Shown: positions 1 to 64,000 of the stretch, in pieces
Numbering within the stretch: position 1 is the stretch's first letter
Layout: each line of letters starts with the position of its first letter
Virus record (IMG/VR): IMGVR_UViG_3300020450_001133
Source: a virus
Lineage: Duplodnaviria > Caudoviricetes
DNA length: 64,000 nt
Reading direction: 5' to 3' (one strand)
Notes under the pieces: model-generated
What the model saw: only the letters and a program-made list of their open reading frames with translations
Databases searched by the model: none
What the model was told of the DNA's origin: nothing
Translations under genes and position numbers: made by a program

Positions 1-2
1 CT

Positions 3-1433
3 GTACGTGGAGAATCACGTCCAAAGTACTATCAGATGATAAATACATTAGAGCAACATCCTGCTTTACCAATGAGTGAAAGAGGATACATTCATATAGC
101 ACCAACTGTAAAAGGTGGTGATGAAGTTGCAAGTGCAAGTGCTTTTAGAAAAGCATTCACAAGTGTTGAAGACATTGAAAAGAGAAAAGAGATATTCCAA
201 AAGTATTTGGGTTCTTATAACGAAAAAGTATTTAAACTTTTCAATAACAAATTAATAGGTGAACAAATGAGCGAAATGATAGATATAATGAAATATTTAG
301 CAGGTTTAACTGAAGCCGCTCCTATTCAATACGGAGATTTAGATGTTGATACAGGAATGAAGGACAGTGATGAAGATGACTATGCTACAAAACCAGGCTA
401 TGAACAAGATAGCATGATTAATCAATTAGGCAAAATAATTGATAGTGAAGAAGCAGGTAAAGATGCTGAAGATATGAAGATTAAAAACTTCAAACCAGTT
501 ACAAGTGTTAAAACTGATGACGGCAAAGACATTGATATAAGTCCAGAAGAAGCAAAAGCACTGAAGAAAATGATGGACATGCTACCTAGTAATAGAGGTG
601 GCGAAGAACAATCACCTAGAGAAAAGTATTTAGATGCAATCCAAAACTCCGAAGGATTAGCAAACATGTTAGATTTCGCAAAAAGTAAAAACCTAGTAGA
701 TGAAGATATTGAAAAAATTGAAATGCCAACTATAGACTTATCTGACATAAAATCAGATTATAGTGTGGACGTAGAAGAAGACGAGGATGAAGATTATGAA
801 CTTCCTATGGGTCCTACACCAAGTGAAATGGACGATGAGGAACTTATGGATTATGTAGGTCAAAAAGAAGAAGATTTAGTTGATGACATACAAGACTACA
901 TATCACCAGACTTTTTGCACAAAGACAACTATGATGAAATGTTTATGAAGTACAGGGAAGAAGTATTAGAACCTGCCGCTGATGAAATGAACAGAGACCA
1001 TGCAATGGACAGTATGGCTGGAGAGTCAATTGATGAAGGCAGATTAAAAGATGTAATCATAGATGCTTTACAGATGACTAAAGAAGAATTTGATGATGAA
1101 TACAAAGGTATGTTTGATTACGATGACCTAAACAAACAGTACAATGAAGAACATCCAGAATATGTTCCTTCAGATGCATACGAAAGTGAAATGGCAGAAA
1201 TGAAAAAACTAGCAGGTTTACCTGAAAGAGCTATAAATCATGATGACTTCATGAAGTCGTTATCTAATAAAGAAAAAGAAGAGTATTATAAACGTGAGGC
1301 TGATCCAGACAGTTTAACAGGTTCACCAGCGAAAGTATTTAAAAATTTAGTTAAGCAAGAAATAGGCAGACCTCTTGCAAAAGCAGGAAAAGATATGCAT
1401 GATAAAATCAAATCTGCATTAGGGAGCAAGTAA
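3..1433 (+). CDS. 5'-truncated protein: probable tail of a HIGH-superfamily (cytidylyltransferase-like) domain followed by a long acidic region
   Basis: Frame is open from base 3 (VRGESRPKYYQMINT...), so the true start lies upstream of the window. ASASAFRKA resembles the SxS/T-x-IR motif of phage cytidylyltransferase-like proteins. The rest is D/E-rich with two KxLAGL motifs; a possible internal start sits at 267. Confidence 0.5.
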   Translation, partial: VRGESRPKYYQMINTLEQHPALPMSERGYIHIAPTVKGGDEVASASAFRKAFTSVEDIEKRKEIFQKYLGSYNEKVFKLFNNKLIGEQMSEMIDIMKYLAGLTEAAPIQYGDLDVDTGMKDSDEDDYATKPGYEQDSMINQLGKIIDSEEAGKDAEDMKIKNFKPVTSVKTDDGKDIDISPEEAKALKKMMDMLPSNRGGEEQSPREKYLDAIQNSEGLANMLDFAKSKNLVDEDIEKIEMPTIDLSDIKSDYSVDVEEDEDEDYELPMGPTPSEMDDEELMDYVGQKEEDLVDDIQDYISPDFLHKDNYDEMFMKYREEVLEPAADEMNRDHAMDSMAGESIDEGRLKDVIIDALQMTKEEFDDEYKGMFDYDDLNKQYNEEHPEYVPSDAYESEMAEMKKLAGLPERAINHDDFMKSLSNKEKEEYYKREADPDSLTGSPAKVFKNLVKQEIGRPLAKAGKDMHDKIKSALGSK

Positions 1434-1434
1434 A

Positions 1435-2205
1435 ATGCCTAAAGACGATAACGTTCTAGATTTTAAAACTGCTGGCATGAAACGTGCTGGTGCAAGAGAT
1501 GACGCACAATCCAAAGGCAAACAATTTGGTATTGGAAACTTCTTTGCTTGGGCAATGGAAAAATATCCTAAAATGACATTGGGACAACTAGAAGCAAGAA
1601 TGCCTAGTTTAGAAAGAGAATACGGACAAGAAAAAACTATGAGAAGGCAAGAGCCTGATAGAGTTCCTACAGTAAGTTCAGCATTTGATGACGAAGAAGA
1701 AAGAAACAAAGCAAAAGGTATAGAAACACCAGATGCTTTTGAAGGCACAAAAGATCCAATAAGTAAAGGCGACTGTGAACCATGTGATGGAACAGGCATG
1801 GACGACAAAGGCGATGCATGTAAAGTATGTGACGGAGATGGAGAAGATCCAGGTTTCGGTGGTACTAAAGCATACGAAGATTTAAACAGAATTAGAAAAC
1901 TAGCAGGACTTCCAATGATGGAAGAAGAAGGTTCTGTTACTAAAATAGCAATAGGACATGTTGATGACGAAGCAGACATGTTAAGAAAAGAACTATACAA
2001 AATTGGAAAGTATAGTGTAGAATTATACAAAATGTTAGGTCAACTACCTAACGGAGATTTCCCACATTGGTGGCAAGGCAAAGTAATTAAAGCAGGAGAA
2101 TACATTGGTTCTGCCAAACATTACTTAGAAGGTGAACTATTTGCACCTGAAGAAGATTCACCAATGCCAGATGACAAAGACGACCTAAATCCTTCAGGCG
2201 TATAA
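1435..2205 (+). CDS. Phage protein with DnaJ-type zinc-finger motifs and a RIRKLAGL motif
   Basis: CEPCDGTG and CKVCDGDG (CxxCxGxG twice), RIRKLAGL, and a helical C-terminal module; the start follows the upstream stop directly (TAAAATG). Confidence 0.6.
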   Translation: MPKDDNVLDFKTAGMKRAGARDDAQSKGKQFGIGNFFAWAMEKYPKMTLGQLEARMPSLEREYGQEKTMRRQEPDRVPTVSSAFDDEEERNKAKGIETPDAFEGTKDPISKGDCEPCDGTGMDDKGDACKVCDGDGEDPGFGGTKAYEDLNRIRKLAGLPMMEEEGSVTKIAIGHVDDEADMLRKELYKIGKYSVELYKMLGQLPNGDFPHWWQGKVIKAGEYIGSAKHYLEGELFAPEEDSPMPDDKDDLNPSGV

Positions 2206-2251
2206 AAAAATCATAATAAATACTGTTATAATTACATAACAGGAATATTTT

Positions 2252-3004
2252 ATGACAATCGAAGCATACATACCTAAACATGCATATTTTTCAACTTCTT
2301 TGAATCCAACTAATATTGGATTAGAAAAATATGAAGATGCAAAAGTTTTAGAATTATATGGAAATGCTGGAACACTTTTAAATGATCCAGAAAATAAAGT
2401 AAAAGAAGAAAACTATACTGTATTTGATAGTGACCAAGAAGCAATAGACCAAGGTAAAGAAGACTTTCCTAATGCTGATTTCAGAATGTGGAATAGACAC
2501 AATCAAATGAATCATCCAAGTGGTAACGTAGATGAGCCTATGCCTTTTGAAGAAGGTGAAATGTTTGATTGCATTTTTTCATATATGAAAACTGCTAATG
2601 TAGATCCAGAAATATTAATGGCTGATTTACAAACCTGTTATTCACATCTTAATCCAGGCGGTGCAATAGTGTTTGGATCTTTTATCAGAGAAGTAGCATT
2701 AAACTATTTTGTTGTAAGACGTACACATGAATACGGTATGTTAGATGCTTCACTGGTAGAAAACACAGAAAACAGTGATGTGTTCTGCTTAATTAACAAT
2801 GATGATATTAGAGTTGATGTAGACAGAGTTCCTACATCAGGAGATGATGCAGTTCTTGAAGCAACACACTTTACATGGTTTTGGAATAATGATTCTTTAG
2901 TAGCAAGACTAAAACTTGCATTTCCAGATGCAACAATACACACTAGAAGACTTCCACCTATGTGGACATTACAGAATCCTTTTGTAATTGAAAAACCTGA
3001 ATAA
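2252..3004 (+). CDS. Class I SAM-dependent methyltransferase-like protein
   Basis: KVLELYGNAG (motif I-like), VFDSD (motif II), FDCIFSY, HLNPGG. Confidence 0.7.
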   Translation: MTIEAYIPKHAYFSTSLNPTNIGLEKYEDAKVLELYGNAGTLLNDPENKVKEENYTVFDSDQEAIDQGKEDFPNADFRMWNRHNQMNHPSGNVDEPMPFEEGEMFDCIFSYMKTANVDPEILMADLQTCYSHLNPGGAIVFGSFIREVALNYFVVRRTHEYGMLDASLVENTENSDVFCLINNDDIRVDVDRVPTSGDDAVLEATHFTWFWNNDSLVARLKLAFPDATIHTRRLPPMWTLQNPFVIEKPE

Positions 3005-3697
3005 TTAAACGAATTGTTTTGTATTGCTAAGACTAGCAATTAAGTGTATTCTTTCCGTATCACTATAATTAGTAGCACAATGTATCTTACTTGTATTAAG
3101 TAAGTAACTGCTACCTGCTTTAAAGTGTGCAATTTCTAAAGGTATAATTTCCCCTTCATCTTTTGGTGTGCCGAAGTTATCGGGCCAATTAAGTAAAAAA
3201 CATCTACTATTTGTTACAACAGGAAAATGTAATCTCCAATCTAAAATTGCCCCACCACTATTAAGTGTTTGCATTAATGGACTGCCGTCCTTGTGTATGC
3301 TTAAAGTTGTTCTAGGAGGCAAAATACTAATACGCCATCTGTACACATCACTAAAACTTTTAACAAATTCTTCTAAATACAATCCTTGTATTTGTTTTAT
3401 AGGATGTATAAATTTAGTTTCATCTATCATTTCGTTTGAGTCATCGCCAATTTGTGTTGCAAGTACTCCTTGTTTACCTTGTGCTTCAGTTTTGTTTACA
3501 TAAGTTTTACCAGCAATACCGTCTGTCCATTCATCACTGTCTGGTTTAGAAGTTGTAATACAAATATTTCGGTATGCTAGAGCCTCATATTGCGTTCCTA
3601 CTGCTTGTTCTTTGATAGTATGATATACATGATTCACATCATTACGCAACTTCATGTAATCAAAGTCTACATTTATTTTTTTAAATACTTCTATCAT
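3005..3697 (-). CDS. 2OG-Fe(II) oxygenase, aspartyl/asparaginyl beta-hydroxylase-like
   Basis: RISILPPRTTLSIHKD (HxD), RLHFPVVTN, LNTSKIHCATN (distal His), ERIHLI (2OG-binding Arg). Confidence 0.75.
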   Translation of the reverse strand: MIEVFKKINVDFDYMKLRNDVNHVYHTIKEQAVGTQYEALAYRNICITTSKPDSDEWTDGIAGKTYVNKTEAQGKQGVLATQIGDDSNEMIDETKFIHPIKQIQGLYLEEFVKSFSDVYRWRISILPPRTTLSIHKDGSPLMQTLNSGGAILDWRLHFPVVTNSRCFLLNWPDNFGTPKDEGEIIPLEIAHFKAGSSYLLNTSKIHCATNYSDTERIHLIASLSNTKQFV

Positions 3698-4637
3698 TCT
3701 TTAATCCGCAAAAACTACAATTTTTATGTACTGGTGTATATACTATATATCCTCTTACCGGACAACGGTGTGCCCAAAATGAAGGACTTGGGACAGAATT
3801 ACTCACTAACTCCTCAGCCATAATCCCCCAAAACTTTCCTGCTTTTGGTCCTTTATTTTTCTTACCATCGCTTTCTCCTGGTATCTTTACCCACAAAAAA
3901 GCATCACATTTTTCTACTTTTGTATCACATGTTGGTTTAATACCTAATGCTCTGCCAGGTGGATTACACCATTCGTTGCCCAACGGACCATTACCATTTC
4001 TACTTGTATCAATAACAAAACAGTCATTAGGTCTATGCTCACATACTTTTAAACTCCATTCCATGGATTCATCTGTGCTTCTGTAGTTGCTTACATTTAC
4101 CGCAAATCCTCTTACTTTGTCGTTGTTTACAAAGTTTAAAAGTTCTGCCGCTTCTTTAGGACTTAACCAATTACTATGACCTATATCAGTGTAAATGTAT
4201 GCATCGCTTTCTTCTGTAAGTATTTCTAAACCTTCTTTGATTAAATTTAATCTAAAGTCAGCATCTTGTTTATCCATTTGTGTTGTATGAGGTAATGCAT
4301 CTGGTTCAAATATTATTATAGGTTTATGGCCCTTTATACCCTCACAGAACTCGTGTAAGAACAATAAGTATTCAGTTGCACCTTTGGCACCACCTTTACT
4401 GTAATGACCCATATCTCTATTGGGTAAATTGTATATCACAAAATAAGGTAAGTTTGGTGCAGTTCTTTTAAGGAATCTTTTAAGACTATGCTCTAGTTTC
4501 TTTATAGATTTACCTTTTTTAGAACCATACCAAAATGCTACTGGTTGTTCAAATATTTTACTAGATAAGGGAAAGTTTATTCTGTGGTCTTTGACTCTGT
4601 CAAAATCATTTACCCAGAAAGGATAATCAAGTGCCAT
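3681..4637 (-). CDS. Glycoside hydrolase family 6 (cellulase Cel6-like)
   Basis: VIYNLPNRD, IIFEPDAL (catalytic Asp), DIGHSNWL, RGFAVNVSNY, VIDTSRNGNG, WCNPPGRALG, DAFLWVKIPGESDG: the full series of GH6 motifs in order. Confidence 0.92.
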   Translation of the reverse strand: MALDYPFWVNDFDRVKDHRINFPLSSKIFEQPVAFWYGSKKGKSIKKLEHSLKRFLKRTAPNLPYFVIYNLPNRDMGHYSKGGAKGATEYLLFLHEFCEGIKGHKPIIIFEPDALPHTTQMDKQDADFRLNLIKEGLEILTEESDAYIYTDIGHSNWLSPKEAAELLNFVNNDKVRGFAVNVSNYRSTDESMEWSLKVCEHRPNDCFVIDTSRNGNGPLGNEWCNPPGRALGIKPTCDTKVEKCDAFLWVKIPGESDGKKNKGPKAGKFWGIMAEELVSNSVPSPSFWAHRCPVRGYIVYTPVHKNCSFCGLKNDRSI

Positions 4638-5178
4638 CTTGTATTTTTTGCAAGGCTAAATCTGTTTGCAGTATTTTAAACTGTTTATCACGTTTTTTAA
4701 TTGCACGTTTTAGTTTTAAATCACTTGCATATTCCAAATACAATTTGCCTTGTAAATGGTCAAATTCATGTTGGAAACACCTTGCATCCATTCCGTCTAA
4801 CCAATCTTCTACAACTTGTTGGTCATGTGTTTGAAATCTTACTTTTACTTTTGCAGGTCTTGTTACAATAAAATATAACAAAGGAAATGTTAAACAGCCT
4901 TCTTCCATGCCAACTGTTTCTTCACTGAACTCTAGTATTTCAGGATTATAAACTCCAATGTCTTCTCCTGTGGATAATGTCATAACAAACATTCTATACC
5001 CCATTCCTAATTGAGGTGATGCTAGTCCAATACCAAACTTATCTTTCATAAGTTGTATCATTTCATCTTGTCGCTTTTCCCAATCTACATCTTTTTCATC
5101 AAATGGATTTACACTTGCAACAGTATGTAAAGCAGGATTTTTTGGTTCTACTAATTCTATTTTAAATTCGTCTGACAT
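4627..5178 (-). CDS. def: Peptide deformylase
   Basis: GIGLASPQLG, EGCLTFP, QHEFDHLQG signature motifs. Confidence 0.95.
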   Translation of the reverse strand: MSDEFKIELVEPKNPALHTVASVNPFDEKDVDWEKRQDEMIQLMKDKFGIGLASPQLGMGYRMFVMTLSTGEDIGVYNPEILEFSEETVGMEEGCLTFPLLYFIVTRPAKVKVRFQTHDQQVVEDWLDGMDARCFQHEFDHLQGKLYLEYASDLKLKRAIKKRDKQFKILQTDLALQKIQDGT

Positions 5179-5659
5179 GTCTTAGTTCGTTTTTTGTTAT
5201 AAATTGTTTTAAAGTAAAGAACATTGTAGCAAAAATTAGTGTGCTAGTCAATAATCTTATATCAAAAGGTATTGCTAATGCGTATGTTTCTAGCAAAGTA
5301 ACAGTACCTAAACCGTTTAAATAAACTCCTAAATTTACAATTAAGTGCCATAAAACAACACTTAATACAGAGTTACCTAATACAGTTTGTAAGTTATCTT
5401 TATGTAAATACCTACTTAAAACACCTATTAAAAGCATTGTGCCGTACACAAACAACATAGTTGTACCATAAAAACCTAATACAATATCTGTTAAAAACAA
5501 TAAAGATACAGGTAAAAATAATTGTAAATTTTTGTTATTTGTTAAATGAGGCATGAATACAGCCATTGCAATTAGAGGAGTAAAGTTAGCAGGTAAAATA
5601 AATCGTGCTAATGCAATACACCCTAATAGCATACTTGCACTCTTGAGGAAGTCTTTCAT
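5162..5659 (-). CDS. DUF6580-like integral membrane protein (ECF S-component-like, putative vitamin/cobalamin transporter)
   Basis: About five hydrophobic helices; NFTPLIAMAVF, LFLTDIVLGFY, YALAIPFD..LLTSTLIF resemble this family. Confidence 0.7.
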   Translation of the reverse strand: MKDFLKSASMLLGCIALARFILPANFTPLIAMAVFMPHLTNNKNLQLFLPVSLLFLTDIVLGFYGTTMLFVYGTMLLIGVLSRYLHKDNLQTVLGNSVLSVVLWHLIVNLGVYLNGLGTVTLLETYALAIPFDIRLLTSTLIFATMFFTLKQFITKNELRHVRRI

Positions 5660-5660
5660 G

Positions 5661-5879
5661 CTAATATTTATCAGGAACTAAATGGGTCGGTACAAATTTT
5701 ACAACGCCTTCATCTTCAATGACTACAAATAAATCTCCCATTTGACATTTGAGATGTTCTACTGTAATCTCATCGTCAAATTCTATTGTGCCGTTGCTTT
5801 TTAATCTAAATTGATAATCGTGAAATCTAATTGAGCCAGGATCTGTTTCTGGATGAAACTGAGTTCTCTTGAATGACAT
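5661..5879 (-). CDS. Hypothetical protein
   Basis: 72-aa ORF packed between neighbours, with SD-like AAGGA upstream. Confidence 0.6.
   Translation of the reverse strand: MSFKRTQFHPETDPGSIRFHDYQFRLKSNGTIEFDDEITVEHLKCQMGDLFVVIEDEGVVKFVPTHLVPDKY
5665..5671 (-). promoter_or_regulatory. ATAAATA late-promoter-like motif 5 nt upstream of an ATG
   Basis: Minus strand ATAAATA-TTAGC-ATG; resembles the T4 gp55 late promoter TATAAATA. Confidence 0.6.
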
Positions 5880-5912
5880 AATAAGTCCTTACTGTTATTA
5901 TGTAAGTATTTA

Positions 5913-6188
5913 TTATAGTCCGGCTCTACAGTAGGCATCAATTAGAGCATCTCCTTTAAGTTTCTCACCGAAGATTCTAATTACTTTTCCTTTTTGTTCT
6001 CTTACAATGGTGCTATCATTGTATCTGGTATCTATTACACTACCATTTTCAAAGTCTTTTTTAGACTCATCTGTTTCATACCACATGGTTGTTATACTGT
6101 GAATGTGTAAAGATTCAATGCCTTTGGCCCACTCCTCTGCCTCAAGCAATAATCTTTGCCTTTGCACTCTGTGGTCAAACTCTCCCAT
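5913..6188 (-). CDS. Hypothetical phage protein
   Basis: 91-aa ORF preceded by ATAAATA-ATATT-ATG. Confidence 0.65.
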   Translation of the reverse strand: MGEFDHRVQRQRLLLEAEEWAKGIESLHIHSITTMWYETDESKKDFENGSVIDTRYNDSTIVREQKGKVIRIFGEKLKGDALIDAYCRAGL

Positions 6189-6196
6189 AATATTAT

Positions 6197-6715
6197 TTAT
6201 GCGGCTTCGTTACACTCTTGTTTGAGTTGTGCATCATTTTGGTCAAACCAACCATTCTTGGTTTTATACTGACAAGCATAATTGGTTCTTTCATTTTCAG
6301 GAAGAGGTATCCATTGTTCAGCCTTACCAATAATAGCACTATTCCAGTGAGTGTATTCTGGGCCTGGAGTGTGATGGGTACGACAGTTCCACCTACCATC
6401 TTCAAAGTAGAACTGGATAGGTGTTTCCCAAGGTTCACACATAGGGCCTTTACCATCGCCGTTTTTACCAAGGTCACGAATCTCCCAGTCCAAGATATAC
6501 TCCTCACTGGCTTCGTTTGAATATTCAATAAGACTAGTAAGGGTTGGAATACCTTCCTGAGCAATCTTATTGATTTGTTTAGAAGTTAAATTATCTACAA
6601 AATAAGTAGTACCACCCTTGAACTTCCAATAAGGTTCATCTATACCATGCTTATAATCTTCATTATGAGCCGCATAGTTCTCTCTATATTGTGTGTGTAT
6701 TACTAATGTCTGCAT
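6197..6715 (-). CDS. Hypothetical (probably early) phage protein
   Basis: 172-aa ORF with AGGAG SD, directly downstream of a consensus sigma70 promoter. Confidence 0.7.
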   Translation of the reverse strand: MQTLVIHTQYRENYAAHNEDYKHGIDEPYWKFKGGTTYFVDNLTSKQINKIAQEGIPTLTSLIEYSNEASEEYILDWEIRDLGKNGDGKGPMCEPWETPIQFYFEDGRWNCRTHHTPGPEYTHWNSAIIGKAEQWIPLPENERTNYACQYKTKNGWFDQNDAQLKQECNEAA

Positions 6716-6750
6716 AAAAAACTCCTACCTTTTTTATTTAATATACATAT

Positions 6751-6779
6751 ATTATATGCAATTTAAGGGTGAATGTCAA
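6751..6779 (-). promoter_or_regulatory. Consensus sigma70-type (early) promoter with A-tract UP element
   Basis: TTGACA(6779-6774)-N17-TATAAT(6756-6751), preceded by AAAAAAAGTGAAAAAAAGG. Confidence 0.85.
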
Positions 6780-6806
6780 CCTTTTTTTCACTTTTTTTGG
6801 TAAAAA

Positions 6807-6881
<75 letters not shown>

Positions 6882-6886
6882 ATGAG

Positions 6887-6962
6887 TGGAGCTCGGAAGA
6901 GGATTCGAACCTCCGACCTGAGGTTTACAAAACCCCTGCTCTACCAACTGAGCTATCCGAGC
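6887..6962 (-). tRNA. trnT: tRNA-Thr(TGT)
   Basis: Acceptor GCTCGGA/TCCGAGC; D-arm GCTC/GAGC; anticodon arm GGGGT-TTTGTAA-ACCTC; T-loop TTCGAAT; encoded CCA. Confidence 0.95.
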
Positions 6963-6967
6963 CCGGA

Positions 6968-7091
6968 TTAGTAAGTATAGTACACTTAAGGACTTTGCTG
7001 GGCACGGTCTTGTTATCAACTCTAAATATCGTGGTGTGTTTTACCACACAACCCCACCTAATATACGAAATACCACTCGGATACTTACTAA
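6968..7091 (-). ncRNA. Candidate 124-nt structured RNA at the head of the tRNA transcript
   Basis: Perfect 11-bp closing stem TTAGTAAGTAT/ATACTTACTAA; internal hairpin GTGTG-GTAAAA-CACAC; begins at the predicted +1 and ends 5 nt before tRNA-Thr. Confidence 0.45.
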
Positions 7092-7098
7092 TATGTTT

Positions 7099-7126
7099 AT
7101 TATACTGATTATGAATTAAATGTCAA
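7099..7126 (-). promoter_or_regulatory. sigma70-type promoter of the ncRNA/tRNA cluster
   Basis: TTGACA(7126-7121)-N16-TATAAT(7104-7099); the -35 overlaps the upstream TGA stop. Confidence 0.75.
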
Positions 7127-7371
7127 GAACTTTGTTTGACTTCGCTGAATGCATGTTTGAGTTTTATTTGTTCTACAAACTCTGATATGTTGTCTATTTC
7201 TTCTAGTTTTATTAATGCTTCTTTAGGAGTCATCTCTCCTACTCTTGCTACTGTGGTTGCTAAATTTATTAAATCGTGTCTACCTATATTATGCTTTTGA
7301 CAGATTACTTGAACATCAGGTTCTTTTTGCTCTTGCTGGTCTTGTGATTTTATTCTAGTAATTTTTGGCAT
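7123..7371 (-). CDS. Hypothetical protein
   Basis: 82-aa ORF coupled to the upstream glycosyltransferase. Confidence 0.6.
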   Translation of the reverse strand: MPKITRIKSQDQQEQKEPDVQVICQKHNIGRHDLINLATTVARVGEMTPKEALIKLEEIDNISEFVEQIKLKHAFSEVKQSS

Positions 7372-8279
7372 TAAAGACTTATTTTTGTATCATCTGGTAA
7401 TCTAGGTTTGTTAGATTTTGGTTCTTGCTTATCTTTATTTATGCTATCAAACTGTCCTGCGCCTTTAGGATTATGTTTGTTTACATCTTCAAAAGGATTT
7501 ACTTTACCACTTATAAAATCTTCAAAAGGACTAGGTGCAGTATGTACTCCCATTTTCTTTAAGAACCAATCTATTTTACTTGCATGATGCATTCGTGCTT
7601 GTACCATATTTGGATGATTAAAGTCTTGTGGATCATTTGGGTTACCTTCCATATATTTTCTATTTTCAAAAGTTTGGTCATCATTGCTACCAGTTAAGTC
7701 TGCTCTATCATGTAATATTTCAATATTGATTCTTTCAAATATTCCATTCATTCTAGCAATAACACTTACCCATGTATCGTTTTGTGCATTTACACTCCAA
7801 GAGTCACATAATGTAAACCAGTCTGCAGGAATAAGTGGGAAGATTGCAAACGGATGGTCATGATTATCTTTAGGTGCTAAACACTTAAACTGTCCATCAT
7901 ATTTTTGTATTTCTACTTCCCAATCTTTGGTTTGCATAATTGCATCATCATTCCATAGAAATAACCATGCACCAGTGCTAGAGTGACAAAGTAAATTTAC
8001 ATACACATTTAGTTGTTCATATCCCAAAGGCTTAAACACTTTGGCTTTACAGGCACAACCCCATTTTTGCATAAACTCTTCTGCATCATTGTTTACCCAA
8101 TCAATGCTTTCTTGGTCATCTTCATCTACACCCAACATGATTTCAACCTTTGCTGGATTTTTTGCATTCTCTAAAAGGCTTTCTATACTTTTTAGTAATG
8201 CACCACTTTTAACTCTGCCTCTTGTAGGAAGTATTACACTAACTACACTACCTTCATCTAAAACTTTATTATCTGTCAT
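7371..8279 (-). CDS. Glycosyltransferase family 2 (GT-A fold)
   Basis: VSVILPTRGR, EIMLGVDEDD, LFLWNDD (DxD-like), late His in ILHDR. Confidence 0.8.
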   Translation of the reverse strand: MTDNKVLDEGSVVSVILPTRGRVKSGALLKSIESLLENAKNPAKVEIMLGVDEDDQESIDWVNNDAEEFMQKWGCACKAKVFKPLGYEQLNVYVNLLCHSSTGAWLFLWNDDAIMQTKDWEVEIQKYDGQFKCLAPKDNHDHPFAIFPLIPADWFTLCDSWSVNAQNDTWVSVIARMNGIFERINIEILHDRADLTGSNDDQTFENRKYMEGNPNDPQDFNHPNMVQARMHHASKIDWFLKKMGVHTAPSPFEDFISGKVNPFEDVNKHNPKGAGQFDSINKDKQEPKSNKPRLPDDTKISL

Positions 8280-8281
8280 AA

Positions 8282-9223
8282 TTAACCTGTTATTAATTTT
8301 CTAATGTTTCCACGGAATGTATAATGTCCTACATGGTTAAGTCCAGTTCTAGGATCTAGGAATACTTCTCCGCCCATTTGTTGCCATAGTCTACAGAATG
8401 TATAATCCTCTGACAAGTAACGTCTACTGTCTGGATCAATCATTGTGTCAAACAATGCGTACATGTGTTTTTCAAACTTCTGATCCACATTTATATCATT
8501 TGCATATTTTAATTCTGGATGTGCATCAAACATTTTTTGAATAACTTCTTTTTGAATACACATGAATCCTGTGCCAGCATCTTTTAATTTTATCAAGTTA
8601 TCTCTAATTTGTATTTGATTTTGTGGATTACCATCTTCGTCTGTAACAAATTCAAAGTTTACAACATAATTAGAACTATGTCCTTCTATAGTTTCAGTTG
8701 TTTCTTCTTCATTACGTCTTGCGGCTTCTATAATACTTTGCCAGTTAATTGCTTTTTTAGGGTAAGCACCAACTGTAATTGGTCTGTCGTATGCAACCAT
8801 TCTAAGTAAGTCATTTGGGTCAAACTCTATGTCGGCATCTATAAAGAATAAATGTGATGCATCAGGGTGTTCCATAAAGAAACTTACTAAGGTGTTACGT
8901 CCTCTAGTAATCAGACTTTCATTTGCCAATGTGCTTACAGTAAATTGAATATCATACTTGTTACAAAGAATTGCTAATCTCATCATACTTCTAAAATAAG
9001 GCTCACCAATTTGTCCACCATAACAAGGAGTTGCAATAAAAATGTGCTTGTTTCTTAATACTTCAATTGGTATTTCAATTTTAGCATCAAGCAATTTATA
9101 TAATACATCATCTTGGTCGGGTGTAACATTTGCTGTAACTTTCTTTTCGTCTGCAACGGGAGTTGTTGCTTTAGATTTTGACTGCTTAGGAGTCTTTGCT
9201 CTACTCTTCTTTCGTTTTGCCAT
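8282..9223 (-). CDS. GT-A-fold glycosyltransferase-like phage protein
   Basis: IFIATPCYGG, SLITRGRN, LFFIDADIEF (DxD), DAGTGFM, LSEDYTFC, LNHVG. Confidence 0.8.
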   Translation of the reverse strand: MAKRKKSRAKTPKQSKSKATTPVADEKKVTANVTPDQDDVLYKLLDAKIEIPIEVLRNKHIFIATPCYGGQIGEPYFRSMMRLAILCNKYDIQFTVSTLANESLITRGRNTLVSFFMEHPDASHLFFIDADIEFDPNDLLRMVAYDRPITVGAYPKKAINWQSIIEAARRNEEETTETIEGHSSNYVVNFEFVTDEDGNPQNQIQIRDNLIKLKDAGTGFMCIQKEVIQKMFDAHPELKYANDINVDQKFEKHMYALFDTMIDPDSRRYLSEDYTFCRLWQQMGGEVFLDPRTGLNHVGHYTFRGNIRKLITG

Positions 9224-9300
9224 GTGTTATCCTGTAAAAAACTATTTGTGTATTGTACAGTATTTACTCTAAAAGTCAAGTAGAAAGGATAAGTTTTGGT

Positions 9301-9468
9301 TTACTTCTGGTCGGGCTTTCTGGAAATGAACTGATTTAATTTCTCTGCTTCTTTGATAACGTCTTCGGTAGATGGCATAAGGTCAGGTTTGTTAGCCTGT
9401 GCCTGTAAAATTAAACGTGCTTCTTGAATAAGTTCTAATCTTATTTCGTATGGTGTTTTATTAGACAA
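9301..9468 (-). CDS. Small hypothetical phage protein
   Basis: Probable TTG start at 9468 after AGGAG (SNKTPYEIRLELIQEAR...); the ORF track starts at 9495. Confidence 0.55.
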   Translation of the reverse strand: MSNKTPYEIRLELIQEARLILQAQANKPDLMPSTEDVIKEAEKLNQFISRKPDQK

Positions 9469-9504
9469 TTTAATTGTTCTCCTACATTTACACAACTTAT
9501 TTAT

Positions 9505-10221
9505 CTAATTTTTGAATAAAGTACCTCCTTGGTACTTCCTATAACATACGTTTATATCTGAGAAATCTTCTACGGCACAACTTAAAACAACTCTGTCAAC
9601 GTTGCTTAATTCGTTATAACCTCTATGAAAAATCATTGTGTTGTAAAATGCAGGAACTGTTGGTCTGTCCCAACGACAAAGTATTTCTGTATCTTCCATA
9701 TCTGTTTTTGTAATGAAGCCATGTTTCTCATTGTCTCTAGGATCTATATTTTTAAATCTAGGAAATGTTGCCCATTGTCCTTCCATTACTTCAGCATCGC
9801 CAAACACAGGAAAGTTTAATGCACATTGTCTTGTGTGAAACACAGGCCCTTCACAATGCCATCTACTGTTTGCATTAGCAGGTGTTCTCAACATTAATAT
9901 ACTTGAAAACTTTAAGTTCAATGTATCGCCTAAAAATTCTTTCATGCGTTTACTTAAATCAAAATTTACTTCTTCGTATAAATTTACTTCTTTGAAATCA
10001 CGTTTATCTTGTGTGCTGTTTTCTTCTACTTTTATATAACTTTGATACCAGTTAGCACTTAAACTTCTACTTTCTTTGTTTTCAACCTTTTCTTGATTCT
10101 TATCATCTTTTTCTGCTTCATATCTTTGTTGTTCACTAACAAAATATTGCTGTACATCAAAAGGAATCTCAGGCATTTCTGGCACTTCGAAAAAATATGG
10201 TAACTCTATTCTTTGACTCAT
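9505..10221 (-). CDS. 2OG-Fe(II) oxygenase-like protein, paralog 3 of a tandem triplet
   Basis: LPYFFEVPE..PFDV; WHCEGP..RQCALNF; FYNTMIFHRGYN; RVVLS. Confidence 0.65.
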   Translation of the reverse strand: MSQRIELPYFFEVPEMPEIPFDVQQYFVSEQQRYEAEKDDKNQEKVENKESRSLSANWYQSYIKVEENSTQDKRDFKEVNLYEEVNFDLSKRMKEFLGDTLNLKFSSILMLRTPANANSRWHCEGPVFHTRQCALNFPVFGDAEVMEGQWATFPRFKNIDPRDNEKHGFITKTDMEDTEILCRWDRPTVPAFYNTMIFHRGYNELSNVDRVVLSCAVEDFSDINVCYRKYQGGTLFKN

Positions 10222-10946
10222 TTAAAAAGATTTCCTTCTTGATATACTTTGTGAACTGCATGTATATCTATATTTTCTTGTAATGCAATACTTAAAATAG
10301 TCCTATGTTGATTACAATGTTCATTTACTCCTCTATGTAAATACATTGTATTATAAAAAAATCCGCGATTTAAAACATCACTAACGTAGGTGCCATTTTC
10401 ATAAACTTCCATTTCAGGTACATATTCTGCTTTAACATAACCTTTTTGTTCAACTTGCTCAGGCGGTAAGTCTCCCCAAAGTTTACAATATCCCCATTCT
10501 GCTTTAGTTTTGTTTAGTTCACCTTCAACTAAAAAATTTAATGCACATCTTCTACTACGCAACATTGGGCCTTCACAATGCCACCAACCATTTTGACCAG
10601 GTAATGTTCTTAATAAACTTACACTTGTCATTCTTACAGTAAAAGTATCTTTTGACCATTCCCTTAACAACTTGCTCATTTCGGCATTTTGTTCTTCTGT
10701 CATTCCTGTACTTTCACTTAAAGTTGCACCTTGTGTTTTTTCTGCACCAGTGCCACCAAACCCTTGTAAGTACCAACCTGCTTCTTTAGATGCAGTACGT
10801 CCTTGTTGCAGTTTGTCTAAATAATCTGAGTTCCCATCAAAGATTTGGTCATCTTTATTCATAAGGTCATCTTCTTGATATACATATTTCATTACATCAA
10901 ACGGCAACTCTATCTCTGGTACTTCAAAATAGTAAGGTAAACTCAT
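10218..10946 (-). CDS. 2OG-Fe(II) oxygenase-like protein, paralog 2
   Basis: LPYYFEVPE..PFDV; WHCEGP..RRCALNF; FYNTMYLHRGVN; RTILS. Confidence 0.65.
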   Translation of the reverse strand: MSLPYYFEVPEIELPFDVMKYVYQEDDLMNKDDQIFDGNSDYLDKLQQGRTASKEAGWYLQGFGGTGAEKTQGATLSESTGMTEEQNAEMSKLLREWSKDTFTVRMTSVSLLRTLPGQNGWWHCEGPMLRSRRCALNFLVEGELNKTKAEWGYCKLWGDLPPEQVEQKGYVKAEYVPEMEVYENGTYVSDVLNRGFFYNTMYLHRGVNEHCNQHRTILSIALQENIDIHAVHKVYQEGNLFK

Positions 10947-10955
10947 ATTAAATAT

Positions 10956-11537
10956 TTATTTGAATAATTTTCCACTTTCATATAAGTTAGAAACTTCTTC
11001 TATATCTTCTCTTATAGCGGCACTAATTACTAATCTATTCCAACCTGTAAAATTAAATACTCTGTGCCAATGCATTGTATTATAAATTGTTGCTTGTCCG
11101 GGTGTCATTCTATGTTCTGCTAAAACTTCCAGGTTTTCATCTTCCCACCATGTAGGTTCTTTTTCATTATTTACTATATCTTCAACTGCACCTCTTGTTG
11201 CCCACTGAACATAACTGCGTTCATAGTCTCCAGCAACCATAAAGTTTAAAGCACACTTCCTGCCAAATGTTCCTGGGCCTTCACTATGCCAAGGACTCGA
11301 TGCATTACACATTGTATTTAAAAGTGTTAAACTTCCAACTGGTATTGTTAATGTATCTTGTAAATATGTTTTTACACTTTCATACCAATTCTCAGGAACT
11401 ACTCTATATTGAAAACTGTTACCTCCAAGTCCTAATCCTGTTGGTGACATATAGTCAGCAGGGTGTTGGACATAAGGCTTATCATCTACATCAAAAGGTA
11501 ATATAAGTTCTGGTATGTCTAGATAGTAGGGTATCAT
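10956..11537 (-). CDS. 2OG-Fe(II) oxygenase-like protein, paralog 1
   Basis: IPYYLDIPE..PFDV; WHSEGP..RKCALNF; IYNTMHWHRVFN; RLVIS; preceded by ATAAATA-GTAGC-ATG. Confidence 0.65.
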   Translation of the reverse strand: MIPYYLDIPELILPFDVDDKPYVQHPADYMSPTGLGLGGNSFQYRVVPENWYESVKTYLQDTLTIPVGSLTLLNTMCNASSPWHSEGPGTFGRKCALNFMVAGDYERSYVQWATRGAVEDIVNNEKEPTWWEDENLEVLAEHRMTPGQATIYNTMHWHRVFNFTGWNRLVISAAIREDIEEVSNLYESGKLFK

Positions 11538-11552
11538 GCTACTATTTATCGG

Positions 11553-11714
11553 CTAATTTGTCAGTAAACTAGCAATAAAGAGTAAGATAGTGACTGTGCC
11601 TAAGAAAATTGCTAACACAAGATAGGCAAACATAAGAATTCTAAAAGGGGTAAGTTCGAGATTATCGCTTTTCTTTCCGACACCTATTACGGCTTTGAGT
11701 GCCTCTTTAATCAA
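11553..11714 (-). CDS. Small membrane protein (53 aa), absent from the ORF track
   Basis: TTG start overlaps the upstream TGA (TTGA); reads MIKEALKAVIGVGKKSDNLELTPFRILMFAYLVLAIFLGTVTILLFIASLLTN with one long hydrophobic helix. Confidence 0.55.
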   Translation of the reverse strand: MIKEALKAVIGVGKKSDNLELTPFRILMFAYLVLAIFLGTVTILLFIASLLTN

Positions 11715-11983
11715 AAGAATATATTATTCATGTACATAACAGCACCCATAAATCCAAGTGCGGATATTTGAATAATCGTTGCAATTATTATAAACTTAAA
11801 TTGTCTGTCTCCCCACCATTTAAGTTCTGTTTCATACCAATCCTCGATTTGCTCTGGGGTAGCATCGGGTAGATTGGCAAATGTATTGTATATGACTTTT
11901 TCTTTTGGAGAATAGTTTGGAAGAGATTCTACATCTTTAAATATAGGTCTCTTCCAGGAATCATATCCAACTATTTTTTTCAT
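11711..11983 (-). CDS. Small membrane protein
   Basis: 90 aa with a C-terminal hydrophobic helix; coupled to the pseudoazurin gene. Confidence 0.6.
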   Translation of the reverse strand: MKKIVGYDSWKRPIFKDVESLPNYSPKEKVIYNTFANLPDATPEQIEDWYETELKWWGDRQFKFIIIATIIQISALGFMGAVMYMNNIFF

Positions 11984-12423
11984 TATAACTCTGACAAATA
12001 CTTGTCCAGTCTGTCTTTATTCATCACAAATGATTTACCGTATTGTCCTGCAAATCTTTTGGTTGCATCATCAACAGTTGCATTGCCAACTTTGATAACA
12101 CCTACCATTGCCATCATTTTATGAGGTGTACATTCATACACATAAACACCTTCAGTGTTTAATGTTACTGAAATGTCTTTGCTCATTGCACCTTTCCAAG
12201 GTGTTGCTCCTGCAGGAGTTAATACTGAAGCGGAGTTATGTGCCATATCCGTTGCTTCAAATTTAACTGTATCTCCGACATTTACAGATAATACAGCAGG
12301 TTCAAAAATCATCATGCCGCCTGCACCGTTGTTTAACATTTTTACTACATGCTCAGCCGCAAAGGTTGGAGCAGATAACATTAACATTAAGAATGCAGTT
12401 GCTATTTTGTGTGTGTTTTTCAT
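11983..12423 (-). CDS. Pseudoazurin-like type I copper protein with signal peptide
   Basis: Signal peptide ending TFA-AE; MIFEPAVLSVNVGDTVKF; Cu ligands in AHN and ECTPHKMMAM. Confidence 0.92.
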   Translation of the reverse strand: MKNTHKIATAFLMLMLSAPTFAAEHVVKMLNNGAGGMMIFEPAVLSVNVGDTVKFEATDMAHNSASVLTPAGATPWKGAMSKDISVTLNTEGVYVYECTPHKMMAMVGVIKVGNATVDDATKRFAGQYGKSFVMNKDRLDKYLSEL

Positions 12424-13589
12424 TTTATCTCCGGTAATGGATTTCTTGATCCAACTGCTTGTTCAATTGAATCGAATCCGTCTTTTTTAAGTAATTTAAC
12501 TAATCCTCTATTAATTTCATTAATGTTTTGAGGACCGTCAAATATCATTGTTGTAATCATGTGTAGTAAACTAGCACCAGATGTTATTTTCTCATAAGCA
12601 TCTTTGGCACTAAAAATACCACCAACGCCTATTATAGTTATCTTTCCTCTAGTTCTTCTGTACACATGTCTGATAACATTTGTAGAAATACGTTGTAATG
12701 GCAATCCACTCATTGCACCTTTACCTTTGGGTAGCAATCCTTTTTCAGTTGGATATTCCTCTGGTCTATGCTCTGAATTGTATTGTGGTTTTGCAAGGTT
12801 TGTACATACTACACCGTCCATGCCATGTTCAATACAACCATCTACAATGATGTCTATTTCATCTAATGTCATATCAGCCGCAAGTTTTACATAAATTGGT
12901 TTATCACTTATCGGTCTAATTTCTTCGTTTATCCTAGTTAATAATGCATCTAGGTTTTTCTTGTCTACAAATGGTTCACCGTCTTGCGTATTAGGACAAC
13001 TGATGTTTACATCATAGTAGTCACCAATATCTACAAACAGTTTCATTGTTTTCAAGTAATCGTTGATAGACATCTCTAGGTCAAACTCAGGTGTTAGGTT
13101 TGAATTAGCCGCATTGATACCAACACGAAGTCTTCCAAAATCTTCACCTGCTAATCTTTTAGATATTTTTTCTGATCCTTCGTTGTTTAGTCCATACCAT
13201 ACAACGATTGCTTTTGACTTAATCATTCTAAATAATCTTTTACCTGGATTACCTGGGCATATCTCACCTGTGAATGATCCTAGTTCAGCAAGTCCAAATC
13301 CAATTGACGGATATATTTTTGTTAATTCTCCGTCTTTATCAAATCCAGCAGAAAGACCTACAGGGTTTCTATAGTCTATACCGTCTACTGTGATTGCTAA
13401 ACTCTTGTCGTTGTAATCCATTAAAAGACTTGTTAGTCCTCTTGTTATTGGATTACTTCCTAACAACACACCCATACGTTTTAATGAATAGTGTGCTTGT
13501 TCTGGTTCCATTAAAAATATTAATGGTCTAATGGCTCTAAATCCTAACCATAGAATCTTATTTCTGATTCCTACTATAAAGTTTTTCAT
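12420..13589 (-). CDS. pyrD: Dihydroorotate dehydrogenase, class 2 (quinone-dependent)
   Basis: N-terminal membrane-anchor region, NPVGLSAGFDK, VNISCPNT, PIYVKL, CTN, GAMSG, GVGGI. Confidence 0.9.
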   Translation of the reverse strand: MKNFIVGIRNKILWLGFRAIRPLIFLMEPEQAHYSLKRMGVLLGSNPITRGLTSLLMDYNDKSLAITVDGIDYRNPVGLSAGFDKDGELTKIYPSIGFGLAELGSFTGEICPGNPGKRLFRMIKSKAIVVWYGLNNEGSEKISKRLAGEDFGRLRVGINAANSNLTPEFDLEMSINDYLKTMKLFVDIGDYYDVNISCPNTQDGEPFVDKKNLDALLTRINEEIRPISDKPIYVKLAADMTLDEIDIIVDGCIEHGMDGVVCTNLAKPQYNSEHRPEEYPTEKGLLPKGKGAMSGLPLQRISTNVIRHVYRRTRGKITIIGVGGIFSAKDAYEKITSGASLLHMITTMIFDGPQNINEINRGLVKLLKKDGFDSIEQAVGSRNPLPEIK

Positions 13590-13645
13590 ATGCTTCTCCT
13601 ATTTTAAGCAAGAAATTTTTTATTCCCTAATGGCGAATAAAAAGT

Positions 13646-13756
13646 TTAATATGTTAGCAAAAATGCCAACAACATTACCAAAGGTATCTCCCATGGTATA
13701 AAAACTATACCCAACAGCAGTGGGTATTGTTTTGCAAATGTCCAAATATGCCTCAT
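13646..13756 (-). CDS. Micro membrane protein (36 aa)
   Basis: MRHIWTFAKQYPLLLGIVFIPWEIPLVMLLAFLLTY; starts 2 nt after the preceding micro-ORF stop. Confidence 0.45.
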   Translation of the reverse strand: MRHIWTFAKQYPLLLGIVFIPWEIPLVMLLAFLLTY

Positions 13757-13758
13757 GC

Positions 13759-13842
13759 CTATTGAACAATTCCTAATACACTAATAACAAAAATTGATAC
13801 TAATGATATAACTTCAAATTTATCTCTAATGTCATCAGACAT
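13759..13842 (-). CDS. Micro membrane protein (27 aa)
   Basis: MSDDIRDKFEVISLVSIFVISVLGIVQ with a good AAGGAG SD. Confidence 0.5.
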   Translation of the reverse strand: MSDDIRDKFEVISLVSIFVISVLGIVQ

Positions 13843-13975
13843 CGCTACTCCTTCTGTGTATGTAATAAGCATGTTCTATATCACGTAAACTTCTCATAAT
13901 GCCTGCCATCGAGTCTCCTACCTGTACAGAGAACAGGAGACTAGCAAAAATTATAGAACGTTTCACTTGTATCAT
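13835..13975 (-). CDS. Micro protein (46 aa)
   Basis: MIQVKRSIIFASLLFSVQVGDSMAGIMRSLRDIEHAYYIHRRSSDV; its end overlaps the next start; contains an internal hairpin. Confidence 0.4.
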   Translation of the reverse strand: MIQVKRSIIFASLLFSVQVGDSMAGIMRSLRDIEHAYYIHRRSSDV

Positions 13976-14028
13976 TATAAGGGAGAATGATTATATAAAC
14001 AAAACTTATTGCCTATTATAGAAGGTAT

Positions 14029-14101
14029 TTATAATATATTATAAAAAAACTTATAAAAAACATGTTTTTTATAACTTTCAGTTTAAAACTTGTATAAGTT
14101 T
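14029..14101. repeat. Cluster of AT-rich palindromes
   Basis: Perfect 16-bp TTATAATATATTATAA (14029-14044), perfect 24-bp TTATAAAAAACATGTTTTTTATAA (14051-14074), and AAACTT-GTAT-AAGTTT (14086-14101). Confidence 0.7.
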
Positions 14102-15149
14102 ATAACGATTTTGTTATGCTGATATCGTTTAAATTGTTGCAATATTCAAAAGGACAAGTGTATTCTTCTTTGGGTAATTTTAATTCTTTAATTTGAGTGA
14201 TGTTTCCAAAACTTTTTGCACCGCACCAACTACTTAATATTTCTCCATGCATGTCTATATTAAGTCCTTCAGAACCTAAATGACATTTCATACCAGCAAA
14301 TTTGTTTAATCCTTCATTTATTATTTGATGACTTTGCACATACTTTACTGTTCCATCTTCATACTTAAATTCAGTTGACCAATACTTAGGATCGCTTTTT
14401 ACATGGCTAGGTGTATTATCTTCTATGGGTTGGGGTCTTGGTTTTACTCCAGGACGTTGCATTATTTCTATTTCTTCTGGTGCATAGTTATACCAAGTTT
14501 CTTGTGTATCGTAGTTATTATTATCGCCCAATAATTTTTTATACAATGTTTTTACGGCAATACTTACATCATACACACTTTGCCTATCATTGTTATTAAA
14601 TAACTCTCTTAATTCTTCGCCATAGTCGTATAATTCTTTAACTTGACCACTAACACCAGCAATACTTATATCTACCGTTACATGCCCTTTAAGAACGTCT
14701 ACAACCTCTTTAAAGTGTTGCTTATCCATTGTTAAAGGATGATATGTTAATACAACACCTTGTAAATAGTTTCTTGCTTCTTCCCACCATCTTACTGTTC
14801 TACTACCATTAGAATAAACTGTAACATTTGCTTTATAATCATATAGTCTTTGTAAAATTTCTTCAAAGTCAGGTATTGTTGTAACTTCGCCACCTATAAG
14901 TTCCCAATGCATAGCACGAACTTTTTCTTCACCATTATGTATATAAGTGTTATTTTTATAATACTCACATACTTTGTCTATAGTTTTAAGATATGTTTCT
15001 TTAGGCATCCAAGGATTAGTGCCATCATGTAGTACAGTAGGACAATAATCACAAGAGAAATTACAGGTATTACCCATGCTCCATTGAATATTAACTGGAT
15101 TATTTGGTGCGTGAAAATGTGGCCCTACAACCGATATGAGTTTACTCAT
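14100..15149 (-). CDS. Radical SAM protein with C-terminal Cys cluster (SPASM/twitch-like)
   Basis: CNFSCDYC (CxxxCxxC), GGEVT, YSNGSR, C-terminal CHLG..WCG..CPFEYCN. Confidence 0.9.
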   Translation of the reverse strand: MSKLISVVGPHFHAPNNPVNIQWSMGNTCNFSCDYCPTVLHDGTNPWMPKETYLKTIDKVCEYYKNNTYIHNGEEKVRAMHWELIGGEVTTIPDFEEILQRLYDYKANVTVYSNGSRTVRWWEEARNYLQGVVLTYHPLTMDKQHFKEVVDVLKGHVTVDISIAGVSGQVKELYDYGEELRELFNNNDRQSVYDVSIAVKTLYKKLLGDNNNYDTQETWYNYAPEEIEIMQRPGVKPRPQPIEDNTPSHVKSDPKYWSTEFKYEDGTVKYVQSHQIINEGLNKFAGMKCHLGSEGLNIDMHGEILSSWCGAKSFGNITQIKELKLPKEEYTCPFEYCNNLNDISITKSL

Positions 15150-15167
15150 ATCAATATTTATCGTATT

Positions 15168-16025
15168 TTAAGAACTTAATTTATCAATGATATCATTTAG
15201 AATGCGTTCAGTTGCCATTTGGTCATAAGACATTTTTGCATCTACTCTTTTCCATTCTGTATCTTCCCAAATTTTGCCTTTTTGTATCCAACTGTAAACT
15301 TGTTTTAATTCTGTTGGAATAGGGAACGGAGCATGATGATTAACTATAACATTTTCTGCAATTTCATCTGTGTACCCAGGCTTACAAAATCCGTGTACAC
15401 AATCAAAAAATTCTACATACTCGCTATTTGTTTCGTCAGCAAAGATTTTACTTTTTTCAGGACTAGTCCAAATATCCTCTGCACCATGATAGCACGTTAC
15501 GTCATATTCTTTTGCTTTGTAAAATGCATCTTCAAAGGGCCATAAGTTCCCATAACATAATGCAAAAAATGTTTCCTTAGGTAATATTTCGTTGTAATGT
15601 GCAATTACATTTGCAACTGTATCAGCACCCCAACTAAATCCAACAAATGCTAATTTTTTTAAATCAAGTCCTGCAAACATATTTCTATGATTCTCACATA
15701 AAAATTTATATGCTTCTACAGTTTCTAATGCTCTCATTTTAGGACTTACATATCCACTAAAGTCATTCCAGCCTATGGCTTCCATACTCCTTCCTGTAAA
15801 ACTATCTACACATAATGTTGCTATGCCTTGTTGCCCTAAACTATCAACAAATAAATCAGTATCACTACCTAATCCACCTGAACCATGACTTATAATACAC
15901 AATGGTTGGTCACCTGCAAACTTATCTGGTATTACTAATTGACATCCAATTCTAATTGGTGTATCGTCCCAAAAAATGTTTTTAGAACTTTGTACTTGAA
16001 ATAAAACTCTTTTTATGTTTTTCAT
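15168..16025 (-). CDS. Dienelactone hydrolase-family alpha/beta hydrolase
   Basis: IISHGSGG, VGFSWGA (nucleophile elbow GxSxG), HGAEDIW, HGF. Confidence 0.8.
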   Translation of the reverse strand: MKNIKRVLFQVQSSKNIFWDDTPIRIGCQLVIPDKFAGDQPLCIISHGSGGLGSDTDLFVDSLGQQGIATLCVDSFTGRSMEAIGWNDFSGYVSPKMRALETVEAYKFLCENHRNMFAGLDLKKLAFVGFSWGADTVANVIAHYNEILPKETFFALCYGNLWPFEDAFYKAKEYDVTCYHGAEDIWTSPEKSKIFADETNSEYVEFFDCVHGFCKPGYTDEIAENVIVNHHAPFPIPTELKQVYSWIQKGKIWEDTEWKRVDAKMSYDQMATERILNDIIDKLSS

Positions 16026-16627
16026 TTGTTTAACTCTTTAAATTTATCAAAATGCATTTTCCACACTACTTGTGGAACAGAATAAAATTCTGTAATACCT
16101 TCAGGCTCTGCAATACCTTTTTTAAGCCACCAATTTCTTTTTACATAGTCAGTAATAGTGTTACTACTTCTTACATAATTATCTGCATAGGCTTTGTTGG
16201 CTAATGTAGTTCCAAATGTTGCTTTAAAATTAGATTGTTTAGTTGCCCATTCACAATTAAAATATAGTAAGCCATCAAACTCAGGCATCTCTCCTCTGCC
16301 ATATCTTGTTGCTCTAGTCATTGGTATATCATTTTTAGGTATTCTACAAAGACGTGTCCATATTCTATAATATCCATCTTTGTATTCAGGCATATATTGT
16401 ACACCTGCTACTGCATAAATTTCATTTGTGGGTATATGGACCATGCAATGATATTGTATTTCATCTACTTTCATTGCTTCTGGTGATGAGTTATTTTCGT
16501 ATCCACAGTCTTTTGCAATACTGCAGAACTTTTCTAGTTGCGGTAACCATTTGTCGCTGTATTCTATACAGCCTATTTTTCCTTCAAAAAATGTTCTTAA
16601 GATTTCTTTATCGTTGATATCATCCAT
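16022..16627 (-). CDS. Hypothetical protein, possibly GNAT-fold
   Basis: EIYAVAGV...YYRIWTRLC beta-strand pattern resembles GNAT motif A; weak evidence. Confidence 0.4.
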   Translation of the reverse strand: MDDINDKEILRTFFEGKIGCIEYSDKWLPQLEKFCSIAKDCGYENNSSPEAMKVDEIQYHCMVHIPTNEIYAVAGVQYMPEYKDGYYRIWTRLCRIPKNDIPMTRATRYGRGEMPEFDGLLYFNCEWATKQSNFKATFGTTLANKAYADNYVRSSNTITDYVKRNWWLKKGIAEPEGITEFYSVPQVVWKMHFDKFKELNK

Positions 16628-17370
16628 CTGCCTACATCCATTTCATACCATTTAGTATTAAAGTTTAATCTTCTTGGTCTGTAATGATGATTGTTATGTA
16701 AACTTTCACCCCATGTAAATAATGCTAACCAAGGATTATTAGTACTTCTATTCTTCATTGGTGTTGTTTCGTATGTCAAACCTTTAATAGGTGTATGACC
16801 AAATACGTTTACAATACCACTTATAATTACACTTAGAAAACTTGCATTTAAACTAGCAAGTATATATCTTCCTTCAACACCCGGAATCCAAAAAGTTAGT
16901 AAACCTAAAAGTGCTAAATTTAATAATATTAAAAAGTGATAATTTTTATGACACCATAATGCAAACGGATCAAGTTGTTTTCTTATTTTAAACAACTCTG
17001 TTCTGGCAAATTCATGATTTGCTTTGTGGAATATCCAACCAAAAAATGCATAAAATAATCCTTTAGTTGGAGTGTGTACATCTCCTTCTTTGTCTGTGTG
17101 TGCATGATGACTTCTGTTGTGTAAAAGGCTCCATGTAATAGGAGAGCCTTGTGCTCCTTGACAACCTAAATATAGTAGTAATTTTCTTATAGGTTCCCAA
17201 GTTTTAAAACTGTTGTGACTATGTAATCTATGGAATCCAACACTTATACCGTATCCACTATAAAGGATAGTGAATAAAGCAGTTGCACAATATAATTGTA
17301 AACTGCCGTTGAACATACTCCATATTAAGGATAAAAATGCTACTGGTAAAAATATTAAATAAAATAACAT
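16597..17370 (-). CDS. Membrane fatty-acid (acyl-CoA delta-9-like) desaturase
   Basis: His boxes HRLHSH, HNRSHHAH, HNNHH plus transmembrane segments. Confidence 0.92.
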   Translation of the reverse strand: MLFYLIFLPVAFLSLIWSMFNGSLQLYCATALFTILYSGYGISVGFHRLHSHNSFKTWEPIRKLLLYLGCQGAQGSPITWSLLHNRSHHAHTDKEGDVHTPTKGLFYAFFGWIFHKANHEFARTELFKIRKQLDPFALWCHKNYHFLILLNLALLGLLTFWIPGVEGRYILASLNASFLSVIISGIVNVFGHTPIKGLTYETTPMKNRSTNNPWLALFTWGESLHNNHHYRPRRLNFNTKWYEMDVGRWMISTIKKS

Positions 17371-18194
17371 TATTTTTTAAGTCCTTTAATTACCCAACCA
17401 CTGATATCTACTTCGCTCCAGTGTTGACTGTTACTCGTTGCTCTCCAATGTCTATGATGATTGTTGTGTAACATTTCACCAAATGTAAGGATTGCACCTA
17501 CTCTATTATTTACACTATTATCTGGTGTATCAAAGTTTCTATAGCCAAACCAACTGTAATGACTAAGTGCTGTTACCAAACTGGTATTCATTAGTGTTGC
17601 CCATATACCAAACCAGATACCGTATAGTGCAACTTGCCAACCAAACAATAACCATGCTAGTGCAAATGTTCCATAGTTAATTGCTATATGATTGTCATTT
17701 AAAAACGTATAATACTTATCTGTTACAAACTCTCTTCTTATGTAAGTAACCAAAGTACGTCTATCTATGTGTTTATCAAAATATTTTTGTTCTCTATGCC
17801 ATGTTAAAAAGGCATGCCAAAAACCTTGTAAGGGTGAGTGTGGATCATCTTCTCTGTCGCTATTTTTATGATGTCCTCTTTCATGTATCATAACCCAAGG
17901 AAATATACTGCCATAACCATTAAACACACTAAATGTGGTCATAATCCTTTCTTTCCATTTGGGCATGTCAAATGCTTTGTGACCCCAATACCTATGTAAT
18001 CCTATAGCCATTCCTACACAACCAAACAAAAAGTATGTAATAAGACCTAACCAAAGATAATTCCAATCTCCATTAAATGCCATAATCGGCAAGATACACC
18101 ATCCAACTAATTGAATTGGAAGTGTGTAAAACCAAAAATTTATTTTTGCTTTATCTTTAAAAAAGTTTGTTAATGAAGTCAAAATTCGTTTCAT
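17370..18194 (-). CDS. Membrane fatty-acid desaturase, second copy
   Basis: His boxes HRYWGH, HERGHH, HNNHH; DDPHSP motif. Confidence 0.92.
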   Translation of the reverse strand: MKRILTSLTNFFKDKAKINFWFYTLPIQLVGWCILPIMAFNGDWNYLWLGLITYFLFGCVGMAIGLHRYWGHKAFDMPKWKERIMTTFSVFNGYGSIFPWVMIHERGHHKNSDREDDPHSPLQGFWHAFLTWHREQKYFDKHIDRRTLVTYIRREFVTDKYYTFLNDNHIAINYGTFALAWLLFGWQVALYGIWFGIWATLMNTSLVTALSHYSWFGYRNFDTPDNSVNNRVGAILTFGEMLHNNHHRHWRATSNSQHWSEVDISGWVIKGLKK

Positions 18195-19113
18195 GATGTT
18201 TTTCTAGCATTTCCTTTAGTCTAGTGTCTACTTTTACTGTATATTGTAGACTAGCATACTTCATAGTCAAAGGACCATATGGTGCTAATCTTTGTCTTAA
18301 TGCTTTATCGTATTTATCATGTCCGAAGTGACTTTTAAGTAATTCAATACCTATTAACTTCTGAGTGGTCGGTTTTATGTCAAAACCTGCTTGTTTTATG
18401 GTTCTCATCTCATATTGATAGTACCTATGTGGTGCATTATCAACAAATTCTTGTGTATTAGACTTTAAGACATCACCATAACTTTGTGTAAACATCCAAC
18501 TAGTGTACATGTCTACATAATGTTCTTGAAAATTTGTATATTCTTTACCACTTACTTCAGCGGCATGTTCCTGTGTTTGATGAGGAACAAAAGGCATAAA
18601 GCCGTTATTTTTACTTCTAGTCCAGTCGCTATTACTAACATGTGCCATAAAGCCAGGATATACAACACAACAATCCGGCAATAAATCAAAAAACTTTCCA
18701 ACTATTGTCATTTGTGGTTGTGTTGTTGGGAAATTTTCTCCCCAATACAAAAACTCCGGACCATCAAATAATGCTGGAACGTCTATATGGAATAATTCAT
18801 ATTTTATACCTCTTGCTTCACAATATGCAATAGTACAATCGTTTTCACGTTTACTAAGATTATCACTTAAAACTGGAATGGCGGCAACAAAATCTATACC
18901 TGCCATTTTAAATCCTTGCATAGCAATTTGTGAATACATGTGTTGCACACTATAATCACACCATACATAAATGTCCTTAGTATATTTGTTTCTTATTTTT
19001 ATTGCTGTATTTGTTGCTTCTTTTAAAGGTATATCAGGAACACAATCTGGTGCATTGTAAAACATGTCTACATTTTGACCATTACCAAACTCACTAAAAG
19101 TTACACCTCTCAT
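18157..19113 (-). CDS. Hypothetical protein resembling a degenerate PP-loop (adenine nucleotide alpha-hydrolase) family
   Basis: IYVWC..S..FKMAGIDF....YCEARGIKYELFHID pattern; the canonical SGGxDS is missing. Confidence 0.4.
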   Translation of the reverse strand: MRGVTFSEFGNGQNVDMFYNAPDCVPDIPLKEATNTAIKIRNKYTKDIYVWCDYSVQHMYSQIAMQGFKMAGIDFVAAIPVLSDNLSKRENDCTIAYCEARGIKYELFHIDVPALFDGPEFLYWGENFPTTQPQMTIVGKFFDLLPDCCVVYPGFMAHVSNSDWTRSKNNGFMPFVPHQTQEHAAEVSGKEYTNFQEHYVDMYTSWMFTQSYGDVLKSNTQEFVDNAPHRYYQYEMRTIKQAGFDIKPTTQKLIGIELLKSHFGHDKYDKALRQRLAPYGPLTMKYASLQYTVKVDTRLKEMLEKHHETNFDFINKLF

Positions 19114-20252
19114 TCGTACTCCCTATACAAATGTAAATCATTTAAGTTGTATGTTCTTATAAATGGGTCACCAGGTTCTAATAATTTAATAGGTCTAGCC
19201 ATAGGTACCCAATATTCTCTCATTGTGAAGGGTGGAGCATTATAAGGTCTATTGTAATATTTTTCTTTTACATCATTGTATTCAAGTTTATTTTCAGCAT
19301 CGCAACTGATTAAATGGTATTCAAATAATTGTCCATTTATATCAACTTGGAATCTATGAAACATATCTTGTTTAAATTTAAAAGTTCCATATAACCAACC
19401 ACTTTGTAAATTAAATGTAATACCACGTGGCAGTTCTACACCCAAATCAACATATCTTGCTTCTACAAAATTTTCTAATTCACATCCACCATATAACATA
19501 CTAACATTATCACCAGGTCGAACTGGTATTAAGTGTTCTCCTGCACAATATCTTAGATTGGATACAGGATTAAATTCATAGTATTTTGTTTGCTTAGACG
19601 GTGTCTGTGCAAGTCTAAGAGGCCAAGGAGCACTACGAATACTGCTATCACTATAATATCCTAGTTCATAATCTAATTCTAATTGTTTGTGTACCATTTT
19701 AGTGCAAATGTTATGAACTGCTTTATTGCTGTTTGGTTCACTAGGATCAGTTACGTCATATATGTCTATCCAATTTTGATAGTACCCATTATGCTTATTT
19801 CCACCAACTCTAATAACACCATCTACTGCAACTGGACTTATGTCTATAACAGGCAAATCCCTATTTCCACCTGCACAAACTACCAAATGACCTGCTTTTA
19901 AAAGTTGTTCTATACGATAATCCACTATATAATTACGGTCCATTTGCCAACTAAAACACAATATTTTGGGCTCTTGTACTGCTAAAAGGTCTAGTTTTTC
20001 TATGAGTGGTGCAAGTGTATCTTCGGGAGATACCGTTGTATATGACGTTGTATGACGCTCATAGACGTCGATATACGCACAATCTTCATTAGATTGCATA
20101 CTTATTACCGGATATTGCTTAGAAATGCTGGAAATGACGTCATATTCGCTTAATTCACAATCTATTAGATATGTGTTATGTTTAAAAGATTGTATTATCT
20201 CGACAGGAAAGTCTATCGGGTCGATATAGTCATCAAATTGAATTATAAGCAT
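19110..20252 (-). CDS. Degenerate subtilisin-like (S8) domain plus putative Ig repeat
   Basis: ILCFSW..LLKAGHLVVCAGGN..ISPVAVDGVIRVGG matches the S8 core but HGT and GTS are absent; LPRGITFNLQSGWLYGT resembles a He_PIG Ig repeat. Confidence 0.55.
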   Translation of the reverse strand: MLIIQFDDYIDPIDFPVEIIQSFKHNTYLIDCELSEYDVISSISKQYPVISMQSNEDCAYIDVYERHTTSYTTVSPEDTLAPLIEKLDLLAVQEPKILCFSWQMDRNYIVDYRIEQLLKAGHLVVCAGGNRDLPVIDISPVAVDGVIRVGGNKHNGYYQNWIDIYDVTDPSEPNSNKAVHNICTKMVHKQLELDYELGYYSDSSIRSAPWPLRLAQTPSKQTKYYEFNPVSNLRYCAGEHLIPVRPGDNVSMLYGGCELENFVEARYVDLGVELPRGITFNLQSGWLYGTFKFKQDMFHRFQVDINGQLFEYHLISCDAENKLEYNDVKEKYYNRPYNAPPFTMREYWVPMARPIKLLEPGDPFIRTYNLNDLHLYREYE

Positions 20253-20281
20253 AGTTAATACTTATCTGTGAATAATGTTAT

Positions 20282-20545
20282 TTAACCAGCAAATGTGGTG
20301 GAAGCACCGTTGGCGGCATGACCACAAGAAGCAACATCTCCTGCTCTTGTAACAGTTTTGCCTGTGGCAAATACAGTTGAACTTGTACCTATGATTTTTG
20401 GTGCGGCATGAGGAGCCTTACCATGTCCTGCCACTAAATCACCAACTAGAGATACTCGTTGTCCTTCACAAAAAACTGATCCGGATCCTGGTCCGACTAT
20501 CGCCGCTCCGGCTTGATTTGCTGATACTCTAGTTAATGCTGGCAT
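20282..20545 (-). CDS. PAAR-domain tail spike tip protein (T4 gp5.4-like)
   Basis: MPALTRV, GSGSVF, GHGKAPH, SSTVFATGKTVTRAGDVASCGH. Confidence 0.9.
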   Translation of the reverse strand: MPALTRVSANQAGAAIVGPGSGSVFCEGQRVSLVGDLVAGHGKAPHAAPKIIGTSSTVFATGKTVTRAGDVASCGHAANGASTTFAG

Positions 20546-20564
20546 ACATTTATTTATGCCAATT

Positions 20565-20933
20565 TTATGTGACTGCTTTTAAAATCTCTACAAAAAGTTT
20601 GCCATATTTTGCAAACCATGTCTGTTCTTCAGTTAATGCTATACCATAACTATCTGCCAACATAATAGCAGTTTCAGTACCTAAGAAAGCATTACTTACT
20701 AACAGAAAACCTGCACTTGATACTAACAAATACAAATGGTCAGTTCCTCTAAGGCTATGTACCATTATAATAACTGTTCCTGCAAATAGCATAAGATACG
20801 CATATAGTTCCATGTGAGGGTTATATGAGATACCTAAAGACATTGTCAAACCAAGAAACAATAGAGAACAACCTACAACTTTAAGTGTAGTTTGCACAAA
20901 TCCGTGGATTTGCCTCTTCTGTTTCCTAGTCAT
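20565..20933 (-). CDS. Hypothetical membrane protein
   Basis: Three hydrophobic segments; directly downstream of a consensus sigma70 promoter. Confidence 0.65.
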   Translation of the reverse strand: MTRKQKRQIHGFVQTTLKVVGCSLLFLGLTMSLGISYNPHMELYAYLMLFAGTVIIMVHSLRGTDHLYLLVSSAGFLLVSNAFLGTETAIMLADSYGIALTEEQTWFAKYGKLFVEILKAVT

Positions 20934-20941
20934 AAAGTATT

Positions 20942-20970
20942 ATTATACCAGAAAAACTGGTAAATGTCAA
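20942..20970 (-). promoter_or_regulatory. Consensus sigma70-type promoter with extended -10
   Basis: AAAAAAGG-TTGACA-N17-TATAAT with TGG before the -10; the spacer carries the inverted repeat TACCAG-N5-CTGGTA. Confidence 0.85.
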
Positions 20971-20988
20971 CCTTTTTTGGGAGTTTTT

Positions 20989-22089
20989 TTAGAGAGAAAA
21001 ACCTTTAAATGTATCGTTATCAACGTCTTGTTTTGTGCCGCCAATAACATAACTGCTTATTTCAGTCTCTTGTGGAGCAACTTGAACACTACCGCCTGTA
21101 ATCCATGCTTGGGTCCAAGGTAAAGGATTTGTTCCTGTGTTAAAAGGTGTTTCTAATTGTACTGCTCTCATTCTTTTACCTGCAATATATTCTATATATT
21201 GCTTTAACAGTTCTGCATTTAGTCCTATAATACTACCGTCTTTAAACAAATAATCTGCCCAGGCTTTTTCTTGCTCAACTGCATCCATAAACATACCAAT
21301 AGATTCTTCTTTTAATTCTTTTGCTATCTTTACATAGTCTTTATCATCTTTAGGCAGAAGTTTTAGCATTTGTTGTGTACTTGCTAAATGAACGTTTTCA
21401 TCTCTAGCAATTAGTTTGATAATTTTAGCATTACCTTCCATTTTTTTAAGTTCAGCAAATGCCCAACTACAAGCAAATGAAACATAAAAACGTACACCTT
21501 CTAATATGTTTACACTCATTAAACATCTGTACAATGCTTTTTTATGTTCGTATTCATTGTAACTTTGTAAGCCACGTTCTCTTGCTTGGTTTTGTTCGAT
21601 TAATTTGTCATAGTTTTCTGTAATTGCATCTGAGCAATCTGTTATTTCTTTAATGCTTAACATTTCATCAAATACTTTACTTGGATCTGGGTACACATTT
21701 CTTATTATGTGCGTATAACTTCTACTGTGAATAGTTTCTGAGAATGCCCAAGTTTCAATCCATGTTTCTAATTCAGGAACACTAACAACAGGCAACAATG
21801 CTAAATTAGGTGAACGACCTTGTACACTATCTAATAGTATTTGTCTTTTTAGATTGCTTGTAAAAATATGTTGTTCAAAGTCAGTTAGTTCTTTAAAGTC
21901 TTTTGCGTCTTTTAAAATATCAACTTCTTCAGGTCTCCAAAAGAAACCAAGTTGCTTTTCAGTTAATTTTTCAAACTGCTTATATTTAACAACATCAAAT
22001 CTTTGTACACCTGGCCCGCCACCAGAGTCCAAAAACATTTTTGCTTTTGTATGATGTGTTTTATTTTTTGCATCAAAAACTGAACTCAT
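20989..22089 (-). CDS. nrdB: Ribonucleotide reductase class Ia beta subunit
   Basis: FFWRPEEV, LDSVQGR, SETIHSRSYTH, LEGVRFY, IARDENVH, VAPQETEISSY. Confidence 0.97.
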   Translation of the reverse strand: MSSVFDAKNKTHHTKAKMFLDSGGGPGVQRFDVVKYKQFEKLTEKQLGFFWRPEEVDILKDAKDFKELTDFEQHIFTSNLKRQILLDSVQGRSPNLALLPVVSVPELETWIETWAFSETIHSRSYTHIIRNVYPDPSKVFDEMLSIKEITDCSDAITENYDKLIEQNQARERGLQSYNEYEHKKALYRCLMSVNILEGVRFYVSFACSWAFAELKKMEGNAKIIKLIARDENVHLASTQQMLKLLPKDDKDYVKIAKELKEESIGMFMDAVEQEKAWADYLFKDGSIIGLNAELLKQYIEYIAGKRMRAVQLETPFNTGTNPLPWTQAWITGGSVQVAPQETEISSYVIGGTKQDVDNDTFKGFSL

Positions 22090-24395
22090 TATATTTTACA
22101 ACTCTCGCAATCATCATCTTCTAGTAATGGTGAAACATTACCAGACTCTATAAACTGCACTTGGGCAGTTTCTTCTTTGTTAATATCTATCTCACCTTGT
22201 CCATCGTGAGTATTATTATAGTATAATTGTTTACCACCATATTTATAAAACATTACTAGGTGTTGTAACAACATACTCATAGGCACTTTCTCATCTTCGA
22301 AGTGCTCTGGATTGTATGATGTATTTACCGAAATACCCTGGTCAATGTACTTTTGAAGAATGGACATTATCTTCAAATACCCTTCAGGTGACTTCTGTTC
22401 CCAAAGTAAATCATACTTGTTTTTCAATCTTGGAAAACCTGGTACTACTTGTTTTAACACACCATGTTTGCTTTGCTTAATACTAACATAACTTCTTGGT
22501 GGTTCAATACCATTTGTACTGTTACTAATCTGTGCTGATGTTTCTGCAGGCATCAATGCCATTAACGTACTATTTCTAATACCAGTTTCTTTAAGTTGTT
22601 TTCTTAAACTTTTCCAGTCAGCACGTTCTTGATGTTTTACTAATTCATCAACATCTTTCTTGTATGTCTGATTAGGAGTAATACCCAAACTGTATTTAGT
22701 CTCATCGGACTTAGGACATGCTCCTTTTTCAACTGCCAAGTCTGCACTTGCTTTAATTAAGTAATAACTCCATGCTTCAGTCCAAGTATCTACCATTTCC
22801 AAATTTGGTTCTTGGTATGTGCTATCATTTTTTGCCATCCAATATGCAAAGTTTATGATACCAATTCCTAATGGGCGTCTATTCATTGTGCTAACTCTTG
22901 CCGCTTCAATAGGATATTCTTGGTAGTCCAGAAGTTCATCTAATGCTCTAACAGCCAAATCGCAAACTTTTTCCATTTGCTCTAAACTTTTAATGGCACC
23001 CCAATTAACCGCACTCAAAGTACATAGGCTAATTTCGCCATTAGGGTCATCTATATTTGTTAAAGGTTTAGTTGGCAAATCAATTTCACAACATAAATTA
23101 CTTTGTTTGATTGGGGCAACATCTTCAATGAAAGAACCATGTGTATTAGCATGGTCCACATTTTGTAGATAAATTCTACCTGTGTCTTTTCTTTCTTGAA
23201 CAAAGTTGCTGAAAAGTTCTACTGCTGGTATTGATTTTTTCCTAATGCTAGTTTTTCTTTCTGCCGCTTCATAAACTTCTTTAAACTTATCTTGGTCAGT
23301 AAAGAAAGCATCATAAACTTCTGGTACATCATTAGGGGAGAATAATGTAATATTACCACCTTCAATTAATCTTTCATACATCAATTTGTTAAACTGTACA
23401 CCATAGTCCATATGACGTACTCTGTTATCTTCTGTTCCTTTATTATTCTTTAACACTAGCATATCTTCAATTTCTAAATGCCAAATAGGATAATAAAGTG
23501 TAGCCGCTCCGCCTCTTACACCACCTTGACTGCAAGACTTAACTGCTGATTGAAATAATTTATAGAAGGGGATAACGCCTGTATGTGTTGCATCTCCACT
23601 CCTAATCTTAGAACCAATTGCTCTAATTCTTCCTGCTCCAATTCCAATACCTGCTTTCTGCGATACATATTTAACAATACTGCTACTTGTTGCATTAATA
23701 CTGTCCAAACTATCATCTGTTTCAATAAGTACGCAACTACTAAATTGTCTTTGTGGTGTTCTAACACCTGCCATTACAGGTGTAGGCAAACTAATTAAAA
23801 ACTTACTAATTGCATCATAGTAGTCTTTAATATATTTCATTCTTTTTTCAACAGGATATTTTGCAAACAATGTTGCGGCAATCATCATATATGCAACTTG
23901 TGGTGTTTCAAATATTTCACCTGTTGCTCTATTTTGTACTAGATACTTTCCACGGAACTGTTCCATAGCCGCATAAGTAAGATATTCATCTCTGCTATGG
24001 TCTATATAACTTTGTAATTCATTAATATCATCTTTAGTAAACAACTCTACAAATTCAGGGTCATAAAATCCTGCATCAATATTGTCTTGAACAATATCAC
24101 ATAAGCAAGGTGGTGTAAATGTATTATATACTTGCTTACGCAAATGATAGTTAATTAATCTACCTGCTACATATTGATAGTTTGGTGTTTCTTCTGATAT
24201 AAGGTCTGCGGCACTTTTAATAAGTGTTTCTTGAATGTCTTCTGTTTTAATTGAATCAAAGAATTGAATTTGTGAATTTATCTCTACTTGTGAAGCACTT
24301 ACACCAGTAATGTCCTCACAAGCATACATAACGACTTTATGCAATTTATCAATGTTTAAATCTTCTAGTCGTCCGTCCCTTTTCTGTACCTGCAT
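22089..24395 (-). CDS. nrdA: Ribonucleotide reductase class Ia alpha subunit with ATP-cone
   Basis: Likely start MQVQKRDG (24395); PTPVMAG, FSSCVL, QSNLCCEI, CTLSA, MPAETS, LYY, C-terminal CESC. Confidence 0.97.
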   Translation of the reverse strand: MQVQKRDGRLEDLNIDKLHKVVMYACEDITGVSASQVEINSQIQFFDSIKTEDIQETLIKSAADLISEETPNYQYVAGRLINYHLRKQVYNTFTPPCLCDIVQDNIDAGFYDPEFVELFTKDDINELQSYIDHSRDEYLTYAAMEQFRGKYLVQNRATGEIFETPQVAYMMIAATLFAKYPVEKRMKYIKDYYDAISKFLISLPTPVMAGVRTPQRQFSSCVLIETDDSLDSINATSSSIVKYVSQKAGIGIGAGRIRAIGSKIRSGDATHTGVIPFYKLFQSAVKSCSQGGVRGGAATLYYPIWHLEIEDMLVLKNNKGTEDNRVRHMDYGVQFNKLMYERLIEGGNITLFSPNDVPEVYDAFFTDQDKFKEVYEAAERKTSIRKKSIPAVELFSNFVQERKDTGRIYLQNVDHANTHGSFIEDVAPIKQSNLCCEIDLPTKPLTNIDDPNGEISLCTLSAVNWGAIKSLEQMEKVCDLAVRALDELLDYQEYPIEAARVSTMNRRPLGIGIINFAYWMAKNDSTYQEPNLEMVDTWTEAWSYYLIKASADLAVEKGACPKSDETKYSLGITPNQTYKKDVDELVKHQERADWKSLRKQLKETGIRNSTLMALMPAETSAQISNSTNGIEPPRSYVSIKQSKHGVLKQVVPGFPRLKNKYDLLWEQKSPEGYLKIMSILQKYIDQGISVNTSYNPEHFEDEKVPMSMLLQHLVMFYKYGGKQLYYNNTHDGQGEIDINKEETAQVQFIESGNVSPLLEDDDCESCKI

Positions 24396-24464
24396 GTGTT
24401 TTCCGTATTTGTATCTATGTTTTAGTTTAAGTATCATTATACAACAGAATGTTGAATAAGTCAA

Positions 24465-24890
24465 TTAAATTAAAGGTATGAGTAAATCTTTATAATCTAT
24501 AAGTGTTATGTACAAATCATCGGATTCAGCAAGTGACACTGAACGTTCTGGATTAAGGTTATACATTCTCCCATTTGTTATAAAAACTGCACCATCGTTT
24601 CCTGTAACATGATTACTTATCACTTTCCATTGAGTTTCGGTTGGATTTAGGAAGTTTAAATGCCCTAATGTTTGGTACAAAAGAATGGCTATTCCTGTTG
24701 CACAAAAGTAACCTTCTTCCACTATTGTAAAAGGATTGGGCCAAGTTTTGGGAGTCCAATAATCTAGATATCTAGGTAGGATTTTTATTTTGGCAAACTG
24801 TTCTAAAACGTCCTGTTCTGTTTCAGCATTTTGTCTTAGTTTTCGCCACTGAATAATCCGGCTTTCTGCCGTTGTGTGTTGTTCGAACAT
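24465..24890 (-). CDS. Hypothetical phage protein upstream of nrdA
   Basis: 141-aa ORF with a WTPKTWPNPF..EEGYFC pattern. Confidence 0.65.
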   Translation of the reverse strand: MFEQHTTAESRIIQWRKLRQNAETEQDVLEQFAKIKILPRYLDYWTPKTWPNPFTIVEEGYFCATGIAILLYQTLGHLNFLNPTETQWKVISNHVTGNDGAVFITNGRMYNLNPERSVSLAESDDLYITLIDYKDLLIPLI

Positions 24891-24899
24891 TTTTAATTC

Positions 24900-27563
24900 T
24901 TAGGATTTCCATCTTCTAACAATGTATTTCATTACTACATTACTTGTAGCAGGTTGAATACTATTATTTGCAGTAATGTTTACAGTATTAGAACCTGGTG
25001 CCATACTAGCATTAAATTGTATATTTCCTGATACAGTAGTAACATTACCACTTACGTTAGAAGTATCTGCGATTTCAGATGATATATCTTGTATAGTAAC
25101 TGCTCCATTGGATTGTATATTACCACCACCTGCATCAAATCTATCTGCATTTTGATTACCAATGTAACTTAATGTACCAACTCTATTATAAAACAATGTA
25201 ATATTTGAATCATTAGGATCCAAAGTTTGTCCTGTTAATGAATAGTCTACAAATACTGTATCATAAACACTTGTATCTGTGCCTAATGCTGTTAATAGAA
25301 CATTACTGTTAGAACCAATTGTTAATTGCTGTGGTTGTGTAAATGTTGTTACAGCCTGACCTGCTTCTTGTGAAGCAGTTGTTAAGAGTTCGATATTTGT
25401 TTTTATTGTAGCAAGTCCTCTTTTATCTGGATTTGAGGACCTAAAATAAAGTTTGTTTACTAGTTCTGCAAAGTTACCTGCTTCATCACTGCTTGTAAAA
25501 TCAATCTCTGCATTTGTTGTATCTAATGAAATACCAAAACTGTTAAAAGTTTCTGTTCCATAAACATCATTAATATATGCATTTGTAATAATGTTTACTT
25601 TTTCATCAGCAAGAACACGTTTTAACCAAGTTTCTAATTTAGCCTTAACTGTATGACTTGCTCTTGTATAATAACCTGGTAAAATACCCATAGCATTCCA
25701 AGTATTTGTATCTGCTTGTGGGTCGTCAAACAATCTATATTGCGATTGGTCATTACTGTAAATGTATGCTTCATCATTTACATCTGGTTTAAGACTCATC
25801 CTAATCCATTGTTGTTTACTATTAATCTCGCCAATTGCACCACTTAATGTGCTTTTACCTGACAAGTCTAACATATAACCTGCTGTTACTGTAAGTCCGT
25901 CTGCTTCTACAATATTACTTAATACAGGACTTAAATTACCTGTTACATTAGCCGTTACCGCAGAACTAACTGGAATAAAGAATGCATTTTGTGATGGTGT
26001 ACCTTGTACATCAGTAGATGTACTTGCACTTATACCACCTACAGCAGTATCAAATGTTACATTTGTTGTTCCTGGTACTCCATGACTTGCACTAAAAATT
26101 TGTACATTAGCACCAGTATTATCTGTACCATAGTTTATGTAATCTAAATCACTGTTAATTGCAACTGTTACACTTGGTTCTGTGACTGTAAAGTTACCTG
26201 TTCCAACTGATTGAACTTGATAAATGTTATCAGTATCATTAAATTGCGTATTGTTGCTACCTATAAATCTAACAAAATCATTTGTTGTTAATCCATCAAC
26301 ATTACCTGTTACTGTGACTGTACCACTTGCCGCTACACCTGTTGTAACTGCTCTTGATGTTTGGAAAGCATTTGCTGGAACATCAATTGTAAAACTTGTT
26401 CCTGTGCTATTTGCTTTTACAGGTAATAGTTTTCTGTGTAGATAGTGTGGAGTATTTACAACTGAAAAACTACCACCTTTTGCTTTACCTTCAAACCACA
26501 CATAACTATTGTATCCTGTAGAGTAATCTATATTTGCAGTATCATATTTTGTTAATACTAATGAGTCAGCACCCATATCAACTGTAATTTCTCCTGATGC
26601 CACTGTGGCATTTGCTGAAATACCAGCATATACATTTCCTGAAGAAGCATCAACTGAGAATAAACTTGGATCTTGACTGTCTTTTACTGCAACAACTTTT
26701 CCTAATGAAACATTTGCTACATTGGCAACACCTTGCCCTTCTGCAACAACATCAATATGTTTTGTTTCTAATCCAATAAATCCAGTACCAACTTGTTCGT
26801 TTACTACAACATATTCTGAATTTAGATATCTATAACTTGGTATAGACATATTTGCATGGAAGCCTGTAACTGCGGCTCCACTGGCAATAACTGTATTTGC
26901 TATTGTATGGTTTACATGTGAATTACCGTAATATGTAACTGCTATATCTTGTGAATTTGTAGGTGCTGTTCTAAAGAAAATATTGTGGTCACTATTTGCA
27001 TTACTACCTGTTATAAAGTTGTAATCAAAAGATGTATTTACTGTTGCACCTGTACCACTGCTATCACCTTTTTGTTTAACACCATCTATTAAAACTGTAA
27101 CATCATCAGCATCAAAGGCTACACCAGTTTGATTATGTTTGATAAAGTCATTTCCTGAAACAACTGGATCAAACACATCTCTATTAATAGTATTTCCACT
27201 TCCATCTACAATACCTGCATTTACTGTAATATTTGTATTAGCAGTCCAAGATTGGCTTTTGCTAACACCGTCAAATGTTGCAGAACCTTTTGGAAATCTA
27301 ATATGAGGAACTGTAAATTTTACAATTTGATTATTTGCTAATGATAATGCTCTTGCTTGAGCACCTAATGTATTTTCTAAATATACTGATTTATTAAAAG
27401 TTTTACTAATGCTATCGTCTGTATCAGCACCAATATATACTTGTCTGCTGTCAGTAGCAAATCCAATTTCACCAGGACGCAAAGGTTGAGGTAAATCTTG
27501 TTTCAAACCTCGCCTTTGCTGTATTCTACTAATTATTACTTTTAAATTTGCTTCATCTGACAT
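24900..27563 (-). CDS. Virion structural protein (tail fibre/baseplate-associated-like)
   Basis: N-terminal RIQQRRG..LPQPLRPGEIGFATDSRQVYIG resembles phage fibre anchor modules; T/S/N/G/V-rich beta body. Confidence 0.65.
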   Translation of the reverse strand: MSDEANLKVIISRIQQRRGLKQDLPQPLRPGEIGFATDSRQVYIGADTDDSISKTFNKSVYLENTLGAQARALSLANNQIVKFTVPHIRFPKGSATFDGVSKSQSWTANTNITVNAGIVDGSGNTINRDVFDPVVSGNDFIKHNQTGVAFDADDVTVLIDGVKQKGDSSGTGATVNTSFDYNFITGSNANSDHNIFFRTAPTNSQDIAVTYYGNSHVNHTIANTVIASGAAVTGFHANMSIPSYRYLNSEYVVVNEQVGTGFIGLETKHIDVVAEGQGVANVANVSLGKVVAVKDSQDPSLFSVDASSGNVYAGISANATVASGEITVDMGADSLVLTKYDTANIDYSTGYNSYVWFEGKAKGGSFSVVNTPHYLHRKLLPVKANSTGTSFTIDVPANAFQTSRAVTTGVAASGTVTVTGNVDGLTTNDFVRFIGSNNTQFNDTDNIYQVQSVGTGNFTVTEPSVTVAINSDLDYINYGTDNTGANVQIFSASHGVPGTTNVTFDTAVGGISASTSTDVQGTPSQNAFFIPVSSAVTANVTGNLSPVLSNIVEADGLTVTAGYMLDLSGKSTLSGAIGEINSKQQWIRMSLKPDVNDEAYIYSNDQSQYRLFDDPQADTNTWNAMGILPGYYTRASHTVKAKLETWLKRVLADEKVNIITNAYINDVYGTETFNSFGISLDTTNAEIDFTSSDEAGNFAELVNKLYFRSSNPDKRGLATIKTNIELLTTASQEAGQAVTTFTQPQQLTIGSNSNVLLTALGTDTSVYDTVFVDYSLTGQTLDPNDSNITLFYNRVGTLSYIGNQNADRFDAGGGNIQSNGAVTIQDISSEIADTSNVSGNVTTVSGNIQFNASMAPGSNTVNITANNSIQPATSNVVMKYIVRRWKS

Positions 27564-27624
27564 TATTGTAATCCCATACGTTTATGTATGTATTTATCAT
27601 TTTATCAGAAATGTGAAGTGCTAT

Positions 27625-28647
27625 TTAAAGTTGGGTAACTAATCTTCCAAACTTTTTATTAGAATCTGTATCGTAAATAAAGAATTGGTCTATATATTGT
27701 TGTGGCATAGACTCAATGCCTTGATAAATTTGGTATTGAGGGGTGAGTTTTTCATAATGTTTGTCAACAAAGTCTAAGTATTCTTGTCTCCATTCCTCTA
27801 CATCAAATCTCCAAGAGCAACCATGTATATGTGCATCTTTGTGAATTATAGATTGTATATTAGGGCCTAACACATTTAATTTATTATTGTATGTTTTCAT
27901 AGCACCACATAAACATAGATGAGATTGTTGGTTTAATTTTGTTAATGCTATAAGCATTCTTTCAGAACATACGTTTGCATGATAATAATCTATACCATTA
28001 GGGAAAGCATTTTCGAAAACTTTACTAATTTTTGCTATTCCTCCTTGTGCTGGTAATAGTACTCCTATGCCACCAATATTATCTATATAATCTACTTTTT
28101 CTTGTGTTGATGTAATACCGTAAACTGTTAATCCATCTGCAACTGCCATTTGAACAAACAGTTGTCCTACTCCACCTGTAGCACCATCTATAACAACAAT
28201 GTCACCAGGGTTTGGATTTAATACTTTCTTTAAAGAATAATATGCTGTGATTCCTACTAATCCATATATAGAAAGATAATCTAGTATTTTATGATTGCCA
28301 GGTATGATTCTTGTGTATTCATTGTCATCTAATTCACTTAGAACTGTATGTGTTCTCCAACCGTGCCTATGTATTATGTTTGAGCCTACAGAAAATTTAG
28401 GATTTTTACTTTCGATTACTGTGCCAACAGCATCACCTTGAATAGGTTGTTTAGGTTTTGTGTTAAAGGGTTCTGCAATCATAGTACCCATTGTGGATCT
28501 AATATATGGGTCTGTGCTACAATAGATATTTTCTATTAATATTTCGCCGGATTGTAGTTCAGGTATTTCTACATCTACAATTTCGAAATCTTCTACTTTT
28601 ATTTTTCCTTCTATAGGATTAAGTATTCTAACTTGTTTTGAAATCAT
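27625..28647 (-). CDS. NADP-dependent MDR oxidoreductase (prostaglandin reductase/CurA-like)
   Basis: STDPYIR, GLVGITAY, GATGGVG, LCGAM..YN. Confidence 0.85.
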   Translation of the reverse strand: MISKQVRILNPIEGKIKVEDFEIVDVEIPELQSGEILIENIYCSTDPYIRSTMGTMIAEPFNTKPKQPIQGDAVGTVIESKNPKFSVGSNIIHRHGWRTHTVLSELDDNEYTRIIPGNHKILDYLSIYGLVGITAYYSLKKVLNPNPGDIVVIDGATGGVGQLFVQMAVADGLTVYGITSTQEKVDYIDNIGGIGVLLPAQGGIAKISKVFENAFPNGIDYYHANVCSERMLIALTKLNQQSHLCLCGAMKTYNNKLNVLGPNIQSIIHKDAHIHGCSWRFDVEEWRQEYLDFVDKHYEKLTPQYQIYQGIESMPQQYIDQFFIYDTDSNKKFGRLVTQL

Positions 28648-29315
28648 CCGAATTTACTGTAATACTCTTCGAGTCTTTGTGTCCAAAGGTCGCAATACAT
28701 TTCAAATCTTGCTCCTTCAATAATAAACTCTTTGAGTTTTACATCTCTACTTACCATTAGTATAACACCTTTTTTTATGTCTGTGCCATACATCTCGTTG
28801 TGTGCTAATGCATAAGCACAACATTGTAAATAGTAATCTTCAATCCATTCTTCTTTTTTAATTTTCTTACTTGTTTTAAAGTCAATGATTGCGTCTTCAC
28901 CATTATGTACACCGACACAATCAGTTGTGCCTGCATATAGTCCTGGTGCAATAAGTCCTATTTCAGTACCCCAAACTTCATCTACATTAGCAAAACCTTC
29001 GTTAATCATAAGTTCACTCATATCTTTTGCCATAACACTTACCATGTTATTTCCAAATTCAACTGTCTCACCCAGTATATATTTTTCTATTGCATTGTGA
29101 ACTTTTGTGCCTAATCCTGCACTTTCTTTACTAACTCTATTTGCTTCTTGTTCACCAACTCTTTTACGCCAGGCAATAAGAGCAGTTTTGTCTGAAGTTT
29201 TATCCAAAATAGTTGTTACACTAGGAACTGGTATATTGTCATCTCCAACATACTTTCTTCCTTCTGCAGTTGTAACTCTTTCTAATTTTTTATATTGTAT
29301 TTTTTCTATGAGCAT
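28644..29315 (-). CDS. PD-(D/E)XK exonuclease
   Basis: PSVTTIL, GTKVH, YAGTTDCV, IIDFKTS, YYLQCCAYA. Confidence 0.88.
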   Translation of the reverse strand: MLIEKIQYKKLERVTTAEGRKYVGDDNIPVPSVTTILDKTSDKTALIAWRKRVGEQEANRVSKESAGLGTKVHNAIEKYILGETVEFGNNMVSVMAKDMSELMINEGFANVDEVWGTEIGLIAPGLYAGTTDCVGVHNGEDAIIDFKTSKKIKKEEWIEDYYLQCCAYALAHNEMYGTDIKKGVILMVSRDVKLKEFIIEGARFEMYCDLWTQRLEEYYSKFG

Positions 29316-30010
29316 TTTATTTGAGGTTCCAAGTTTTGCATGTATGTTGCAAAGTTTTTTTGTGTTTTATTTCCAAAATGTTGATTATCCGATGCTTTGT
29401 CTATAATTAATTTTTTATGATTCCTTAAAAATCTTACACTATTTGAATTAACATATTTTAGTTCAATATTTTCTTTTTCACAAAAATATGATAAATGATT
29501 GATTTCCCTATTATTATAGTACATTTTTGTATCTAAGTCAATGTATTTGTAGTTCTTAAGTGCTCCTTCATTAAATGGAATAAGTGCATAATCTTTACCG
29601 TTTTTAAATACTACTAATCGTTCAGCATGTGGACAAAACAACATAAGTTTTTTGAAAGGTTTTTCTTCATATATTGCTTTTGCAATATCTACCATGTCAT
29701 ATATAGAAGCACCTGGTATACCTGCATTGTAGCAGTTTTCTATATGCCAGGGCCAAGGTGTAGAACACCCAGAACCAAATGTATGACTACAACCTACAGC
29801 AAGTGTATAATCATCGTCATATTCATCTAACTCTTTTCCGTCTACTGTTCTGTGCCATAGGCTATTCATAAAGTATTCATTGTCGTTTGACTTGTCACCA
29901 AACATATTTTTATGAACAACTCTTCTTTCGTAAAATTTTTTTGATAAGTTTTCGTAGAGATTTTCTTCAGTTCTACGCACAATATTTTCCATTACCGATA
30001 GGATACTCAT
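29306..30010 (-). CDS. SGNH/GDSL-like hypothetical protein
   Basis: LAVGCSHTFG, NAGIPGAS, DNQHFG. Confidence 0.55.
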   Translation of the reverse strand: MSILSVMENIVRRTEENLYENLSKKFYERRVVHKNMFGDKSNDNEYFMNSLWHRTVDGKELDEYDDDYTLAVGCSHTFGSGCSTPWPWHIENCYNAGIPGASIYDMVDIAKAIYEEKPFKKLMLFCPHAERLVVFKNGKDYALIPFNEGALKNYKYIDLDTKMYYNNREINHLSYFCEKENIELKYVNSNSVRFLRNHKKLIIDKASDNQHFGNKTQKNFATYMQNLEPQIKCS

Positions 30011-30029
30011 GCAACTATTTATTTGTGGG

Positions 30030-30392
30030 TTATACTAATCCAGGATCTTTTACGGCATCTAATGCCTGGTCTTGTGCCATTGCGGCTACATCAGTTCCTG
30101 TTTCTTCTTCGCCTTCTGGTCCGGCATCTTCGGGCTCTGCCATATCATTTGGTATTTTGCCTTTTGGTGTAATAGAATCTTTATCAATAGCAGTTACCAA
30201 ATCCATTTGTTCTAATGCAGATTTTAGTTCTTCAAAACTCAATAGAAAACCATCAAGTGATAATGATTTTCTAAATTCTTCTGTGGGGATTTCGTTTACG
30301 TCTGAACCTAAGTATTGTGCAAGTCTGTCTTTAATTGCTAATTCGAGTTCATCAAAATATGCCTCCAGTAGTAATACTTCGGCTATTTTCAT
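30030..30392 (-). CDS. Hypothetical head-associated protein
   Basis: N-terminus MKIAEVLLLE resembles a capsid-targeting sequence; acidic. Confidence 0.55.
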   Translation of the reverse strand: MKIAEVLLLEAYFDELELAIKDRLAQYLGSDVNEIPTEEFRKSLSLDGFLLSFEELKSALEQMDLVTAIDKDSITPKGKIPNDMAEPEDAGPEGEEETGTDVAAMAQDQALDAVKDPGLV

Positions 30393-30394
30393 TT

Positions 30395-31681
30395 TTAAAC
30401 TCCTGCGTCGACTACTGGATCTGCTGGTACTTCGCCGGCTGGTTCTACTTCTGCTCTACCTAGTGGTTCTTCTTCTGGTCCTGCCGCCGCTGGTACATTA
30501 TCAACTGGAGCATCAACTGGTACTTCAGCATCAACTGGAGCATCCATAGGAGCACCTGCGTCTGCTAGTGAACCCATTCCTGTTAATTGTCCTACAACTG
30601 CATCAACACCATCTTTACCTACTTTGTTTGCATCTAATAGTGCTTGTAAAGATTGTTCCATTTGGTCTTTAATTTGACCTGCTTGGTCAACTCCAAACTC
30701 GGCAACCATTTGGTCTGCTATTGCTGGAATGTCTTCATTTACCATACGACCAATTCTTTCAATGTGATTTTGTACATCATCTGCTAATGCTCTGATTGCC
30801 ATAACAACTTCTGCTTGTTCAACTTCAACTTCTTCTGCAATCATATCATCTACAATGTCATCAAACATTTTGCTTTCTTTCTTTGCTTGTGATTTTTCAT
30901 CTGAAGTATCGCCAGATACTTTGTAAGTTTTGCCATCTACTTCAAACTCTTTTTCGCCTTTTTCAATAGCATCTTGTCTAGCACCTGTAAATTTGTTTTG
31001 CTCTCCAATTTTTGCACCAAACATTTGGATACCTGGAGTAATGCTGTCTAGTTCTAAACCATTTAAGAAACCTACAACTGCATCTCTGCTTTTTCCACTT
31101 ACGTTAGCAAATGTTCCAAGTTTTTCTTCAATAGCATCATAGTTTTCTACAGTTTCTAAATCTATACCAACTTCTTTTGCAAGTTCTCTTAATACAGGTT
31201 CATTAATATCAGATTCAATAGATTCTCTATTGCAACTTGACTCGTATGCTTTTGCGGCTTTAATCACTATCGGTAAAACAAATTCATCATCATAAGCATA
31301 TCGGGGGTCTTGTCTATATCTGTTCATGCATTCTGCACATGCTTCATCAACGGTGTATCCACCATCCATTAAGTTTTGTACTTCTGCATTAAGTTCTTGT
31401 CTCATGCCTTCTAGTGCTGGACTATCAGCATATACGCCTTCTTCAAGCATTGTGTCTATGACATCTCTTACACCTAAATACTTTGCGTATTCAGGATCAA
31501 TATTAAATTTTTTGTTAGTGTTTCTAAGTCTGACTACATGCATTTCTGCTTTTTCACGAACTTTTTCTAGTTTGTTTCTTGTATGAAAGCCAGTAACTTT
31601 AACACCATGGTTTTCCTTAAGATAGTTATTCATTGCTTTGATTCTATCTAAAGGTGTTTGATTAAAGTTTGCAATTTTCAT
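30395..31681 (-). CDS. Acidic helical protein, possible prohead core/scaffold component
   Basis: Long E/D-rich helices and an A/P/V/D-rich tail; function inferred only. Confidence 0.45.
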   Translation of the reverse strand: MKIANFNQTPLDRIKAMNNYLKENHGVKVTGFHTRNKLEKVREKAEMHVVRLRNTNKKFNIDPEYAKYLGVRDVIDTMLEEGVYADSPALEGMRQELNAEVQNLMDGGYTVDEACAECMNRYRQDPRYAYDDEFVLPIVIKAAKAYESSCNRESIESDINEPVLRELAKEVGIDLETVENYDAIEEKLGTFANVSGKSRDAVVGFLNGLELDSITPGIQMFGAKIGEQNKFTGARQDAIEKGEKEFEVDGKTYKVSGDTSDEKSQAKKESKMFDDIVDDMIAEEVEVEQAEVVMAIRALADDVQNHIERIGRMVNEDIPAIADQMVAEFGVDQAGQIKDQMEQSLQALLDANKVGKDGVDAVVGQLTGMGSLADAGAPMDAPVDAEVPVDAPVDNVPAAAGPEEEPLGRAEVEPAGEVPADPVVDAGV

Positions 31682-31749
31682 TTTGTTTTCCCGATAAAAT
31701 AAATTTGTTAATTGTATTTATCAATTATTGGAAAAAATATGTCAGTTTG

Positions 31750-32244
31750 TTAGTCTAGGTGTGTTGCATGTAACACATTAATACCTAATTTATCTTGTAA
31801 ACAATCTCTTTCGTGTCGTAATTTTGATACAGATATGTCAATTCTTGCTTCAGTTGAGAAGAATTTAACAGTATCTTTAGTGGTTTTTAGTGTATGCTTG
31901 TAGAAAAATAAATCATTCAAATGTTTTTCTATAATAGGTTGGTATTGCCTTAATGTTTCATTAAACTTTTCTATTACTTTAGGCAATTTCTTTTTATTAG
32001 ATTGTCTAAGAGTGGTTAAGATTTGATTTGCTGTTTCTGGTAATACTATATGTTCAATAATTACAGATTTAGTTGTGCCATCAACAATACTGTAAATACC
32101 GTTTTTGTCTCTTGATTTAAAAAATATACCTTTCTTAGAAACATTCGCAACACTAGACTCTAACTTTTTTGCTAGTTCTTGCTGTTTCTTTTTAGATAAT
32201 TTCTTTTTGCGGGTATGCTTTGTATTTCGGTTGACCATTATCAT
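31750..32244 (-). CDS. Hypothetical basic protein
   Basis: 164-aa ORF with a K-rich N-terminus. Confidence 0.6.
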   Translation of the reverse strand: MIMVNRNTKHTRKKKLSKKKQQELAKKLESSVANVSKKGIFFKSRDKNGIYSIVDGTTKSVIIEHIVLPETANQILTTLRQSNKKKLPKVIEKFNETLRQYQPIIEKHLNDLFFYKHTLKTTKDTVKFFSTEARIDISVSKLRHERDCLQDKLGINVLHATHLD

Positions 32245-32410
32245 TAATTCTGAGAACTAATCCTCTCTTTCTCAATTCCTTTGCTGTGTGTACTTCATTT
32301 TCTGTAAGTTCATACTCATATATACCTTTTTCGCTACGCAACTTGTCAAAGAAGTGAAACTCTTTACTGCTAACGAATGTGGAACCATGTTTATTTTTTA
32401 GAACTTTCAT
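32192..32410 (-). CDS. Hypothetical protein
   Basis: 72-aa ORF with ATGA coupling to the upstream gene. Confidence 0.55.
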   Translation of the reverse strand: MKVLKNKHGSTFVSSKEFHFFDKLRSEKGIYEYELTENEVHTAKELRKRGLVLRINDNGQPKYKAYPQKEII

Positions 32411-32604
32411 CGTTTTATTATAGAACTCTTTAATTTCTTTTTAGGACCTGGCTTCTTGTGTGCATGTTTTGTCTTTTTAGGCTTTTTAGGTCTTTGGACA
32501 ACACGTTGTACATCATTTGCAATTGGTTTTACAACTGTGGCAACTGCACCTGCACTCATGCCTCCTACTGATGCTGTCTCTTGAATTATTTCATGTATCT
32601 TCAT
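32407..32604 (-). CDS. Small basic protein with capsid-targeting-like N-terminus
   Basis: True start probably MKIHEIIQE at 32604, preceded by ATAAATA-CTAGC; K-rich tail. Confidence 0.6.
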   Translation of the reverse strand: MKIHEIIQETASVGGMSAGAVATVVKPIANDVQRVVQRPKKPKKTKHAHKKPGPKKKLKSSIIKR

Positions 32605-32612
32605 GCTAGTAT

Positions 32613-34520
32613 TTATCCTTTTTTCTTGCCGGCTTTCATATTTGCACACCAGTGATACATTTTTCCTTTCTCACCACTGTACTTTTTTGCTTTTGCACGA
32701 AGACTACTCACTGAGCCTTTACAACTAGCACCTGCTTTTTTTACTCTACCAGGTCTGCTTTTGCCTTTCTTTTTACCGTCAGCAAAGTTTTCATCTACAA
32801 TCTCTGCTGGTATTACATCTCTGCCAACACGTTTTGCTTGATACACTCTGTGAAAGCCATCAAGTATTGTTTTGCCATCTTTGTCTATCAGTATCGGGTC
32901 GTCTAAATCAACACCTACATCTGGATCAGTATCTATTACTCTGCCAAAACGGTCATCAATTGCTTCGTCATCTAAGTCTGCTACTTTAACTTTAATTAAT
33001 TTTGTCTTTTTGTCTTTAACATAATCTTTTACAGCAGGATTTAGATTTCTTTCATTAACATTCTTATAAACACTATACAACACAGGATTATTACCACAAC
33101 CAAGTTCATCGTTTGCTACACCTCTTATAAGTGCTTTTTGTCCTTGTCTGCTATCAAAGTCTCTATAAACATCTGCATAAACATCATCTATAGAATTATC
33201 GTCATGCCCATCATTACATTCATCTGTAAATCCTTCGTAGTGTACTATGTAATCTCCAACAGTATCTCTACCTACATCTGTGGGTACTAATTTATTTACA
33301 AACTCATCTACTTCTTTTGGTAAAGGCTTTTTATATCTATCTGGATCAAATACAGAACCTTTTGAATGTGCTAATGGATTGTATTCTGCTTTTTTATCAT
33401 GTGCTTTTTTATATTCTTTAGCACCTTGTTTTAAATCATCAAGTGCTTTTTTTAAAACACTTTTCATATCTTCTGTAACTCTTTTCTTTTTAGGCTTTTT
33501 TCTGCATTTCCAAACTTTGTCTGTGCTACAAAAATACTTACCATGTTTACAATTACTAGCATCTTCTGATGTGAGCATTGTTGTAAGTTTATTTTGCAAA
33601 CTGTCCATTACTGCTTGGTCACTAACTTTATGTGAAAAATGTTTCATTAATTCTTCAATGTCAGCATCTACAATAATTGCTTTTACTTTATCTATGCCTA
33701 ATATGTTTGCGGCATCAAATCTATGATGACCATTTACAAGATATCCTTTTTTATCTATTATAAAAGGTCTGTAATCTCCATCAAAGAACATGTTCTCTGC
33801 TCTTTTACTTAATCCATCTACTCTTTGACTTTGTACAGGTTTAATTTTGTCTAATGTAATAGTGCCTTGTTTAAAACTAAATGGTGAATCTTTAATGTCT
33901 CTTTTTCTTATTTGGGGTAATTGATTTCTATTAAAGTGCTTGTCGCTAACATGTCTTTCATATTCTTCTTCTATACCTTGTCTTAGTCTAATAACACCAC
34001 AACCTAATCTATCTCCAGCATTACCTGTTTTAAGACTTTCTTCATCTCCGCCTTTACCTAAATCATCTCTGCCGGCGTGTACAACAACTGCTCTACCAAC
34101 TACACTTCTATCACCACTTAAATCTACACGTCTGGCAACAATTTTAAATCTTGCTTCACCTTGTTCATTTGCTGTGACATTACCTAAATCTCCAACATGC
34201 CCACCATCTATGTCACCATGGTCAACTCCGTCTGGATTATAATGACCACCTGCACTAGCACAGCCATCACTTAAATCGCCAAATTCGTGTATGTGGAATC
34301 CATGTTCGCCTGGCTCTAATCCTTTTATAAGTCCTCTAATTATTGTAGGCTTGCCTGGTTCTTGTTTCATTTTAATGATGCCTTGCACATCACCTTCTGT
34401 ATGCTCAAAATTTACAAGTGCTTTTATAGTTTCTTCTGCTTCATTAAATGTATGCAAAGATTCACATTGGCATTGTGTTTCTCTAGTTCTAGGACATTTG
34501 TTTAAATCATTTGCCCTCAT
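32613..34520 (-). CDS. Fusion: Cu/Zn superoxide dismutase + two ParB/Srx-like domains + basic modules
   Basis: HGFHIH, GCASAGGHYNP, DHG, GHVGDLGN, VVHAG, RLGCGVI (all SOD1 ligands present); LVNGHHR and ILDGFHR ParB-like motifs. Confidence 0.85.
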   Translation of the reverse strand: MRANDLNKCPRTRETQCQCESLHTFNEAEETIKALVNFEHTEGDVQGIIKMKQEPGKPTIIRGLIKGLEPGEHGFHIHEFGDLSDGCASAGGHYNPDGVDHGDIDGGHVGDLGNVTANEQGEARFKIVARRVDLSGDRSVVGRAVVVHAGRDDLGKGGDEESLKTGNAGDRLGCGVIRLRQGIEEEYERHVSDKHFNRNQLPQIRKRDIKDSPFSFKQGTITLDKIKPVQSQRVDGLSKRAENMFFDGDYRPFIIDKKGYLVNGHHRFDAANILGIDKVKAIIVDADIEELMKHFSHKVSDQAVMDSLQNKLTTMLTSEDASNCKHGKYFCSTDKVWKCRKKPKKKRVTEDMKSVLKKALDDLKQGAKEYKKAHDKKAEYNPLAHSKGSVFDPDRYKKPLPKEVDEFVNKLVPTDVGRDTVGDYIVHYEGFTDECNDGHDDNSIDDVYADVYRDFDSRQGQKALIRGVANDELGCGNNPVLYSVYKNVNERNLNPAVKDYVKDKKTKLIKVKVADLDDEAIDDRFGRVIDTDPDVGVDLDDPILIDKDGKTILDGFHRVYQAKRVGRDVIPAEIVDENFADGKKKGKSRPGRVKKAGASCKGSVSSLRAKAKKYSGEKGKMYHWCANMKAGKKKG

Positions 34521-37500
34521 TATACTGTTCCTTTCTTAAGACTTAATTGTGCCCATTGTTCTCTACCAGCACCAGCCTGTGTAGGTATAATACTAATAGA
34601 GGTAGCCATTGCATGTCCACTACGTCTAAATGCAATTAAGTCATTTTCATTTTTAATCATTGCAGTTTTTTGGTTAGGAATACTAATTAAAAGTAAAGCA
34701 TCAAAATCATCTCTGTCTTTATACCATAAGAAGTTTTGTCTTAGATATGCATTTTCAATATTTTCTGCACTTGCATCTTTGGCTATTACATCACATATAG
34801 GAAGTGCAAATTCTTCCATATCCATTCTAAATAAATCTTCTGCAATTTGTCTTCTTAATTTTTGATTGTTAGGATCTGTTGGAGGTAAATCTGCATTAAG
34901 TCCATTAATAAATTTTGTAAATCCTAAACTTCCGCCTACACCACCAATTGCACCCATAACTGTTGGAATTCTTTCTGCATACTTTTCTATTACTGCCTGT
35001 TTAGCCTTTTGGCTTCCGCCACCGTAACCTATTCTTCCACCAGTGCTACTTGTAGCCGCTTTTAGTTCTACTTTACCTATGCCTTCTATTTCTAAGTCAC
35101 CTTCACCAGATGCAAGTTTTATTTTATTACTTAAACATGCTAGTCCGTATTCTCCAGGTCCTTTTTGATTAACACCAACACCATATGACGTTAATGCTCT
35201 AAAGGCTTTTGTGCTAATATCGTCACCAAATACATTTGCAAATGTGTTTAGTGGTTTGTCTAATTCTCCTATATTAACAACTGTTCCTGTTTTTTCTAAT
35301 CTTTCTATAAACTGACTCATTGTTGCATAGTCACTATCAAGTGTACTGATAATTCTAGTAATGTCTTGTATTACTTTTTCTTTTTGTTTATCTGAAAAAG
35401 GTTCGTCCATTAATGGATAACTAAATGCTTTGTCTAATGTTTTTCCTATATCTTCGCTGTTTAATAATTTATATATTCTATCTAATAGGTCTGCATGTTC
35501 TTCATTTGTAGCATCTAAACCACTAATAGTTTTTATGATGTTGTCTTTTTCAGCACCAATATCTTTATATTCTTTAAGCAGTTTAGCAACATGTTGTTTG
35601 CTCCACTCATTTAAATCTATTTTTTCTTTCATGTGGTCTGGTAGTGCATTTACAAAATGTCTTACAATACCTCTAGCACATGCATCTTTACCGCCTTGTG
35701 CTGTTAATTCTCTAAATGCGTTTAACATTTCAGGCATAGGTATAGCCTGGAATGCCAACATTTGTTTTTTAAGGTCGCCTACAGGAAAATGGTCTGCTAA
35801 TATTTTGTTTATAATTTCTATTCTATCAAAGTCATTTGTAGATTCATCTAAACCTTCTTTAGCCATTTTGGTTGCTGTTGCATACATAACTGCTTTGGCA
35901 TCTTTGCCATAACGTTTCTCAAAATCGCCTTTGGACTTTTTCATGCCTTTAACATACTTTTCTTTATCGCTCTTTTCACCTTTTGTCAAAGGTCTTTCAT
36001 TCATCTTTTCAGTTTTCTTTTTCATTTGATTAATGAATGTTCTATATACAGCCGCGGCTGATTTTTTACCTGCCGCTTTGGCACGTTGTTCCATAGCAAC
36101 TGCCGCCTGTATTTTGTGAGCATGTTTTTTACCTGAACTTCTTATCTTACTAACACTAGCCTTTGCGTCTTTCACAGTAGCAAATTTTAATCCTTTAATA
36201 GTGCCTTTGGGATTTTCATCTGTGTACAAGTCACTATGTTTTTTACTTCCTGCTGGTTGTCCTTTTTTACGTGGTATTCTTTTGCCTTCATTTTTCTTTT
36301 TGCCTGCACAATGAGCCTTTTGACTAAAGCCTTTTGGATTACTGCAATTTATACTGTCTTTGTATTTCTTACTCCACTTTTCTAATACTGTGGATTCATT
36401 TATAATAAGCAACTGTTCTTCTAAAGGTAATTTATCGAACCTGTCAAACACACTTTCATTCTGAGCTAGGTATTGTCTACCTTTGGCTAATGCATCTTGG
36501 AAAGTTCTTGGCAGTTGACTATTTGCTTCTTCTTTGTCTATTAATAGTTTTCTCATGACAGCCTTTTTGAAATCTTCGTCATTTCTTGGATTTTTTAAGA
36601 ATCCAACTAAATCGCTTACTTCTGGTCTCAAAATATGATATCCTATGCCATCTTGCATCATAGTATTAAATTCTATATACTTTTCACGCATATCTGCATA
36701 ATCTTGTTCAGTTACTTCGTCAGTTGAAAGATATGTGATACCTACACCATCTGCTTCGTCGTCTGCTCTTCCTCTTCTACTTGGTGGTGGAGCAGAACCT
36801 GAATCACCGTAAATAGAACCTACATCATCTCCAGGACTGCCGTCAGGATTTTTTCTAAAGTAGTTGCCAGCACTTACCATGTAATTCATTTTTATATATT
36901 CTGCGGCGGCTTTTACACTTGCTACCCATCTTTCCATACCAACAACATTTGGTTCTGGTTCTGGTCTCCATTCATGATTACCATCAAAGTTTCTAGCAAC
37001 TTTTTCTAATATGTTTGGACCTTGATTGTCTACACCTCTTTCTATTTTAAAGAAGTCTGCTAAGTTGGTCCAATTTACTGCATCTTGAATAGTGTTAGAT
37101 GCATCGCCTTGCATGTGTTCGACGCCACCTGCATCAATAATTCTTTTATTATCTATTACCCTTATGCCTTTGGGTGTTTGTTCCATTACAGTTTGAATTG
37201 CTTTGTAAAAACCCATGCCTTTGTTTATGACTAAATCATTAACTTTATTTTTAATTTTGTCTGCATCTTTACCGTGATATTTTACCCAATCATATGCCGA
37301 AGAAAGTTTATCATCGTTTTGTATTGTCCAACTGGCGGCACTACTTCTGTTTAAAGGCTCACCTGAATATTTATTTTTTAGTTCTTCGGTAGGTATAAGT
37401 TCTTCAACATCTCCCATACCTGCTCTGCCATCTAACTTTCCAGTAAATTCAATCCTAAATGATTTTGATATTTTTCTTCTATCCTCTCCATCTAATGATA

Positions 37501-40500
37501 CATATTTGTCTGGGTTGTTTAAAGTTTTAAAATCTATTCCATACACAGAAGCAAACTTTTCAAACAACTTACCATAGTTTACTGCTCTCCAGTTTTGACT
37601 CATATTGCCAACTTTTTGATAAATTTGTAATAATTCACTTCCACTCACAGCATCTTCTAATGGTCCCCAATGAGCCGAAGGAACAACAAAAAACATGCCA
37701 GGTCTAGAACCTTTGTTTACCTTTGTTGCACCATCCACAACATCTTGCAACAATGTACGATTAGGCATCATAGGTGCACCTGAATCATCTTTTTGGTCTC
37801 CGTACTCATCTATCCATTCCATTATATTATCATAATCTGATTTTCTCATGTATGTAAAAGAATGTCCAGGTATGTTTATGGTAGCATACGAACTGTTACG
37901 AATTGTTTTCTTAAAGTTATCTCTGTCTTTGGTCAGTTGTTGCTTACGTTTAATTGAACTGTCTTGACTTGCAAATCCATTATCAACAAATATTTTATCT
38001 ATGCCTCTCATAAAGTCACTTAGACCTTTGAATCTGGATTTCAAAAGATTTTTTATTTCTTTAAATTTATAATAAGCCGGATAACGTTCTTTGTTTCTAT
38101 AATATGCACCTAAACATTCTCTAACTGTATCAGTAACAAAATCTTCTAGATTTGTAATTGTTCTTTTTGTTACATCACCTTGTACAATATCATCTAATAC
38201 ATTTTGAATGTTTTCATATTTGTAACTTCTAATACCAAGAAATGTTTGGTCATCTGTTTCCCCAAGCATATCCATAAAGTTTTCTTTGTCTTCATCTGAC
38301 ATGTTGGGTAAATCTTTTACTTCTTCTGGATCTATTCCAAATATATCTGCAAACTCAGTTCCTCCGTCTTCTGATTTATTTGTTTCATAAAATTTTTCAA
38401 TCAAAGGTACCATTAATTTTAGACTTTCTGTTGTTTTTGATTGGTCTGTGGCAAATTGTTGCTCAAGAAAATCAAATCTTCTTCTCAACAACATTGTATA
38501 TTTGCTTAATGCAACATCTTCATAACTGTCATCATCATATATGTTTGGATTGTGATTTCTATTTACAGGTTCACTGTAAGATTCAAACTGTTTTACAAAT
38601 TTTATAAAATTATTAAAACCTTCTTTGTTATAAATCATTCCTGGTTGTACAAAGAAAGGTCTGCTGTTGTATCCTTCAGTTGTTAAGTGATTATAAAAAT
38701 CATTAAACTGTCTCTTGCTACTTGCATCTTTGAAAAGATTTTTCATATTCTCTATGATTTCTTTCATATCGGCTTTTGAATCTTTGCCTGTGCGAACATC
38801 TATACCAAGTGTTGTAAGTTCTTTAAGTACAGTAGGATTAAAATCTTTATTGTTCATTACATTCCACATGCCTTTGACTGCAGATTCAACTTCAGGTGCA
38901 GAGATAAAGTCTGGTCTTGAAATTACTTCTCTTTGCAACATTTTGTTCAAACCTTCTCTCACCATTTCAATTCTGTTTTGAATTGTGAGATTTGCATCCA
39001 TTTGTAAATCATCTAACACTAATTTAATATTGTTGTCTAATTCTTTATCAGAGATACTTTCTTTTTTCATAAAGGTTCTTAAAGCACCGATACTTTTTGC
39101 ATTTGGTTGTTGTCTTGCAGTTCCTTTAGCAACATCTACAGCAACCATTCCAAGTGCTTCACTAAATTCTTTTACAGCCTCTCTTCTCATAGCACCAGCC
39201 TCTTTACTGGGCTGAGACGTTGATGGTTGGAAGTATGCTTTAATTGACCTACCGCTTCTTGCTCGATTTACTTTATCGATAATATCATCTTCTTCTTTGA
39301 CTTTGCCTCTTTTGGAGTATTTAATGCTGTTTAATGCTCTTTTTAAAGAACTATCATAATCATCTAAACTAGCATTTGTGTTTTCAATGAATTCCATCCA
39401 TTGTTTTTTCCATTTGATGTCTGCTTTAGGTTCTAATGATTGTCTAGCCTGTTTTAATTTTTCCATTGAATGTAGCATTTTTCTAGAAAAGTCTAAATAT
39501 TTTTTAGAACTAATCATTGCTTTTGTTATATCCAATATTGGATCGCTGGCAACATCTTCAAATTGGCCTTTGAGTTCATCTACTTCTTCTACATCACCTT
39601 GTGCAACGTCATTTGCTTTACGCAATAGTTTGGACAATGCTTTTACATAATCGCCTTCATATTGGTCTGTATGCCCAGCAATCATTGTGGTGGCATATCT
39701 TACTACTGCTTTGAATACTTTGTCGAAGTCTGTTTCGTAATCTTCTCCACCACCTATTCTAAACTCTATTAGATCCGTCATAGTTTTTCTATCCATTTGA
39801 CCTTTAAAATGTATTGCACGGAATTTGTCATCACTGATAGCCTTATCTAAGAATGCTTCTGCTTTTTTGATACCTTCAGTACCTGATTCTTGTTTAAGGT
39901 CACCAATTGCATTTTGTAATTCTTTGTATTGACTTTTGGTGTAAGTGTTACTGCCTCTTAAAAATTCATTTAATAAGTATTGGTCTCCTAACAACACAGC
40001 CATTTTAACTCTGTTCACTCCATTTTTACCAAGCCATTCATTGGCTTCCTCACCTTGTGCATCGTAACTCATTGTGACATGCAATCCAGTACTGTTGTTT
40101 GTTGATGCTCCTTCGCTTTGCAGGAACTCAAAAAACTTTTTCATTTCTGCTAACATTCTTCTTGGAGTACTAAACACTGGTGATATAATTTCTGCACCTG
40201 TTCCATATCCGTCAATACTGCTGTCTGACTCTACCGCATATTGTATTGTACTGCCACTGGTGTTACCATAGTCGCCACTTTCCACATGATCATCTGAAAA
40301 AGCACTATTTTCTCTGACAAATTTTGAAACAAGTTCGGCAACTTCACCTAAGTTGTTTCCATAACTGTAATCTATGCCCATGTCATCACAGAATGAACTC
40401 ATGCTGTACCATTGGTCATTGATCCAATCGTCATAATCATAATTACTTTCTGCATCTTCGTATGCACTTTGTCTTACATCATCGTCGTCTGCGGCTTGTT

Positions 40501-41518
40501 CTCCCAACCAGTCTCTCAAATCACCTTCACGTTCCATTTCTACATATTCTCTTGCCCAATTTTCATCTTCGTATCCATATAATTCGGAAAGTTCATCTAT
40601 GTCTTCATCATCAACTCTTTCACCGTATTCGCTTCTTAGTACTTCTTCTCTATAATCAGCCCAATCACTTTCGCTGATACCTGCATCATCTATAAAGTCA
40701 TTGATAACATCTTCATCATCTATGCGATTGTTTACCCAATCATCTATAGCATCTTCCATATATTCTTCTACTTTGTATTCATATAGCCAATCTGTATAAC
40801 TTTCACTAATACTATCCCAATCAACTCCACCATATTGGTCATCTATTTCACTTAATGTTAGATTGTCAACATCATCAGTATCACCTTCTATGTTTTCCCA
40901 AATAGTTTCTGCCTCCCAACCACAACGTATTTGTGCATCAAGAGAACTGTTTACAACTTCTTTTCTATTAAAGTTTATTTCAAATAATTTTTGTTCTGAT
41001 TCTTTTAAACCAAGTTTGGCTAATCTTTTAATTTTTTTCCTGCTATCTTTGATGTGTGCTTTAACTTTGTTTGCTGATTTTTGAGATAGTTTTTTAACTT
41101 TTTCACTTTCTTCTAAATCAACAAATACATCATCTTTAGGATCTACAATCTTGTATTCTCCTTTAGGATCCTGCACAACTACTTTGTCTGGTTGTGGTCT
41201 GTCACCTAGTTTGCTTACTACTTTACCTGCAACTTCACCTTTGTCATCTTTGAATTCTGCATCTACATCTAGTTCACCTGCCTTTTTGGCAACTGGTTGA
41301 GGTGTTTCGGGTTGTTCTGGTTCTACTTTGAGTCCTGGACTTGTTGTAGGACTGCCTAAATCTTTTTTAGGAGTTGTTTTTTGAGTTGTTGGACTAGTCT
41401 TTTTGTTTGCTTTTGCACTAGCACCTGTTTGTTGTGCAGATGTTGGTGTACTGGCACCTGATGACATGCCATATTCCAGTAGTACACTTTCTAACGTTCT
41501 AACATCTTTTGCTTTCAT
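34520..41518 (-). CDS. 2332-aa mosaic protein: amidoligase-like domain, basic modules, C-terminal PD-(D/E)XK-like domain
   Basis: CGWEAE, ESDSSI..GAEIISP, STGLHVTM, KFRAIH, IEFRIGG (COOH-NH2 ligase-like); GPGE..GDL..VELK near the C-terminus. Confidence 0.7.
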   Translation of the reverse strand: MKAKDVRTLESVLLEYGMSSGASTPTSAQQTGASAKANKKTSPTTQKTTPKKDLGSPTTSPGLKVEPEQPETPQPVAKKAGELDVDAEFKDDKGEVAGKVVSKLGDRPQPDKVVVQDPKGEYKIVDPKDDVFVDLEESEKVKKLSQKSANKVKAHIKDSRKKIKRLAKLGLKESEQKLFEINFNRKEVVNSSLDAQIRCGWEAETIWENIEGDTDDVDNLTLSEIDDQYGGVDWDSISESYTDWLYEYKVEEYMEDAIDDWVNNRIDDEDVINDFIDDAGISESDWADYREEVLRSEYGERVDDEDIDELSELYGYEDENWAREYVEMEREGDLRDWLGEQAADDDDVRQSAYEDAESNYDYDDWINDQWYSMSSFCDDMGIDYSYGNNLGEVAELVSKFVRENSAFSDDHVESGDYGNTSGSTIQYAVESDSSIDGYGTGAEIISPVFSTPRRMLAEMKKFFEFLQSEGASTNNSTGLHVTMSYDAQGEEANEWLGKNGVNRVKMAVLLGDQYLLNEFLRGSNTYTKSQYKELQNAIGDLKQESGTEGIKKAEAFLDKAISDDKFRAIHFKGQMDRKTMTDLIEFRIGGGEDYETDFDKVFKAVVRYATTMIAGHTDQYEGDYVKALSKLLRKANDVAQGDVEEVDELKGQFEDVASDPILDITKAMISSKKYLDFSRKMLHSMEKLKQARQSLEPKADIKWKKQWMEFIENTNASLDDYDSSLKRALNSIKYSKRGKVKEEDDIIDKVNRARSGRSIKAYFQPSTSQPSKEAGAMRREAVKEFSEALGMVAVDVAKGTARQQPNAKSIGALRTFMKKESISDKELDNNIKLVLDDLQMDANLTIQNRIEMVREGLNKMLQREVISRPDFISAPEVESAVKGMWNVMNNKDFNPTVLKELTTLGIDVRTGKDSKADMKEIIENMKNLFKDASSKRQFNDFYNHLTTEGYNSRPFFVQPGMIYNKEGFNNFIKFVKQFESYSEPVNRNHNPNIYDDDSYEDVALSKYTMLLRRRFDFLEQQFATDQSKTTESLKLMVPLIEKFYETNKSEDGGTEFADIFGIDPEEVKDLPNMSDEDKENFMDMLGETDDQTFLGIRSYKYENIQNVLDDIVQGDVTKRTITNLEDFVTDTVRECLGAYYRNKERYPAYYKFKEIKNLLKSRFKGLSDFMRGIDKIFVDNGFASQDSSIKRKQQLTKDRDNFKKTIRNSSYATINIPGHSFTYMRKSDYDNIMEWIDEYGDQKDDSGAPMMPNRTLLQDVVDGATKVNKGSRPGMFFVVPSAHWGPLEDAVSGSELLQIYQKVGNMSQNWRAVNYGKLFEKFASVYGIDFKTLNNPDKYVSLDGEDRRKISKSFRIEFTGKLDGRAGMGDVEELIPTEELKNKYSGEPLNRSSAASWTIQNDDKLSSAYDWVKYHGKDADKIKNKVNDLVINKGMGFYKAIQTVMEQTPKGIRVIDNKRIIDAGGVEHMQGDASNTIQDAVNWTNLADFFKIERGVDNQGPNILEKVARNFDGNHEWRPEPEPNVVGMERWVASVKAAAEYIKMNYMVSAGNYFRKNPDGSPGDDVGSIYGDSGSAPPPSRRGRADDEADGVGITYLSTDEVTEQDYADMREKYIEFNTMMQDGIGYHILRPEVSDLVGFLKNPRNDEDFKKAVMRKLLIDKEEANSQLPRTFQDALAKGRQYLAQNESVFDRFDKLPLEEQLLIINESTVLEKWSKKYKDSINCSNPKGFSQKAHCAGKKKNEGKRIPRKKGQPAGSKKHSDLYTDENPKGTIKGLKFATVKDAKASVSKIRSSGKKHAHKIQAAVAMEQRAKAAGKKSAAAVYRTFINQMKKKTEKMNERPLTKGEKSDKEKYVKGMKKSKGDFEKRYGKDAKAVMYATATKMAKEGLDESTNDFDRIEIINKILADHFPVGDLKKQMLAFQAIPMPEMLNAFRELTAQGGKDACARGIVRHFVNALPDHMKEKIDLNEWSKQHVAKLLKEYKDIGAEKDNIIKTISGLDATNEEHADLLDRIYKLLNSEDIGKTLDKAFSYPLMDEPFSDKQKEKVIQDITRIISTLDSDYATMSQFIERLEKTGTVVNIGELDKPLNTFANVFGDDISTKAFRALTSYGVGVNQKGPGEYGLACLSNKIKLASGEGDLEIEGIGKVELKAATSSTGGRIGYGGGSQKAKQAVIEKYAERIPTVMGAIGGVGGSLGFTKFINGLNADLPPTDPNNQKLRRQIAEDLFRMDMEEFALPICDVIAKDASAENIENAYLRQNFLWYKDRDDFDALLLISIPNQKTAMIKNENDLIAFRRSGHAMATSISIIPTQAGAGREQWAQLSLKKGTV

Positions 41519-41522
41519 ACGT

Positions 41523-41804
41523 TTATCTTCTATTAAGTTGTCTTAATCTTCTAGCCGCTGGATTCATTCTTTTAGTTCTTTGGCTAATTCTACTAAGACG
41601 TTTACCCATTCTGGCTTTAGTTCTTTTTAGTACCATACGTTTTTTCATATTAATAGGTGCAGTACATTGTGATGGTTTACTCACAACTCTACCTTTACGC
41701 CTACCGCTTGTACAACGAACAGCACGTTTAATTTTTTTACCCATTCTACGCCAGACCATTCTGGCTTCGGTAATTTGTTCTTCTGTTATATCACTAATTA
41801 ACAT
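41523..41804 (-). CDS. Small, highly basic protein
   Basis: R/K-rich after MLISDITEEQITE; likely nucleic-acid binding (inference). Confidence 0.65.
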   Translation of the reverse strand: MLISDITEEQITEARMVWRRMGKKIKRAVRCTSGRRKGRVVSKPSQCTAPINMKKRMVLKRTKARMGKRLSRISQRTKRMNPAARRLRQLNRR

Positions 41805-41805
41805 T

Positions 41806-42054
41806 TTATCCCATCATGTTTACTAATAAACCAACAACCAGTGCAATCAAAGTAGTAAAACTTGTTCCTACAATAGCAATAAGCCAATTTTCCATTTTGT
41901 CTAAACGTCTTTTTGTATCATCTTTGAATTCACGTAATTCAGTAGTAATACTTTCAATACGCAACATGTCAGCAATTATGTGTGCTTCTAAATTATTAGA
42001 TTCTGCATACACCTGCTTTTCAACTGGTTTCTTTTCTGGTTCAGGTTTCTTCAT
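41806..42054 (-). CDS. Coiled-coil protein with C-terminal transmembrane helix
   Basis: Heptad region ELREFKDDTKRRLDKMEN followed by a hydrophobic tail. Confidence 0.6.
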   Translation of the reverse strand: MKKPEPEKKPVEKQVYAESNNLEAHIIADMLRIESITTELREFKDDTKRRLDKMENWLIAIVGTSFTTLIALVVGLLVNMMG

Positions 42055-42055
42055 C

Positions 42056-42460
42056 TTATAATAAATCCTGTTTAGTAAATTCCATATTTATGGAACCTGT
42101 AGTATCTATGGTGCCTGCATTAAGCACTACACCATTTAATTCATCTTTAAGTGTGTCTACTGTATGGGCATTAGGAGTTTCTGTAGCAAATTTAAAAATA
42201 AAACCTGCTCCAGTTAATGTAGGTGCACCAAAATTTTCTAATTTGTTTGTACCTACTCCATTTAGTTGTACTGGATTATTCATCACAGTTGGCATTGCCC
42301 TCATTCCTATTACTTGTACAACACTTTCGAAATCTTTTTGACTGTTATCTGCAAAATTTCCAGATGCTGTTATGTCTAAAGTAGTGAACAAAGTAAAAAA
42401 CTCAATGTTACCTGTTAATACTTCTACGGATGCCATTGCTCCGCTTCTTGTTCCCACCAT
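42056..42460 (-). CDS. Probable small virion protein
   Basis: Start MVGTRSG at 42460 after an AGGAG SD; T/G/N-rich; own ATAAATA motif upstream. Confidence 0.55.
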   Translation of the reverse strand: MVGTRSGAMASVEVLTGNIEFFTLFTTLDITASGNFADNSQKDFESVVQVIGMRAMPTVMNNPVQLNGVGTNKLENFGAPTLTGAGFIFKFATETPNAHTVDTLKDELNGVVLNAGTIDTTGSINMEFTKQDLL

Positions 42461-42516
42461 ACTGTCTCCTGTGTATGTAATAACTGTATTTATCACTTTG
42501 TACAGATTAATAAGTC

Positions 42517-42548
42517 AAAAAAAATCCCCACACAAGGCGGGGATTTTT
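42517..42548 (-). terminator. Rho-independent terminator
   Basis: ATCCCCGC-CTTGT-GTGGGGAT stem-loop followed by a T-run on the minus strand. Confidence 0.85.
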
Positions 42549-42568
42549 CAAAGTTTAAAACTTTTAGG

Positions 42569-42901
42569 TTACACTACTCTGTATTCACCTGCAGTTACCG
42601 TTGCGTTTGCTCCGTTACCTGTAAGCATTGGTTGAATAGCCGCTAGTAATCTAGCCGCGGTAGGTGAACCTTCAACACCAACATGCATTACTGTCGCAGA
42701 AATGCTGTTAATAAGTACTGGAGTACAAATTGTTGATATACCTTGAACAACTAATTCACCTTTTTGAGCCGCTCCACCTGAGAACCCAAATTGGCTAATG
42801 TTGTCAGTACCATCTACTTCATCAATAATGAAGTGACTTAAAGTACCAACCATAAGTTGACTGTTATCAAGAACTGCACCATTCACTCTTGTTTGTGCCA
42901 T
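42569..42901 (-). CDS. Probable abundant virion protein (decoration-like)
   Basis: MAQTRVNG start, strong SD, own late-like promoter and terminator. Confidence 0.55.
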   Translation of the reverse strand: MAQTRVNGAVLDNSQLMVGTLSHFIIDEVDGTDNISQFGFSGGAAQKGELVVQGISTICTPVLINSISATVMHVGVEGSPTAARLLAAIQPMLTGNGANATVTAGEYRVV

Positions 42902-42923
42902 GATAGTCTCCTACTGTTTTTTT

Positions 42924-42985
42924 ACATGTTCGTGGTCTCTAAACCACCACCGTTTTAAGAACATGCTTTGGATACAAGTATTTAT
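42924..42985 (-). promoter_or_regulatory. ATAAATA motif plus structured 5' leader
   Basis: ATAAATA at 42985-42979; hairpin GCATGTTC..GTGGT..ACCAC-GAACATGT (42966-42924) upstream of AGGAG. Confidence 0.5.
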
Positions 42986-43025
42986 CGATTATTTTTGGAA
43001 TTTAAAGTATAGTAAAAATGTAATA

Positions 43026-43622
43026 CTATTTGCCTTTTCTTGTAAAGTTAAAAGATTTTTTAGTTTGAGGTGCTAAATCTCTAATCTTTTTAACTGCACC
43101 AGAAATATCATCTATAGTATCTCTTGTTGCTTTTGCAACTTTGCCAGGACTTTTAAGTTTTCTCAAAGGTCCTATATCTTTGAAACGTTTTGCTATGCCG
43201 ACTTTGTCTTTTTTGGGTTTGGCTTCTGGTTCTACAGTTGTACCATAGTATCTGTCGTGTTTTAGGCTTCTACCAATAGCATCTTTTCTACTTCTAGAAT
43301 CATCATCTGAATCTTTTGTTGATGAAGATTTCATTTTATCAGGGTCAATTCCAGGTGTACTGCGTTTAAATCCAAACTCTGATTTCATTCTATCTTTTAA
43401 TTCTGGATGTAATTCTTCAATAGCCAAATCCACAGCCAAACCTGGTGTCATACTTGGTCCACCTGTTGTGTATAAACCTTTTGCTTTTTGTACTACTCTG
43501 GGTGTGTCTACATTTTCCCAGCCAGGTCTTCTTCTGCCCACAGGTCCAATTTTGTCTTCAATTTCTTGCATGACAATATCGTTTACATTTTGTTCGACTA
43601 TGACTATATCTGCTATTTTCAT
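43026..43622 (-). CDS. Hypothetical protein with capsid-targeting-like N-terminus
   Basis: MKIADIVIVE; preceded by ATAAATA-TTAAC-ATG; basic C-terminal half. Confidence 0.65.
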   Translation of the reverse strand: MKIADIVIVEQNVNDIVMQEIEDKIGPVGRRRPGWENVDTPRVVQKAKGLYTTGGPSMTPGLAVDLAIEELHPELKDRMKSEFGFKRSTPGIDPDKMKSSSTKDSDDDSRSRKDAIGRSLKHDRYYGTTVEPEAKPKKDKVGIAKRFKDIGPLRKLKSPGKVAKATRDTIDDISGAVKKIRDLAPQTKKSFNFTRKGK

Positions 43623-43634
43623 GTTAATATTTAT

Positions 43635-44402
43635 CTATAATTTTTTTCTACCACTTGCCCAATAACCTGCTATTGCGCCAATTCCTGCACCTGTTTTAGA
43701 ACCTAACTTTCCTTTGGTAAGTTTTGGTAATACTTTACTTCCTACATAAGCACCACCAACTGTTGCGGCGGCTCTTTTCAATGTATCTGATTTACGTTTA
43801 GGCTCTTTGTATGCTCTTGTAGTTTTCATTGCCACTATGTGTTGGAAAACTTCACTAGGTCTGGCTTTTATTCTCATGCGTTGCATAATTTTTGCCACTA
43901 CCATTTGCTTTTGTGCATACTTTAAATCACTCCAATCAACAATTAAACGTCTAAATAATCTATATTGTGATTCTTTAATATCTAATTGACGTTCTAGTCT
44001 TATTAAAAATGAACTAATTTCACTTCTACTTGGAGTTGTTTGTCCTAACTTTCTTAAAAAATTAAAATGCTGTCTATTGTTAAATTGCAATTTGTCTAAG
44101 AACTTTCTATCTTTTCCACTTATTTTTAAACTTGTATTGTCTGAATACTTTATTGCATAAGCCAACATGTAGATATCTGTTGCATGTGTTCTAAACAAAG
44201 CATAAGGTCCATATGCAGTACTCTTTCTAGCATAAGCAACACCGTAATCCTGTTGTTCTTTATCTTTTGTAAACATTATTACACTTAATGTTTGCAGATA
44301 TAATAAGTCAGCAATATCTCTACCTGAAAGTCGTGCAAAGTTTCCTGTGTATCTATACAGTTTGCTTTCACTTAAATCTTGGTCTATTAATTGAAAATCC
44401 AT
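43635..44402 (-). CDS. Hypothetical protein with C-terminal glycine zipper
   Basis: AATVGGAYVG..GAGIGAIAG. Confidence 0.65.
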   Translation of the reverse strand: MDFQLIDQDLSESKLYRYTGNFARLSGRDIADLLYLQTLSVIMFTKDKEQQDYGVAYARKSTAYGPYALFRTHATDIYMLAYAIKYSDNTSLKISGKDRKFLDKLQFNNRQHFNFLRKLGQTTPSRSEISSFLIRLERQLDIKESQYRLFRRLIVDWSDLKYAQKQMVVAKIMQRMRIKARPSEVFQHIVAMKTTRAYKEPKRKSDTLKRAAATVGGAYVGSKVLPKLTKGKLGSKTGAGIGAIAGYWASGRKKL

Positions 44403-45697
44403 TATGCTCCTGGCATTCCTGTTTGGAAATTTTGCCTACTAAATTCTAATCTGTCTACTAATTTTAATGCATTACCTAATCTGTCTACTGCAACAAAACC
44501 TTCTTCTCCTGTTACTTCGTAACCCTTTTCGCTTTTAATAAAAGTAGGTATTTGTTGTAACGTTCCTAGTTTATTTAACAATTTAACTTTTGCTTCTATA
44601 ATTTTAAGATATAAATCATATACTGCTACAATACCTTCAACATGCTCTTTGATAAATCTTACACCTTGAACCATAAGGTCTGTTTTTTTATCTTTAGTTG
44701 CTTGAGTTTTTACTTTGTCTATTTCTTTTGTCATAAAGTCTATGTATTTTTGTACAAAACTTTGTGCAAACTTTGTAGGGTTTTGTTCAAACCCGCCTGC
44801 TCTTATGGCATTGTTTACATGTGCTTTTAATTGTTGTAAGAAATCTTTGCCAATTAAATCGTTGCCTTTTTCAAGCCAACTAAATGTTTCATTGTCTATG
44901 CTTTTTAAGTATGTGTCTGCATCTTTAATTGCTTGTAATACATCTGCACTTTCATCACTTGTAAGTGTAACTGTACCACTTAAATCTTTTATTGTGGCGT
45001 CTCTGTGCCACACACCGTTTGCTTGTCCTAACACACTACTGTCAAAACCAAATTTAGCAGTTGTGTCTGCAAGTGTAGGTCCTCCTACATATTCTGTATG
45101 CCACACAATACCAAAACTTGCACTTGAAATTTGTTTTTCTAAATCGCTGTCTTTTGGTATTGCATAAGTTATTGTGTTAGGTTTGAATGCAATATAGTTA
45201 TCTCCGTCTATTGCAACTGATTCTATATCTTCTGGTCCTGCAAACAACATGTCTCCTTGTGCAACTGTATTCCAATTTAATTTACTTAGATAGTTTAATG
45301 CAAGTTTAAGTTTCTTTCTTAATCCACTACCGTCTTTATCACCTACATCTGCATGATTAATATCTATGTCTTTTTCAGTAAAATTTATTTTTGCCTTTTT
45401 GGCAAATACACCTTTTGTACCTACAAAAAATTTACCTGTTTCAGGATCTTTACCTGCCACAATGGCTGGTGCTCCATCCCATTTTGTTGTCATGCTTACT
45501 GATTCTTTTGAACTGCCTTCTAGCATTTGATGTAAACTGTAAAGATAGTTTACTGCTTCTTTGGCTCCTGCAAAACCTTTATTAAAAATATTATCTTCTA
45601 AATGTTCTAGATGAGTATTTTTACCTTCTGCTTCAAGTATTAAACTTTCAGAAAGTATTTGTGTTATTAGAGGTTTTGATATTTCTAAAAATTTCAT
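44402..45697 (-). CDS. DUF6267-like phage protein with a ligase-like KxDG motif
   Basis: KNTHLEHLED, TTKWDGAPAI, FFVGTKGVF, EGFV..LKLVDRLEFSR. Confidence 0.7.
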   Translation of the reverse strand: MKFLEISKPLITQILSESLILEAEGKNTHLEHLEDNIFNKGFAGAKEAVNYLYSLHQMLEGSSKESVSMTTKWDGAPAIVAGKDPETGKFFVGTKGVFAKKAKINFTEKDIDINHADVGDKDGSGLRKKLKLALNYLSKLNWNTVAQGDMLFAGPEDIESVAIDGDNYIAFKPNTITYAIPKDSDLEKQISSASFGIVWHTEYVGGPTLADTTAKFGFDSSVLGQANGVWHRDATIKDLSGTVTLTSDESADVLQAIKDADTYLKSIDNETFSWLEKGNDLIGKDFLQQLKAHVNNAIRAGGFEQNPTKFAQSFVQKYIDFMTKEIDKVKTQATKDKKTDLMVQGVRFIKEHVEGIVAVYDLYLKIIEAKVKLLNKLGTLQQIPTFIKSEKGYEVTGEEGFVAVDRLGNALKLVDRLEFSRQNFQTGMPGA

Positions 45698-48600
45698 TAT
45701 ACACCGGCTAACTCTCTAATCCTTTGTAATCCTGCAGGGATTAGATATACATATTCTGTTTCTTCTTCTAATATTATAACATCATAACCTATATCTTGCC
45801 AAGTTAAATTTACAGATTCTAATATGCTATTCATAAATTGATATGCCTCAGAACGCATTCCTCTGGCTACTTTTGCCGCTGTTCCTTGAATACCTACTTT
45901 CTTCTGTACAGCATTCAATGAACTAGCATAGTCTGAAACGTCTGTGCCTTGGTCTTTGTATGCACTTAATTTATCTGCAATTTTCCTTGCAATTTTTGGA
46001 TCTTTAGTTTGCGCCAGTGCGGCTAAATCATTTCTTATTAATTGATGGTCTTGTGGAGTAATTGCACCTCTTTGTGCTTTACTCTGTGCAACTGCATCTT
46101 TTCTTGCGGCAATATCATCTGCCTGTGCATCTGCCTGAGCGGCACCTTTACCACCTGTTGCTGGTTGTTGCTGAATAGGTTGTCCGGTTGCATCATCTTT
46201 GCCATCTTTGTTTGCATCTTTTTGTTGTTGTTTTAGTTTTGCTCTTCTGTCACGTTGATATTTTGCACTATCAGTATCACTTACTTGACCTTTTACTTTG
46301 CCTCCAGTCTTTTGTTTCTTAACTGGCTTTTTAGTAACATCATTCTTGCCGTCACCATCTGCATCTACTTCTGCACCAGTTTTATCATCAACACCGTCTT
46401 TGTTTTTATCAACTGGTGGTGTTTGTGGTCCTTTTGGAGGAGTTGTTCCGCCTTGTGGTCCTTTTGGAGGAGTTGTTCCGCCTTGTGGTCCTTTTGGAGG
46501 AGTTGTTCCGCCTTGTGGTCCTTTTGGAGGTGTAGGTGTTTGAGTTGTACCACCTGGTGTTGTACCACCTGGCTGTTTCTTTCCATCATCACCTTTAAGT
46601 CCAGCACCTAATCCGCCTATTGCCTGACCAGCCATTTTAAATGCTCCGCCAAGTGCTCTGCCCGCCAATGCACCTGTTACTGCGGCACCTTTTTGTAACA
46701 TGCCTGCGTTAGGATCATTTCTTGTTGCTGTTGCTAACCCGCCGCCTACTGCTTGTTTTATTCCTTGTCCTATTTTAGAAACTATACCTTGTTTCTTGCC
46801 TGTTGCTGGATCTATCTTTGGATCTTGTCCAGTTGGGTTTGCTTGTGTCTGTTTTATTCTTTTTGCTTGTAAACTATCTGGAGCAAGTGGATCTGCACCT
46901 GCTATAGGTTTTCCACCTTTATCAGTTTGTATTAAATTACCTGTTTCAGGATCTGTTTTATAGAAAGTATCATTAACAGGGTCTCTAACTACACCTGCAG
47001 TTTTCTTCGGATCACCGCCATCTATGTTTGGATTTTTTGGATCAGGAATTGTTTCGCCACCTTGTTGTCCGCCTGTAGCACCACCTTTTGGTTGTTGTCC
47101 ACCTTGTGGTTGTTGTCCGCCTTGTGGTTGTTCTCCTGGTTTAGGTTCTTCTCCTGGTTGTGGCTGTGTTCCTGGTTTAGGTTCTTCACCACCTTCTGGA
47201 GGTGTTTCGCCACCTGGTCCTTTTGGAGGAGTATCTCCTCCTTCTGGAGGAGTAGGTTCATCATCTGGTGTTTCTTCTGGTGCTTGTGCTTCTACACCTG
47301 CTCCTTTAAATGCGGCATCAACTTCACTTTTTGTTGCACCTGAATTTTTAATTAAGAATTTACCAACTTCATCTGAATCTGTTGGTGAACCTGCACCTTC
47401 ATAATCTGTTTGTAGTTTAGCAGGATCTATTGCACCCTGCATACCAACTGCTTGTTGTATTTTGTTTAAGAATCCTTTTACTGGAGCACTATTTAAAACA
47501 GGTTTAATTAAAACGTTCATAGCACCACCGGCTACTGCTTTTGCTCCTTTGCCCACAGCCGCTGTTGCTTTGTTATATGCTGAACCAACTTTTTTGGCTA
47601 TACCGGCTAAGCCTCCGCCTTTTGCTGGTTGGTCACCTGGTGCTTCTTTGATTGTTTGTTCTATATTTTCTATTAATCTATGTTCTTGTAAATGATTTAA
47701 TCCTTCAATTACAATAGTATTTTCTTTTACCCAACGGTTATACCATTCTAACATGGCAAATACTGCCACTTGTTCGCCTACTTGTTCTACTAGGTCATCA
47801 AAATCTTTACCAATTTCTTCTGATAAGACGTTTTTCCATTCTGGATGTACATATCCCATCTCCAGATCCATTCTGTCTCTAGAGGCCTTTATTCTATCAG
47901 CCGCAGTCGCATTTGGATCTACAGGAACAATGTCATCGCCAAATGCATCTTTTGTAGGATCGTCATCATCAAACCAGTCTGTATCATCTGCACCACCCAT
48001 TTCTGCTTCAATTTCTGCCTTTGTAGCCGCAAAAGCCGATTCGCCATTGCCATAATCTGTTGGTTCAGGTGGACCATCGGGCCACATTTCGTAATCCCAA
48101 TCTTCTCCATTACTGTCCATCCAATTTTTTAAATTGTCACGAAATGCATCTAATTTTACTGTGTTAGCGGCGGATTCGGCATTGAATTTATTAAATGTAT
48201 CTATTTTTGGAAACTTTTCTTTGACAAAATCTGCGGAATCCATTTGAATGGCTCCTTCAACAGATCCTGGATTTGCTCTTGCATCGTCCATCATCTGTTT
48301 TAATTTAGGGCCTATTGTGGCTTCTGCTTTAATAGGTAATTCTTTTTCTGCCGCAACTAAATCATCACCTTGTTGTTTTAATGTCGCTTCTATTTCTGCA
48401 GGAGTGTCATCTGGTGAAACTGCTACTTCTTTAGGAGCATTTGCTTCGTATTTTGTTATAGCCTCTTGTGCCTGTTTTTCTACTTCAGGAGTTATAGGTG
48501 CAACTTCCTGTGGTGCATTTGGATCTTCTGCTGGTGGTTCACCAACTTCTTGTGGTGCATTTGGATCTTCTGCAGGTACTTCGCCTACTTCACTTGCTCC

Positions 48601-50094
48601 ACCAAAATCATTATTAGTAGGGCTTTCACTTCTAAGACCTAAAACTTTACCATCAGGATCTTTAAGTGTTTGTGTATAACCGTCTGCAACATCTGGATCA
48701 TCGAAGTCTGCTGAAACTCTTACTTCAACTGTATTACCGTTTGGCATTTGTGTTGTATATGTACCTGGTTTTAATTCATCTAAATTTGTTACGTTTCCTT
48801 GTGCATCGAATTCTGCTGGTACTGGCATTTCAGGTGGTTGTATAACTTCTGTAGAGCCATCTGCACCTGTAACTGTTATTGTTCCGTCTGGGCTCATTAT
48901 CTGTGTGCCACCATCCGGAGTTGCTATTGCTTCACCTGGTCCTAATGCATCTGTGGGTACACCACCTGCACCAACGCCGGCTTCTTGAGCAATTTGATTT
49001 CTAAATGCTGTTGCTTCTTCTGAGAAGTAACCATCCATGCCGCCACCATTGTCTGCAACTATGCTATTGTACTGAGCAAATTCTTCTTCAGTAAACAAAA
49101 CACCCATTGAACTACCACCATTGAAATTGGATTCGATACCGTTCATAGTTCCAACTGTATTGTTTTGTAATATTTCCTGATATTTTTCAGCATATTCAGG
49201 ACCAACATTTATTTGTTTTAAAAAGTTATTTGTTGCTTGGTCTAGTTCAGGGCCAGAAAAAAGTTCGTTTGAGAGACTTGGATCTGATTCCATGTTTGCT
49301 AAGAATTGGTCAATTTCTTCTGGAGTCATGTCAGGCATTGCGTCTTGTAATTCACTTGCTGGTAATGTCATTCCACTTTTAAAAGTGGATAAATTTTCAT
49401 CACCAGTAACTTCTACACCATCTAATATTCCATCTAATGCCGCACCAGCCAGACCTGCAAGAGCACCTTTGGCTAATCCACTAGCCGCCGCTTTTCCAAC
49501 ATCTGCAACTGTTCCGCCAGCCGCCGCCTTAATAGCACTATCTACAACTGTTCTGAATATTGCCGCACTTCCTATAACACCTAACAATGCTGGGCCACCA
49601 ACTCCTGCGGCACCCATACCAATTGTTATAACTGTTAAAATTAATCCTTTAAATGCCGCAACGTCTTGGTCATTTTCTATTGCTTGAGCACCTTTTTCAA
49701 TTTGCCCTACAATAGCACTTGCTTTAGAACCTGCTGGTTCTGGTAAACCTGCAACCATCTTTTTAATACCATTAATAGGTACTGCATTACCAACTTTAGA
49801 TAGTAAGCCTTTTAGTTTAGGATTTCCTGTAATTTTAGCAAATAAAGGTGTTAATTGTGTTTGAACTTTCTTTGCAATTTTTTGAGTATCTCCACCTTCG
49901 CCTCTATTGGCAACCATTTGTTGAAATACTGTTTGAATTTGTGCTGGTTGTAAAGGAGCCTCATCCAATCTTTGCATTTCTGCAATAATTGTATTAAGGT
50001 CATCTCTAACTTCACGTGGAAGTGTTTGCCATGCTTCATTGATAGCAATACTTTCTGTGATTAAATTTATGTCGTTACGAATTTGAATGGACAT
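45697..50094 (-). CDS. 1465-aa low-complexity protein with hydrophobic Gly/Ala segments and Pro/Gly repeats
   Basis: Hydrophobic GLILTVITIGMGAAGVGGPALLGVIG, glycine zippers, PPKGPQGGTT repeats; ends RIRELAGV. Confidence 0.7.
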   Translation of the reverse strand: MSIQIRNDINLITESIAINEAWQTLPREVRDDLNTIIAEMQRLDEAPLQPAQIQTVFQQMVANRGEGGDTQKIAKKVQTQLTPLFAKITGNPKLKGLLSKVGNAVPINGIKKMVAGLPEPAGSKASAIVGQIEKGAQAIENDQDVAAFKGLILTVITIGMGAAGVGGPALLGVIGSAAIFRTVVDSAIKAAAGGTVADVGKAAASGLAKGALAGLAGAALDGILDGVEVTGDENLSTFKSGMTLPASELQDAMPDMTPEEIDQFLANMESDPSLSNELFSGPELDQATNNFLKQINVGPEYAEKYQEILQNNTVGTMNGIESNFNGGSSMGVLFTEEEFAQYNSIVADNGGGMDGYFSEEATAFRNQIAQEAGVGAGGVPTDALGPGEAIATPDGGTQIMSPDGTITVTGADGSTEVIQPPEMPVPAEFDAQGNVTNLDELKPGTYTTQMPNGNTVEVRVSADFDDPDVADGYTQTLKDPDGKVLGLRSESPTNNDFGGASEVGEVPAEDPNAPQEVGEPPAEDPNAPQEVAPITPEVEKQAQEAITKYEANAPKEVAVSPDDTPAEIEATLKQQGDDLVAAEKELPIKAEATIGPKLKQMMDDARANPGSVEGAIQMDSADFVKEKFPKIDTFNKFNAESAANTVKLDAFRDNLKNWMDSNGEDWDYEMWPDGPPEPTDYGNGESAFAATKAEIEAEMGGADDTDWFDDDDPTKDAFGDDIVPVDPNATAADRIKASRDRMDLEMGYVHPEWKNVLSEEIGKDFDDLVEQVGEQVAVFAMLEWYNRWVKENTIVIEGLNHLQEHRLIENIEQTIKEAPGDQPAKGGGLAGIAKKVGSAYNKATAAVGKGAKAVAGGAMNVLIKPVLNSAPVKGFLNKIQQAVGMQGAIDPAKLQTDYEGAGSPTDSDEVGKFLIKNSGATKSEVDAAFKGAGVEAQAPEETPDDEPTPPEGGDTPPKGPGGETPPEGGEEPKPGTQPQPGEEPKPGEQPQGGQQPQGGQQPKGGATGGQQGGETIPDPKNPNIDGGDPKKTAGVVRDPVNDTFYKTDPETGNLIQTDKGGKPIAGADPLAPDSLQAKRIKQTQANPTGQDPKIDPATGKKQGIVSKIGQGIKQAVGGGLATATRNDPNAGMLQKGAAVTGALAGRALGGAFKMAGQAIGGLGAGLKGDDGKKQPGGTTPGGTTQTPTPPKGPQGGTTPPKGPQGGTTPPKGPQGGTTPPKGPQTPPVDKNKDGVDDKTGAEVDADGDGKNDVTKKPVKKQKTGGKVKGQVSDTDSAKYQRDRRAKLKQQQKDANKDGKDDATGQPIQQQPATGGKGAAQADAQADDIAARKDAVAQSKAQRGAITPQDHQLIRNDLAALAQTKDPKIARKIADKLSAYKDQGTDVSDYASSLNAVQKKVGIQGTAAKVARGMRSEAYQFMNSILESVNLTWQDIGYDVIILEEETEYVYLIPAGLQRIRELAGV
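46423..46530. repeat. Perfect coding tandem repeat, 30-bp unit x3.6
   Basis: TTGTGGTCCTTTTGGAGGAGTTGTTCCGCC repeated with no spacers; encodes PPKGPQGGTT. Confidence 0.95.
48501..48575. repeat. Coding tandem duplication, 42-bp period
   Basis: Encodes PAEDPNAPQEV twice. Confidence 0.8.
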
Positions 50095-50347
50095 CGTGGC
50101 TCTCTTTTATAACTTTTTTTATGCCACGTGAGAATTTTTTAGAATCACCGCTTTTAAGACTGTTTATCATTCTACGTTCTAAGTCTAATGCAGTAGATTC
50201 ATCATACGTTTCTCTTAGAATTTTCTTAACATTTTCAACACCACTAACCAAATGTTCTACTCTATTTTCAAGTACATGATGTTTATTTCTATCAACACTG
50301 ATAGAGTTAAGTTCTTCTAAAATTGTTCTAGTTTTACCTTGTGACAT
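50075..50347 (-). CDS. Hypothetical phage protein downstream of the helicase
   Basis: 90-aa helical ORF with an upstream ATAAATA motif and SD. Confidence 0.65.
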   Translation of the reverse strand: MSQGKTRTILEELNSISVDRNKHHVLENRVEHLVSGVENVKKILRETYDESTALDLERRMINSLKSGDSKKFSRGIKKVIKESHDVHSNS

Positions 50348-50380
50348 ATAATTTTATTTCCTATTAAGCATATTTATCAT

Positions 50381-51763
50381 TTATATGTCATTTTTCTTCA
50401 TAAACTCACGCATGTTTAAAGCAGTATTGATTGTGCTCTTGTTATCATCGTCTTCTGCTTTAATACTGTTACCTCTTTTTAGTTGGTCTATTAGGTTAGA
50501 AGATTGCATTGTCATTGCTTCTTCCTCATCTTCATCTAAGTCTTCTACTCTCAATGTATCAGGATTAAACTTCAAGTCTACTTTACTGCCAACACCACTA
50601 CTAGAACGTGTTTTCATAAACTGTATTTGATATCTACCACGTTCTCTCATAGCATTACTGGTAAATATGCCCACAACATTGTCAGCAGTTTGTATTTTAC
50701 TAATACCACCTGCAATATGGTGGTGGTCAAATTCTATTTCTTCTACTGCACCTCTGTTCAACTGCGATGCAGTTACAAACAATGTGCCTGTTTCCATTGC
50801 TAAATTACGCAATTCTTCGGACACATACTTGTCTTTAATAAACAAATCACCTGGACTTACTCTTGCACTAATAGGACTCATTAAATCCAAGTAGTCTACA
50901 AGTATTGCATCTACTTTAACTTCTGTGTTTATTTCATATTCTCTAACAAATGCCCTTATATCGTTAGCAGTTACACCACTAGCCATTTGTTTTACCCTAA
51001 ACTTACCAGCACCTTTACCTTTCATACGCACTTTTAAGTCCACATCATCCATGTTTCTCATAATCTCTTTTGTGCTATATTCACTAACCATAGCATCAAG
51101 ACGCATACTAATTAATTGTTCACTTAATTCTAAACTAATATAAACTACATTAAGTCCTGCTAAACTCCAGTTCACACCTAAGTTTTGTAAGAATAAACTT
51201 TTACCTGCACCACTACCACCAGCAAAGATTGTAATCTCTCCTCTGTTTAGTCCACCATACAGTTTTTGGTCAAACTTTTTCCAACCTGTGCTTACTGCAC
51301 CTGCTTGACTCTTAATGTATTGTAATCTTTCTTTTGGATTTTCAAAATACTCTAGTCCTAAGTCTTTGACTAAACTTACTTGACTTGCATCTTTAATTTT
51401 ATTTTCAACTGCACCATAATCTGCTTTTTCTAACAAGTCTGTGCTATCAAGTATTGCCTTTTCCAATGCTTTGTGTCTACAAAATCTTTCAAAACTATCT
51501 AAAAACCATTCTGTATGATTTTCAGTTATGCCTTCAATACGTTCTAGTTCAACACCTGTTGTTGCAGTTATTTGGTCAATAGTAGGAATACTGCTATACT
51601 CAGTACTATGTTGTTTTAAAAATGTAACTGTGTCTTGATATTTTCTATTAAACATGTAAGGTTCAACAATATTGTTTACCCTAACAAACAGTTCAGGGTC
51701 AGAAACAAGAAACTTCAAGAACATTTCTTGTATTTCTTCTGTGTATTCTGTAATATTATCCAT
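50381..51763 (-). CDS. dnaB: Replicative DNA helicase (DnaB/T4 gp41-like)
   Basis: Walker A GGSGAGKS, SLELSE, VDYLDL, TASQLNR, KTRSS. Confidence 0.93.
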   Translation of the reverse strand: MDNITEYTEEIQEMFLKFLVSDPELFVRVNNIVEPYMFNRKYQDTVTFLKQHSTEYSSIPTIDQITATTGVELERIEGITENHTEWFLDSFERFCRHKALEKAILDSTDLLEKADYGAVENKIKDASQVSLVKDLGLEYFENPKERLQYIKSQAGAVSTGWKKFDQKLYGGLNRGEITIFAGGSGAGKSLFLQNLGVNWSLAGLNVVYISLELSEQLISMRLDAMVSEYSTKEIMRNMDDVDLKVRMKGKGAGKFRVKQMASGVTANDIRAFVREYEINTEVKVDAILVDYLDLMSPISARVSPGDLFIKDKYVSEELRNLAMETGTLFVTASQLNRGAVEEIEFDHHHIAGGISKIQTADNVVGIFTSNAMRERGRYQIQFMKTRSSSGVGSKVDLKFNPDTLRVEDLDEDEEEAMTMQSSNLIDQLKRGNSIKAEDDDNKSTINTALNMREFMKKNDI

Positions 51764-51768
51764 GCTTA

Positions 51769-52629
51769 CTAATTATCCTCTAATAATTCTCTGTTTACAA
51801 TTTCTTTGTACAGTTCTGTTGCAATACGTTTATGTCCTTTATCGTTTGGGTGCATATCATCTGCACTAACAACATTTCCTGCCATCATGGCACTGAATGG
51901 GTACATAGTCCATCTTTTTCTGTCTATCATATCTCTTAATTGTATTAAAAATGTATTTGGTTTTGTGTTTAATACATTCCACACATGGTCAATACCTCCT
52001 GTAGGTCTTCCCATATGACATATACTAGACATTGATGAAAACAAATATGGTATATTTTTATTACTTAAAAAGTTTTGTATTAACAAAATGTCTTTACAAT
52101 AATTAACCATAGTTTGATGATGATTCATCAAATATGCTTGATACATCTGCGATGCTACTTTAATATTTTTATAATATTCTGTTTGATAACCAAATTTTTC
52201 TGTAATAGTTTTATCGCCATGAGCTTCTCTGGCTTCATGTGGTATCCATACAAGTGGGTGACCAAATTCATCTAATGCCGTGTCTTGTGTTCTTGCTTGG
52301 GCATCATTAACTGAATTTGTAGGTACAAGTCCAAAATACTGACTCCAGTCATCATTCCAAAATTCATATCTAAATGGTGATGTCCATTGTATAACAACTA
52401 AGTCTGGATTATGTTTTCTAACACCTTCTATTGTGGTTCTTGCTATTCTATTGTTACTGCCTCCGCCAAAGCCATAATTAATTGTTTCAATTTTTCCATC
52501 AAAAAGTTCTTCTAGCCTAAAGGGCCAAACATATGGTTGAGGTGGATTAGTTTCTCCTGTGAGGTAATTTTGTACCTCACCGTGTCCATGTGTAAAACTA
52601 CATCCATTTACTAAAACTTTTTTAGTCAT
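51769..52629 (-). CDS. SGNH/GDSL-like hypothetical protein
   Basis: LVNGCSFTHG, GGSNNRIART, DDMHPNDKGH (DxxH). Confidence 0.65.
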   Translation of the reverse strand: MTKKVLVNGCSFTHGHGEVQNYLTGETNPPQPYVWPFRLEELFDGKIETINYGFGGGSNNRIARTTIEGVRKHNPDLVVIQWTSPFRYEFWNDDWSQYFGLVPTNSVNDAQARTQDTALDEFGHPLVWIPHEAREAHGDKTITEKFGYQTEYYKNIKVASQMYQAYLMNHHQTMVNYCKDILLIQNFLSNKNIPYLFSSMSSICHMGRPTGGIDHVWNVLNTKPNTFLIQLRDMIDRKRWTMYPFSAMMAGNVVSADDMHPNDKGHKRIATELYKEIVNRELLEDN

Positions 52630-53603
52630 AACATTTTTGCCTTAACTTGATTCTTTATTTTATTATCACTTGCAAATTTAACAATACTTGCAAGTGTCAG
52701 TAACTTACCATATTTATTCACTGCATCAGCGGCATCTTTACATTCATTGCTCCAAGGTGGAAAACTTATTTCCCAGCCTAATTCTATTGCTTGGTCAATT
52801 AAGTCTTTACCAGCACTATCTCTATCAGGACATAATATAACACGTTTGTTAAGTTTGTCTATTAGATGTGCTTGTTCTGGTGTAACACCATTTCCTAAAA
52901 CACTTATACCATCTATAAGTATTGCATCAAATACACCTTCAACTACAACAACGAAATCTCTGTCGTTGTCTACAAATTTGTCTATGTTAAACACATAACC
53001 ACTTTGCATATTTAACAAATATTTTGCAGTTTCTTTGTTAGGTGGATTTATATGTCTGCCTGTCCAACCAACAAGTTCATTGTTATATAAAAACGGAACA
53101 ACCAATCTTGCATTGTACATACTATTATTAATATGCAATAGAGGGTAGTTGCCAAACAATCCACGTTCAATTGCATACTGTTTAACTTTGTGGTCGTCGG
53201 GTAAATTATCTACAAATTGTGTGTCCTCTGGCAAATCAACTTTTTTAAAGTTTGCCGCACTATACACATAATCATCTGTTTCACTTCTGTCTAATGCATC
53301 ACCATGTTTCATCAGATTCAAGACAACTTTGTGTATATCACTAGTGGATACACCCAACGACTCTACAAGTTTTTTGTATTTGCCGCCTAGTTTAGGGGAC
53401 GGTGCCCAGCCTGTTGTATAACCGCAATTAAAACAATGATAACTTATTTTAGAATTGCTTTGTATTACACCACCACGTTTTCTTTTATCACTACATACTG
53501 GACAATTAAATGTAGTCCAGCCACTAGGAGTTTTGCCTGCATTGATAGGCAAATTGTCCATTAGTAATCTGTGTACTTCGTCAACTAGTTCATGATGATG
53601 CAT
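52626..53603 (-). CDS. DNA primase (T4 gp61-like)
   Basis: Zinc finger CPVC..HCFNC; TOPRIM motifs VVEGVFDA and PDRD. Confidence 0.9.
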   Translation of the reverse strand: MHHHELVDEVHRLLMDNLPINAGKTPSGWTTFNCPVCSDKRKRGGVIQSNSKISYHCFNCGYTTGWAPSPKLGGKYKKLVESLGVSTSDIHKVVLNLMKHGDALDRSETDDYVYSAANFKKVDLPEDTQFVDNLPDDHKVKQYAIERGLFGNYPLLHINNSMYNARLVVPFLYNNELVGWTGRHINPPNKETAKYLLNMQSGYVFNIDKFVDNDRDFVVVVEGVFDAILIDGISVLGNGVTPEQAHLIDKLNKRVILCPDRDSAGKDLIDQAIELGWEISFPPWSNECKDAADAVNKYGKLLTLASIVKFASDNKIKNQVKAKML

Positions 53604-53611
53604 AACAACTA

Positions 53612-53640
53612 ATTATAACATCCTAATGAAATAAAGTCAA
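53612..53640 (-). promoter_or_regulatory. sigma70-type promoter for primase, near-leaderless
   Basis: TTGACT-N17-TATAAT, 8 nt before the ATG. Confidence 0.7.
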
Positions 53641-54453
53641 CTAGTTTCTTAATAAAACTTTGTCTAAAGTACCAGCAGAATTATCCTCATATTTTACTCT
53701 AATCCAATTAGTGTTAATAGTAAAATTAAAAGGATCTATGCCTGTAAAGGTTGTGAAAGGTAATTTAGATTCTGCACCATCTCCAGAAGGATTAATATCA
53801 TACCAATCACTTGGTTGTGTTGGTGTACTTTCCAATGCACTACCTTGTATTGTGACATTACCTGTAAAGCCTGTCATGTAAAATGCAATAGTGTGTCTAC
53901 TATGTCTAAAATTCTTATCTTGATTTCCATACATAGCACTACTTACATATACATTAGAACCTTCTTCTGTAAATGATACCTGACTTTGTGAAGCAACTGG
54001 TTCATGTTCCAAACTGCTTTTTACTTCTAGGTCTGTTATAATTCTGTCGTTCTGATTTGCATACAATGGGAACATAGTTACACCGCTATCAGAACTTTCT
54101 GTTACTGCTAATTGATAAATTCCAGGTTCTAAATCGCTAAGGTCACCAGGTACAAGACTCAATTTTGCTTCACCTGTTGTACCACTACTAACTAATGTTA
54201 ATGGTTTGTACATTACCCTTCTTCTAGTATTAGGATTTAACACACTAGCATATAATGTTTTATTACTGATATTTTGTAATGCTCTATCTCTATTTCGCAC
54301 AAAAAAGTTCAATTGATTGTCAAAACCTTTGTGTACTACTAATCTTTGTTGATTCATAGGTCTATTATCCACTTTTATTCCATCCGCAGTCAAAACCAAG
54401 TCTACGGACTGGTAATTTAATATATATAATGTTTTACTACTTGCATACGACAT
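53641..54453 (-). CDS. Probable structural protein (beta-rich)
   Basis: Ig/baseplate-like strand pattern; no firm family assignment. Confidence 0.45.
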   Translation of the reverse strand: MSYASSKTLYILNYQSVDLVLTADGIKVDNRPMNQQRLVVHKGFDNQLNFFVRNRDRALQNISNKTLYASVLNPNTRRRVMYKPLTLVSSGTTGEAKLSLVPGDLSDLEPGIYQLAVTESSDSGVTMFPLYANQNDRIITDLEVKSSLEHEPVASQSQVSFTEEGSNVYVSSAMYGNQDKNFRHSRHTIAFYMTGFTGNVTIQGSALESTPTQPSDWYDINPSGDGAESKLPFTTFTGIDPFNFTINTNWIRVKYEDNSAGTLDKVLLRN

Positions 54454-54507
54454 AAATTAATACCATCTTTGTCTAGTATTTATCATATGTGTTTATAAAT
54501 ATCTTAG

Positions 54508-54879
54508 ATGACTAAACATGAAGAACTACAAGAAAAGTTTCCTTTCCTCACAGGTATAGAATTTTCACAAGAAGAATTTGTAGGTATAGTACAAAATAAA
54601 GACGCACAAATATTAAGTTTTTACGATATAGAGAAGTGTAGAAACGATGAGGAAAAGAAAGTATTATTAGAATTAGGTGATTTATGGTGGTGGGAAAGTA
54701 ACAGATTATTACCCATAGATGTTTTTTTATTTCAAGAAATGCAAGAATTTAGACATTGTTTAAGAACTTTTGTACTAAAAGAGACTGAAGTATTGTTTGG
54801 TCCTGTAACAAGTATGCAAAACATACTTAAGAAAAGAATAAAAAGAAGAACAGTACAACTAGTTAAAAAAATAGATTAA
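54508..54879 (+). CDS. Hypothetical phage protein
   Basis: KFPFLTG..WWWESNR; ATAAATA-N6-ATG; isolated plus-strand gene. Confidence 0.7.
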   Translation: MTKHEELQEKFPFLTGIEFSQEEFVGIVQNKDAQILSFYDIEKCRNDEEKKVLLELGDLWWWESNRLLPIDVFLFQEMQEFRHCLRTFVLKETEVLFGPVTSMQNILKKRIKRRTVQLVKKID

Positions 54880-55445
54880 CCTAATTTTTCAACCATTAAA
54901 TTTAATTGAACACAAATTGCAGTAGCATAGCCAATAGCATGACTGCGTTTAAAGAAGTAATCATCTGTTTTTGTCCAAACATCTTTTTCTACTTCCTCCC
55001 AACTCTTTCCAACCAAATATCTTTTACCTGGTCTAATCATTGCTAATATCATTGCTAACTGTTCTACACTTGTAGGCTTGTATTGTTTAACAATATCATA
55101 ATGATTGTTTATATGGAATAGTTTTTCTACTACTTCTTTGTGTTCAAATAGTTCCCATAAAGGTTCTGTTGCTAACAGTTTATCAAGATGTGTTTCATTT
55201 TTGATACCTTCATATATGTGATTATTTAGAAAGTCAACTTTAAAATAACCCATCTCTTCTGCTTCTTTATGGTCTATTGTGCTGTATCCTTCAATTGGAA
55301 AACTTGGAATAGGTTGAAAGTAGACACCAGTATTGTGTTTATCAAACACATCTTCTTTTTTAATACTCGCAGGTATATGCTCAACAAGTTCTAAAAACTT
55401 GTTTCTGTCTGCCATATCTATGTCTACGTCAAAATTAATCTTCAT
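54876..55445 (-). CDS. Minimal DNA polymerase III alpha (DnaE, C-family)-like protein
   Basis: DVDID, HNTGV, GYFKVDFLN, LAMIRPG, FKRSHAIGYA correspond to DnaE PDIDID, HAGGV, KFDFLG, ALYRPG, FNKSHSAAYA. Confidence 0.8.
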   Translation of the reverse strand: MKINFDVDIDMADRNKFLELVEHIPASIKKEDVFDKHNTGVYFQPIPSFPIEGYSTIDHKEAEEMGYFKVDFLNNHIYEGIKNETHLDKLLATEPLWELFEHKEVVEKLFHINNHYDIVKQYKPTSVEQLAMILAMIRPGKRYLVGKSWEEVEKDVWTKTDDYFFKRSHAIGYATAICVQLNLMVEKLG

Positions 55446-55475
55446 TTTTTTAATAGTATTCTAATACAGGTAATT

Positions 55476-55504
55476 ATTATACCTCCAAATACAAACCATG
55501 TCAA
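55476..55504 (-). promoter_or_regulatory. Consensus sigma70-type promoter of the mini-DnaE gene
   Basis: TTGACA-N17-TATAAT. Confidence 0.8.
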
Positions 55505-55524
55505 GAAGTTATACCACCATTCAG

Positions 55525-56193
55525 TCAAATGTCTTTTCCTTTAAACTCTTCTGCTAACGGAAATATTTTAGCAATAACATCTGCAACTGCATGAGCAATA
55601 TCAATATGTTCTTGTTGTGTACCATTAGCACCACGTAATTCTATATAATGTATCCAACTTCTTAACGTGCCATTTACATACATTCTGCTGAGTGTATTAC
55701 CTTCTGGCAATACTGCTCTTGCTTGTTCTTTGGCAATACCATTTTCTACTGCCCAAAAGTATGCCGCTCTTGCAGTTCTAATTACATCTTCTTGTGTTTT
55801 TCTCCAAGTGTCAATAATTTCATAGTCTGTGTCACTGTCTGCTGGAATACTGTTTTGTCTATTTTTAGGATCTTGAAATCTTGCTTCTCTAACTTCAAAG
55901 TCTAAATTGTTTGTTGGGTCTGCATAACGTTGGCTGAACTCTTGGAAACTAAAACTTCTGTGTCTTAATATTTGTCTAGCAATATCTCTAGTGGTTTCAA
56001 TTTCTAAACATGCACTTACCATTTCGAGCGGTGACCAATGTTTGTGTTTCATCAAATACTTTACAAGTTTTTCACTTGTTTCTTTATTGTTTTGGTTAGT
56101 AGGATTACTTACCCTGGCACAATATGCCACTAAATCTAATGCTGACTCGTTAAAGTCTGGTGCTTGTGAATGACTTATTAGTTTAACTTTCAC
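55525..56193 (-). CDS. thyX: FAD-dependent thymidylate synthase
   Basis: HWSPLE, ARQILRHRSFSFQEFSQRY, EQARAVLP, LRSWIHYIELR. Confidence 0.97.
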   Translation of the reverse strand: MKVKLISHSQAPDFNESALDLVAYCARVSNPTNQNNKETSEKLVKYLMKHKHWSPLEMVSACLEIETTRDIARQILRHRSFSFQEFSQRYADPTNNLDFEVREARFQDPKNRQNSIPADSDTDYEIIDTWRKTQEDVIRTARAAYFWAVENGIAKEQARAVLPEGNTLSRMYVNGTLRSWIHYIELRGANGTQQEHIDIAHAVADVIAKIFPLAEEFKGKDI

Positions 56194-57100
56194 TTATCCA
56201 ATCTCCTTGTGTTTTTATAAATGTTTCTGCAATTTTTTCGTGCAGTTCTTTTGTGTAATGTGATTTAATTGCGTTAAGATTTTGTTCCTGTCTTATTTTT
56301 AGTAATGCTTCATGCGAACCAAATACATCTTTACTCATATCCCATGTGTCAAACATCTTTAAATTTTTTGCAAGTGTATTCAAAGACGTTAATTCAGGCA
56401 TGTGATGTACAAATTTTAATTTTATATTTTTTTCATCACACACTTTTTGTATTAATGCAAGTGTTCCAAAGAACCTCATAACATGACTGTATATTGGCAG
56501 TCTAAATACTTCTTCTAAATCATTTGGGCCTGCAGTATAATTTGCCCATGAGTCATATTTGTCAAATTTGTATATACGTTCTTTTTTATATCCACGTGGT
56601 TTTGCTTTATCATCTGCACCTAACATAGATACCCAAACCAAATTACCTTGTCTTGCATTTTCTTTAGAAGTATTAGGTAGCCATTTTAAAAACCAATCAT
56701 CAAATTCTTGTTCAGCAGTTGGTTTGGCGAACAAAGCCTCCATGCCAGGTATGTTGTCATACTCTGATTGATAATGACTTTTAAACCATTCTTCTGTGTA
56801 TTTAATTTTTTGATTACCATTTTGAATATCTTCTGGTAATGCAGGTAATTGTTCTTGGTCTATATTATTATCGTGTAAATGTAAGTGTGTTGCTCTTGTG
56901 ACATAGTATAAACAATGTGTAATACTAGGATCTTCCATAATTCTTCCTATTGTTACATACCCATTTGCTTGTACATCACTAAAAGGAATACCTTCTAGTT
57001 TACATTTAAGACCAAAATGTTCAGCAATTATTTCACCATGATGTTTATGTTCAGGATCTGCAACTGCATAACTATCACCTGCAAACATTATTGTATTCAT
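56183..57100 (-). CDS. SGNH-like hypothetical protein
   Basis: FAGDSYA at the N-terminus and SHY near the C-terminus. Confidence 0.5.
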   Translation of the reverse strand: MNTIMFAGDSYAVADPEHKHHGEIIAEHFGLKCKLEGIPFSDVQANGYVTIGRIMEDPSITHCLYYVTRATHLHLHDNNIDQEQLPALPEDIQNGNQKIKYTEEWFKSHYQSEYDNIPGMEALFAKPTAEQEFDDWFLKWLPNTSKENARQGNLVWVSMLGADDKAKPRGYKKERIYKFDKYDSWANYTAGPNDLEEVFRLPIYSHVMRFFGTLALIQKVCDEKNIKLKFVHHMPELTSLNTLAKNLKMFDTWDMSKDVFGSHEALLKIRQEQNLNAIKSHYTKELHEKIAETFIKTQGDWISES

Positions 57101-57765
57101 AAGTTTGCCTCTTTACATGCTTGTTTTATTTCTCTTACTTCTTCTTTGTTGTTTGCAAATAGTTTCATCCAAAACGGAGGATCTATAAAATCTTTTATCA
57201 TTGCTACTTGCTCATCATTAAATTTTTGCAATAATAAATCTCCTGTTTGACTAAGATATATTACCCACGGACTAATTTTTGCACTTCTTATATCATGTAC
57301 TGCTCTACTAGGAGATACAACTTCAAAATAAGACTGCCAATCTTTTTCTGTTTCTTCACTCCATTTGGAAAGATATACAACTGTTCTTTCTAATGCTCTA
57401 AGTCCTGTTTCTTTTCTCACAAAGTCTTGTATGTATGTGTTGTAAGATTTATCTGCTGTCCATTGTTTTAATTTTACACCTTTAGTGATTAACCACTCTG
57501 TGTACTTTTCTGGTTCTAGCCATTCATTAACTTGACATGCCCTACCATACTTTACAAATGCTTCATAATATGGACTCATTATAAATTCTTCTATTGTCTT
57601 TGGATTCTTTGCACTAGTGTTTATTTCATAAAACATCTGAAATGCTCTGTGGCTTAAACGTATGTGGCTCATATCTCTATCAGTCCAACGTCTTTTCTTT
57701 ACACACATATGAACTGCAAGTGTGCTTTCACTTCTGAACTCTTTGCCACACCATTTGCATTTCAT
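57097..57765 (-). CDS. Phage protein with N-terminal C2HC zinc finger
   Basis: CKWC..TLAVHMC. Confidence 0.65.
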   Translation of the reverse strand: MKCKWCGKEFRSESTLAVHMCVKKRRWTDRDMSHIRLSHRAFQMFYEINTSAKNPKTIEEFIMSPYYEAFVKYGRACQVNEWLEPEKYTEWLITKGVKLKQWTADKSYNTYIQDFVRKETGLRALERTVVYLSKWSEETEKDWQSYFEVVSPSRAVHDIRSAKISPWVIYLSQTGDLLLQKFNDEQVAMIKDFIDPPFWMKLFANNKEEVREIKQACKEANL

Positions 57766-58229
57766 TTCTTAAATATTTCCTTTATTCTTTTGTCGTCTAT
57801 ACCAAAGTCTTTTGCCATTTGTTTAAGGTCATCATCACTGTTTATACTTAACAACAAGTCAATTTCATCTTGTTTCAAATGTGGCAAAATTTCATTTATA
57901 AAGTCTACTCTTTTGCTTTTCTTTTTTCTAGCATTTGGCGGCTTTATGTAAGGGTGATGTTGCACTTTACCACTACCAGCCGCTGTCATTAATAACCATT
58001 GCAACTCTGGGTGTTTACTAACATCACTAAACTTGTGATTAATTAATTCATTTACCATCCATATATAGTCAGGTGCTTGTGCGCCTTGCACACTACTTGC
58101 ATACCTCATCATCATCCAAGGACTGAATGCTTTCTTTTGTTCAGCAGTTAATTTATTATACCAGTTACGATCCTTTTTGTCTATGGCTTTCATAACTTCT
58201 GCTAAAGGTAATTGAGCCTTTCTAGCCAT
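57762..58229 (-). CDS. Putative clamp-loader small subunit (T4 gp62-like)
   Basis: FSPWMMMRY..NELIN..HPELQWLL pattern in a replication context; moderate resemblance only. Confidence 0.5.
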   Translation of the reverse strand: MARKAQLPLAEVMKAIDKKDRNWYNKLTAEQKKAFSPWMMMRYASSVQGAQAPDYIWMVNELINHKFSDVSKHPELQWLLMTAAGSGKVQHHPYIKPPNARKKKSKRVDFINEILPHLKQDEIDLLLSINSDDDLKQMAKDFGIDDKRIKEIFKK

Positions 58230-58782
58230 TGTAATTATCCAAATATGTATTCATATAAAATTGTTCACCATCTGCTACTGTTTCGTGCCAATCTTTACTA
58301 GCATTTTCATCTGCTTGGTCACTCACATACTTATAACATTTAAAATCTACGTTTGCTAATTTACATGCCTTTGCTATTGCATAGGCTTCCATCTCTACCA
58401 CATCCGCGATAATACCCAAATCTGCATCACCACTAACAAAATTATCACCGCTACTACAACACATATCATCTATTGGGTCTCCAAAACTTATTATGCCGTC
58501 TGACTCAAAAGGAGTCTGTCCTATACCGAATCCTAATTCACTACACAACATATCACGTTGTACAAAATTTTTCATCTCATGTATTCCACTGCTTACACTG
58601 ATACCACCAGCAGTACCAAAGTTCCAAACAACTTTAGGTTGATATTTTTCAATCAATTTACCAGCAGTAATACCTGCGTTTACTTTTCCAACGCCTGTAA
58701 AAAATACATTACCCCATTTAGCCATGTTGGGTGCTTCTTGCTCTAATGCAATTAAAATTATATTGTCAAATTCATTCTTCAT
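58222..58782 (-). CDS. mtnN: MTA/SAH nucleosidase-like protein
   Basis: GVGKVNA, NFGTAGG, SGDNFV, VEMEAYAIA, KYVSDQA. Confidence 0.85.
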   Translation of the reverse strand: MKNEFDNIILIALEQEAPNMAKWGNVFFTGVGKVNAGITAGKLIEKYQPKVVWNFGTAGGISVSSGIHEMKNFVQRDMLCSELGFGIGQTPFESDGIISFGDPIDDMCCSSGDNFVSGDADLGIIADVVEMEAYAIAKACKLANVDFKCYKYVSDQADENASKDWHETVADGEQFYMNTYLDNYNG

Positions 58783-59323
58783 ATGATATCACACTAAAAG
58801 TATCCATACCACAATACTCTTGCAGTTTAGCACTTCCTTGTAAGAATGTCAAGTCAATTACACATGCATAATGTAAAGGCTGGCATTTAAAGTTTTGTAG
58901 CAGTTCGAATATAGCACTTGCAGTACCACCCGTAGCATTAACATCATCTATAATACAAACGTTGCTGTCTGGCCCTAATTTTGCGTCTTGCTTTATGTTT
59001 AAGTTGGTTTCAGCATACTCATATGTAAAGTGATGTTCATATGTTGGTGGTGGTAACTTACCAGGCTTACGAACTATGTGCAAAGGTATTTCCATATCCA
59101 ATGCCACTGGAGCACCCCATAAAAATCCTCTGGCATCTGGTGCCACAATGTCTGTAATTTTATTACGCAAACAATAATCAGTTAATTTAGTTACAGTATA
59201 TTGAAATGCTTTTGGTTGTGTAAGAATACTTGTAACGTCTTTATATTGTATTCCTTTAACAGGAAAATCAGGTACAGTAGTTATAAGTTTTTTAAGATCC
59301 ATCTTCTTCCATTTCTGCGTCAT
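58772..59323 (-). CDS. apt: Adenine phosphoribosyltransferase
   Basis: VPDFPVKGIQYKDVT, DARGF, VRKPGKLP, IIDDVNATGGT (PRPP loop); start may be at 59302. Confidence 0.92.
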   Translation of the reverse strand: MTQKWKKMDLKKLITTVPDFPVKGIQYKDVTSILTQPKAFQYTVTKLTDYCLRNKITDIVAPDARGFLWGAPVALDMEIPLHIVRKPGKLPPPTYEHHFTYEYAETNLNIKQDAKLGPDSNVCIIDDVNATGGTASAIFELLQNFKCQPLHYACVIDLTFLQGSAKLQEYCGMDTFSVISYEE

Positions 59324-60035
59324 AATCTTCCCAATATTCAGATAAGTCTGCTTCTTCTGGATCTACATAAGGGTCTCTCCATTTGTCTGTTATCCAACCA
59401 ACAGCGGCTTCATAACTCTTGCCCATTGAATCTGAGTAGTCATAATCTACATCTAGTAGTTGTTTGTCATACCAAACATCTTCTACAAATTCACCTAAAT
59501 GTGTTTCTACAATACTGTAAACCAACTTGTTAGGATCAAAAGGTTCATCTGTTTCCACAAACCAAACACCAAATTGTCCTTTTTCTGCACTATGAAATAA
59601 TAAGACAGGTGTACAGCCTTCTGGTGTTTCACCTTCTGTATCTGTACTGATGTATGCTCCTTCTCTGCCTTTTAAACAGTAACCGTCAGTTGATATTTCT
59701 TCTTCATCATATGCATAGTCGTCTGATTCATCTGTGGGGACTGAACTAATATAAAATCCACCATCTGCGTAAGCATTGTTTATGTGTTCAATATCATCTA
59801 GTTCATACCACCCAGATATTTCATTACTCTCTTCTAGTATTGCAGGAGCATTACTGTCGATATCTTCATCATCGTCCCATTCGCTTAATGAAAGGACATG
59901 TGGAATAAAAGTATCATATGCACCGTCTTCTTCAATTATAGGTGCCCAATATTTAACAAACTCATTTGTTACAGAACCAACTGCAAGTTCGCCTCCATAT
60001 CTACCACCTTCTATTCTATATCTATATTTTGCCAT
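59292..60035 (-). CDS. Acidic hypothetical phage protein
   Basis: 247-aa D/E/W/Y-rich ORF with an AGGAG SD. Confidence 0.65.
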   Translation of the reverse strand: MAKYRYRIEGGRYGGELAVGSVTNEFVKYWAPIIEEDGAYDTFIPHVLSLSEWDDDEDIDSNAPAILEESNEISGWYELDDIEHINNAYADGGFYISSVPTDESDDYAYDEEEISTDGYCLKGREGAYISTDTEGETPEGCTPVLLFHSAEKGQFGVWFVETDEPFDPNKLVYSIVETHLGEFVEDVWYDKQLLDVDYDYSDSMGKSYEAAVGWITDKWRDPYVDPEEADLSEYWEDYDAEMEEDGS

Positions 60036-60043
60036 AATTCCTC

Positions 60044-60547
60044 CTAGTCTAACAAATATCCAATATCAATCTCTGCTGGAATTTTGTTTGCTTCTTTAAC
60101 AAACATAGCACATCTAGGATCTGCTTTATCTTCCAACGGAGCAAGTAACATGTGTCCATTTTTTAATTTTGGAAAAAACCATTTTACATCTTGAAAAATG
60201 TTAGTAATTTTTACTTCATGGCATTCCAATATTTTACCACTCAAAGGATTTAATGTTGCAGTTAAAAATCCTCTATTGTTTAAACTAGTCAAAGGTATTA
60301 CTTCTATACCTGTTAAATCTTCATCTGTAATTGCTATACTCCAGTCCATAGGCATTTGTATATTGTGTTCGCCTATTTGTAAGCATATTGCAGGTGCGTA
60401 AAAACTCTCTAAAAATATTAGAGGTAAAAAATAGTAATCCATCCACTCAGGATCACTGGTATCGAAAACTCCAAATCTAATGTCATCTACTTCATCAGGT
60501 ACCTGGTCTATTTCATAAACTTCGTTTTCTACTGTTAAAATTTTCAT
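60044..60547 (-). CDS. Hypothetical protein coupled to the helicase
   Basis: ATGA-type overlap with the uvsW-like gene. Confidence 0.65.
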   Translation of the reverse strand: MKILTVENEVYEIDQVPDEVDDIRFGVFDTSDPEWMDYYFLPLIFLESFYAPAICLQIGEHNIQMPMDWSIAITDEDLTGIEVIPLTSLNNRGFLTATLNPLSGKILECHEVKITNIFQDVKWFFPKLKNGHMLLAPLEDKADPRCAMFVKEANKIPAEIDIGYLLD

Positions 60548-62001
60548 TTATACTCCACTTTTGTTACTGTAAACGGAAATCCTTGTTCTTTGTAAAATGC
60601 TTTCCTTTTTGTCAAATGCCTTTTACTGTATTTCAAATTACTTGTAATATCTACAACATGTAGATAATCTTTATCTTCTGCTTTACGAATACCTCTTCCA
60701 ATACTTTGTATAACCCTAACAAAACTTTTGCCAGGCTCAATAAGTACCAAATTAAATATTCTTGGTATGTTAATACCTACTGCCGCCACACCATATGTAG
60801 CAACAATTACTTTGTTATCTGCTTCTGATATTTCAGCATACTCAGACTGTCTGTCTTTAACTTTCATATCTCCGCTGATAAACACCCATTCAGGATTTTT
60901 GTCTACCAGTAACTCACCAGTTGCTAATCTATCAATTAACACCAGTGTATTACCACTACCGCTCAAACCTTTGATGATATCGCTAATGTGACTAACTCTA
61001 TCGTCATCTGTTACAAGCCATTTCAATTCTTGTGCATAGTTATTAAAACCTAATACGCCGTCTTGTAGTTGAAAAATATTAATGTCTAGTTCTGCTAATA
61101 CGCCTCTATCTTGTAATTCTTTACTACTTAGATTTCCTATTACAGGACCTAAACTACATATACAGCCAATTGCTTCATGTTCTTCTTTTGGTATTGTTCC
61201 AGTTAGACCCCAACGTATTGGAACATGTCTAAAAGGACCACTTAAAAGATTTCTTAGCACATCTGCTTTGGCTTTATGTACTTCGTCAACCATAATGCAC
61301 ACAACACCATCGATGAATTCATCAAGTGGAAAATCTGCTTCATAGTTTTTACTTTTCTTTTCTAAAATACTAAGACTTTGCCAAGTACATATTGTATGAG
61401 TTTTGTCATACTCTTTTCTGTCACCAAACAACACACCTACATCAAGACCCAAATTCTTATAGTCTCTTTCAGTTTGTACTACCAAGTCTTTGTTAGGAAC
61501 AATAACAATACTTCTACCATACTGTTCACACATATCGCTTAAGGCGGCGGTTATGAGCGTCTTACCGGCGCCTGTAGCCACCTCCTGTAAACTTTGTGGG
61601 TTCTTTAAAAACTCATTAATAACCTGAACTTGATAGTCCCTTAATATTACAGGCTCTCCTTCAGCAGGATGACCTTTGGGCCACATTGTGTTTTCATATC
61701 TAGTATCAGTTATAGTAGGAAAGTTAAAATTGTAAGGCTGACGTTTGTCATCTATTTCAATTTCATATCCTGCTTTTTGCACAATAGGTATCAGTTTGTC
61801 CAATATGTTCATGTAAGTTCTTCCGCCTATATCACAATACCTAACACAACCATCCCATCTGCCTAATTTATAAGCAGGCATATGATATGCATAAGGTAAG
61901 AAATATTTGGCTTGGTCAGATATTGCACGTCTTGTCTTGACGTCTAAGCCAACGAATTTTACGTTTACTTCATCTCTTATTTCAAGAACACATTTAGCCA
62001 T
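60544..62001 (-). CDS. uvsW: SF2 DNA helicase (UvsW-like)
   Basis: LRDYQ, ATGAGKT, VDEVH, GLTGT, QSIGRGIR. Confidence 0.9.
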   Translation of the reverse strand: MAKCVLEIRDEVNVKFVGLDVKTRRAISDQAKYFLPYAYHMPAYKLGRWDGCVRYCDIGGRTYMNILDKLIPIVQKAGYEIEIDDKRQPYNFNFPTITDTRYENTMWPKGHPAEGEPVILRDYQVQVINEFLKNPQSLQEVATGAGKTLITAALSDMCEQYGRSIVIVPNKDLVVQTERDYKNLGLDVGVLFGDRKEYDKTHTICTWQSLSILEKKSKNYEADFPLDEFIDGVVCIMVDEVHKAKADVLRNLLSGPFRHVPIRWGLTGTIPKEEHEAIGCICSLGPVIGNLSSKELQDRGVLAELDINIFQLQDGVLGFNNYAQELKWLVTDDDRVSHISDIIKGLSGSGNTLVLIDRLATGELLVDKNPEWVFISGDMKVKDRQSEYAEISEADNKVIVATYGVAAVGINIPRIFNLVLIEPGKSFVRVIQSIGRGIRKAEDKDYLHVVDITSNLKYSKRHLTKRKAFYKEQGFPFTVTKVEYK

Positions 62002-62006
62002 ACTGT

Positions 62007-62036
62007 ATTATACTACCATTTCCTTTGAATTGTCAA
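62007..62036 (-). promoter_or_regulatory. sigma70-type promoter embedded in the last codons of the TonB receptor gene
   Basis: TTGACA-N18-TATAAT, then 5 nt, then the uvsW ATG. Confidence 0.6.
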
Positions 62037-63728
62037 CATAATTTGTCTTCCACGATTGTTATAACCTGGAAGTACTTCTACTTCTTCATCTAAGATGTTG
62101 TCTATTGTTAATGCTAAGTCAACATCATTAGCAAAAGTTTTAATGTATCTAAAAGACAAGTTTTGCAAGTCCTCTAATTCTGCTCCGTCATATGGACCAG
62201 GTATTCTTTCAAAATTACCTCTATAGGTAATATCAAATTCATGACTACCAAAGGCTTGATTCCATTTAACAACACCAACATACTTAGGCACTCTTGCTTG
62301 TTCTGTATCTGTATATTTCAGTGTAAGCATAAAGTTACCAAACCATTGCGAGTATCTAATACCTAGTGTGTCGTATGCACCAGTATTGTAATACTTTGCA
62401 TTGTAGTATTCTGTTGTGGTTGTTGTAATTGCATTACCATCTTCATCATAAGTTACAGTTGTAACATCATTACTTCCACCTGGTGCATATTCTATTGCTT
62501 CTTCAAAGTCATATTTGAAAATACTTAACACACCAAATCCTATTTCGTAACCAACACCTTCTTCAGGCAATAAGTCTAGATTTGCATCAACCCAACTATC
62601 ACCATGTAATTCATAAAGTGTAGGTCTTCTATAACTGTTACCAACATTTAAAAAGAATGGACCACTTTCTAAACCAAATCTTAATGCGTTTTGGTCTTCA
62701 TTTCCAACTCTAAAACCAAAGTTGTATTTCATGGCAAAGTCGGCATTAATATTTAAGTATGCACCGTAATTGTCTCTGCTATGTTCTTCATTGTTTAGAC
62801 TTTGATACTTCTCATGACTTGCGTCTACACCATATGCGATTTGCAATTTGTTAGATAGGTTAGTTTGGTCACCAACTCTCAAATAGTCTGTGCTACTTTC
62901 GTTAGCATATGACATCCATTCGCCTGTGTAATAATCTGCTTTGTCATGTGTTCTACCCAATGTAAAATATTCATTGTTTAATGCAATATTATATTTTTCA
63001 CCATCTTGTTCACAATTATTAGACTGATTAAAACTAGAATCATAACAGTTGTCATAATCATAACTGTAATCAGTGTAGTCCATTGTTATCCTAAAATCTT
63101 GTACATCAAAATTTAACTTTGCGTTTCTATTTGTGTACCAGTCACTTTCAGTATTATCATTTCTTACACTATCTTGGTTTATTTCCATTGCAGTATATTG
63201 AAACCATTTTGCAGGTGCAACACTAACCATTTTATGATCCTGTGAACCTAAGATTGCAGTAACACCTTGTTCAATGTTATCTTTAATCAATATAGTACCA
63301 GCAATACTACCACTACCATACACAACACTATTAGCACCAGAAATAATTTTAACTTCTTGCCCTGTTGCTAGTTCATTACCAAAATCATACCATGCACTAC
63401 CAGGCAAGTTTGCTGGTATGCCGTTTTTGTAAACAGCGGTATGTACATTTTGTGCACCACGTTCGTTATATCCTTGGAAAGCACCATAACCACCAGCAGT
63501 CCATGTATGACCGGGTAGTAATGCTCTTATAAAGGAATTACCTTTTAGTGGGTCTGCTTTTATAGTTGTGCTTTGTTGTCCCACTACCACAACTTCTTCT
63601 ATCTCCTCTGCCTGTGCTTTTGGACTTAAACATACTGCTACTGAGAACAATATCATCCATACAAAAGCCGCATACATAGGAGAAAAATTGATATGGAAGT
63701 TCCAATCAATCTTACTTCTATTACTCAT
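62013..63728 (-). CDS. TonB-dependent outer-membrane receptor, BtuB-like
   Basis: Signal peptide ending AQA, TonB box EEVVVVG, plug ERGA..GANSVVYGSGSIAG, C-terminal PGYNNRGR..W. Confidence 0.85.
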   Translation of the reverse strand: MSNRSKIDWNFHINFSPMYAAFVWMILFSVAVCLSPKAQAEEIEEVVVVGQQSTTIKADPLKGNSFIRALLPGHTWTAGGYGAFQGYNERGAQNVHTAVYKNGIPANLPGSAWYDFGNELATGQEVKIISGANSVVYGSGSIAGTILIKDNIEQGVTAILGSQDHKMVSVAPAKWFQYTAMEINQDSVRNDNTESDWYTNRNAKLNFDVQDFRITMDYTDYSYDYDNCYDSSFNQSNNCEQDGEKYNIALNNEYFTLGRTHDKADYYTGEWMSYANESSTDYLRVGDQTNLSNKLQIAYGVDASHEKYQSLNNEEHSRDNYGAYLNINADFAMKYNFGFRVGNEDQNALRFGLESGPFFLNVGNSYRRPTLYELHGDSWVDANLDLLPEEGVGYEIGFGVLSIFKYDFEEAIEYAPGGSNDVTTVTYDEDGNAITTTTTEYYNAKYYNTGAYDTLGIRYSQWFGNFMLTLKYTDTEQARVPKYVGVVKWNQAFGSHEFDITYRGNFERIPGPYDGAELEDLQNLSFRYIKTFANDVDLALTIDNILDEEVEVLPGYNNRGRQIMLTIQRKW

Positions 63729-63757
63729 TCTGTCTCCAGGTTATTAGTTCTATTATA

Positions 63758-63785
63758 ATTATACGTCTTATTGTGGAAAAGTCAA
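63758..63785 (-). promoter_or_regulatory. sigma70-type promoter of the TonB receptor gene
   Basis: TTGACT-N16-TATAAT with a second TATAAT in tandem. Confidence 0.65.
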
Positions 63786-63796
63786 GTTAAAAATGT

Positions 63797-63829
63797 AATA
63801 AAGTGACGCCCGGAAGAACTCCGGGCGTC
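63797..63829 (-). terminator. GC-rich hairpin, probable intrinsic terminator
   Basis: Perfect 10-bp stem GACGCCCGGA/TCCGGGCGTC, followed on the minus strand by an interrupted T-tract (ACTTTATT). Confidence 0.7.
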
Positions 63830-63883
63830 TAAGGTGCTCTCTTGGGGGATGACTAACGTTTGAGCACCAGGGAACCGTTAGCA
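63805..63883 (-). ncRNA. Candidate small RNA: H-type pseudoknot plus 3' hairpin
   Basis: S1 GCTAACG/CGTTAGT and S2 GGTGCTC/GAGCACC are interleaved; an ATAAATA motif sits 6 nt upstream. Confidence 0.55.
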
Positions 63884-63896
63884 ATATATATTTATT

Positions 63897-64000
63897 TTAT
63901 ATTGCACCCTTCATGCAAGTTGTTCTGGCTAATGACTGCCAATTTTTAGGCTCCATCTTCTTAAGGTCTGAAATCTTAAGAACCATACGCAAACTAACTT
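63897..64000 (-). CDS. C-terminal fragment of a gene starting beyond the window (possibly an AAA-type ATPase)
   Basis: Open frame VSLRMVLKISDLKKMEPKNWQSLARTTCMKGAI-stop; SLRMxLKIxDL resembles phage AAA ATPase C-termini. Confidence 0.55.
   Translation of the reverse strand, partial: VSLRMVLKISDLKKMEPKNWQSLARTTCMKGAI

Follow-up and report, generated by a model that had tools for sequence, protein, structure and literature searches.

Few marine microbes make vitamin B12, and for many others it is limiting. Among the described outer membrane receptors for this vitamin, BtuB of Escherichia coli (PDB 1NQE-1NQH and 2GSK) and BtuB1-3 of Bacteroides thetaiotaomicron (8BLW, 8BMX and 8P98) have in common a plug within a beta-barrel, a TonB box, a signal peptide and a terminal aromatic residue, features that we also encounter in the phage receptor analyzed here. 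BtuB is, in addition, a receptor commonly used by phages and colicins. In BtuB, a cage of five aspartates close to the B12 site holds two calcium ions, and high-affinity binding of B12 hinges on loops L2-L5 (PMC7360065). The closest described counterpart of the second protein considered here is BtuM of Thiobacillus denitrificans (PDB 6FFV, 8C7P and 8OVV; PMC6072759), a solitary S-component-like B12 transporter whose family has as its hallmark an invariant cysteine, Cys80 in BtuM_Td, that serves as a cobalt ligand (PMC6072759). Our literature search returned no publication on a phage-encoded btuB, and a full-text search returned no paper mentioning DUF6580. We compare with these systems two genes of a viral DNA of 64,000 nucleotides (IMG/VR record IMGVR_UViG_3300020450_001133; this whole stretch is called the window below), for which an initial annotation had put forward a two-membrane uptake route for vitamin B12.

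Results

The window, with a GC content of 34%, comes from an uncultured marine jumbo T4-like phage and carries genes for an NrdA-type ribonucleotide reductase, a DnaB-like helicase, a UvsW-like helicase, ThyX, a peptide deformylase and two tRNAs. Collinear with it are IMG/VR viral contigs of 62-270 kb, with completeness estimates of 17-76%. Both genes are intact and lie, on the minus strand, exactly where the initial annotation had placed them: a TonB-dependent receptor of the BtuB (cobalamin) type, 571 residues long, at 62013..63728 and a DUF6580 inner-membrane protein of 165 residues at 5162..5659. Its assignment of the ribonucleotide reductase to class Ia was likewise correct, the large subunit at 22089-24464 being NrdA-type. 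The two tRNAs were the sole Rfam families matched in the window, and no riboswitch was detected. As single sequences, neither the receptor nor the DUF6580 protein found anything in PDB sequences, NCBIfam, PHROGs or GenBank phages, and tblastn gave no match for either protein in GenBank phage records; metagenomic homologues were plentiful for both, on contigs of up to 250-330 kb.

When searched against Pfam, the receptor matched the Plug domain only (28.3 bits, cut-off 23.9), with no match to the barrel HMM PF00593, and no NCBIfam model, TIGR01779 and PRK10641 included, matched it at E <= 0.01, leaving it below the cut-off of every curated BtuB model. A profile built from 32 members of the receptor family and searched against the PDB matched E. 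coli BtuB over near its full length (E 1.4e-19; profile 47-529 on BtuB 45-593), and the other solved receptors, comprising the colicin I receptor, those for heme, PQQ and copper, and Bacteroides BtuB, were matched in the plug alone, with E-values of at least 2.6e-3. The AlphaFold2 (AF2) model of the receptor is a plug-in-barrel TonB-dependent transporter (pLDDT 85.8, pTM 0.82), and a 22-stranded barrel enclosing the plug is seen in this model and in its alignment to BtuB. In VIA-align, the top 15 structures for the model were all B12 receptors from E. coli and Bacteroides (Z 32.7-37.8), led by E. coli BtuB (Z 33.8-37.8, rmsd 2.4-2.9 A over 463-505 residues) and followed by the three B. thetaiotaomicron B12 receptors (Z 32.7-34.4); receptors for all other substrates reached Z 31.0 at most. 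Foldseek TM-scores agreed with this ranking of the receptor but separated the substrate classes less well. Identity to E. coli BtuB is about 18-19%. With BtuB ranking best in both the profile search and the structure comparison, the earlier description of the receptor as BtuB-like holds, and clustering with siderophore or glycan receptors, named at the time as the outcome that would speak against this description, was not what we saw, as the receptor groups with B12 receptors instead. Descent of the receptor from B12 receptors is well supported by these data.

The receptor precursor of 571 residues has a predicted mature form of ~531 residues vs. 594 in BtuB, thus ~60 residues shorter, with loops that are trimmed in the profile alignment. 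Its signal peptide consists of a hydrophobic stretch at residues 18-35 followed by an AQA cleavage motif, and a TonB-box-like EEVVVVG comes next at residues 44-50, within an I-E-E-V-x-V-V-G stretch that is conserved in the family and in which V48 is invariant; the C-terminal residue is Trp, and an aromatic terminal residue is found in most family members. These elements, along with plug, barrel and purifying selection (see below), bear out the initial view of an intact receptor. Apart from what it has in common with BtuB, the phage family displays invariant motifs of its own (N192-x-E194-x-D196 and Y221-x-YDYDNC228) and a nearly invariant C239, with two cysteines of the family motifs being absent from BtuB, and large variable insertions are present in receptor homologues. 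Judging by the strand order of the AF2 model, E194 and D196 reside in extracellular loop 2, which joins strands 3 and 4, with D224 and D226 placed where strand 5 ends and loop 3 leads on to strand 6. The calcium cage of BtuB is formed by loops 2 and 3, and E194 is aligned to BtuB D179 in the profile alignment. The modeled positions are suggestive of a correspondence between these four acidic residues and the calcium cage of BtuB.

When 1.8 billion cluster representatives were searched exhaustively, only 223 matched the receptor at E <= 1e-3, among them 26 at E <= 1e-30, with full-length family members measuring 490-660 residues. Beyond the family lie ordinary receptors of 600-700 residues, matched mostly in the plug, and TIGR01779 (TonB-B12) was the best NCBIfam match in 10 of the 10 nearest ordinary receptors tested. 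Of two distant family members whose surroundings were inspected, one lies on a phage contig, adjoining a terminase and a RecA-like gene (P0247), and one on a 2.6-kb fragment with uninformative neighbors (P0244). Among 185,579 prokaryote species, represented by one genome each, there was no true family member; the same scan, made with the motifs of the family, gave 13 plug-level matches, all from Cyclobacteriaceae, Flammeovirgaceae and Salinivirgaceae, and a cobalamin riboswitch lies directly upstream of the receptor gene in 12 of these 13 cellular loci, with the thirteenth cut by a contig end. The receptor family is divergent and was found only on phage-like contigs.

Where BtuB genes have a cobalamin riboswitch, the phage receptor gene has a constitutive-looking sigma70-type promoter, read from the sequence as TTGACT, a 16-nt spacer and TATAAT (63758..63785, minus strand), with a putative GGAGA ribosome-binding site at 63733-63737. 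A terminator-like GC-rich hairpin with a T-rich tail (63797..63829, minus strand) would end the transcript of the upstream ATPase gene, so that the receptor gene would form a transcription unit of its own. Of 32 related phage loci, 22 keep both promoter hexamers in front of the receptor gene, with spacers that vary, and no T4-type late motif (TATAAATA) was found upstream of the receptor in related phage loci. Since the window has no cobalamin riboswitch and the gene is preceded by a promoter of this type, B12-responsive control appears to have been replaced by early and seemingly unconditional expression of the receptor.

The second ORF matched PF20221 (E 2.7e-24, 86.7 bits, cut-off 27; residues 9-155 on positions 12-156 of the 162-position model) and is a true DUF6580 protein, going one step beyond the DUF6580-like label that it carried before. 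Its AF2 model (pLDDT 87.5) has six helices, and the first 15 matches in VIA-align were all S-components (Z 10.8-14.1, the next match at Z 8.8); the S-component-like nature ascribed to it earlier is therefore borne out as an ECF S-component fold of the predicted model, shown by VIA-align, with no Foldseek match at E <= 0.001. A reading of the protein as MreD was rejected, given the DUF6580 match in Pfam and a Z of 8.8 for MreD vs. 10.8-14.1 for S-components. Joint top of the ranking were 4huq_S (Z 14.1) and BtuM (8ovv_A; Z 14.1, rmsd 2.7 A over 154 residues), and S-components for thiamine, folate, biotin and riboflavin scored nearly equal to BtuM, so the substrate of the DUF6580 protein cannot be read from the fold by itself.

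BtuM and the phage DUF6580 protein are alike in being small six-helix membrane proteins of S-component fold that are found with BtuB-type receptors and have no ECF module in sight, and no ECF module genes were present among ~45 window ORFs scanned. At the level of sequence, neither the DUF6580 protein on its own nor the family profile matched any PDB chain, BtuM included, at E <= 10. The BtuM cysteine is also absent, as the 34 phage-type DUF6580 sequences have no invariant or nearly invariant Cys; the invariant residues of the phage clade are R19, D58, W104-H105, N109 and D133 instead. The nearest protein-atlas clusters are DUF6580 proteins of viruses and Pseudomonadota. We regard the protein as a candidate solitary corrinoid importer.

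A perfect sigma70 consensus promoter can be read at 6751..6779 on the minus strand (TTGACA, 17 nt, TATAAT, a 12/12 match), and it likely starts an operon comprising three small ORFs, the DUF6580 gene, the peptide deformylase gene and a GH6 hydrolase gene. The DUF6580 gene begins 1 nt past the upstream stop codon and shares its last 17 nt with the start of the deformylase gene, and no terminator-like site was predicted between 7400 and 3600. With both the receptor and the DUF6580 gene behind sigma70 consensus promoters, both are probably expressed early.

A tie between DUF6580 and B12 is suggested by gene context in other genomes. PF20221 occurs in 91 of 201 sampled Bacteroidota genomes, and in 17 of 40 Bacteroidota DUF6580 loci a cobalamin riboswitch is positioned on the same strand within 5 kb upstream. 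These 40 loci were made up of 20 top-ranked ones, 4 of which were linked to a riboswitch, and 20 chosen for a short form of the gene, with 13 linked. No cobalamin riboswitch was found within 1.5 kb of the 20 top-scoring genes; in the 4 top-ranked linked loci it lies 2.2-2.5 kb upstream on the same strand, and a TonB-dependent receptor gene stands between riboswitch and DUF6580 in both of the two for which neighbors were scanned. In three short-form loci the riboswitch comes ~100 nt before the DUF6580 start. Other arrangements comprise a TonB-dependent receptor directly upstream of DUF6580 (L087 and L088) and the gene order DUF4430, DUF6580, riboswitch, receptor (L086). A separate and well-supported Bacteroidota clade, situated between YceI and DUF4956 genes, has no riboswitch, indicating that the DUF6580 family is not uniformly linked to B12.

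The phage DUF6580 proteins, including that of L052, form one clade (SH-aLRT 99) in a tree of phage and Bacteroidota sequences only, which does not place the phage clade within a cellular subfamily or name a donor group. Alignment columns 33, 62, 64 and 68 separate the Bacteroidota subfamilies, and at all four of them the phage proteins carry the residues of the riboswitch-linked type. Thus, the phage protein has in common with the riboswitch-controlled receptor and DUF6580 operons of Bacteroidota the PF20221 domain, a length of ~160-167 residues and these four residues; it differs from Bacteroidota DUF6580 in sequence (25-33% identity) and by a phage signature (P37, W104-H105, D133 and T140) and, unlike its counterparts in those operons, the window gene is neither beside a receptor gene nor under a riboswitch.

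The receptor and DUF6580 genes are 56 kb apart and belong to different operons. The receptor gene lies immediately upstream of the helicase gene in 72 of 78 testable related loci, whereas a DUF6580 gene precedes the deformylase gene in 4 of the 8 nearest loci and never in more remote ones (4 of 29 loci at an identity of at least 51%); the receptor is therefore the conserved element and DUF6580 an occasional addition. DUF6580 is lacking from one related contig (G001) whose collinearity with the window extends from the receptor as far as the deformylase/GH6 region, and in three more (G211, G212 and G214) the receptor is present and DUF6580 absent, showing that the receptor works, or at least is kept, without a phage DUF6580. 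The surroundings of the receptor gene out to 10 kb contained no DUF6580 gene in any of 46 related viral loci. Co-occurrence across related phages, which had been suggested as a check on the initial annotation, was patchy in this lineage, with DUF6580 confined to the closest relatives and four contigs having the receptor only. What stands of the two-membrane route is the BtuB-like receptor, the S-component fold and the riboswitch link at the level of the family; what does not stand is a conserved pair in this lineage, and a two-membrane B12 route with facultative pairing is plausible. On two T4-like phage contigs (L052 and L053, with gp6 and gp25 baseplate genes and tRNAs), a receptor gene comes directly after the DUF6580 gene, and this receptor, searched as a single sequence, matches BtuB at E 1.7e-26 vs. 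4.9e-7 for the next receptor.

The dN/dS of the receptor gene is 0.06-0.19 vs. 0.02-0.08 for the helicase gene, and that of DUF6580 is 0.19-0.33 vs. 0.12-0.19 for the deformylase gene; for the receptor, the pace of evolution is two to three times that of its neighbor. Both genes are under purifying selection, though faster-evolving than their neighbors.

The ~45 window ORFs compared with Pfam comprised no B12-dependent enzyme, TonB, ExbB or ExbD, and TonB_C was not found in five related contigs; the receptor would accordingly depend on the TonB system of the host. The sole radical SAM protein in the window (14100-15149) is without a B12 domain, and a search for PF02310 in five related contigs, 17-26% complete, was negative. 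A B12-binding domain is combined with a radical SAM domain in proteins of two receptor-bearing related contigs, G211 and G212, with lengths of 616 and 633 residues. Where the initial annotation had thought of methionine and SAM supply in the host, the B12-dependent radical SAM enzymes of related phages are thus a possible alternative consumer of the vitamin.

Discussion

Our data suggest that this virus probably helps infected cells to take up scarce vitamin B12, with two genes that are not inherited as a unit. As a mechanism, we propose that a phage-encoded BtuB-type receptor and a DUF6580 protein together bring corrinoid across both membranes, a proposal to which we give an even chance of being correct. 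In this scheme, host RNA polymerase would transcribe both genes early from the sigma70-type promoters, and the receptor would be exported via its signal peptide and inserted into the outer membrane of the host, where it would bind a corrinoid (vitamin B12 or a relative) and pass it to the periplasm using host TonB-ExbBD. Acting as a solitary S-component in the manner of BtuM, the DUF6580 protein would then take the corrinoid through the inner membrane; as this second step would be optional, phages without DUF6580 would rely on the inner-membrane B12 transporter of the host. The vitamin, we conjecture, would most likely feed B12-dependent radical SAM enzymes of the phage and/or B12 enzymes of the host, e.g. 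MetH. A broader formulation, which we offer tentatively and with less than even confidence, is that a marine jumbo T4-like lineage has made a minimized, phage-only BtuB into a near-core early gene and that some of its members add DUF6580, as a hitherto undescribed family of solitary B12 importers of the inner membrane, so that infection would rewire uptake of a vitamin scarce in the ocean for B12-dependent radical SAM chemistry of the phage.

The patchy distribution of DUF6580 also accommodates an account in which the receptor alone serves B12 uptake and hands the vitamin to the inner-membrane transporter of the host, with the DUF6580 protein being unrelated and acting on another small molecule or in some other membrane role. 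The contrast between 72 of 78 helicase loci with the receptor and 4 of 29 deformylase loci (at an identity of at least 51%) with DUF6580 is what this account would predict, as are the four related contigs with the receptor and no DUF6580; furthermore, a fold on which S-components for other vitamins score near BtuM is uninformative about substrate, and one DUF6580 subfamily is found without B12 context. We nevertheless consider this account unlikely, because 17 of 40 Bacteroidota DUF6580 loci are linked to a cobalamin riboswitch and because L052 and L053 have, adjoining the gene of a BtuB-like receptor, a DUF6580 gene that falls in one clade with that of the window. Conversely, it may be the receptor that has left B12 behind: being of BtuB descent, it could now take up another tetrapyrrole, a metal complex or some other nutrient. 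Its identity to E. coli BtuB of ~18-19%, the lack of any NCBIfam match, the trimmed extracellular loops, the family-specific invariant motifs including two cysteines not found in BtuB, an evolutionary rate two to three times that of its neighbor and a gene under no riboswitch are all compatible with a change of substrate. That B12 receptors from two phyla rank first in every comparison, that the nearest cellular look-alikes are under B12 riboswitches and that invariant acidic residues fall in loop 2 and at the start of loop 3, among the loops 2-5 that are key for B12 (PMC7360065), makes such a change quite unlikely in our view.

A role outside of nutrition also merits attention, given that phages and colicins commonly use BtuB: the receptor might remodel the cell surface, for instance as a decoy or blocker that thwarts superinfecting phages or colicin-like toxins dependent on BtuB-type receptors. 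Early expression and fast evolution relative to the neighbors would be expected of a surface protein engaged in an arms race, and the large variable insertions in receptor homologues would fit as well. A passive decoy, however, would have no need for the TonB box and plug that are conserved throughout the family, the dN/dS of the receptor is well below 1, and DUF6580 and B12-dependent enzymes recur in both related and unrelated receptor-bearing phages, all of which renders this explanation improbable. We retain the route across both membranes, with DUF6580 as its optional part, as our working model.

If this model is true, viral control would extend to the acquisition of a cofactor, as distinct from central metabolism, and would represent a new kind of auxiliary metabolic function. 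The receptor, with its mature form of ~531 residues, would be a naturally minimized BtuB, useful for defining the minimal TonB-dependent B12 transporter, and DUF6580 would be a candidate for the inner-membrane B12 transporter that is missing from the picture in the many bacteria with BtuB and without BtuCDF.

As a minor observation, which proves nothing although it fits a SAM and radical SAM theme, genes for an MtnN-like nucleosidase and an adenine phosphoribosyltransferase are found just downstream of the receptor-helicase block, and a phage contig (L054) has genes for the same two kinds of enzyme 1-2 kb from its DUF6580 gene.

DUF6580 subfamilies and riboswitch contexts

Within DUF6580, the inner-membrane protein family with an ECF S-component fold, we recognized a distinct and well-supported subfamily comprising L089, L093, L105 and 13 more Bacteroidota loci, none of which carries a cobalamin riboswitch upstream of the DUF6580 gene. 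These proteins are ~178 residues long and harbor Asn rather than Gly at alignment column 62; in both loci whose neighbors were scanned (L089 and L105), the gene is flanked by YceI and DUF4956 genes. This subfamily probably has a different substrate or role.

Riboswitches were found near other DUF6580 genes. In L086/L066, from a Cyclobacteriaceae MAG, the order is DUF4430, DUF6580, cobalamin riboswitch and TonB-dependent receptor, with DUF4430 being a B12-binding domain in surface proteins of Bacteroides. On the T4-like phage contig L053, the DUF6580 gene and its BtuB-like partner, like a tRNA cluster, lie a few hundred bases from a glutamine riboswitch (6912-6960).

Features of the receptor

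Within residues 1-26 of the BtuB-like receptor (window 63650-63728), the signal-peptide n-region (N-F-H-I-N-F-S-P) is kept even in homologues of ~50% identity. Signal peptides are not usually so well conserved; the pattern may stem from an RNA element or from a role in targeting. Some receptor homologues (P0241, L034-L045 and, on a related phage contig, G212:C1:52685-54673) reach 650-700 residues because of large insertions at two sites where the alignment covers the barrel, a pattern consistent with variable extracellular loops.

Other genes of the window

Downstream of the receptor-helicase block, at 58222-59323, an MtnN-like nucleosidase (PNP_UDP_1) is encoded together with an adenine phosphoribosyltransferase, and the two could jointly salvage by-products that arise in SAM and radical SAM reactions; on phage contig L054, genes for both enzymes are found 1-2 kb from a DUF6580 gene. 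The operon of DUF6580 also includes, 3' of peptide deformylase, a glycosyl hydrolase family 6 (cellulase-type) gene (3681-4637; E = 1.9e-49), and this deformylase-GH6 order is common to related phages. A metabolic gene run at 11983-17370 encodes a plastocyanin/azurin-like copper protein along with dihydroorotate dehydrogenase, a 349-residue radical SAM protein that has no B12 domain, and also a fatty acid desaturase. Lastly, an 887-residue protein (24900-27563) with an N-terminal Mtd_N domain (major tropism determinant N-terminal domain; E = 8.4e-7) may be a diversity-generating or receptor-binding protein.

Follow-up and report, generated by a model that had tools for sequence, protein, structure and literature searches.

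The window, a 64,000-nt stretch of DNA, comes from an uncultured marine jumbo phage that is PA5oct/Rak2-like and T4-related. Positions 30030-50094 form a 20-kb block, hereafter the island, which encodes many mutually unrelated proteins with a common short N-terminal tag ending in a Glu site. The features of the island and its border, with the evidence for each in brackets and a slash at the end of each leader, are as follows.

50075-50347, minus strand: 90-aa protein without leader, whose gene directly follows that of the helicase (match to phrog_11854 "virion structural protein", E 5e-14).
45697-50094, minus strand: 1465-aa protein starting MSIQIRNDINLITE, whose hydrophobic stretches are rich in Gly/Ala and whose 10-aa repeats are rich in Pro (sequence).
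44402-45697, minus strand: 431-aa DUF6267 protein with a KxDG motif (PF19782, E 4e-101).
45626-45697, minus strand: leader of the DUF6267 protein, MKFLEI...LILE/AEG, ~22-24 residues (alignment).
43635-44402, minus strand: conserved 255-aa protein without leader (comparison of relatives).
43026-43622, minus strand: 198-aa protein, leader MKIADIVIVE, C-terminal half basic (a GATAAATA box lies 13 nt upstream).
42056-42901, minus strand: 110-aa and 146-aa (probably 134-aa) paralogues without leader (late boxes at 42986 and 42494).
41806-42054, minus strand: 82-aa protein with a C-terminal hydrophobic helix, without leader (sequence and relatives).
41523-41804, minus strand: 93-aa extremely basic protein starting MLISDI, leader MLISDITEEQITE/A, then RMVWRR (22 distinct N-termini).
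34520-41518, minus strand: 2332-aa multi-module protein (segment searches and alignments).
41474-41518, minus strand: leader of the 2332-aa protein, MKAKDVRTLESVLLE/YG (sequence).
39485-40270, minus strand: amidoligase-like domain of the 2332-aa protein, about residues 417-678 (Pfam, atlas, tblastn).
35996-36379, minus strand: inserted basic module, residues 1714-1841 (alignment).
35843-35995, minus strand: basic module, residues 1842-1892 (alignment).
Residues 1893-2332 of the 2332-aa protein, minus strand: variable C-terminal region with a GDLEIEG...VELK motif (sequence).
32613-34520, minus strand: 635-aa fusion with leader MRANDL...NEAEE (alignment with five relatives).
33990-34388, minus strand: Cu/Zn superoxide dismutase (SOD) domain of the fusion, residues 45-177 (PF00080, E 2e-44).
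33591-33815, minus strand: ParB/Srx-like domain of the fusion, residues 236-310 (ParB PHROGs).
Within the 635-aa protein, minus strand: second ParB-like stretch (DGFHR) and a basic Cys-containing tail after VDE577 (alignment).
32407-32604, minus strand: 65-aa basic protein, leader MKIHEIIQE/TASVGG (relatives and promoter box).
31750-32410, minus strand: 72-aa and 164-aa proteins without leader (72-aa: phrog_16215 "virion structural protein", E 5e-4).
30395-31681, minus strand: 428-aa acidic protein starting MKIANF, with Asn replacing Asp/Glu (phrog_14154; GATAAATA at 31722).
30030-30392, minus strand: 120-aa acidic protein, leader MKIAEVLLLE/A (alignment of relatives).

T4-type late-promoter boxes (GATAAATA) lie upstream of island genes; promoters of the TTGAC...TATAAT type are found instead at the primase and the polymerase fragment. 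The gene for the 90-aa protein, a homologue of PA5oct gp259, opens this late block with a box at 50378. For the 65-aa protein we place the start at the internal ATG 32604 of a GTG-initiated ORF (32407-32649), because a GATAAATA box is found at 32617 and relatives begin MKISEI or MKISDI. A megablast search of the island against phage genomes gave no match, and no IMG/VR sequence contained an exact 41-mer taken from the window. The helicase has 271 relatives in IMG/VR.

The nearest cultured relative is the Pseudomonas jumbo phage PA5oct, which is syntenic and has a helicase 54% identical to that of the window. The slot of the island corresponds to a PA5oct block between helicase and exonuclease that consists of virion proteins detected by mass spectrometry (MS), with blastp matches to the 428-, 146-, and 90-aa proteins. 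The 428-aa protein aligns over its full length with the MS-detected virion protein gp247 (26% identity, E 1e-23), and the 146-aa protein matches the MS-detected structural protein gp250 (E 4e-27); gp251 begins like this paralogue pair by eye, with no match in blastp. The 120-aa protein agrees in position, size, and N-terminal pattern with MS-detected gp246 ((M)KIKDILVE). Blastp between these two gave no match; the counterpart in one relative (G007), which starts MRAKEILYE, does match gp246. The PA5oct block (gp245-gp259) thus resembles the island in genomic position and in carrying the same N-terminal motif on MS-detected proteins, but it spans ~10 kb and lacks the giants, the SOD, and the DUF6267 protein. 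A shared leader is not mentioned in the main text of the PA5oct paper, as judged by word search (Lood et al. 2020, PMC7318152).

The initial annotation had listed seven proteins that start M-[KRL]-[IAF]-x-[DE]-[IVL], mostly followed closely by a hydrophobic-x-Glu site (h-x-E). All seven starts were found where it had placed them, all on the minus strand, and each is followed by such a site within 27 residues: MKIAEV (120 aa, LLE10), MKIHEI (ATG 32604, IQE9), MRANDL (635 aa, FNE27), MKAKDV (2332 aa, LLE15), MLISDI (93 aa, ITE13), MKIADI (198 aa, IVE10), and MKFLEI (431 aa, ILE22). In general form the leader reads M-[KR]-h-x-[DE]-h-(h)-x-E; it spans about 8-25 residues and is present on about half of the island genes. 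The h-x-E of the leaders ends at residues 8-27, with Ile, Leu, Val, Met, or Phe as P3 at conserved sites; one relative has Gln there (QIE).

Of the 16 island genes, 7 carry the motif as first defined, and of the 54 other window genes none does (Fisher p = 9.5e-6), a value that is inflated because the motif was defined on these very genes. In five relatives, the generalised form M-[KR]-h-x-[DE]-h (h = hydrophobic) is found in 34/97 island ORFs versus 0/113 flanking ORFs, counts that are not independent because they include orthologues. Among PA5oct proteins, the generalised form starts 7 of 93 MS-detected virion-associated proteins, compared with 2 among the other 352 (p = 3.6e-4), although the virion label is noisy because the set includes the non-structural RNR and thymidylate synthase. 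For the exact motif, PA5oct shows no significant enrichment (two MS-detected proteins versus one other). Six of the seven motif-bearing MS-detected proteins have an h-x-E ending at residues 8-11, and the seventh, gp254, has only LDE at residue 5. The overall h-x-E density is at chance when compared with shuffled sequences, with a weak excess in the 2332-aa protein alone (z = 2.6), and global enrichment was therefore dropped as evidence.

Across relatives the leader retains its pattern but changes in sequence. Next to the 90-aa gene is a slot with non-homologous proteins, every one of which begins with the motif, and the 198-aa slot holds partly non-homologous proteins that likewise all carry it (MRIKDIILE, MLIKDIIVE, MLINDIINE). 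Among 22 distinct N-termini of the 93-aa family, only Met-1 and the Glu of the h-x-E are invariant within the leader, and an invariant RMVWR comes next. In both this family and the DUF6267 family, strongly conserved sequence starts 1-3 residues past the P1 Glu. At the protein level, three features persist over identities of 35-95%: an acidic position 5, a hydrophobic position 6, and the invariant P1 Glu.

These data bear on the notion that the leader has no targeting role at all. The shared starts would then stem from selection on the early codons of late mRNAs that are highly expressed from an AT-rich genome, or from 5' gene ends that recombined or had a common ancestor, and the h-x-E sites would be chance. 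Starts of the MK-hydrophobic type are frequent in AT-rich genomes, and unrelated genes show them as well (MKILTV, MKINFD); the chance-level h-x-E density and the post hoc definition of the motif fit the same notion. Yet late genes of the same block (those for the 90-, 110-, 146-, 82-, and 255-aa proteins) lack the motif, positions 5 and 6 and the P1 Glu are held at the protein level, the motif is enriched among MS-detected proteins of the distant, cultured PA5oct, and leaderless homologues exist. We consider this explanation improbable.

A leaderless homologue is provided by the DUF6267 family. Among 23 DUF6267 homologues, the only invariant positions before Lys-26 are Met-1 and Glu-22, and the homologue from cyanophage S-PRM1 has no leader and starts at the predicted cut (MAKNTHLEHLED). 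In the AF2 model of the window protein, leader residues 1-32 are of low confidence. The "ligase-like" payload of the initial annotation stands as a family match with a KxDG motif (KWDG here), and the ligase label itself is a motif-level suggestion: RNA and DNA ligases are among weak Foldseek rows (E 0.2-1.2). Foldseek against the PDB and a wide VIA-align search with this model gave no clear fold match, the VIA result being dominated by a helical domain, and phmmer against PDB sequences gave no match. PA5oct gp256 (MNIAEI..., with KIDG) was considered as a relative and rejected, the relationship being undetectable, and it therefore lends no support to DUF6267 as a virion protein.

The SOD and ParB-like payloads proposed earlier are solid. 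The SOD domain of the 635-aa fusion matches PF00080 with 151.7 bits (cut-off 28.9) over profile positions 1-133 of 133, and it displays the stretches GFHIHEFGD, HVGDLGN, and VVHAGRDDLGKGG, which presumably hold the metal-binding histidines; the ParB-like domain is recognised by ParB PHROGs. In one relative the SOD module is cleanly missing and the leader joins the ParB part directly. A module found inside the 635-aa protein is fused to the 255-aa protein in some relatives.

The amidoligase assignment in the 2332-aa protein is probable: Amidoligase_2 (PF12224) scores 16.2 bits, below the cut-off of 22 (E 0.01), and when atlas features were searched, 94 of the nearest 100 clusters belonged to the Amidoligase_2 set (best score 0.95). 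With tblastn this region matches hypothetical proteins of Atu_ph07 and RsoM2USA, and phmmer against PDB sequences gave no match for it. The claimed nuclease is a motif-level suggestion for the C-terminal region, for which the atlas returns restriction-endonuclease clusters at 0.8 only, a lead rather than evidence. The same region gave one weak unrelated match in phmmer against PDB sequences, and residues 1972-2332 were predicted at pLDDT 35 by single-sequence AF2.

Modules of the two large proteins had been said often to begin right after h-x-E sites. VLE1713, MNE1841, LDE1892, LNE1971, VNE490, and VDE577 do lie exactly at homology breakpoints, whereas VTE349 belongs to an insertion specific to the window and lacks conservation. 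Altogether, 7-8 of 10 breakpoints, chosen by the analyst after viewing the alignments, fall 0-2 residues after an h-x-E, the background rate being 4-8%. Such a site is missing from at least two module borders (KKPL/PKEV and KNEGK/RIPRK). The coincidence of breakpoints with h-x-E makes the reading of these proteins as polyproteins suggestive, tempered by the post hoc choice of breakpoints and by these exceptions. As the modules of the 2332- and 635-aa proteins are joined at h-x-E, the protease that would act on the leaders probably separates at least some of them, and internal cutting of the two giants is plausible.

The 1465-aa protein lacks an MK leader, although it has the sites LITE and AINE. 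Its counterparts in the same slot of relatives are 300-530 aa long, have only the last ~100 residues in common, and start MKLSDIFEA, MKIHDIILE, or MKIFEFGDLVNE. The window protein had no match in Pfam, PHROG, or phage sequences (tblastn), nor did a related-locus search with it return any. A hidden Markov model built on the C-terminal ~100 residues that the slot proteins conserve matched none of the helicase-adjacent proteins of Melnitz, HTVC008M, and S-PRM1, and nothing in the PA5oct block or in G006 and G007.

The hydrophobic segments of the 1465- and 82-aa proteins, together with the fact that Cu/Zn SODs are normally exported, could be taken to mean that the leader sends proteins elsewhere (e.g. 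cell membrane, periplasm, or replication compartment) or that it is a degron or regulatory peptide. This is very improbable in our view: the leader is short, acidic, and amphipathic, corresponds to neither a Sec nor a Tat signal, and sits on soluble, highly charged proteins, and its association with PA5oct virion proteins favours the particle.

A candidate protease for the leader sites exists in relatives. PA5oct encodes a prohead protease of the T4 gp21 type (Peptidase_S77, E 7e-25), and Peptidase_S77 is found in 40 IMG/VR contigs. Two of these are complete 363-kb genomes of relatives, with a helicase that shares 58% identity with that of the window. Five 60-68-kb IMG/VR fragments of the closest clade gave no Peptidase_S77 match, which says nothing about absence because these fragments are 17-22% complete.

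In T4, a capsid-targeting sequence and gp21 processing are known for IPI-III, Alt, gp24, and gp22 (Mullaney and Black 1996; PMC9026906, PMC3012670, PMC8442874), and the cleavage rules are documented (PMC9026906, PMC8442874, PMC5694885). The island resembles this system in having ~10-residue leaders that end in hydrophobic-x-Glu on unrelated proteins, in late expression, in a cargo of basic DNA-associated proteins plus an enzyme, and in a gp21-family protease, here encoded by relatives. The initial annotation had compared the leaders with the T4 internal-protein type MKTYQEFIAE. The presence of a leader and the (I/L)-x-E pattern bear out this comparison, whereas the register does not: the acidic residue of the island is at position 5 instead of 6, leader length varies, the aromatic residue at position 4 or 7 is absent, and there is no sequence match. 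The closest T4 counterparts are the starts of the cleaved head proteins gp24 (MAKINELLRE), Alt (MELITELFDE), and gp22 (MLKEQLIAE), of which those of gp24 and Alt closely resemble MKIAEVLLLE from the island. Leaders of the T4 internal-protein form do occur in cyanophage S-SM2 (MKTLKQFLKE) and in Melnitz (MQGFKTFLSEA). Compared with that of T4, the putative island cargo is far larger and richer in enzymes (2332, 1465, and 635 aa; SOD, amidoligase-like, DUF6267), and its genes are clustered between replication genes.

In phiKZ, 201phi2-1, and SPN3US, many head proteins, including enzymes, are cut after Glu by a gp21-related protease (PMC5694885, PMC10052503). These are also jumbo phages with multiple cuts per protein, but they belong to another jumbo lineage and use S/A-x-E sites and propeptides mostly of >100 residues. 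The island sites depart from S/A-x-E and have a hydrophobic P3 as in T4, and the leaders are short (8-25 residues).

A further likeness is to polyvalent proteins, huge multi-domain proteins with ParB/Srx-like domains and enzymes in a late or virion context, which have been proposed to be packaged with DNA (Iyer et al. 2017, PMC5512222). The 635-aa protein (SOD, ParB-like, ParB-like, basic tail) and the 2332-aa protein (amidoligase-like domain, basic modules, variable C-terminal domain), encoded in a block with late boxes, fit this description. Polyvalent proteins typically carry their own MPTase domain or a MuF or portal fusion, whereas island proteins would be processed by the prohead protease at h-x-E. 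Pfam and PHROG searches of the island proteins, whole or in segments, gave no MPTase, MuF, or portal match, and large parts are without a recognisable domain. Superoxide dismutase and amidoligase are not mentioned in the main text of Iyer et al. 2017 (PMC5512222).

The initial proposal of a capsid-targeting leader ending in a prohead-protease site is thus supported by the conserved pattern, the enrichment in PA5oct, the protease of relatives, the late boxes, and the leaderless homologue. We put the probability at about 65% that the island is a T4-like capsid-targeting and propeptide system that loads enzymes and basic proteins into the head. The island would encode a late-expressed set of head-internal proteins, each of which is docked by its leader onto the scaffolding core during prohead assembly, probably in the manner of the T4 capsid-targeting sequence. 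The gp21-family prohead protease would then cut the leader off after the Glu of hydrophobic-x-Glu. The enzymes enclosed in this way may comprise the Cu/Zn SOD and ParB/Srx-like fusion, the amidoligase-like domain, the DUF6267 KxDG enzyme, and a possible PD-(D/E)xK nuclease, and the small, highly basic proteins would likewise end up in the capsid. The 2332- and 635-aa proteins would represent strings of exchangeable modules, at least some of which the prohead protease probably frees. Core binding, cleavage, and ejection into the host are what we infer from this arrangement.

Another explanation departs from this one in the fate of the cargo only. The leader might be a scaffold or core-assembly motif of structural prohead parts, which stay or are degraded in the head and are not injected, the enzymes acting in the particle or being passengers. 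Scaffolds of relatives do share the pattern (MAKKLDELLSE in G007; compare T4 gp22), several island proteins are merely very acidic or very basic, and PA5oct gp333, one of the seven motif-bearing proteins, adjoins the portal and occupies the slot of the T4 core protein gp67. However, the T4 leader type serves injected proteins (internal proteins, Alt) and core proteins alike (PMC9026906), and SOD, ParB-like, and KxDG enzymes that appear catalytically intact are poorly explained as scaffolding. We regard this alternative as unlikely, though less so than the two discussed above.

A more far-reaching form of the capsid-loading reading, which we hold only tentatively, is that in the marine clade and PA5oct a minimal 9-10-residue tag plus Glu cut sites works as a plug-and-play device that turns any acquired gene into capsid cargo. 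The 2332- and 635-aa proteins would then be true polyproteins matured by the prohead protease, and an antioxidant enzyme would enter the host together with the injected genome. Examples would be the SOD, the ligase-like enzyme that is leaderless in cyanophages, the amidoligase, domains resembling nucleases, and basic modules exchanged with head proteins of cyanophages. To our knowledge, polyproteins matured by the prohead protease are an undescribed strategy for tailed dsDNA phages.

If the loading of capsids by this leader is true, a sequence rule would predict the packaged, and possibly injected, proteome of abundant uncultured ocean phages. The cargo would be unusual: a Cu/Zn SOD, ParB-like enzymes, an amidoligase, and a ligase-like enzyme that is common in untagged form in cyanophages. 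Enzymes would be recruited into virions through an added short leader, and there would be an exchange of modules that links jumbo phages with cyanomyoviruses. Once validated, the tag could be used as a handle for protein packaging, as the T4 leader already does, and the prediction can be tested directly in cultured PA5oct. The DUF6267 protein is indexed in 46 metagenome-collection blocks; the six places shown are all in ENA ocean assemblies, four of them on Tara Oceans scaffolds.

The island holds 16 genes and one 234-aa gene, all of its region on the minus strand, between the following borders:

50381-51763, minus strand, DnaB/gp41-like helicase (one border)
28644-29315, minus strand, PD-(D/E)xK-type exonuclease (other border)

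In the translated window, the seven N-termini listed by the initial annotation (MKIAEV, MKIHEI, MRANDL, MKAKDV, MLISDI, MKIADI, and MKFLEI) are all found exactly as written. Their proposed role as leaders, ending in hydrophobic-x-Glu, that would serve as capsid-targeting sequence and propeptide is well supported by comparative sequence evidence. Delivery into the host on infection, also put forward there, is a putative further step. MKIHEI starts at an internal ATG (32604) within a longer GTG ORF; a GATAAATA box 13 nt upstream and orthologues starting with MKISEI or MKISDI show that this ATG is the real start. In the 635-aa protein, a full-length Cu/Zn SOD (E 2e-44) precedes ParB-like segments. 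The amidoligase-like region of the 2332-aa protein is clear by atlas feature search but scores below the Pfam cut-off. The 431-aa protein matches DUF6267 (E 4e-101), and the 90-, 72-, and 428-aa proteins carry the PHROG label "virion structural protein."

The 146-aa GTG ORF (42056-42496) probably encodes a 134-aa protein, because a GATAAATA box lies inside it at 42494 and genes are called at 134 aa in metagenome contigs. In Tara and ENA contigs that are otherwise almost the same, the 1465-aa protein (45697-50094) has 1445 or 1455 aa, which fits copy-number variation of the 10-residue repeat PKGPQGGTTP. The nearest IMG/VR relative (IMGVR_UViG_3300020421_001872) possesses an additional leaderless 404-aa gene (8778-9992) between homologues of the 255-aa and 198-aa proteins.

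The originally described motif, M-[KRL]-[IAF]-x-[DE]-[IVL], occurs in 7/16 island genes and 0/54 others of the window (p = 9.5e-6), counted on the same genes on which it was defined. We therefore tested it independently. IMG/VR contains 271 relatives of the helicase, and five relatives' loci were extended over the whole island for ORF counts and alignments. A generalised form, M-[KR]-h-x-[DE]-h (h, hydrophobic), begins 34 of their 97 island ORFs and none of 113 flanking ORFs. It persists in slots where the protein itself changes among relatives. The slot following the 90-aa gene contains 300-530-aa proteins that match the window's 1465-aa protein only in their final ∼100 residues and start with MKLSDIFEA, MRFQEINEA, MKIHDIILE, or MKIFEFGDLVNE; the 198-aa slot contains partly non-homologous proteins starting with MRIKDIILE, MLIKDIIVE, or MLINDIINE. 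Sequence conservation within families is lowest in the leader, apart from Met1 and the Glu of hydrophobic-x-Glu, the only invariant leader residues in 22 different N-termini of the 93-aa protein and in 23 DUF6267 proteins. Strong conservation in these two families (RMVWR and KNTHLEHLED, respectively) begins 1-3 residues past the leader Glu.

The closest cultured phage is the Pseudomonas jumbo phage PA5oct, whose helicase is 54% identical to that of the window and whose gene order (primase, helicase, gp259, a block of proteins annotated as virion-detected by ESI-MS/MS, exonuclease, gp243, RNR) is the same. The 428-, 146-, and 90-aa proteins pair by blastp with gp247, gp250, and gp259. We scanned the entire PA5oct annotation for motif-matching starts, counting annotated starts. 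The generalised motif is present in 7/93 MS-detected proteins (gp333, gp309, gp279, gp254, gp246, gp105, and gp104) versus 2/352 others (gp408 and gp103; p = 3.6e-4), 93 being also the number of MS-labelled CDS in the PA5oct paper (PMC7318152). This enrichment holds for the generalised form; the narrower motif alone shows no significant enrichment in PA5oct. Six of the seven MS-detected proteins have a hydrophobic-x-Glu ending at residues 8-11 (IITE, MAE, LYE, LVE, LIE, LTE); in gp254, LDE at residue 5 is the only such site. gp333 directly follows the portal gene, the place of core protein gp67 in T4.

PA5oct also encodes a Peptidase_S77 (E 7e-25), the family of the T4 prohead protease gp21, between scaffold-like genes and adjoining the portal and major capsid genes. 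Relatives of this protease are found on 40 IMG/VR contigs, two of which are complete 363-kb genomes with terminal repeats, a helicase 58% identical to the window's, and a helicase-to-exonuclease block syntenic with the window. A second PA5oct gene is annotated "head maturation protease" (gp212; NC_071039 179881-181020), and its neighbour gp213 would begin MKIKEIILE if translated from five codons past the annotated start. The window's 887-aa protein (24900-27563; own late box at 27598), in which the major tropism determinant N-terminal domain (Mtd_N) is found, occupies the position of the PA5oct virion protein gp243 and resembles it in an N-terminal RIxNRRG motif; a role as fibre or receptor-binding protein, encoded amid nucleotide-metabolism genes, is probable.

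In T4, internal proteins carry the leader MKTYQEFIAE (PMC8442874). T4 leaders comprise 10-20 residues, the first 10 residues of IPIII are enough for packaging, and gp21 cleaves after L/I-x-E (PMC9026906, PMC5694885). Further N-termini in the T4 genome are MAKINELLRE (gp24), MELITELFDE (Alt), and MLKEQLIAE (gp22). MKIAEVLLLE, MKIADIVIVE, and MKIHEIIQE from the window fit this design, except that their acidic residue lies one position earlier. Similar starts are seen on relatives' scaffold proteins (MAKKLDELLSE in the related genome G007), suggesting that the leader mimics the scaffold N-terminus. Among Kyanoviridae, S-SM2 SSM2_108 (locus L152, 874-1302; MKTLKQFLKE) and Melnitz gp15 (locus L145, 450-1535; MQGFKTFLSEA) start very close to MKTYQEFIAE (aromatic/Leu 4, Phe 7, Leu 8, Glu 10); given this resemblance, marine T4-like phages may use the canonical T4 tag.

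DUF6267 is found in 466 phage records, chiefly cyanomyoviruses. The S-PRM1 protein begins MAKNTHLEHLED, exactly at the border (slash) in the window's ...LILEAE/GKNTHLEHLED, and those of HTVC008M and Melnitz have short, different N-terminal extensions ending in VED and TED. With DUF6267 leaderless in other phages, the jumbo clade therefore added the leader to an existing enzyme. The general concept of head-packaged, processed proteins is already known from T4, phiKZ-like phages, and the "polyvalent protein" idea (PMC5512222). What is novel is this form of the leader, the fact that PA5oct and a large clade of uncultured marine jumbo phages both use it, and how big and rich in enzymes the cargo is; a keyword-level search of a paper collection on cyanophage capsid targeting and RaK2 prohead proteolysis/propeptides found no description of such a leader.

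The large proteins had also been proposed to be polyproteins with modules starting right after hydrophobic-x-Glu. The overall frequency of hydrophobic-x-Glu is at chance; therefore, only site position is informative, and module borders were read from alignments with five relatives. Residues 1714-1841 (window 35996-36379) of the 2332-aa protein (34520-41518) form a basic inserted module flanked by VLE/ and MNE/. This module is missing in four relatives examined, a fifth retains its first part only, and relatives without it read VLE/RPL. Parts of cyanomyovirus proteins (S-SM2 SSM2_108/109, Bellamy, and P-TIM68 gp111, which adjoins the major capsid gene) match it at 75-79% identity; this identity and the patchy presence suggest that cyanophages and this jumbo phage exchanged the module recently. 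Further borders after MNE/ are LDE/S and LNE/W; beyond LNE/W, relatives carry one or another of three C-terminal domains that are unrelated to each other. The SOD module of the 635-aa protein terminates in IEE. A relative (IMGVR_UViG_3300020374_000579, loci L058 and L147; ORF 24826-26004) is without the SOD module; its leader is joined straight to the ParB part (MRLIELQIE/RPKSDK), and module 400-486 of the 635-aa protein is fused to the 255-aa homologue instead. The basic tail NFADGKKKGK is preceded by VDE, VVE, LDE, IIE, or MDE in six of six sequences. Altogether, 7/10 breakpoints as scripted (8/10 with VDE/N counted), picked after the alignments were seen, lie 0-2 residues past hydrophobic-x-Glu versus a 4-8% background, but two have no such site. 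The coincidence is suggestive, not proof, of polyprotein cutting, and internal processing of the large proteins is plausible.

The T4 late-promoter consensus is TATAAATA. By match to this consensus, late boxes (GATAAATA or CATAAATA) were assigned 13-85 nt upstream of two structural-type genes in the flanks and of the 90-, 198-, 110-, 146/134-, 82-, 65-, and 428-aa genes. Promoters of another, sigma-70-like type (TTGAC...TATAAT; window 52600-55500) stand before the primase and before a DNA-polymerase fragment of 189 aa (phrog_11778). A 270-aa "virion structural" gene with a late box stands between these two genes, so that early and late units are interleaved there.

What the first reader, a model, noticed from the sequence alone, without database searches (positions are those of the whole stretch)
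54876..55445. 189-aa minimal C-family polymerase retaining all three catalytic aspartates
Seen: DVD and KVDF aspartates plus the RPG and SHA motifs, in a complete gene with its own promoter. Known: DnaE is over 1000 aa and includes PHP, extended fingers, OB and clamp-binding domains, all absent here. Inference: a stripped-down nucleotidyltransferase near primase and helicase, perhaps for primer extension, end processing or nucleotide signalling rather than bulk replication.
Basis: partly seen in the sequence, partly recalled or inferred. Interest (0 to 1): 0.65.

Follow-up and report, generated by a model that had tools for sequence, protein, structure and literature searches.

The report
Catalytic half of split mini-polymerase
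This small gene of an uncultured marine giant phage encodes the metal-binding half of a very small bacterial-type (Pol III alpha) DNA polymerase whose nucleotide-binding half is a separate gene elsewhere; the two-gene enzyme was described from sequence in 2021 and has never been tested at the bench.

Summary
The 189-aa ORF is real. It lies on the minus strand at 54876-55445. These match E. coli DnaE D401/D403/D405, K553/D555, R639-G641 and S759/H760. In 87 family representatives D6, D8, K69, D71 and P139 are invariant. A confident AlphaFold model (pLDDT 96.5) matches only C-family polymerases (Z 10.1; next unrelated fold 3.4).

It is not a complete minimal polymerase. It starts five residues before the catalytic aspartates and lacks the GRGS triphosphate-binding part of the palm. 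In relatives that part is a separate 170-180-aa gene ending about two residues before the point where this protein begins. The two genes co-occur in about 96 jumbo-phage records, and one natural 375-aa protein has them fused.

This is the C-terminal unit of the "split minimal DNA polymerase III alpha" of group 2.2 jumbo phages (Iyer et al. 2021, PMC7824862). This scan has found it many times on other DNA. This is a new member of a known, biochemically untested kind.

The parts
54876..55445 (-). C-terminal (Mg2+-binding and fingers) unit of the split minimal Pol III alpha, 189 aa
   Evidence: ORF; phrog_11778 E 2.8e-68; AlphaFold pLDDT 96.5; VIA Z 10.1 to Taq Pol III alpha 3e0d_A residues 458-837 and Z 8.7 to E. 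coli 2hnh residues 397-780
55416..55430 (-). DVDID strand (D6, D8, D10), matching E. coli DnaE D401, D403, D405: two of the three catalytic carboxylates
   Evidence: translation; D6 and D8 invariant and D10 >90% in 87 representatives; E. coli numbering; active-site roles from PMC8485763
55233..55241 (-). KVD (K69, D71), matching E. coli K553 and D555: the third catalytic carboxylate
   Evidence: hhalign and hmmsearch alignments; both residues invariant
55026..55034 (-). RPG (R138-G140), matching E. coli R639-P640-G641, a fingers motif
   Evidence: P139 invariant and R138 >90%
54936..54950 (-). KRSHA (S168-H169), matching E. coli S759-H760, the steric-gate helix that contacts the sugar of the incoming dNTP
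   Evidence: hmmsearch second stretch, E. coli 739-769; H169 >90% conserved; role of H760 and S759 from PMC8485763
55476..55504 (-). sigma70-type promoter TTGACA-17-TATAAT (12 of 12), about 30 nt upstream of the ATG
   Evidence: at least 10 of 12 matches at the same place in 22 of 78 related viral contigs
54508..54879 (+). 123-aa convergent gene (phrog_11637, function unknown) whose stop overlaps the C-unit stop; conserved neighbour, probably a late gene and not shown to be a partner
   Evidence: adjacent and convergent in 89 phage records; TATAAATA at 54494-54501
57097..57765 (-). C2H2 zinc-finger protein (phrog_11058, function unknown), conserved upstream same-strand neighbour of the C unit in relatives; separated from it here by thyX and a 305-aa ORF

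Best explanation
The gene encodes the C-terminal unit of a two-protein 'minimal' DNA polymerase III alpha. This unit supplies the three metal-binding carboxylates (D6, D8, D71), the lysine beside the third one (K69), and a shortened fingers domain with the RPG motif and the Ser-His steric-gate helix. The thumb is replaced by a tight beta-hairpin (residues 24-42), and about 90 residues of the fingers are missing. A separate protein of about 165-180 aa, encoded elsewhere in the genome, supplies the first half of the Pol-beta-like palm with the GRGS triphosphate-binding motif. It ends about two residues before the point in DnaE where this protein begins (E. coli N393 | R396). The two chains are inferred to associate non-covalently, without an intein, and so rebuild one active site. 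That site would catalyse templated dNTP addition, without a proofreading, clamp-binding or OB domain of its own. The gene is expressed early from a host-type promoter inside the primase/helicase module. The phage's main replicase is expected to be a family B (T4 gp43-like) enzyme, as in relatives. I therefore think the mini-enzyme most likely has an auxiliary role at the fork or in repair, for example extending primase-made primers before hand-off. Homology, residue conservation, fold, the split architecture in relatives, one natural fusion and the promoter sequence are shown here. Heterodimer formation, catalytic activity, substrate and biological role are inferred.
For: Family membership: phrog_11778 E 2.8e-68 over the full length; 96 jumbo-phage records with 39-53% identical homologues; 1733 clusters in metagenomes. 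Homology to DnaE: a profile of 87 representatives hits E. coli, Thermus and Mycobacterium Pol III alpha structures at E 5e-6 to 1e-4, at E. coli residues 538-641 and 739-769; hhalign pairs K69/D71 with K553/D555 and RPG with 639-641. Fold: pLDDT 96.5; the 16 best Foldseek hits are all Pol III alpha or PolC; VIA Z 10.1/9.9/9.8/8.7 over 183-188 residues against 3.4 for the next fold. Selection: D6, D8, K69, D71 and P139 are invariant, and D10, H37, G40, R138, K166 and H169 are >90% conserved at a mean column identity of 25%. Split partner: phrog_405 positions 362-436 match a separate 169-180-aa ORF in PA5oct-like phage PAC2 and in Phosso, 44 kb and 224 kb from the C unit. All 120 listed N-unit clusters contain GRGS and stop 33-35 residues after it. 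The N unit is in 98 phage records and the C unit in 96, with the same counts for seven of the eight commonest host genera and 10 against 11 for Klebsiella. Natural fusion P0329 (375 aa): N unit, 10-residue linker, C unit. Its model, though only pLDDT 66, aligns over residues 79-375 with Thermus Pol III alpha 293-830 (Z 12.4) and E. coli 275-773 (Z 8.0). Prior description of exactly this architecture: Iyer et al. 2021, PMC7824862, section 3.4.1. Relatives carry a family B polymerase. H760 as steric gate and D401/D403/D555 as the active site: PMC8485763.
Against: The partner N-unit gene is not in this 64-kb window (tblastn, best E 0.49), and the rest of the genome could not be read. Its presence here rests on relatives and on an unverified first-stage note. 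No biochemical or genetic data exist for any member of this family. The enzyme lacks the thumb and all known DNA-duplex- and clamp-binding domains, so templated synthesis on its own may be very weak. The model of the fused form is of low to moderate confidence, so it says little about the interface between the two halves. Pfam's DNA_pol3_alpha model does not reach this protein.
Confidence: 0.85

Rival explanations
1. Stand-alone minimal nucleotidyltransferase: the 189-aa protein alone binds nucleotide and metal and transfers nucleotides, templated or not.
For: All three carboxylates, K69, RPG and the Ser-His helix lie in one well-folded chain with its own promoter. Nearly all homologues are stand-alone proteins of about 190 aa, and a search among longer proteins found only two odd fusions.
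Against: The chain begins five residues before the first aspartate. It therefore lacks the helix-turn with the G[GS] motif that defines Pol-beta-type nucleotidyltransferases and holds the triphosphate (established family knowledge; E. coli GRGS at about 362-365). That piece exists as a separate, strictly co-occurring gene and is fused to this unit in P0329.
Confidence: 0.04
2. The two units do form one enzyme, but it is not a DNA polymerase. It would be a Pol-beta-fold nucleotidyltransferase with another substrate, for example untemplated tailing, RNA ends or a signalling nucleotide.
For: The thumb, duplex-binding and clamp-binding domains are all gone. The Pol-beta fold supports many chemistries, and the weak lower hits to the fused model are Cid1, CCA-adding enzymes, MenT and poly(A) polymerases.
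Against: The fingers elements that read the incoming dNTP in DnaE are retained and conserved: RPG and S168-H169, matching the S759-H760 steric gate. These would be pointless for a non-templated or ribonucleotide substrate. The gene sits in a primase/helicase block conserved across the whole phage group.
Confidence: 0.08
3. Catalytically idle remnant or decoy: a piece of a captured host dnaE kept for binding something, such as a host replisome part or DNA, and not for catalysis.
For: It is very reduced, no activity has ever been shown, and these phages have a family B polymerase that could do all synthesis.
Against: The invariant positions are exactly the catalytic ones (D6, D8, K69, D71) in representatives that are only 30-55% identical to it. 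The parts of DnaE that bind epsilon, beta and tau are precisely those that are missing.
Confidence: 0.03

Closest known systems
Split minimal DNA polymerase III alpha of group 2.2 jumbo phages (Iyer, Anantharaman, Krishnan, Burroughs, Aravind 2021, Viruses 13:63, PMC7824862), C-terminal unit; PHROG phrog_11778
   Same: Same family (E 2.8e-68). Same size, same break point just before the DxD strand, and the same retained Mg2+-binding and template-binding elements. The phage type is the same: T4-related jumbo phage with DnaB, primase and UvsW. The gene block is also the same as in PA5oct-like phages and Phosso: C2H2 protein, C unit, convergent ~120-aa gene, primase, helicase.
   Different: It is at most 53% identical to any cultured-phage member and belongs to a large uncultured marine clade. 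Here thyX and a 305-aa ORF are inserted between the C2H2 gene and the C unit, and an SGNH-like 286-aa ORF lies between primase and helicase. The partner N unit was not seen because it lies outside the window.
Bacterial Pol III alpha (DnaE) and PolC, e.g. E. coli 2HNH/5FKU, Thermus 2HPI/3E0D, Geobacillus PolC 3F2B
   Same: Homologous palm strands and fingers. The catalytic D401/D403/D555, K553, RPG 639-641 and S759-H760 all have counterparts.
   Different: 189 aa stand in for E. coli residues 397-780. The thumb (about 435-510) and about 90 residues of the fingers (about 643-738) are deleted. There is no PHP domain, no residues beyond 780 (finger tip, beta-binding domain, OB fold, tau-binding), and the first half of the palm is on another polypeptide. 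Pfam PF07733 does not detect it.
Intein-split DnaE of cyanobacteria (DnaE-n / DnaE-c, joined by protein trans-splicing)
   Same: A C-family polymerase is encoded as two distant genes.
   Different: There is no intein here. The C unit starts MKINFDVD, five residues before the catalytic strand, and the N units of relatives end ...EFLK directly. That leaves no room for intein halves. From my own knowledge, the cyanobacterial break lies elsewhere in the protein (in the fingers region) and those halves make a full-length DnaE.
Full-size intein-free two-protein DnaE of some marine phages (earlier scan note e1-5857138)
   Same: Reported to be cut between GRGS and the PDIDID strand, the same site as here.
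   Different: There it is said to be the phage's only polymerase and of normal size. I did not check that note.

Membership tests
Split minimal Pol III alpha of group 2.2 jumbo phages, C-terminal unit (Iyer et al. 2021; phrog_11778) | Significant full-length sequence match to the family | tested here: met
   phrog_11778 E 2.8e-68, residues 3-187 against profile positions 5-194 of 197; 96 phage records
Split minimal Pol III alpha of group 2.2 jumbo phages, C-terminal unit (Iyer et al. 2021; phrog_11778) | Carries the Mg2+-binding carboxylates and the template/dNTP-binding fingers elements of Pol III alpha | tested here: met
   D6/D8/D71, K69, RPG and S168-H169 aligned to E. coli D401/D403/D555, K553, 639-641 and 759-760, and conserved
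Split minimal Pol III alpha of group 2.2 jumbo phages, C-terminal unit (Iyer et al. 2021; phrog_11778) | Small stand-alone protein without PHP, thumb, beta-binding or OB domains | tested here: met
   189 aa; the whole model aligns to E. coli 397-780 only; 'longer' search found no regular fused forms
Split minimal Pol III alpha of group 2.2 jumbo phages, C-terminal unit (Iyer et al. 2021; phrog_11778) | A separate N-terminal (GRGS, NTP-binding) unit gene in the same genome | tested here: inconclusive
   Not in the 64-kb window, and the rest of the genome is not held. Present in relatives. Unverified note e1-5319701 reports a 163-aa GxGRGS...EFLK* ORF about 105 kb away in this genome.
Split minimal Pol III alpha of group 2.2 jumbo phages, C-terminal unit (Iyer et al. 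2021; phrog_11778) | Host is a T4-related jumbo phage that also has a family B polymerase | tested here: inconclusive
   The window has DnaB-like helicase, primase, UvsW-like helicase, RNR, thyX and T4-late-type promoter motifs but no family B polymerase among the ORFs scanned. Relatives PAC2 and Phosso have one.
Split minimal Pol III alpha of group 2.2 jumbo phages, C-terminal unit (Iyer et al. 2021; phrog_11778) | The two units associate and polymerise DNA | not testable with these tools
   No experimental data found for any member
Canonical bacterial DnaE/PolC (C-family replicase) | Pfam DNA_pol3_alpha (PF07733) match above the gathering score | tested here: not met
   No Pfam family at E <= 0.1
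Canonical bacterial DnaE/PolC (C-family replicase) | PHP domain, thumb, beta-clamp-binding domain and OB fold in one chain of about 1000 residues or more | tested here: not met
   189 aa; aligned only to E. coli 397-780, with the thumb and the middle of the fingers missing
Canonical bacterial DnaE/PolC (C-family replicase) | Complete Pol-beta-like palm including the G[GS] motif on the same chain | tested here: not met
   The chain starts five residues before DxD. GRGS occurs in none of the 150 C-unit representatives except the fused P0329.
Intein-split DnaE (trans-splicing) | Intein C-fragment at the N-terminus of the downstream half, and an intein N-fragment on the upstream half | tested here: not met
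   Only MKINF precedes the DVDID strand. N units of relatives end 33-35 residues after GRGS with ...EFLK.

The most novel reading that the evidence does not exclude
The two small proteins form the smallest known C-family DNA polymerase (about 360 aa in two chains). It would work as a dedicated early primer-extension or gap-filling polymerase beside a family B replicase, a division of labour like DnaE/PolC in Firmicutes or Pol alpha/delta in eukaryotes. A conserved C2H2 zinc-finger protein encoded just upstream could serve as its DNA-binding accessory in place of the lost thumb and clamp-binding domains.
Probability: 0.2. Interest if true: 0.65.

Novelty: new member of a known kind. Interest (0 to 1): 0.25.

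Why it matters
For this window it settles the annotation: the gene is the catalytic half of a split mini Pol III alpha, not a complete enzyme and not debris. More broadly, the family is abundant in marine metagenomes: 1733 clusters for this unit and 5542 for its partner. It is a core gene of a whole group of jumbo phages, including phage-therapy candidates such as PA5oct and Rak2-like phages. No one has shown what it does. If active, it would define the minimal catalytic core of the bacterial replicase family. It would also be a simple system for studying how a polymerase active site can be assembled from two chains. The single natural fused form found here (P0329, 375 aa) offers a convenient one-chain version for such work.

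Tried and rejected
1. Searching the window's own genome for DnaE pieces failed because no genome is held.
2. tblastn of two N units against the window found nothing (best E 0.49).
3. Megablast of 10 kb of the window against cultured phages found no match.
4. An exact 40-nt match in metagenome contigs found none.
5. Related long metagenome contigs were found (179 kb and 202 kb), but such records cannot be searched or fetched.
8. phmmer of the single protein against PDB sequences found nothing; only the family profile reaches DnaE.
9. MAFFT could not co-align many N and C units on the fused protein (A2, A3, A5 and A6 were misaligned). The fused form was therefore folded with only 11 sequences and gave a mediocre model (pLDDT 66).
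10. I considered the 123-aa convergent neighbour as a subunit and rejected it as unsupported. It is conserved next to the gene, but it has a late-type promoter and no recognisable family.
11. I considered an intein-mediated split and rejected it, because there is no room for intein fragments.
12. Literature searches for any experimental work on this enzyme found none.

Full report
THE OBSERVATION

The window has an ATG-to-TAA ORF of 189 aa at 54876-55445 on the minus strand.
- DVDID at 55416-55430
- KVD at 55233-55241
- RPG at 55026-55034
- KRSHA at 54936-54950

A perfect sigma70-type promoter (TTGACA, 17 nt, TATAAT; 12 of 12) lies on the same strand at 55504..55476, about 30 nt before the ATG. 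Among 78 related viral contigs, 22 keep at least 10 of 12 matches at that place. So the promoter is real for this lineage but not universal. The neighbours are as described: a Toprim primase at 52626-53603 and a DnaB-like helicase at 50381-51763. ThyX lies immediately upstream and a UvsW-like helicase lies at 60544-62001.

WHAT IT IS RELATED TO

Pfam does not recognise the protein, and phmmer against PDB sequences finds nothing. PHROGs places it over its full length in phrog_11778, a 197-position family labelled 'DNA polymerase' (E 2.8e-68). Residues 56-140 also match the DnaE-type family phrog_405 (E 4.7e-7).

tblastn finds homologues of 39-53% identity in 96 cultured-phage records, all of them jumbo phages: PA5oct-like, Rak2/121Q-like, Atu_ph07, Phosso, XacN1, SCTP-2 and others. 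Metagenomes hold at least 1733 clusters of stand-alone proteins of 103-331 aa (the 120 listed are 180-198 aa), mostly marine. No cultured phage is close at the DNA level.

I built a profile from 87 representatives, each standing for a cluster at 50% identity. It hits the solved Pol III alpha structures of E. coli, Thermus and Mycobacterium at E 5e-6 to 1e-4, in two stretches: E. coli 538-641 and 739-769. hhalign gives the same pairing.

With the E. coli sequence read from the K-12 record, the correspondences are:

| This protein | E. coli DnaE |
|---|---|
| D6 / D8 / D10 | D401 / D403 / D405 (by motif and by the family N-termini) |
| K69 / D71 | K553 / D555 |
| R138-P139-G140 | R639-P640-G641 |
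| S168-H169 | S759-H760 |

D401, D403 and D555 are the active-site carboxylates. H760 is the steric gate that touches the sugar of the incoming dNTP (PMC8485763).

CONSERVATION AND FOLD

In the 87 representatives (30-55% identical to the query, mean column identity 25%):
- D6, D8, K69, D71 and P139 are invariant.
- D10, A26, H37, G40, W97, P124, A131, R138, K166, H169 and A174 are conserved in at least 90%.

The positions under the strongest constraint are therefore the catalytic ones.

AlphaFold with this alignment gives a very confident model (pLDDT 96.5, pTM 0.87). The 16 best Foldseek hits are all Pol III alpha or PolC. VIA-align results:

| Structure | Z | Aligned residues | Chain range |
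|---|---|---|---|
| Thermus Pol III alpha ternary complex (3e0d_A) | 10.1 | 187 | 458-837 |
| Geobacillus PolC | 9.9 | 188 | 968-1295 |
| M. tuberculosis DnaE1 | 9.8 | 187 | 416-808 |
| E. coli 2hnh | 8.7 | 183 | 397-780 |
| Next, unrelated chain | 3.4 | | |

So 189 residues stand in for a 384-residue stretch of DnaE. From the sequence alignments, the thumb (about E. coli 435-510) is replaced by a tight hairpin between strands 24-30 and 33-42. About 90 residues between RPG and the steric-gate helix are also missing. Nothing corresponds to the PHP domain or to anything beyond residue 780.

WHY IT IS NOT A COMPLETE ENZYME

The protein starts five residues before the first aspartate. It therefore lacks the first half of the Pol-beta-like palm. 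That half includes the G[GS] motif (GRGS in E. coli at about 362-365), which holds the triphosphate in this superfamily (established family knowledge).

I searched two whole relatives with the DnaE-type profile. In each, a second, separate ORF matches profile positions 362-436. It is 169 aa in PA5oct-like phage PAC2, 44 kb from the C unit. It is 180 aa in Phosso, 224 kb away. These ORFs end ...GVGRGSSVASYVLFLIG(V/I)H(K/R)V(D/N)S..Y.LD..EFL(K/N)*. That corresponds to E. coli ...[33 protein letters not shown]393, while the window protein begins at about R396. The break therefore removes about two residues of a loop.

Further evidence on the N unit:
- It has 5542 clusters in metagenomes, recognised by Pfam PF07733.
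- All 120 listed clusters contain GRGS and stop 33-35 residues after it.
- In cultured phages the N unit is found in 98 records and the C unit in 96. Counts are the same for seven of the eight commonest host genera (Escherichia 34/34, Pseudomonas 11/11, Salmonella 8/8, Erwinia 8/8, Xanthomonas 4/4, Yersinia 4/4, Agrobacterium 2/2) and differ by one for Klebsiella (10 N, 11 C). The surplus N hits include Bacillus phage records, one annotated DNA polymerase III alpha subunit.

One natural protein, P0329 (375 aa), is a fusion: N unit, a 10-residue linker, then the C unit. It was the only fused form among the 150 representatives listed. A dedicated search among longer proteins found only two unrelated-looking fusions. 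I could fold P0329 only with a shallow 11-sequence alignment, so the model is mediocre (pLDDT 66). Even so, residues 79-375 align with Thermus Pol III alpha 293-830 (Z 12.4, rmsd 6.0, 272 residues) and E. coli 275-773 (Z 8.0). The next hits (Z about 3) are Pol beta, Cid1, CCA-adding enzymes and MenT. N plus C therefore equals the DnaE palm plus shortened fingers, starting right after the PHP domain.

PRIOR DESCRIPTION

Iyer, Anantharaman, Krishnan, Burroughs and Aravind (Viruses 2021, PMC7824862, sections 3.4.1 and 3.5) describe exactly this. [quoted passage not shown] They suggest it cooperates with the family B enzyme in synthesis of one strand or in repair.

I confirmed that PAC2 and Phosso carry family B polymerase genes. 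I found no experimental work on the enzyme.

This scan has met the same enzyme many times on other DNA: 40 notes in at least 39 genomes. The follow-up verdicts shown agree with mine.

WHAT COULD NOT BE SHOWN FOR THIS GENOME

The N unit is not in the 64-kb window. The rest of the genome is not held. The sequence is not in the metagenome collection by exact match.

An earlier first-stage note (e1-5319701) reports a 163-aa ORF with GxGRGS that ends EFLK*, 50,728 nt before the window start, about 105 kb from this gene. That wording matches the N units I read in relatives, but I could not check it.

MECHANISM

Shown here:
- homology and the invariant catalytic set
- a confident fold
- the complementary partner in relatives, and a natural fusion
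- an early-type promoter and a replication-module context

Inferred:
- The two chains associate without an intein. There is no room for intein fragments.
- Together they rebuild one active site. The N unit would hold the triphosphate. The C unit would hold the two metals and, through the retained Ser-His steric gate and RPG, the sugar and base of an incoming dNTP opposite a template.
- Keeping the steric-gate histidine in more than 90% of members argues for dNTP-selective, templated synthesis. It argues against RNA tailing or signalling-nucleotide synthesis.
- The enzyme lacks a thumb, a clamp-binding domain, an OB fold and a proofreading partner site, so it should be distributive and dependent on other factors.
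- An auxiliary role next to the family B replicase (primer extension, gap filling or repair) is the most economical guess. It is only a guess.

NEIGHBOURS

Two unknown genes travel with the C unit throughout the phage group.

The first is a C2H2 zinc-finger protein (57097-57765, phrog_11058). It is present in 94 phage records, always just upstream on the same strand. In this window thyX and a 305-aa ORF have been inserted between the two genes.

The second is the 123-aa convergent gene (54508-54879, phrog_11637). It is present in 89 records, always tail-to-tail with overlapping stops. It has a T4-late-type TATAAATA six nucleotides before its ATG, whereas the C unit has a host-type early promoter. 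The pair is therefore probably not co-expressed, and the neighbour is an unlikely subunit. Late transcription may instead run antisense into the polymerase gene.

VERDICT

- This is a new, uncultured marine member of a kind described from sequence in 2021, so its novelty is low.
- The biochemical function of the family remains an open and testable question.

Noticed in passing
window 54508-54879 (+) with 54494-54501: The 123-aa gene of unknown function (phrog_11637) lies tail-to-tail with the C unit, with overlapping stop codons, in 89 jumbo-phage records. Here it has a T4-late-type TATAAATA six nt before its ATG, so it may be leaderless or nearly so. Its late transcript could run antisense through the early polymerase-half gene.
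   Followed up: partly
window 57097-57765 (-): A phage-specific protein with an N-terminal C2H2 zinc finger (phrog_11058) is found in 94 jumbo-phage records, always just upstream of the C unit on the same strand (2 nt apart in PA5oct-like phages). It is a candidate accessory of the mini-polymerase. Its function is unknown.
   Followed up: partly
window 55525-57100 (-): thyX (222 aa, GTG start) and a 305-aa ORF with no family hit sit between the C2H2 gene and the C unit. In PA5oct-like phages those two genes are adjacent, so this looks like a lineage-specific insertion into a conserved block.
   Followed up: no
window 51769-52629 (-): A 286-aa ORF lies between the DnaB-like helicase and the primase, which are adjacent in Phosso and PAC2. 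It has no PHROG hit. Its sequence starts like an SGNH/GDSL-type hydrolase (GCSFTHG near the N-terminus); this is my reading and I did not test it.
   Followed up: no
P0329 (metagenome protein, 375 aa): A natural single-chain form of the mini Pol III alpha: N unit, 10-residue linker, C unit. It was the only fused form among 150 representatives of the C-unit family. It could be an ancestral unsplit state or a secondary fusion.
   Followed up: partly
L002 / record PP408249.1 (PAC2), about 202.9-206.7 kb: The family B polymerase signal in the PA5oct-like phage falls in two separate open frames (825 aa and 379 aa). That polymerase gene may itself be interrupted or split.
   Followed up: no
N units of relatives (L003:1186-1725, L004:1219-1725) and P0329 residues 1-78: The first ~75 residues of the N unit lie before the region that aligns to the DnaE palm. 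They were modelled with low confidence and have no assigned fold or role.
   Followed up: no

Follow-up and report, generated by a model that had tools for sequence, protein, structure and literature searches.

A 3'-UTR element of an early AAA+ ATPase gene in marine T4-like phages, probably autoregulatory and directed against the gene's own translation start

The element we describe, which lies near the end of a 64,000-nucleotide stretch of viral DNA (the window, i.e. the whole stretch that was analysed), is probably an autoregulatory 3'-UTR anti-initiation (anti-Shine-Dalgarno, anti-SD) element of an early AAA+ ATPase gene, in which an antisense copy of the gene's own initiation region would be carried at the end of its messenger. 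The conservation of the element, the covariation of its hairpin and the co-variation of its 3' site with the 5' site of the same gene are established by the comparison of related sequences. The pairing of these sites inside the cell, its repressive effect and its action in cis or in trans are proposals for which icaR, OppZ/CarZ and hok serve as analogues, both for the direction of the effect and for the choice between cis and trans. The element constitutes a new RNA family, which would work like the few known systems where 5' and 3' UTRs are joined by an anti-SD motif, and which is new for phages.

Results

The phage is a marine relative of T4, carrying a UvsY-like gene, an RNR and DnaB. The gene upstream of the element codes for an AAA+ ATPase of ~345 aa (full length seen in relatives), homologous to T4 nrdC.10 and with matches to phrog_1250 and to AAA Pfam families. 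A sequence-only reading of this DNA had described ATAAATA, a 6-nt spacer, two interleaved 7-bp stems and a strong terminator, and all these letters are present on the minus strand at 63895-63797. The features of the locus are the following:

63897-64000, minus strand: 3' end of the ATPase gene, cut by the window end (from the ORF list)
63899-63897, minus strand: stop codon UAA of the ATPase ORF
63895-63889, minus strand: ATAAATA, a T4-type late-promoter-like motif, with a predicted transcript start at ~63882
63888-63883, minus strand: 6-nt spacer UAUAUU
63882-63876, minus strand: 5' strand of stem 1 (S1), GCUAACG, whose partner lies at 63858-63852
63875-63869, minus strand: loop L1, GUUCCCU, a second conserved C-rich stretch, kept in groups A and B
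63868-63862, minus strand: 5' strand of stem 2 (S2), GGUGCUC
63868-63833, minus strand: whole S2 hairpin, GGUGCUC ... GAGCACC, presenting the putative anti-initiation loop
63861-63859, minus strand: AAA linker
63858-63852, minus strand: 3' strand of S1, CGUUAGU
63857-63845, minus strand: putative anti-initiation 13-mer GUUAGUCAUCCCC, complementary to the ATPase SD / start-codon region
63851-63840, minus strand: loop L3, CAUCCCCCAAGA
63839-63833, minus strand: 3' strand of S2, GAGCACC
63832-63830, minus strand: UUA between S2 and the terminator
63829-63805, minus strand: terminator stem, GACGCCCGG / CCGGGCGUC, in which the terminator scan counts 11 pairs
63804-63797, minus strand: U-rich tail
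63829-63797, minus strand: intrinsic terminator overall, with a GC-rich stem of 9-11 bp, a loop of 3-7 nt and a U-rich tail
63785-63758, minus strand: sigma70-type promoter (TTGACT, 16 nt, TATAAT), outside the element and preceding a TonB-plug-like gene

The interleaving of S1 and S2 would give the topology of an H-type pseudoknot. The 13-mer GUUAGUCAUCCCC occurs a single time in the 64-kb window, where the CUCCCAC-type and TCATCCCC motifs have no second copy either. The earlier claim that the element contains no ORF holds in part: a 38-aa frame with a TTG start (63768-63884) of the ORF list does overlap it, and this frame is disrupted by 1-nt indels in relatives. Two other readings of the locus were rejected, namely recoding by read-through or frameshift (the spacer after the stop codon is unconserved, indels break the frame and the terminator comes next) and a tRNA-like or CCA-end structure (CCA is found in two lineages only).

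The gene to which the element belongs was deduced from relatives gathered in two ways, by the TonB-like protein (46 loci) and by the ATPase gene (80 loci). In the first set, the element is present only at loci that also have the ATPase gene upstream; in the second, the element or a variant of it lies 3' of the ATPase stop codon, regardless of the downstream gene. By this comparison of loci, the element belongs to the ATPase gene and not to the TonB gene. The latter, downstream in the window, is TonB-plug-like (571 aa, 62013-63728, minus strand) and its sigma70 promoter, with 11 of 12 consensus matches, is kept in relatives. A gene for a TonB-plug-like outer-membrane protein is found 3' of the ATPase gene in many lineages (L091, L101, L110, L114, L125).

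Three forms of the element are recognized. Group A is window-like, with S1, S2 and, invariant in all 29 distinct copies, the 13-mer GUUAGUCAUCCCC. Group B has an extra hairpin, P0, followed by GGUUCCCCC and by a hairpin with CCUCCCAC in its loop. Group C has one hairpin only, which starts within or at the coding end, has the stop codon inside it and carries CUCCCAC in its loop. The terminator comes next in all three groups. More distant lineages have a hairpin that begins inside the ATPase coding end and no promoter motif, which indicates that the ancestral form is a 3' UTR element. The sequence-only reading had proposed a self-contained gene for an undescribed phage non-coding RNA of about 80 nt; a conserved structured RNA without Rfam family is indeed present, but these distant lineages, devoid of the promoter motif and with the hairpin within the ATPase coding end, contradict a self-contained gene and make the element ancestrally a part of the ATPase messenger. 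A short stretch, UCGACUGG, is conserved between hairpin and terminator in two otherwise different group C lineages (L101, L106, L107, L114, L119).

Searches for known relatives of the element gave no match. Against Rfam 15, whose families include SAM-II/V, preQ1, fluoride, glutamine, Yfr1 and ribozymes, the whole window gave only two tRNAs at gathering thresholds, and the region 63700-64000, searched with E values up to 10, gave terminator-driven chance matches of 12-23 bits for thresholds of 38-90, in agreement with the earlier reading, which by eye saw no match to the SAM-II/V, preQ1, fluoride, cobalamin, hammerhead or HDV-like consensus. No match was obtained by blastn of the region against GenBank phages, nor in the literature on CUCCCAC and nrdC.10, where nothing on the element was found. 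The IMG/VR pattern scan for group B yielded mostly chance matches in GC-rich contigs.

Taken alone, S1 (-6.8 kcal/mol) and S2 (-10.9 kcal/mol) are energetically ordinary, both being inside the range of shuffled sequences, and the case for both must therefore be comparative. The fold of the whole stretch has a z of -4.1, an outlier status due solely to the terminator, and a nested fold recovers S2 and the terminator only. Across group A (29 distinct close relatives), 99.5% of the cells are paired. The covariation of both stems in homologues, on which the sequence-only reading made its pseudoknot depend, is heavy for S2, where pairing reaches 100% in both groups, with two compensatory pairs in A and three in B, and the equivalent hairpin around the C-rich motif is found in all 69 distinct copies, with 52 arm combinations. 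It is modest for S1: group A has one compensatory pair (G-C to A-U, in six sequences), in three further changes one side alone is altered and pairing is kept, and a mismatch is seen in two sequences; the version of S1 in group B has zero compensatory pairs, and S1 is absent from group C and from the distant types. The terminator combines a GC-rich hairpin, a U tract and compensatory changes (two pairs in group A), as an intrinsic terminator does. On this comparative ground the presenting hairpin (S2) and the terminator are solid, and the pseudoknot stem S1 appears as a lineage-specific addition with modest support.

Three further observations concern the terminator region of group A. The terminator loop is C-rich (AUCCCCU) in many copies and resembles the seed CAUCCCC (e.g. 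L056:2534-2637, L066:2530-2633); the terminator stem GAAGCCCGG/CCGGGCUUC is near-invariant across otherwise diverged phages; and an additional small hairpin, GGUCUAC/GUAGACC, stands between stem 2 and the terminator at L065:2534-2637.

The main observation is the complementarity of the 3' loop with the initiation region of the same gene. For each of 62 distinct gene copies, the region from -32 to +14 around the start codon was compared with the 89 nt that follow the stop codon. The longest Watson-Crick run between cognate sites has a mean of 8.9 nt (range 6-12) in the 62 copies, against a mean of 5.8 nt for shuffled elements, just 0.3% of which reach 9 nt or more, and of 5.5-5.9 nt for non-cognate pairs taken across lineages. 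As a caveat, any strong SD will be matched to some degree by a C-rich loop. Complements of 8-12 nt are found in 59 of the 62 copies, and in every case the run lies in the 3' hairpin loop at one end and over the SD or the start codon at the other. In the window, the match to each of the other 57 initiation regions is 8 nt or less. Two of the genes on its minus strand, starting at 52629 and 20933, begin with AUGACUA(A) and match UUAGUCAU by 8 and 7 nt, respectively, which may represent secondary targets or chance.

At least seven different complementary pairs are observed, each in different lineages, so that the two sites co-vary; these states cluster by lineage and amount to about seven independent events, not to 62. 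Thus, GGGGAUGAC(UAA) is found with (UUA)GUCAUCCCC; GAUGACUAAC, spanning the start codon together with codons 2-3, with GUUAGUCAUC in the copies whose TonB protein is nearest to that of the window (L001); (U)GUGGGAGG with CCUCCCAC(A); and UAGGAGGUU with AACCUCCUA. Among ATPases of ~50% identity, the hairpin loop before the terminator again provides the partner, GGAGGAGCA being found with UGCUCCUCC, GAUGGAGCG with CGCUCCAUC and AAAGGAACAGAA with UUCUGUUCCUUU; a fourth such ATPase sampled gave a weak match. More distant relatives had no 3' UTR or no match, and the cultured T4-likes RB9, phi-Grn1, an Acinetobacter phage, Vibrio K352 and Pseudomonas PAC2 had a plain terminator or no 3' UTR, with no comparable match.

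The 5' end of the window's own ATPase gene is beyond position 64000; the partner of the C-rich loop is therefore not visible from the window letters alone, and was deduced from relatives that have the identical 13-mer. All 29 carriers of GUUAGUCAUCCCC (29/29) have an initiation region complementary over 6-12 nt, and 27 of them over at least 9 nt, the group A loci L150 and L153 matching by 6-7 nt only. The cognate partners of the 13-mer are GGGGAUGAC(UAA) or GAUGACUAAC, with complements of 9-12 nt. The window-specific element had no match in IMG/VR, and a metagenome scan found only close relatives of the L002 type, whose initiation region is GGGGAUGAC. A duplex-energy target scan over the whole window gave no match at a gene start, its best site (3835-3816) being inside an ORF, and inspection by eye of the relatives' loci revealed no pairing between the loop and the SD of the downstream gene.

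The SD itself is placed in a 6-nt loop (GUGGGA or GGGGAU) in most lineages, closed by stems of 3-5 bp that are variable yet paired. Judged from these predicted folds, the SD loop and the 3' loop would face each other in the geometry of a kissing complex. In 8 of 9 cases, the best dimer given by RNAcofold contains the predicted duplex, the gain being -3.6 to -9.8 kcal/mol. In the window-type lineage, stem 1 also uses 6 of the 10 target-pairing bases and would compete with target binding; its 5' strand, GCUAACG, resembles codons 2-3 of the target (ACU AAC). The GUUCCC motif of L1 has no consistent complement in the ATPase mRNA.

A second hairpin, with the conserved loop AAGGG/AAAGG, is present in group A 5' UTRs (L005, L048, L056; ~-55 to -25 relative to the ATPase start), and its stems co-vary (UUAGGGAA/UUCCUUAA in place of UUAGUAAG/CUUACUAA); this hairpin could contact the C-rich L1 or L3. 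Elsewhere, the nrdC.10 homologue of the cultured jumbo Pseudomonas phage vB_Pa-PAC2 (L127; 1127-1172, 2311-2345) has an 8-nt complement, AGUAGCAU, between the SD-AUG spacer and the 3' arm of the terminator, which may be due to chance as ~5% of shuffles reach 8 nt. A pattern scan also found the 13-mer GTTAGTCATCCCC in many viral contigs that are unrelated (L130-L232), on the strand antisense to a conserved coding sequence, in a context foreign to the element.

The last feature to be considered is the late-promoter-like motif. At least nine late genes of the window have ATAAATA, 6 nt and AUG, and the element has the same spacing from the motif to the first base of S1, as had been noticed from the letters alone. 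The sites on the minus strand are 43634, 32616, 30022, 20557, 15161, 11549, 10959, 6200 and 5671; ATAAATA and ATG are 6 nt apart at every site but one, where the gap is 7 nt, and there is no Shine-Dalgarno sequence. This arrangement suggests that the late mRNAs are leaderless, with transcription beginning at the AUG. In group A, 21 of the 29 distinct copies have a TAA[AGT]TA hexamer 4-6 nt upstream of stem 1, exact TAAATA being rare and exact ATAAATA restricted to a few relatives. In group B, 8 of 12 distinct copies have TAAATA in the P0 loop, 5-6 nt before the would-be S1 strand. A late-promoter-like motif is absent from group C and from the distant types. As read from these motifs, a separate late small RNA is plausible but unproven for the window lineage and would not be general.

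Discussion

The model we propose places the two ends of the ATPase messenger in contact. The hairpin (stem 2 in the window) would display the C-rich loop just upstream of the intrinsic terminator, and the loop would pair with the SD / start-codon region of the same gene, some 1 kb upstream. With the SD region itself held in a 6-nt hairpin loop in most lineages, the first contact would be a loop-loop kiss, and the pairing with SD/AUG would then block the binding of the ribosome. The ATPase would be translated mainly during its own transcription, or would be subject to feedback from its own 3' fragment: once the 3' end is completed, or once a stable terminator-bearing fragment has accumulated, the loop would shut ribosome loading. 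By analogy with known systems, the most likely effect of the element is to switch off the translation of the ATPase.

In the window lineage, the late motif would make the last ~85 nt as a separate small RNA, which would shut off the early mRNA in trans; the terminator would be common to the ATPase mRNA and to any such small RNA. Stem 1 would pair the 5' end of the small RNA with part of the seed while CAUCCCC stays free, thereby acting as a mask or a toehold, and would also bury this 5' end. The complete scheme, i.e. a temporal switch in which a late-promoter-driven RNA of ~85 nt, taken from the 3' UTR of an early gene, kisses the SD loop and silences the early mRNA late, with a stem 1 that mimics the first codons of the target and gates the seed by a toehold, is one that we put forward tentatively, as a possibility with somewhat less in its favour than against it. 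If true, lytic phages would have here their first described autogenous antisense timer, one that appears widespread in marine myoviruses.

The closest parallel is the icaR mRNA of Staphylococcus aureus, in which UCCCCUG of the 3' UTR pairs with its own SD (PMC3868564). As in icaR, a C-rich anti-SD motif of the 3' UTR (CAUCCCC or CUCCCAC in the phages) is directed against the SD of the same mRNA, and the consequences expected by analogy would be a block of initiation and double-stranded RNA on which an RNase could act. The phage case differs in that the gene is viral, the 3' UTR is short and the motif occupies the loop of a hairpin placed right before the terminator; a loop holds the SD as well, which gives the kissing geometry, and in one lineage it is the start codon with codons 2-3 that is matched. 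It differs further by its co-variation in many lineages, its possible own promoter and its pseudoknot mask. OppZ and CarZ of Vibrio cholerae are autoregulatory small RNAs derived from 3' UTRs, released by RNase E and dependent on Hfq (PMC7398697). They share with the phage element an origin at the mRNA 3' end, a common terminator and a pairing with their own transcript, proposed for the phages, that inhibits translation and so establishes negative feedback. Unlike them, the phage RNA would be released through a late promoter motif in some lineages, such a motif being absent in others, and its seed is in a loop instead of a single-stranded 5' end. In the tac/fbi fold-back of the hok mRNA of plasmid R1, a 5'-3' pairing keeps the full-length mRNA untranslatable (PMC9841398). 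The long-range pairing between the two ends of an mRNA, proposed for the phages, is the common feature; however, the hok 3' end binds the extreme 5' end, its sequestration of the SD is indirect and its trimming activates the mRNA, whereas the phage loop is directly antisense to the SD/AUG.

The T4 genes e, soc, 49 and I-TevI have a late promoter inside a hairpin that hides the ribosome-binding site of the downstream gene. Group B resembles them by its TAAATA in the P0 loop, and a late transcript lacking the 5' arm would fold differently from the read-through mRNA; unlike in the T4 genes, the strand set free would be that forming stem 1 of a non-coding RNA.

Three other explanations were weighed against the autoregulatory one. 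The first, which we hold for unlikely, is a phage small RNA acting purely in trans, produced from the late promoter or by processing, whose C-rich seed would hit the SD of host or other phage mRNAs in the manner of Yfr1 or RsaE, the ATPase match being secondary. The promoter-like motif at the spacing of the leaderless late genes, a terminator hairpin with U tail that is the usual 3' module of small RNAs and the 7-8 nt matches of the two other window genes that start with AUGACUA(A) all speak for it. However, a host target would not predict the joint change of seed and ATPase initiation region that is seen in at least seven lineage types, and group C and the distant types combine the lack of a promoter motif with a hairpin that overlaps the coding end.

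The second explanation gives the 5'-3' pairing a positive or protective role, either by circularising the mRNA for the recycling of ribosomes or by shielding the SD against an endonuclease of the RegB type, whose target in early mRNAs is GGAG. Cleavage of early SD sequences is known in T4-like phages, the complementarity data apply equally to this proposal, and the stop codon of group C is within the hairpin, which terminating ribosomes would open. The pairing of the SD/AUG is nevertheless expected to block the binding of the 30S subunit, as shown for icaR (PMC3868564), and we give this role only a very small chance.

With the H-type pseudoknot riboswitches (SAM-II/V, preQ1-I/II, fluoride, guanidine-III), the element shares predicted interleaved stems and a length of 50-60 nt, but it has no covariance-model match, no universal stem 1 and no expression platform, and antisense complementarity accounts for the sequence of its loop. 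A ligand- or protein-sensing pseudoknot, i.e. a riboswitch or attenuator gating terminator read-through into the TonB-like gene as the sequence-only reading had suggested, is the least credible of the three and highly improbable: the pseudoknot topology with conserved loops right before the terminator and some group C TonB-like genes that directly follow the terminator without a promoter of their own, and would need read-through, are in its favour, but no Rfam riboswitch is matched even at E values up to 10, the terminator has neither an antiterminator nor any other pairing as its competitor and is followed in the window by a near-consensus sigma70 promoter, stem 1 is missing in many lineages, and the element tracks the ATPase gene, with unrelated genes downstream of it and many TonB-like genes devoid of it.

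In conclusion, the anti-initiation reading accounts for the puzzling invariance of the 13-mer and for the GC island that contains it. The pairing of 5' and 3' UTRs in bacterial mRNAs is known from only a few cases, every one of them discovered experimentally in a single species; the same logic appears here in uncultured marine T4-like phages that form a very large family, with more than 8000 ATPase homologues in public data. The compensatory changes at both sites in at least seven lineages are unusually clear comparative evidence for a long-range RNA-RNA contact, and the lineages together offer a natural collection of orthogonal SD/anti-SD kissing pairs. For nrdC.10, a conserved ATPase of the T4 family, the element provides a testable regulatory handle and suggests that the dose of this protein is tightly limited.
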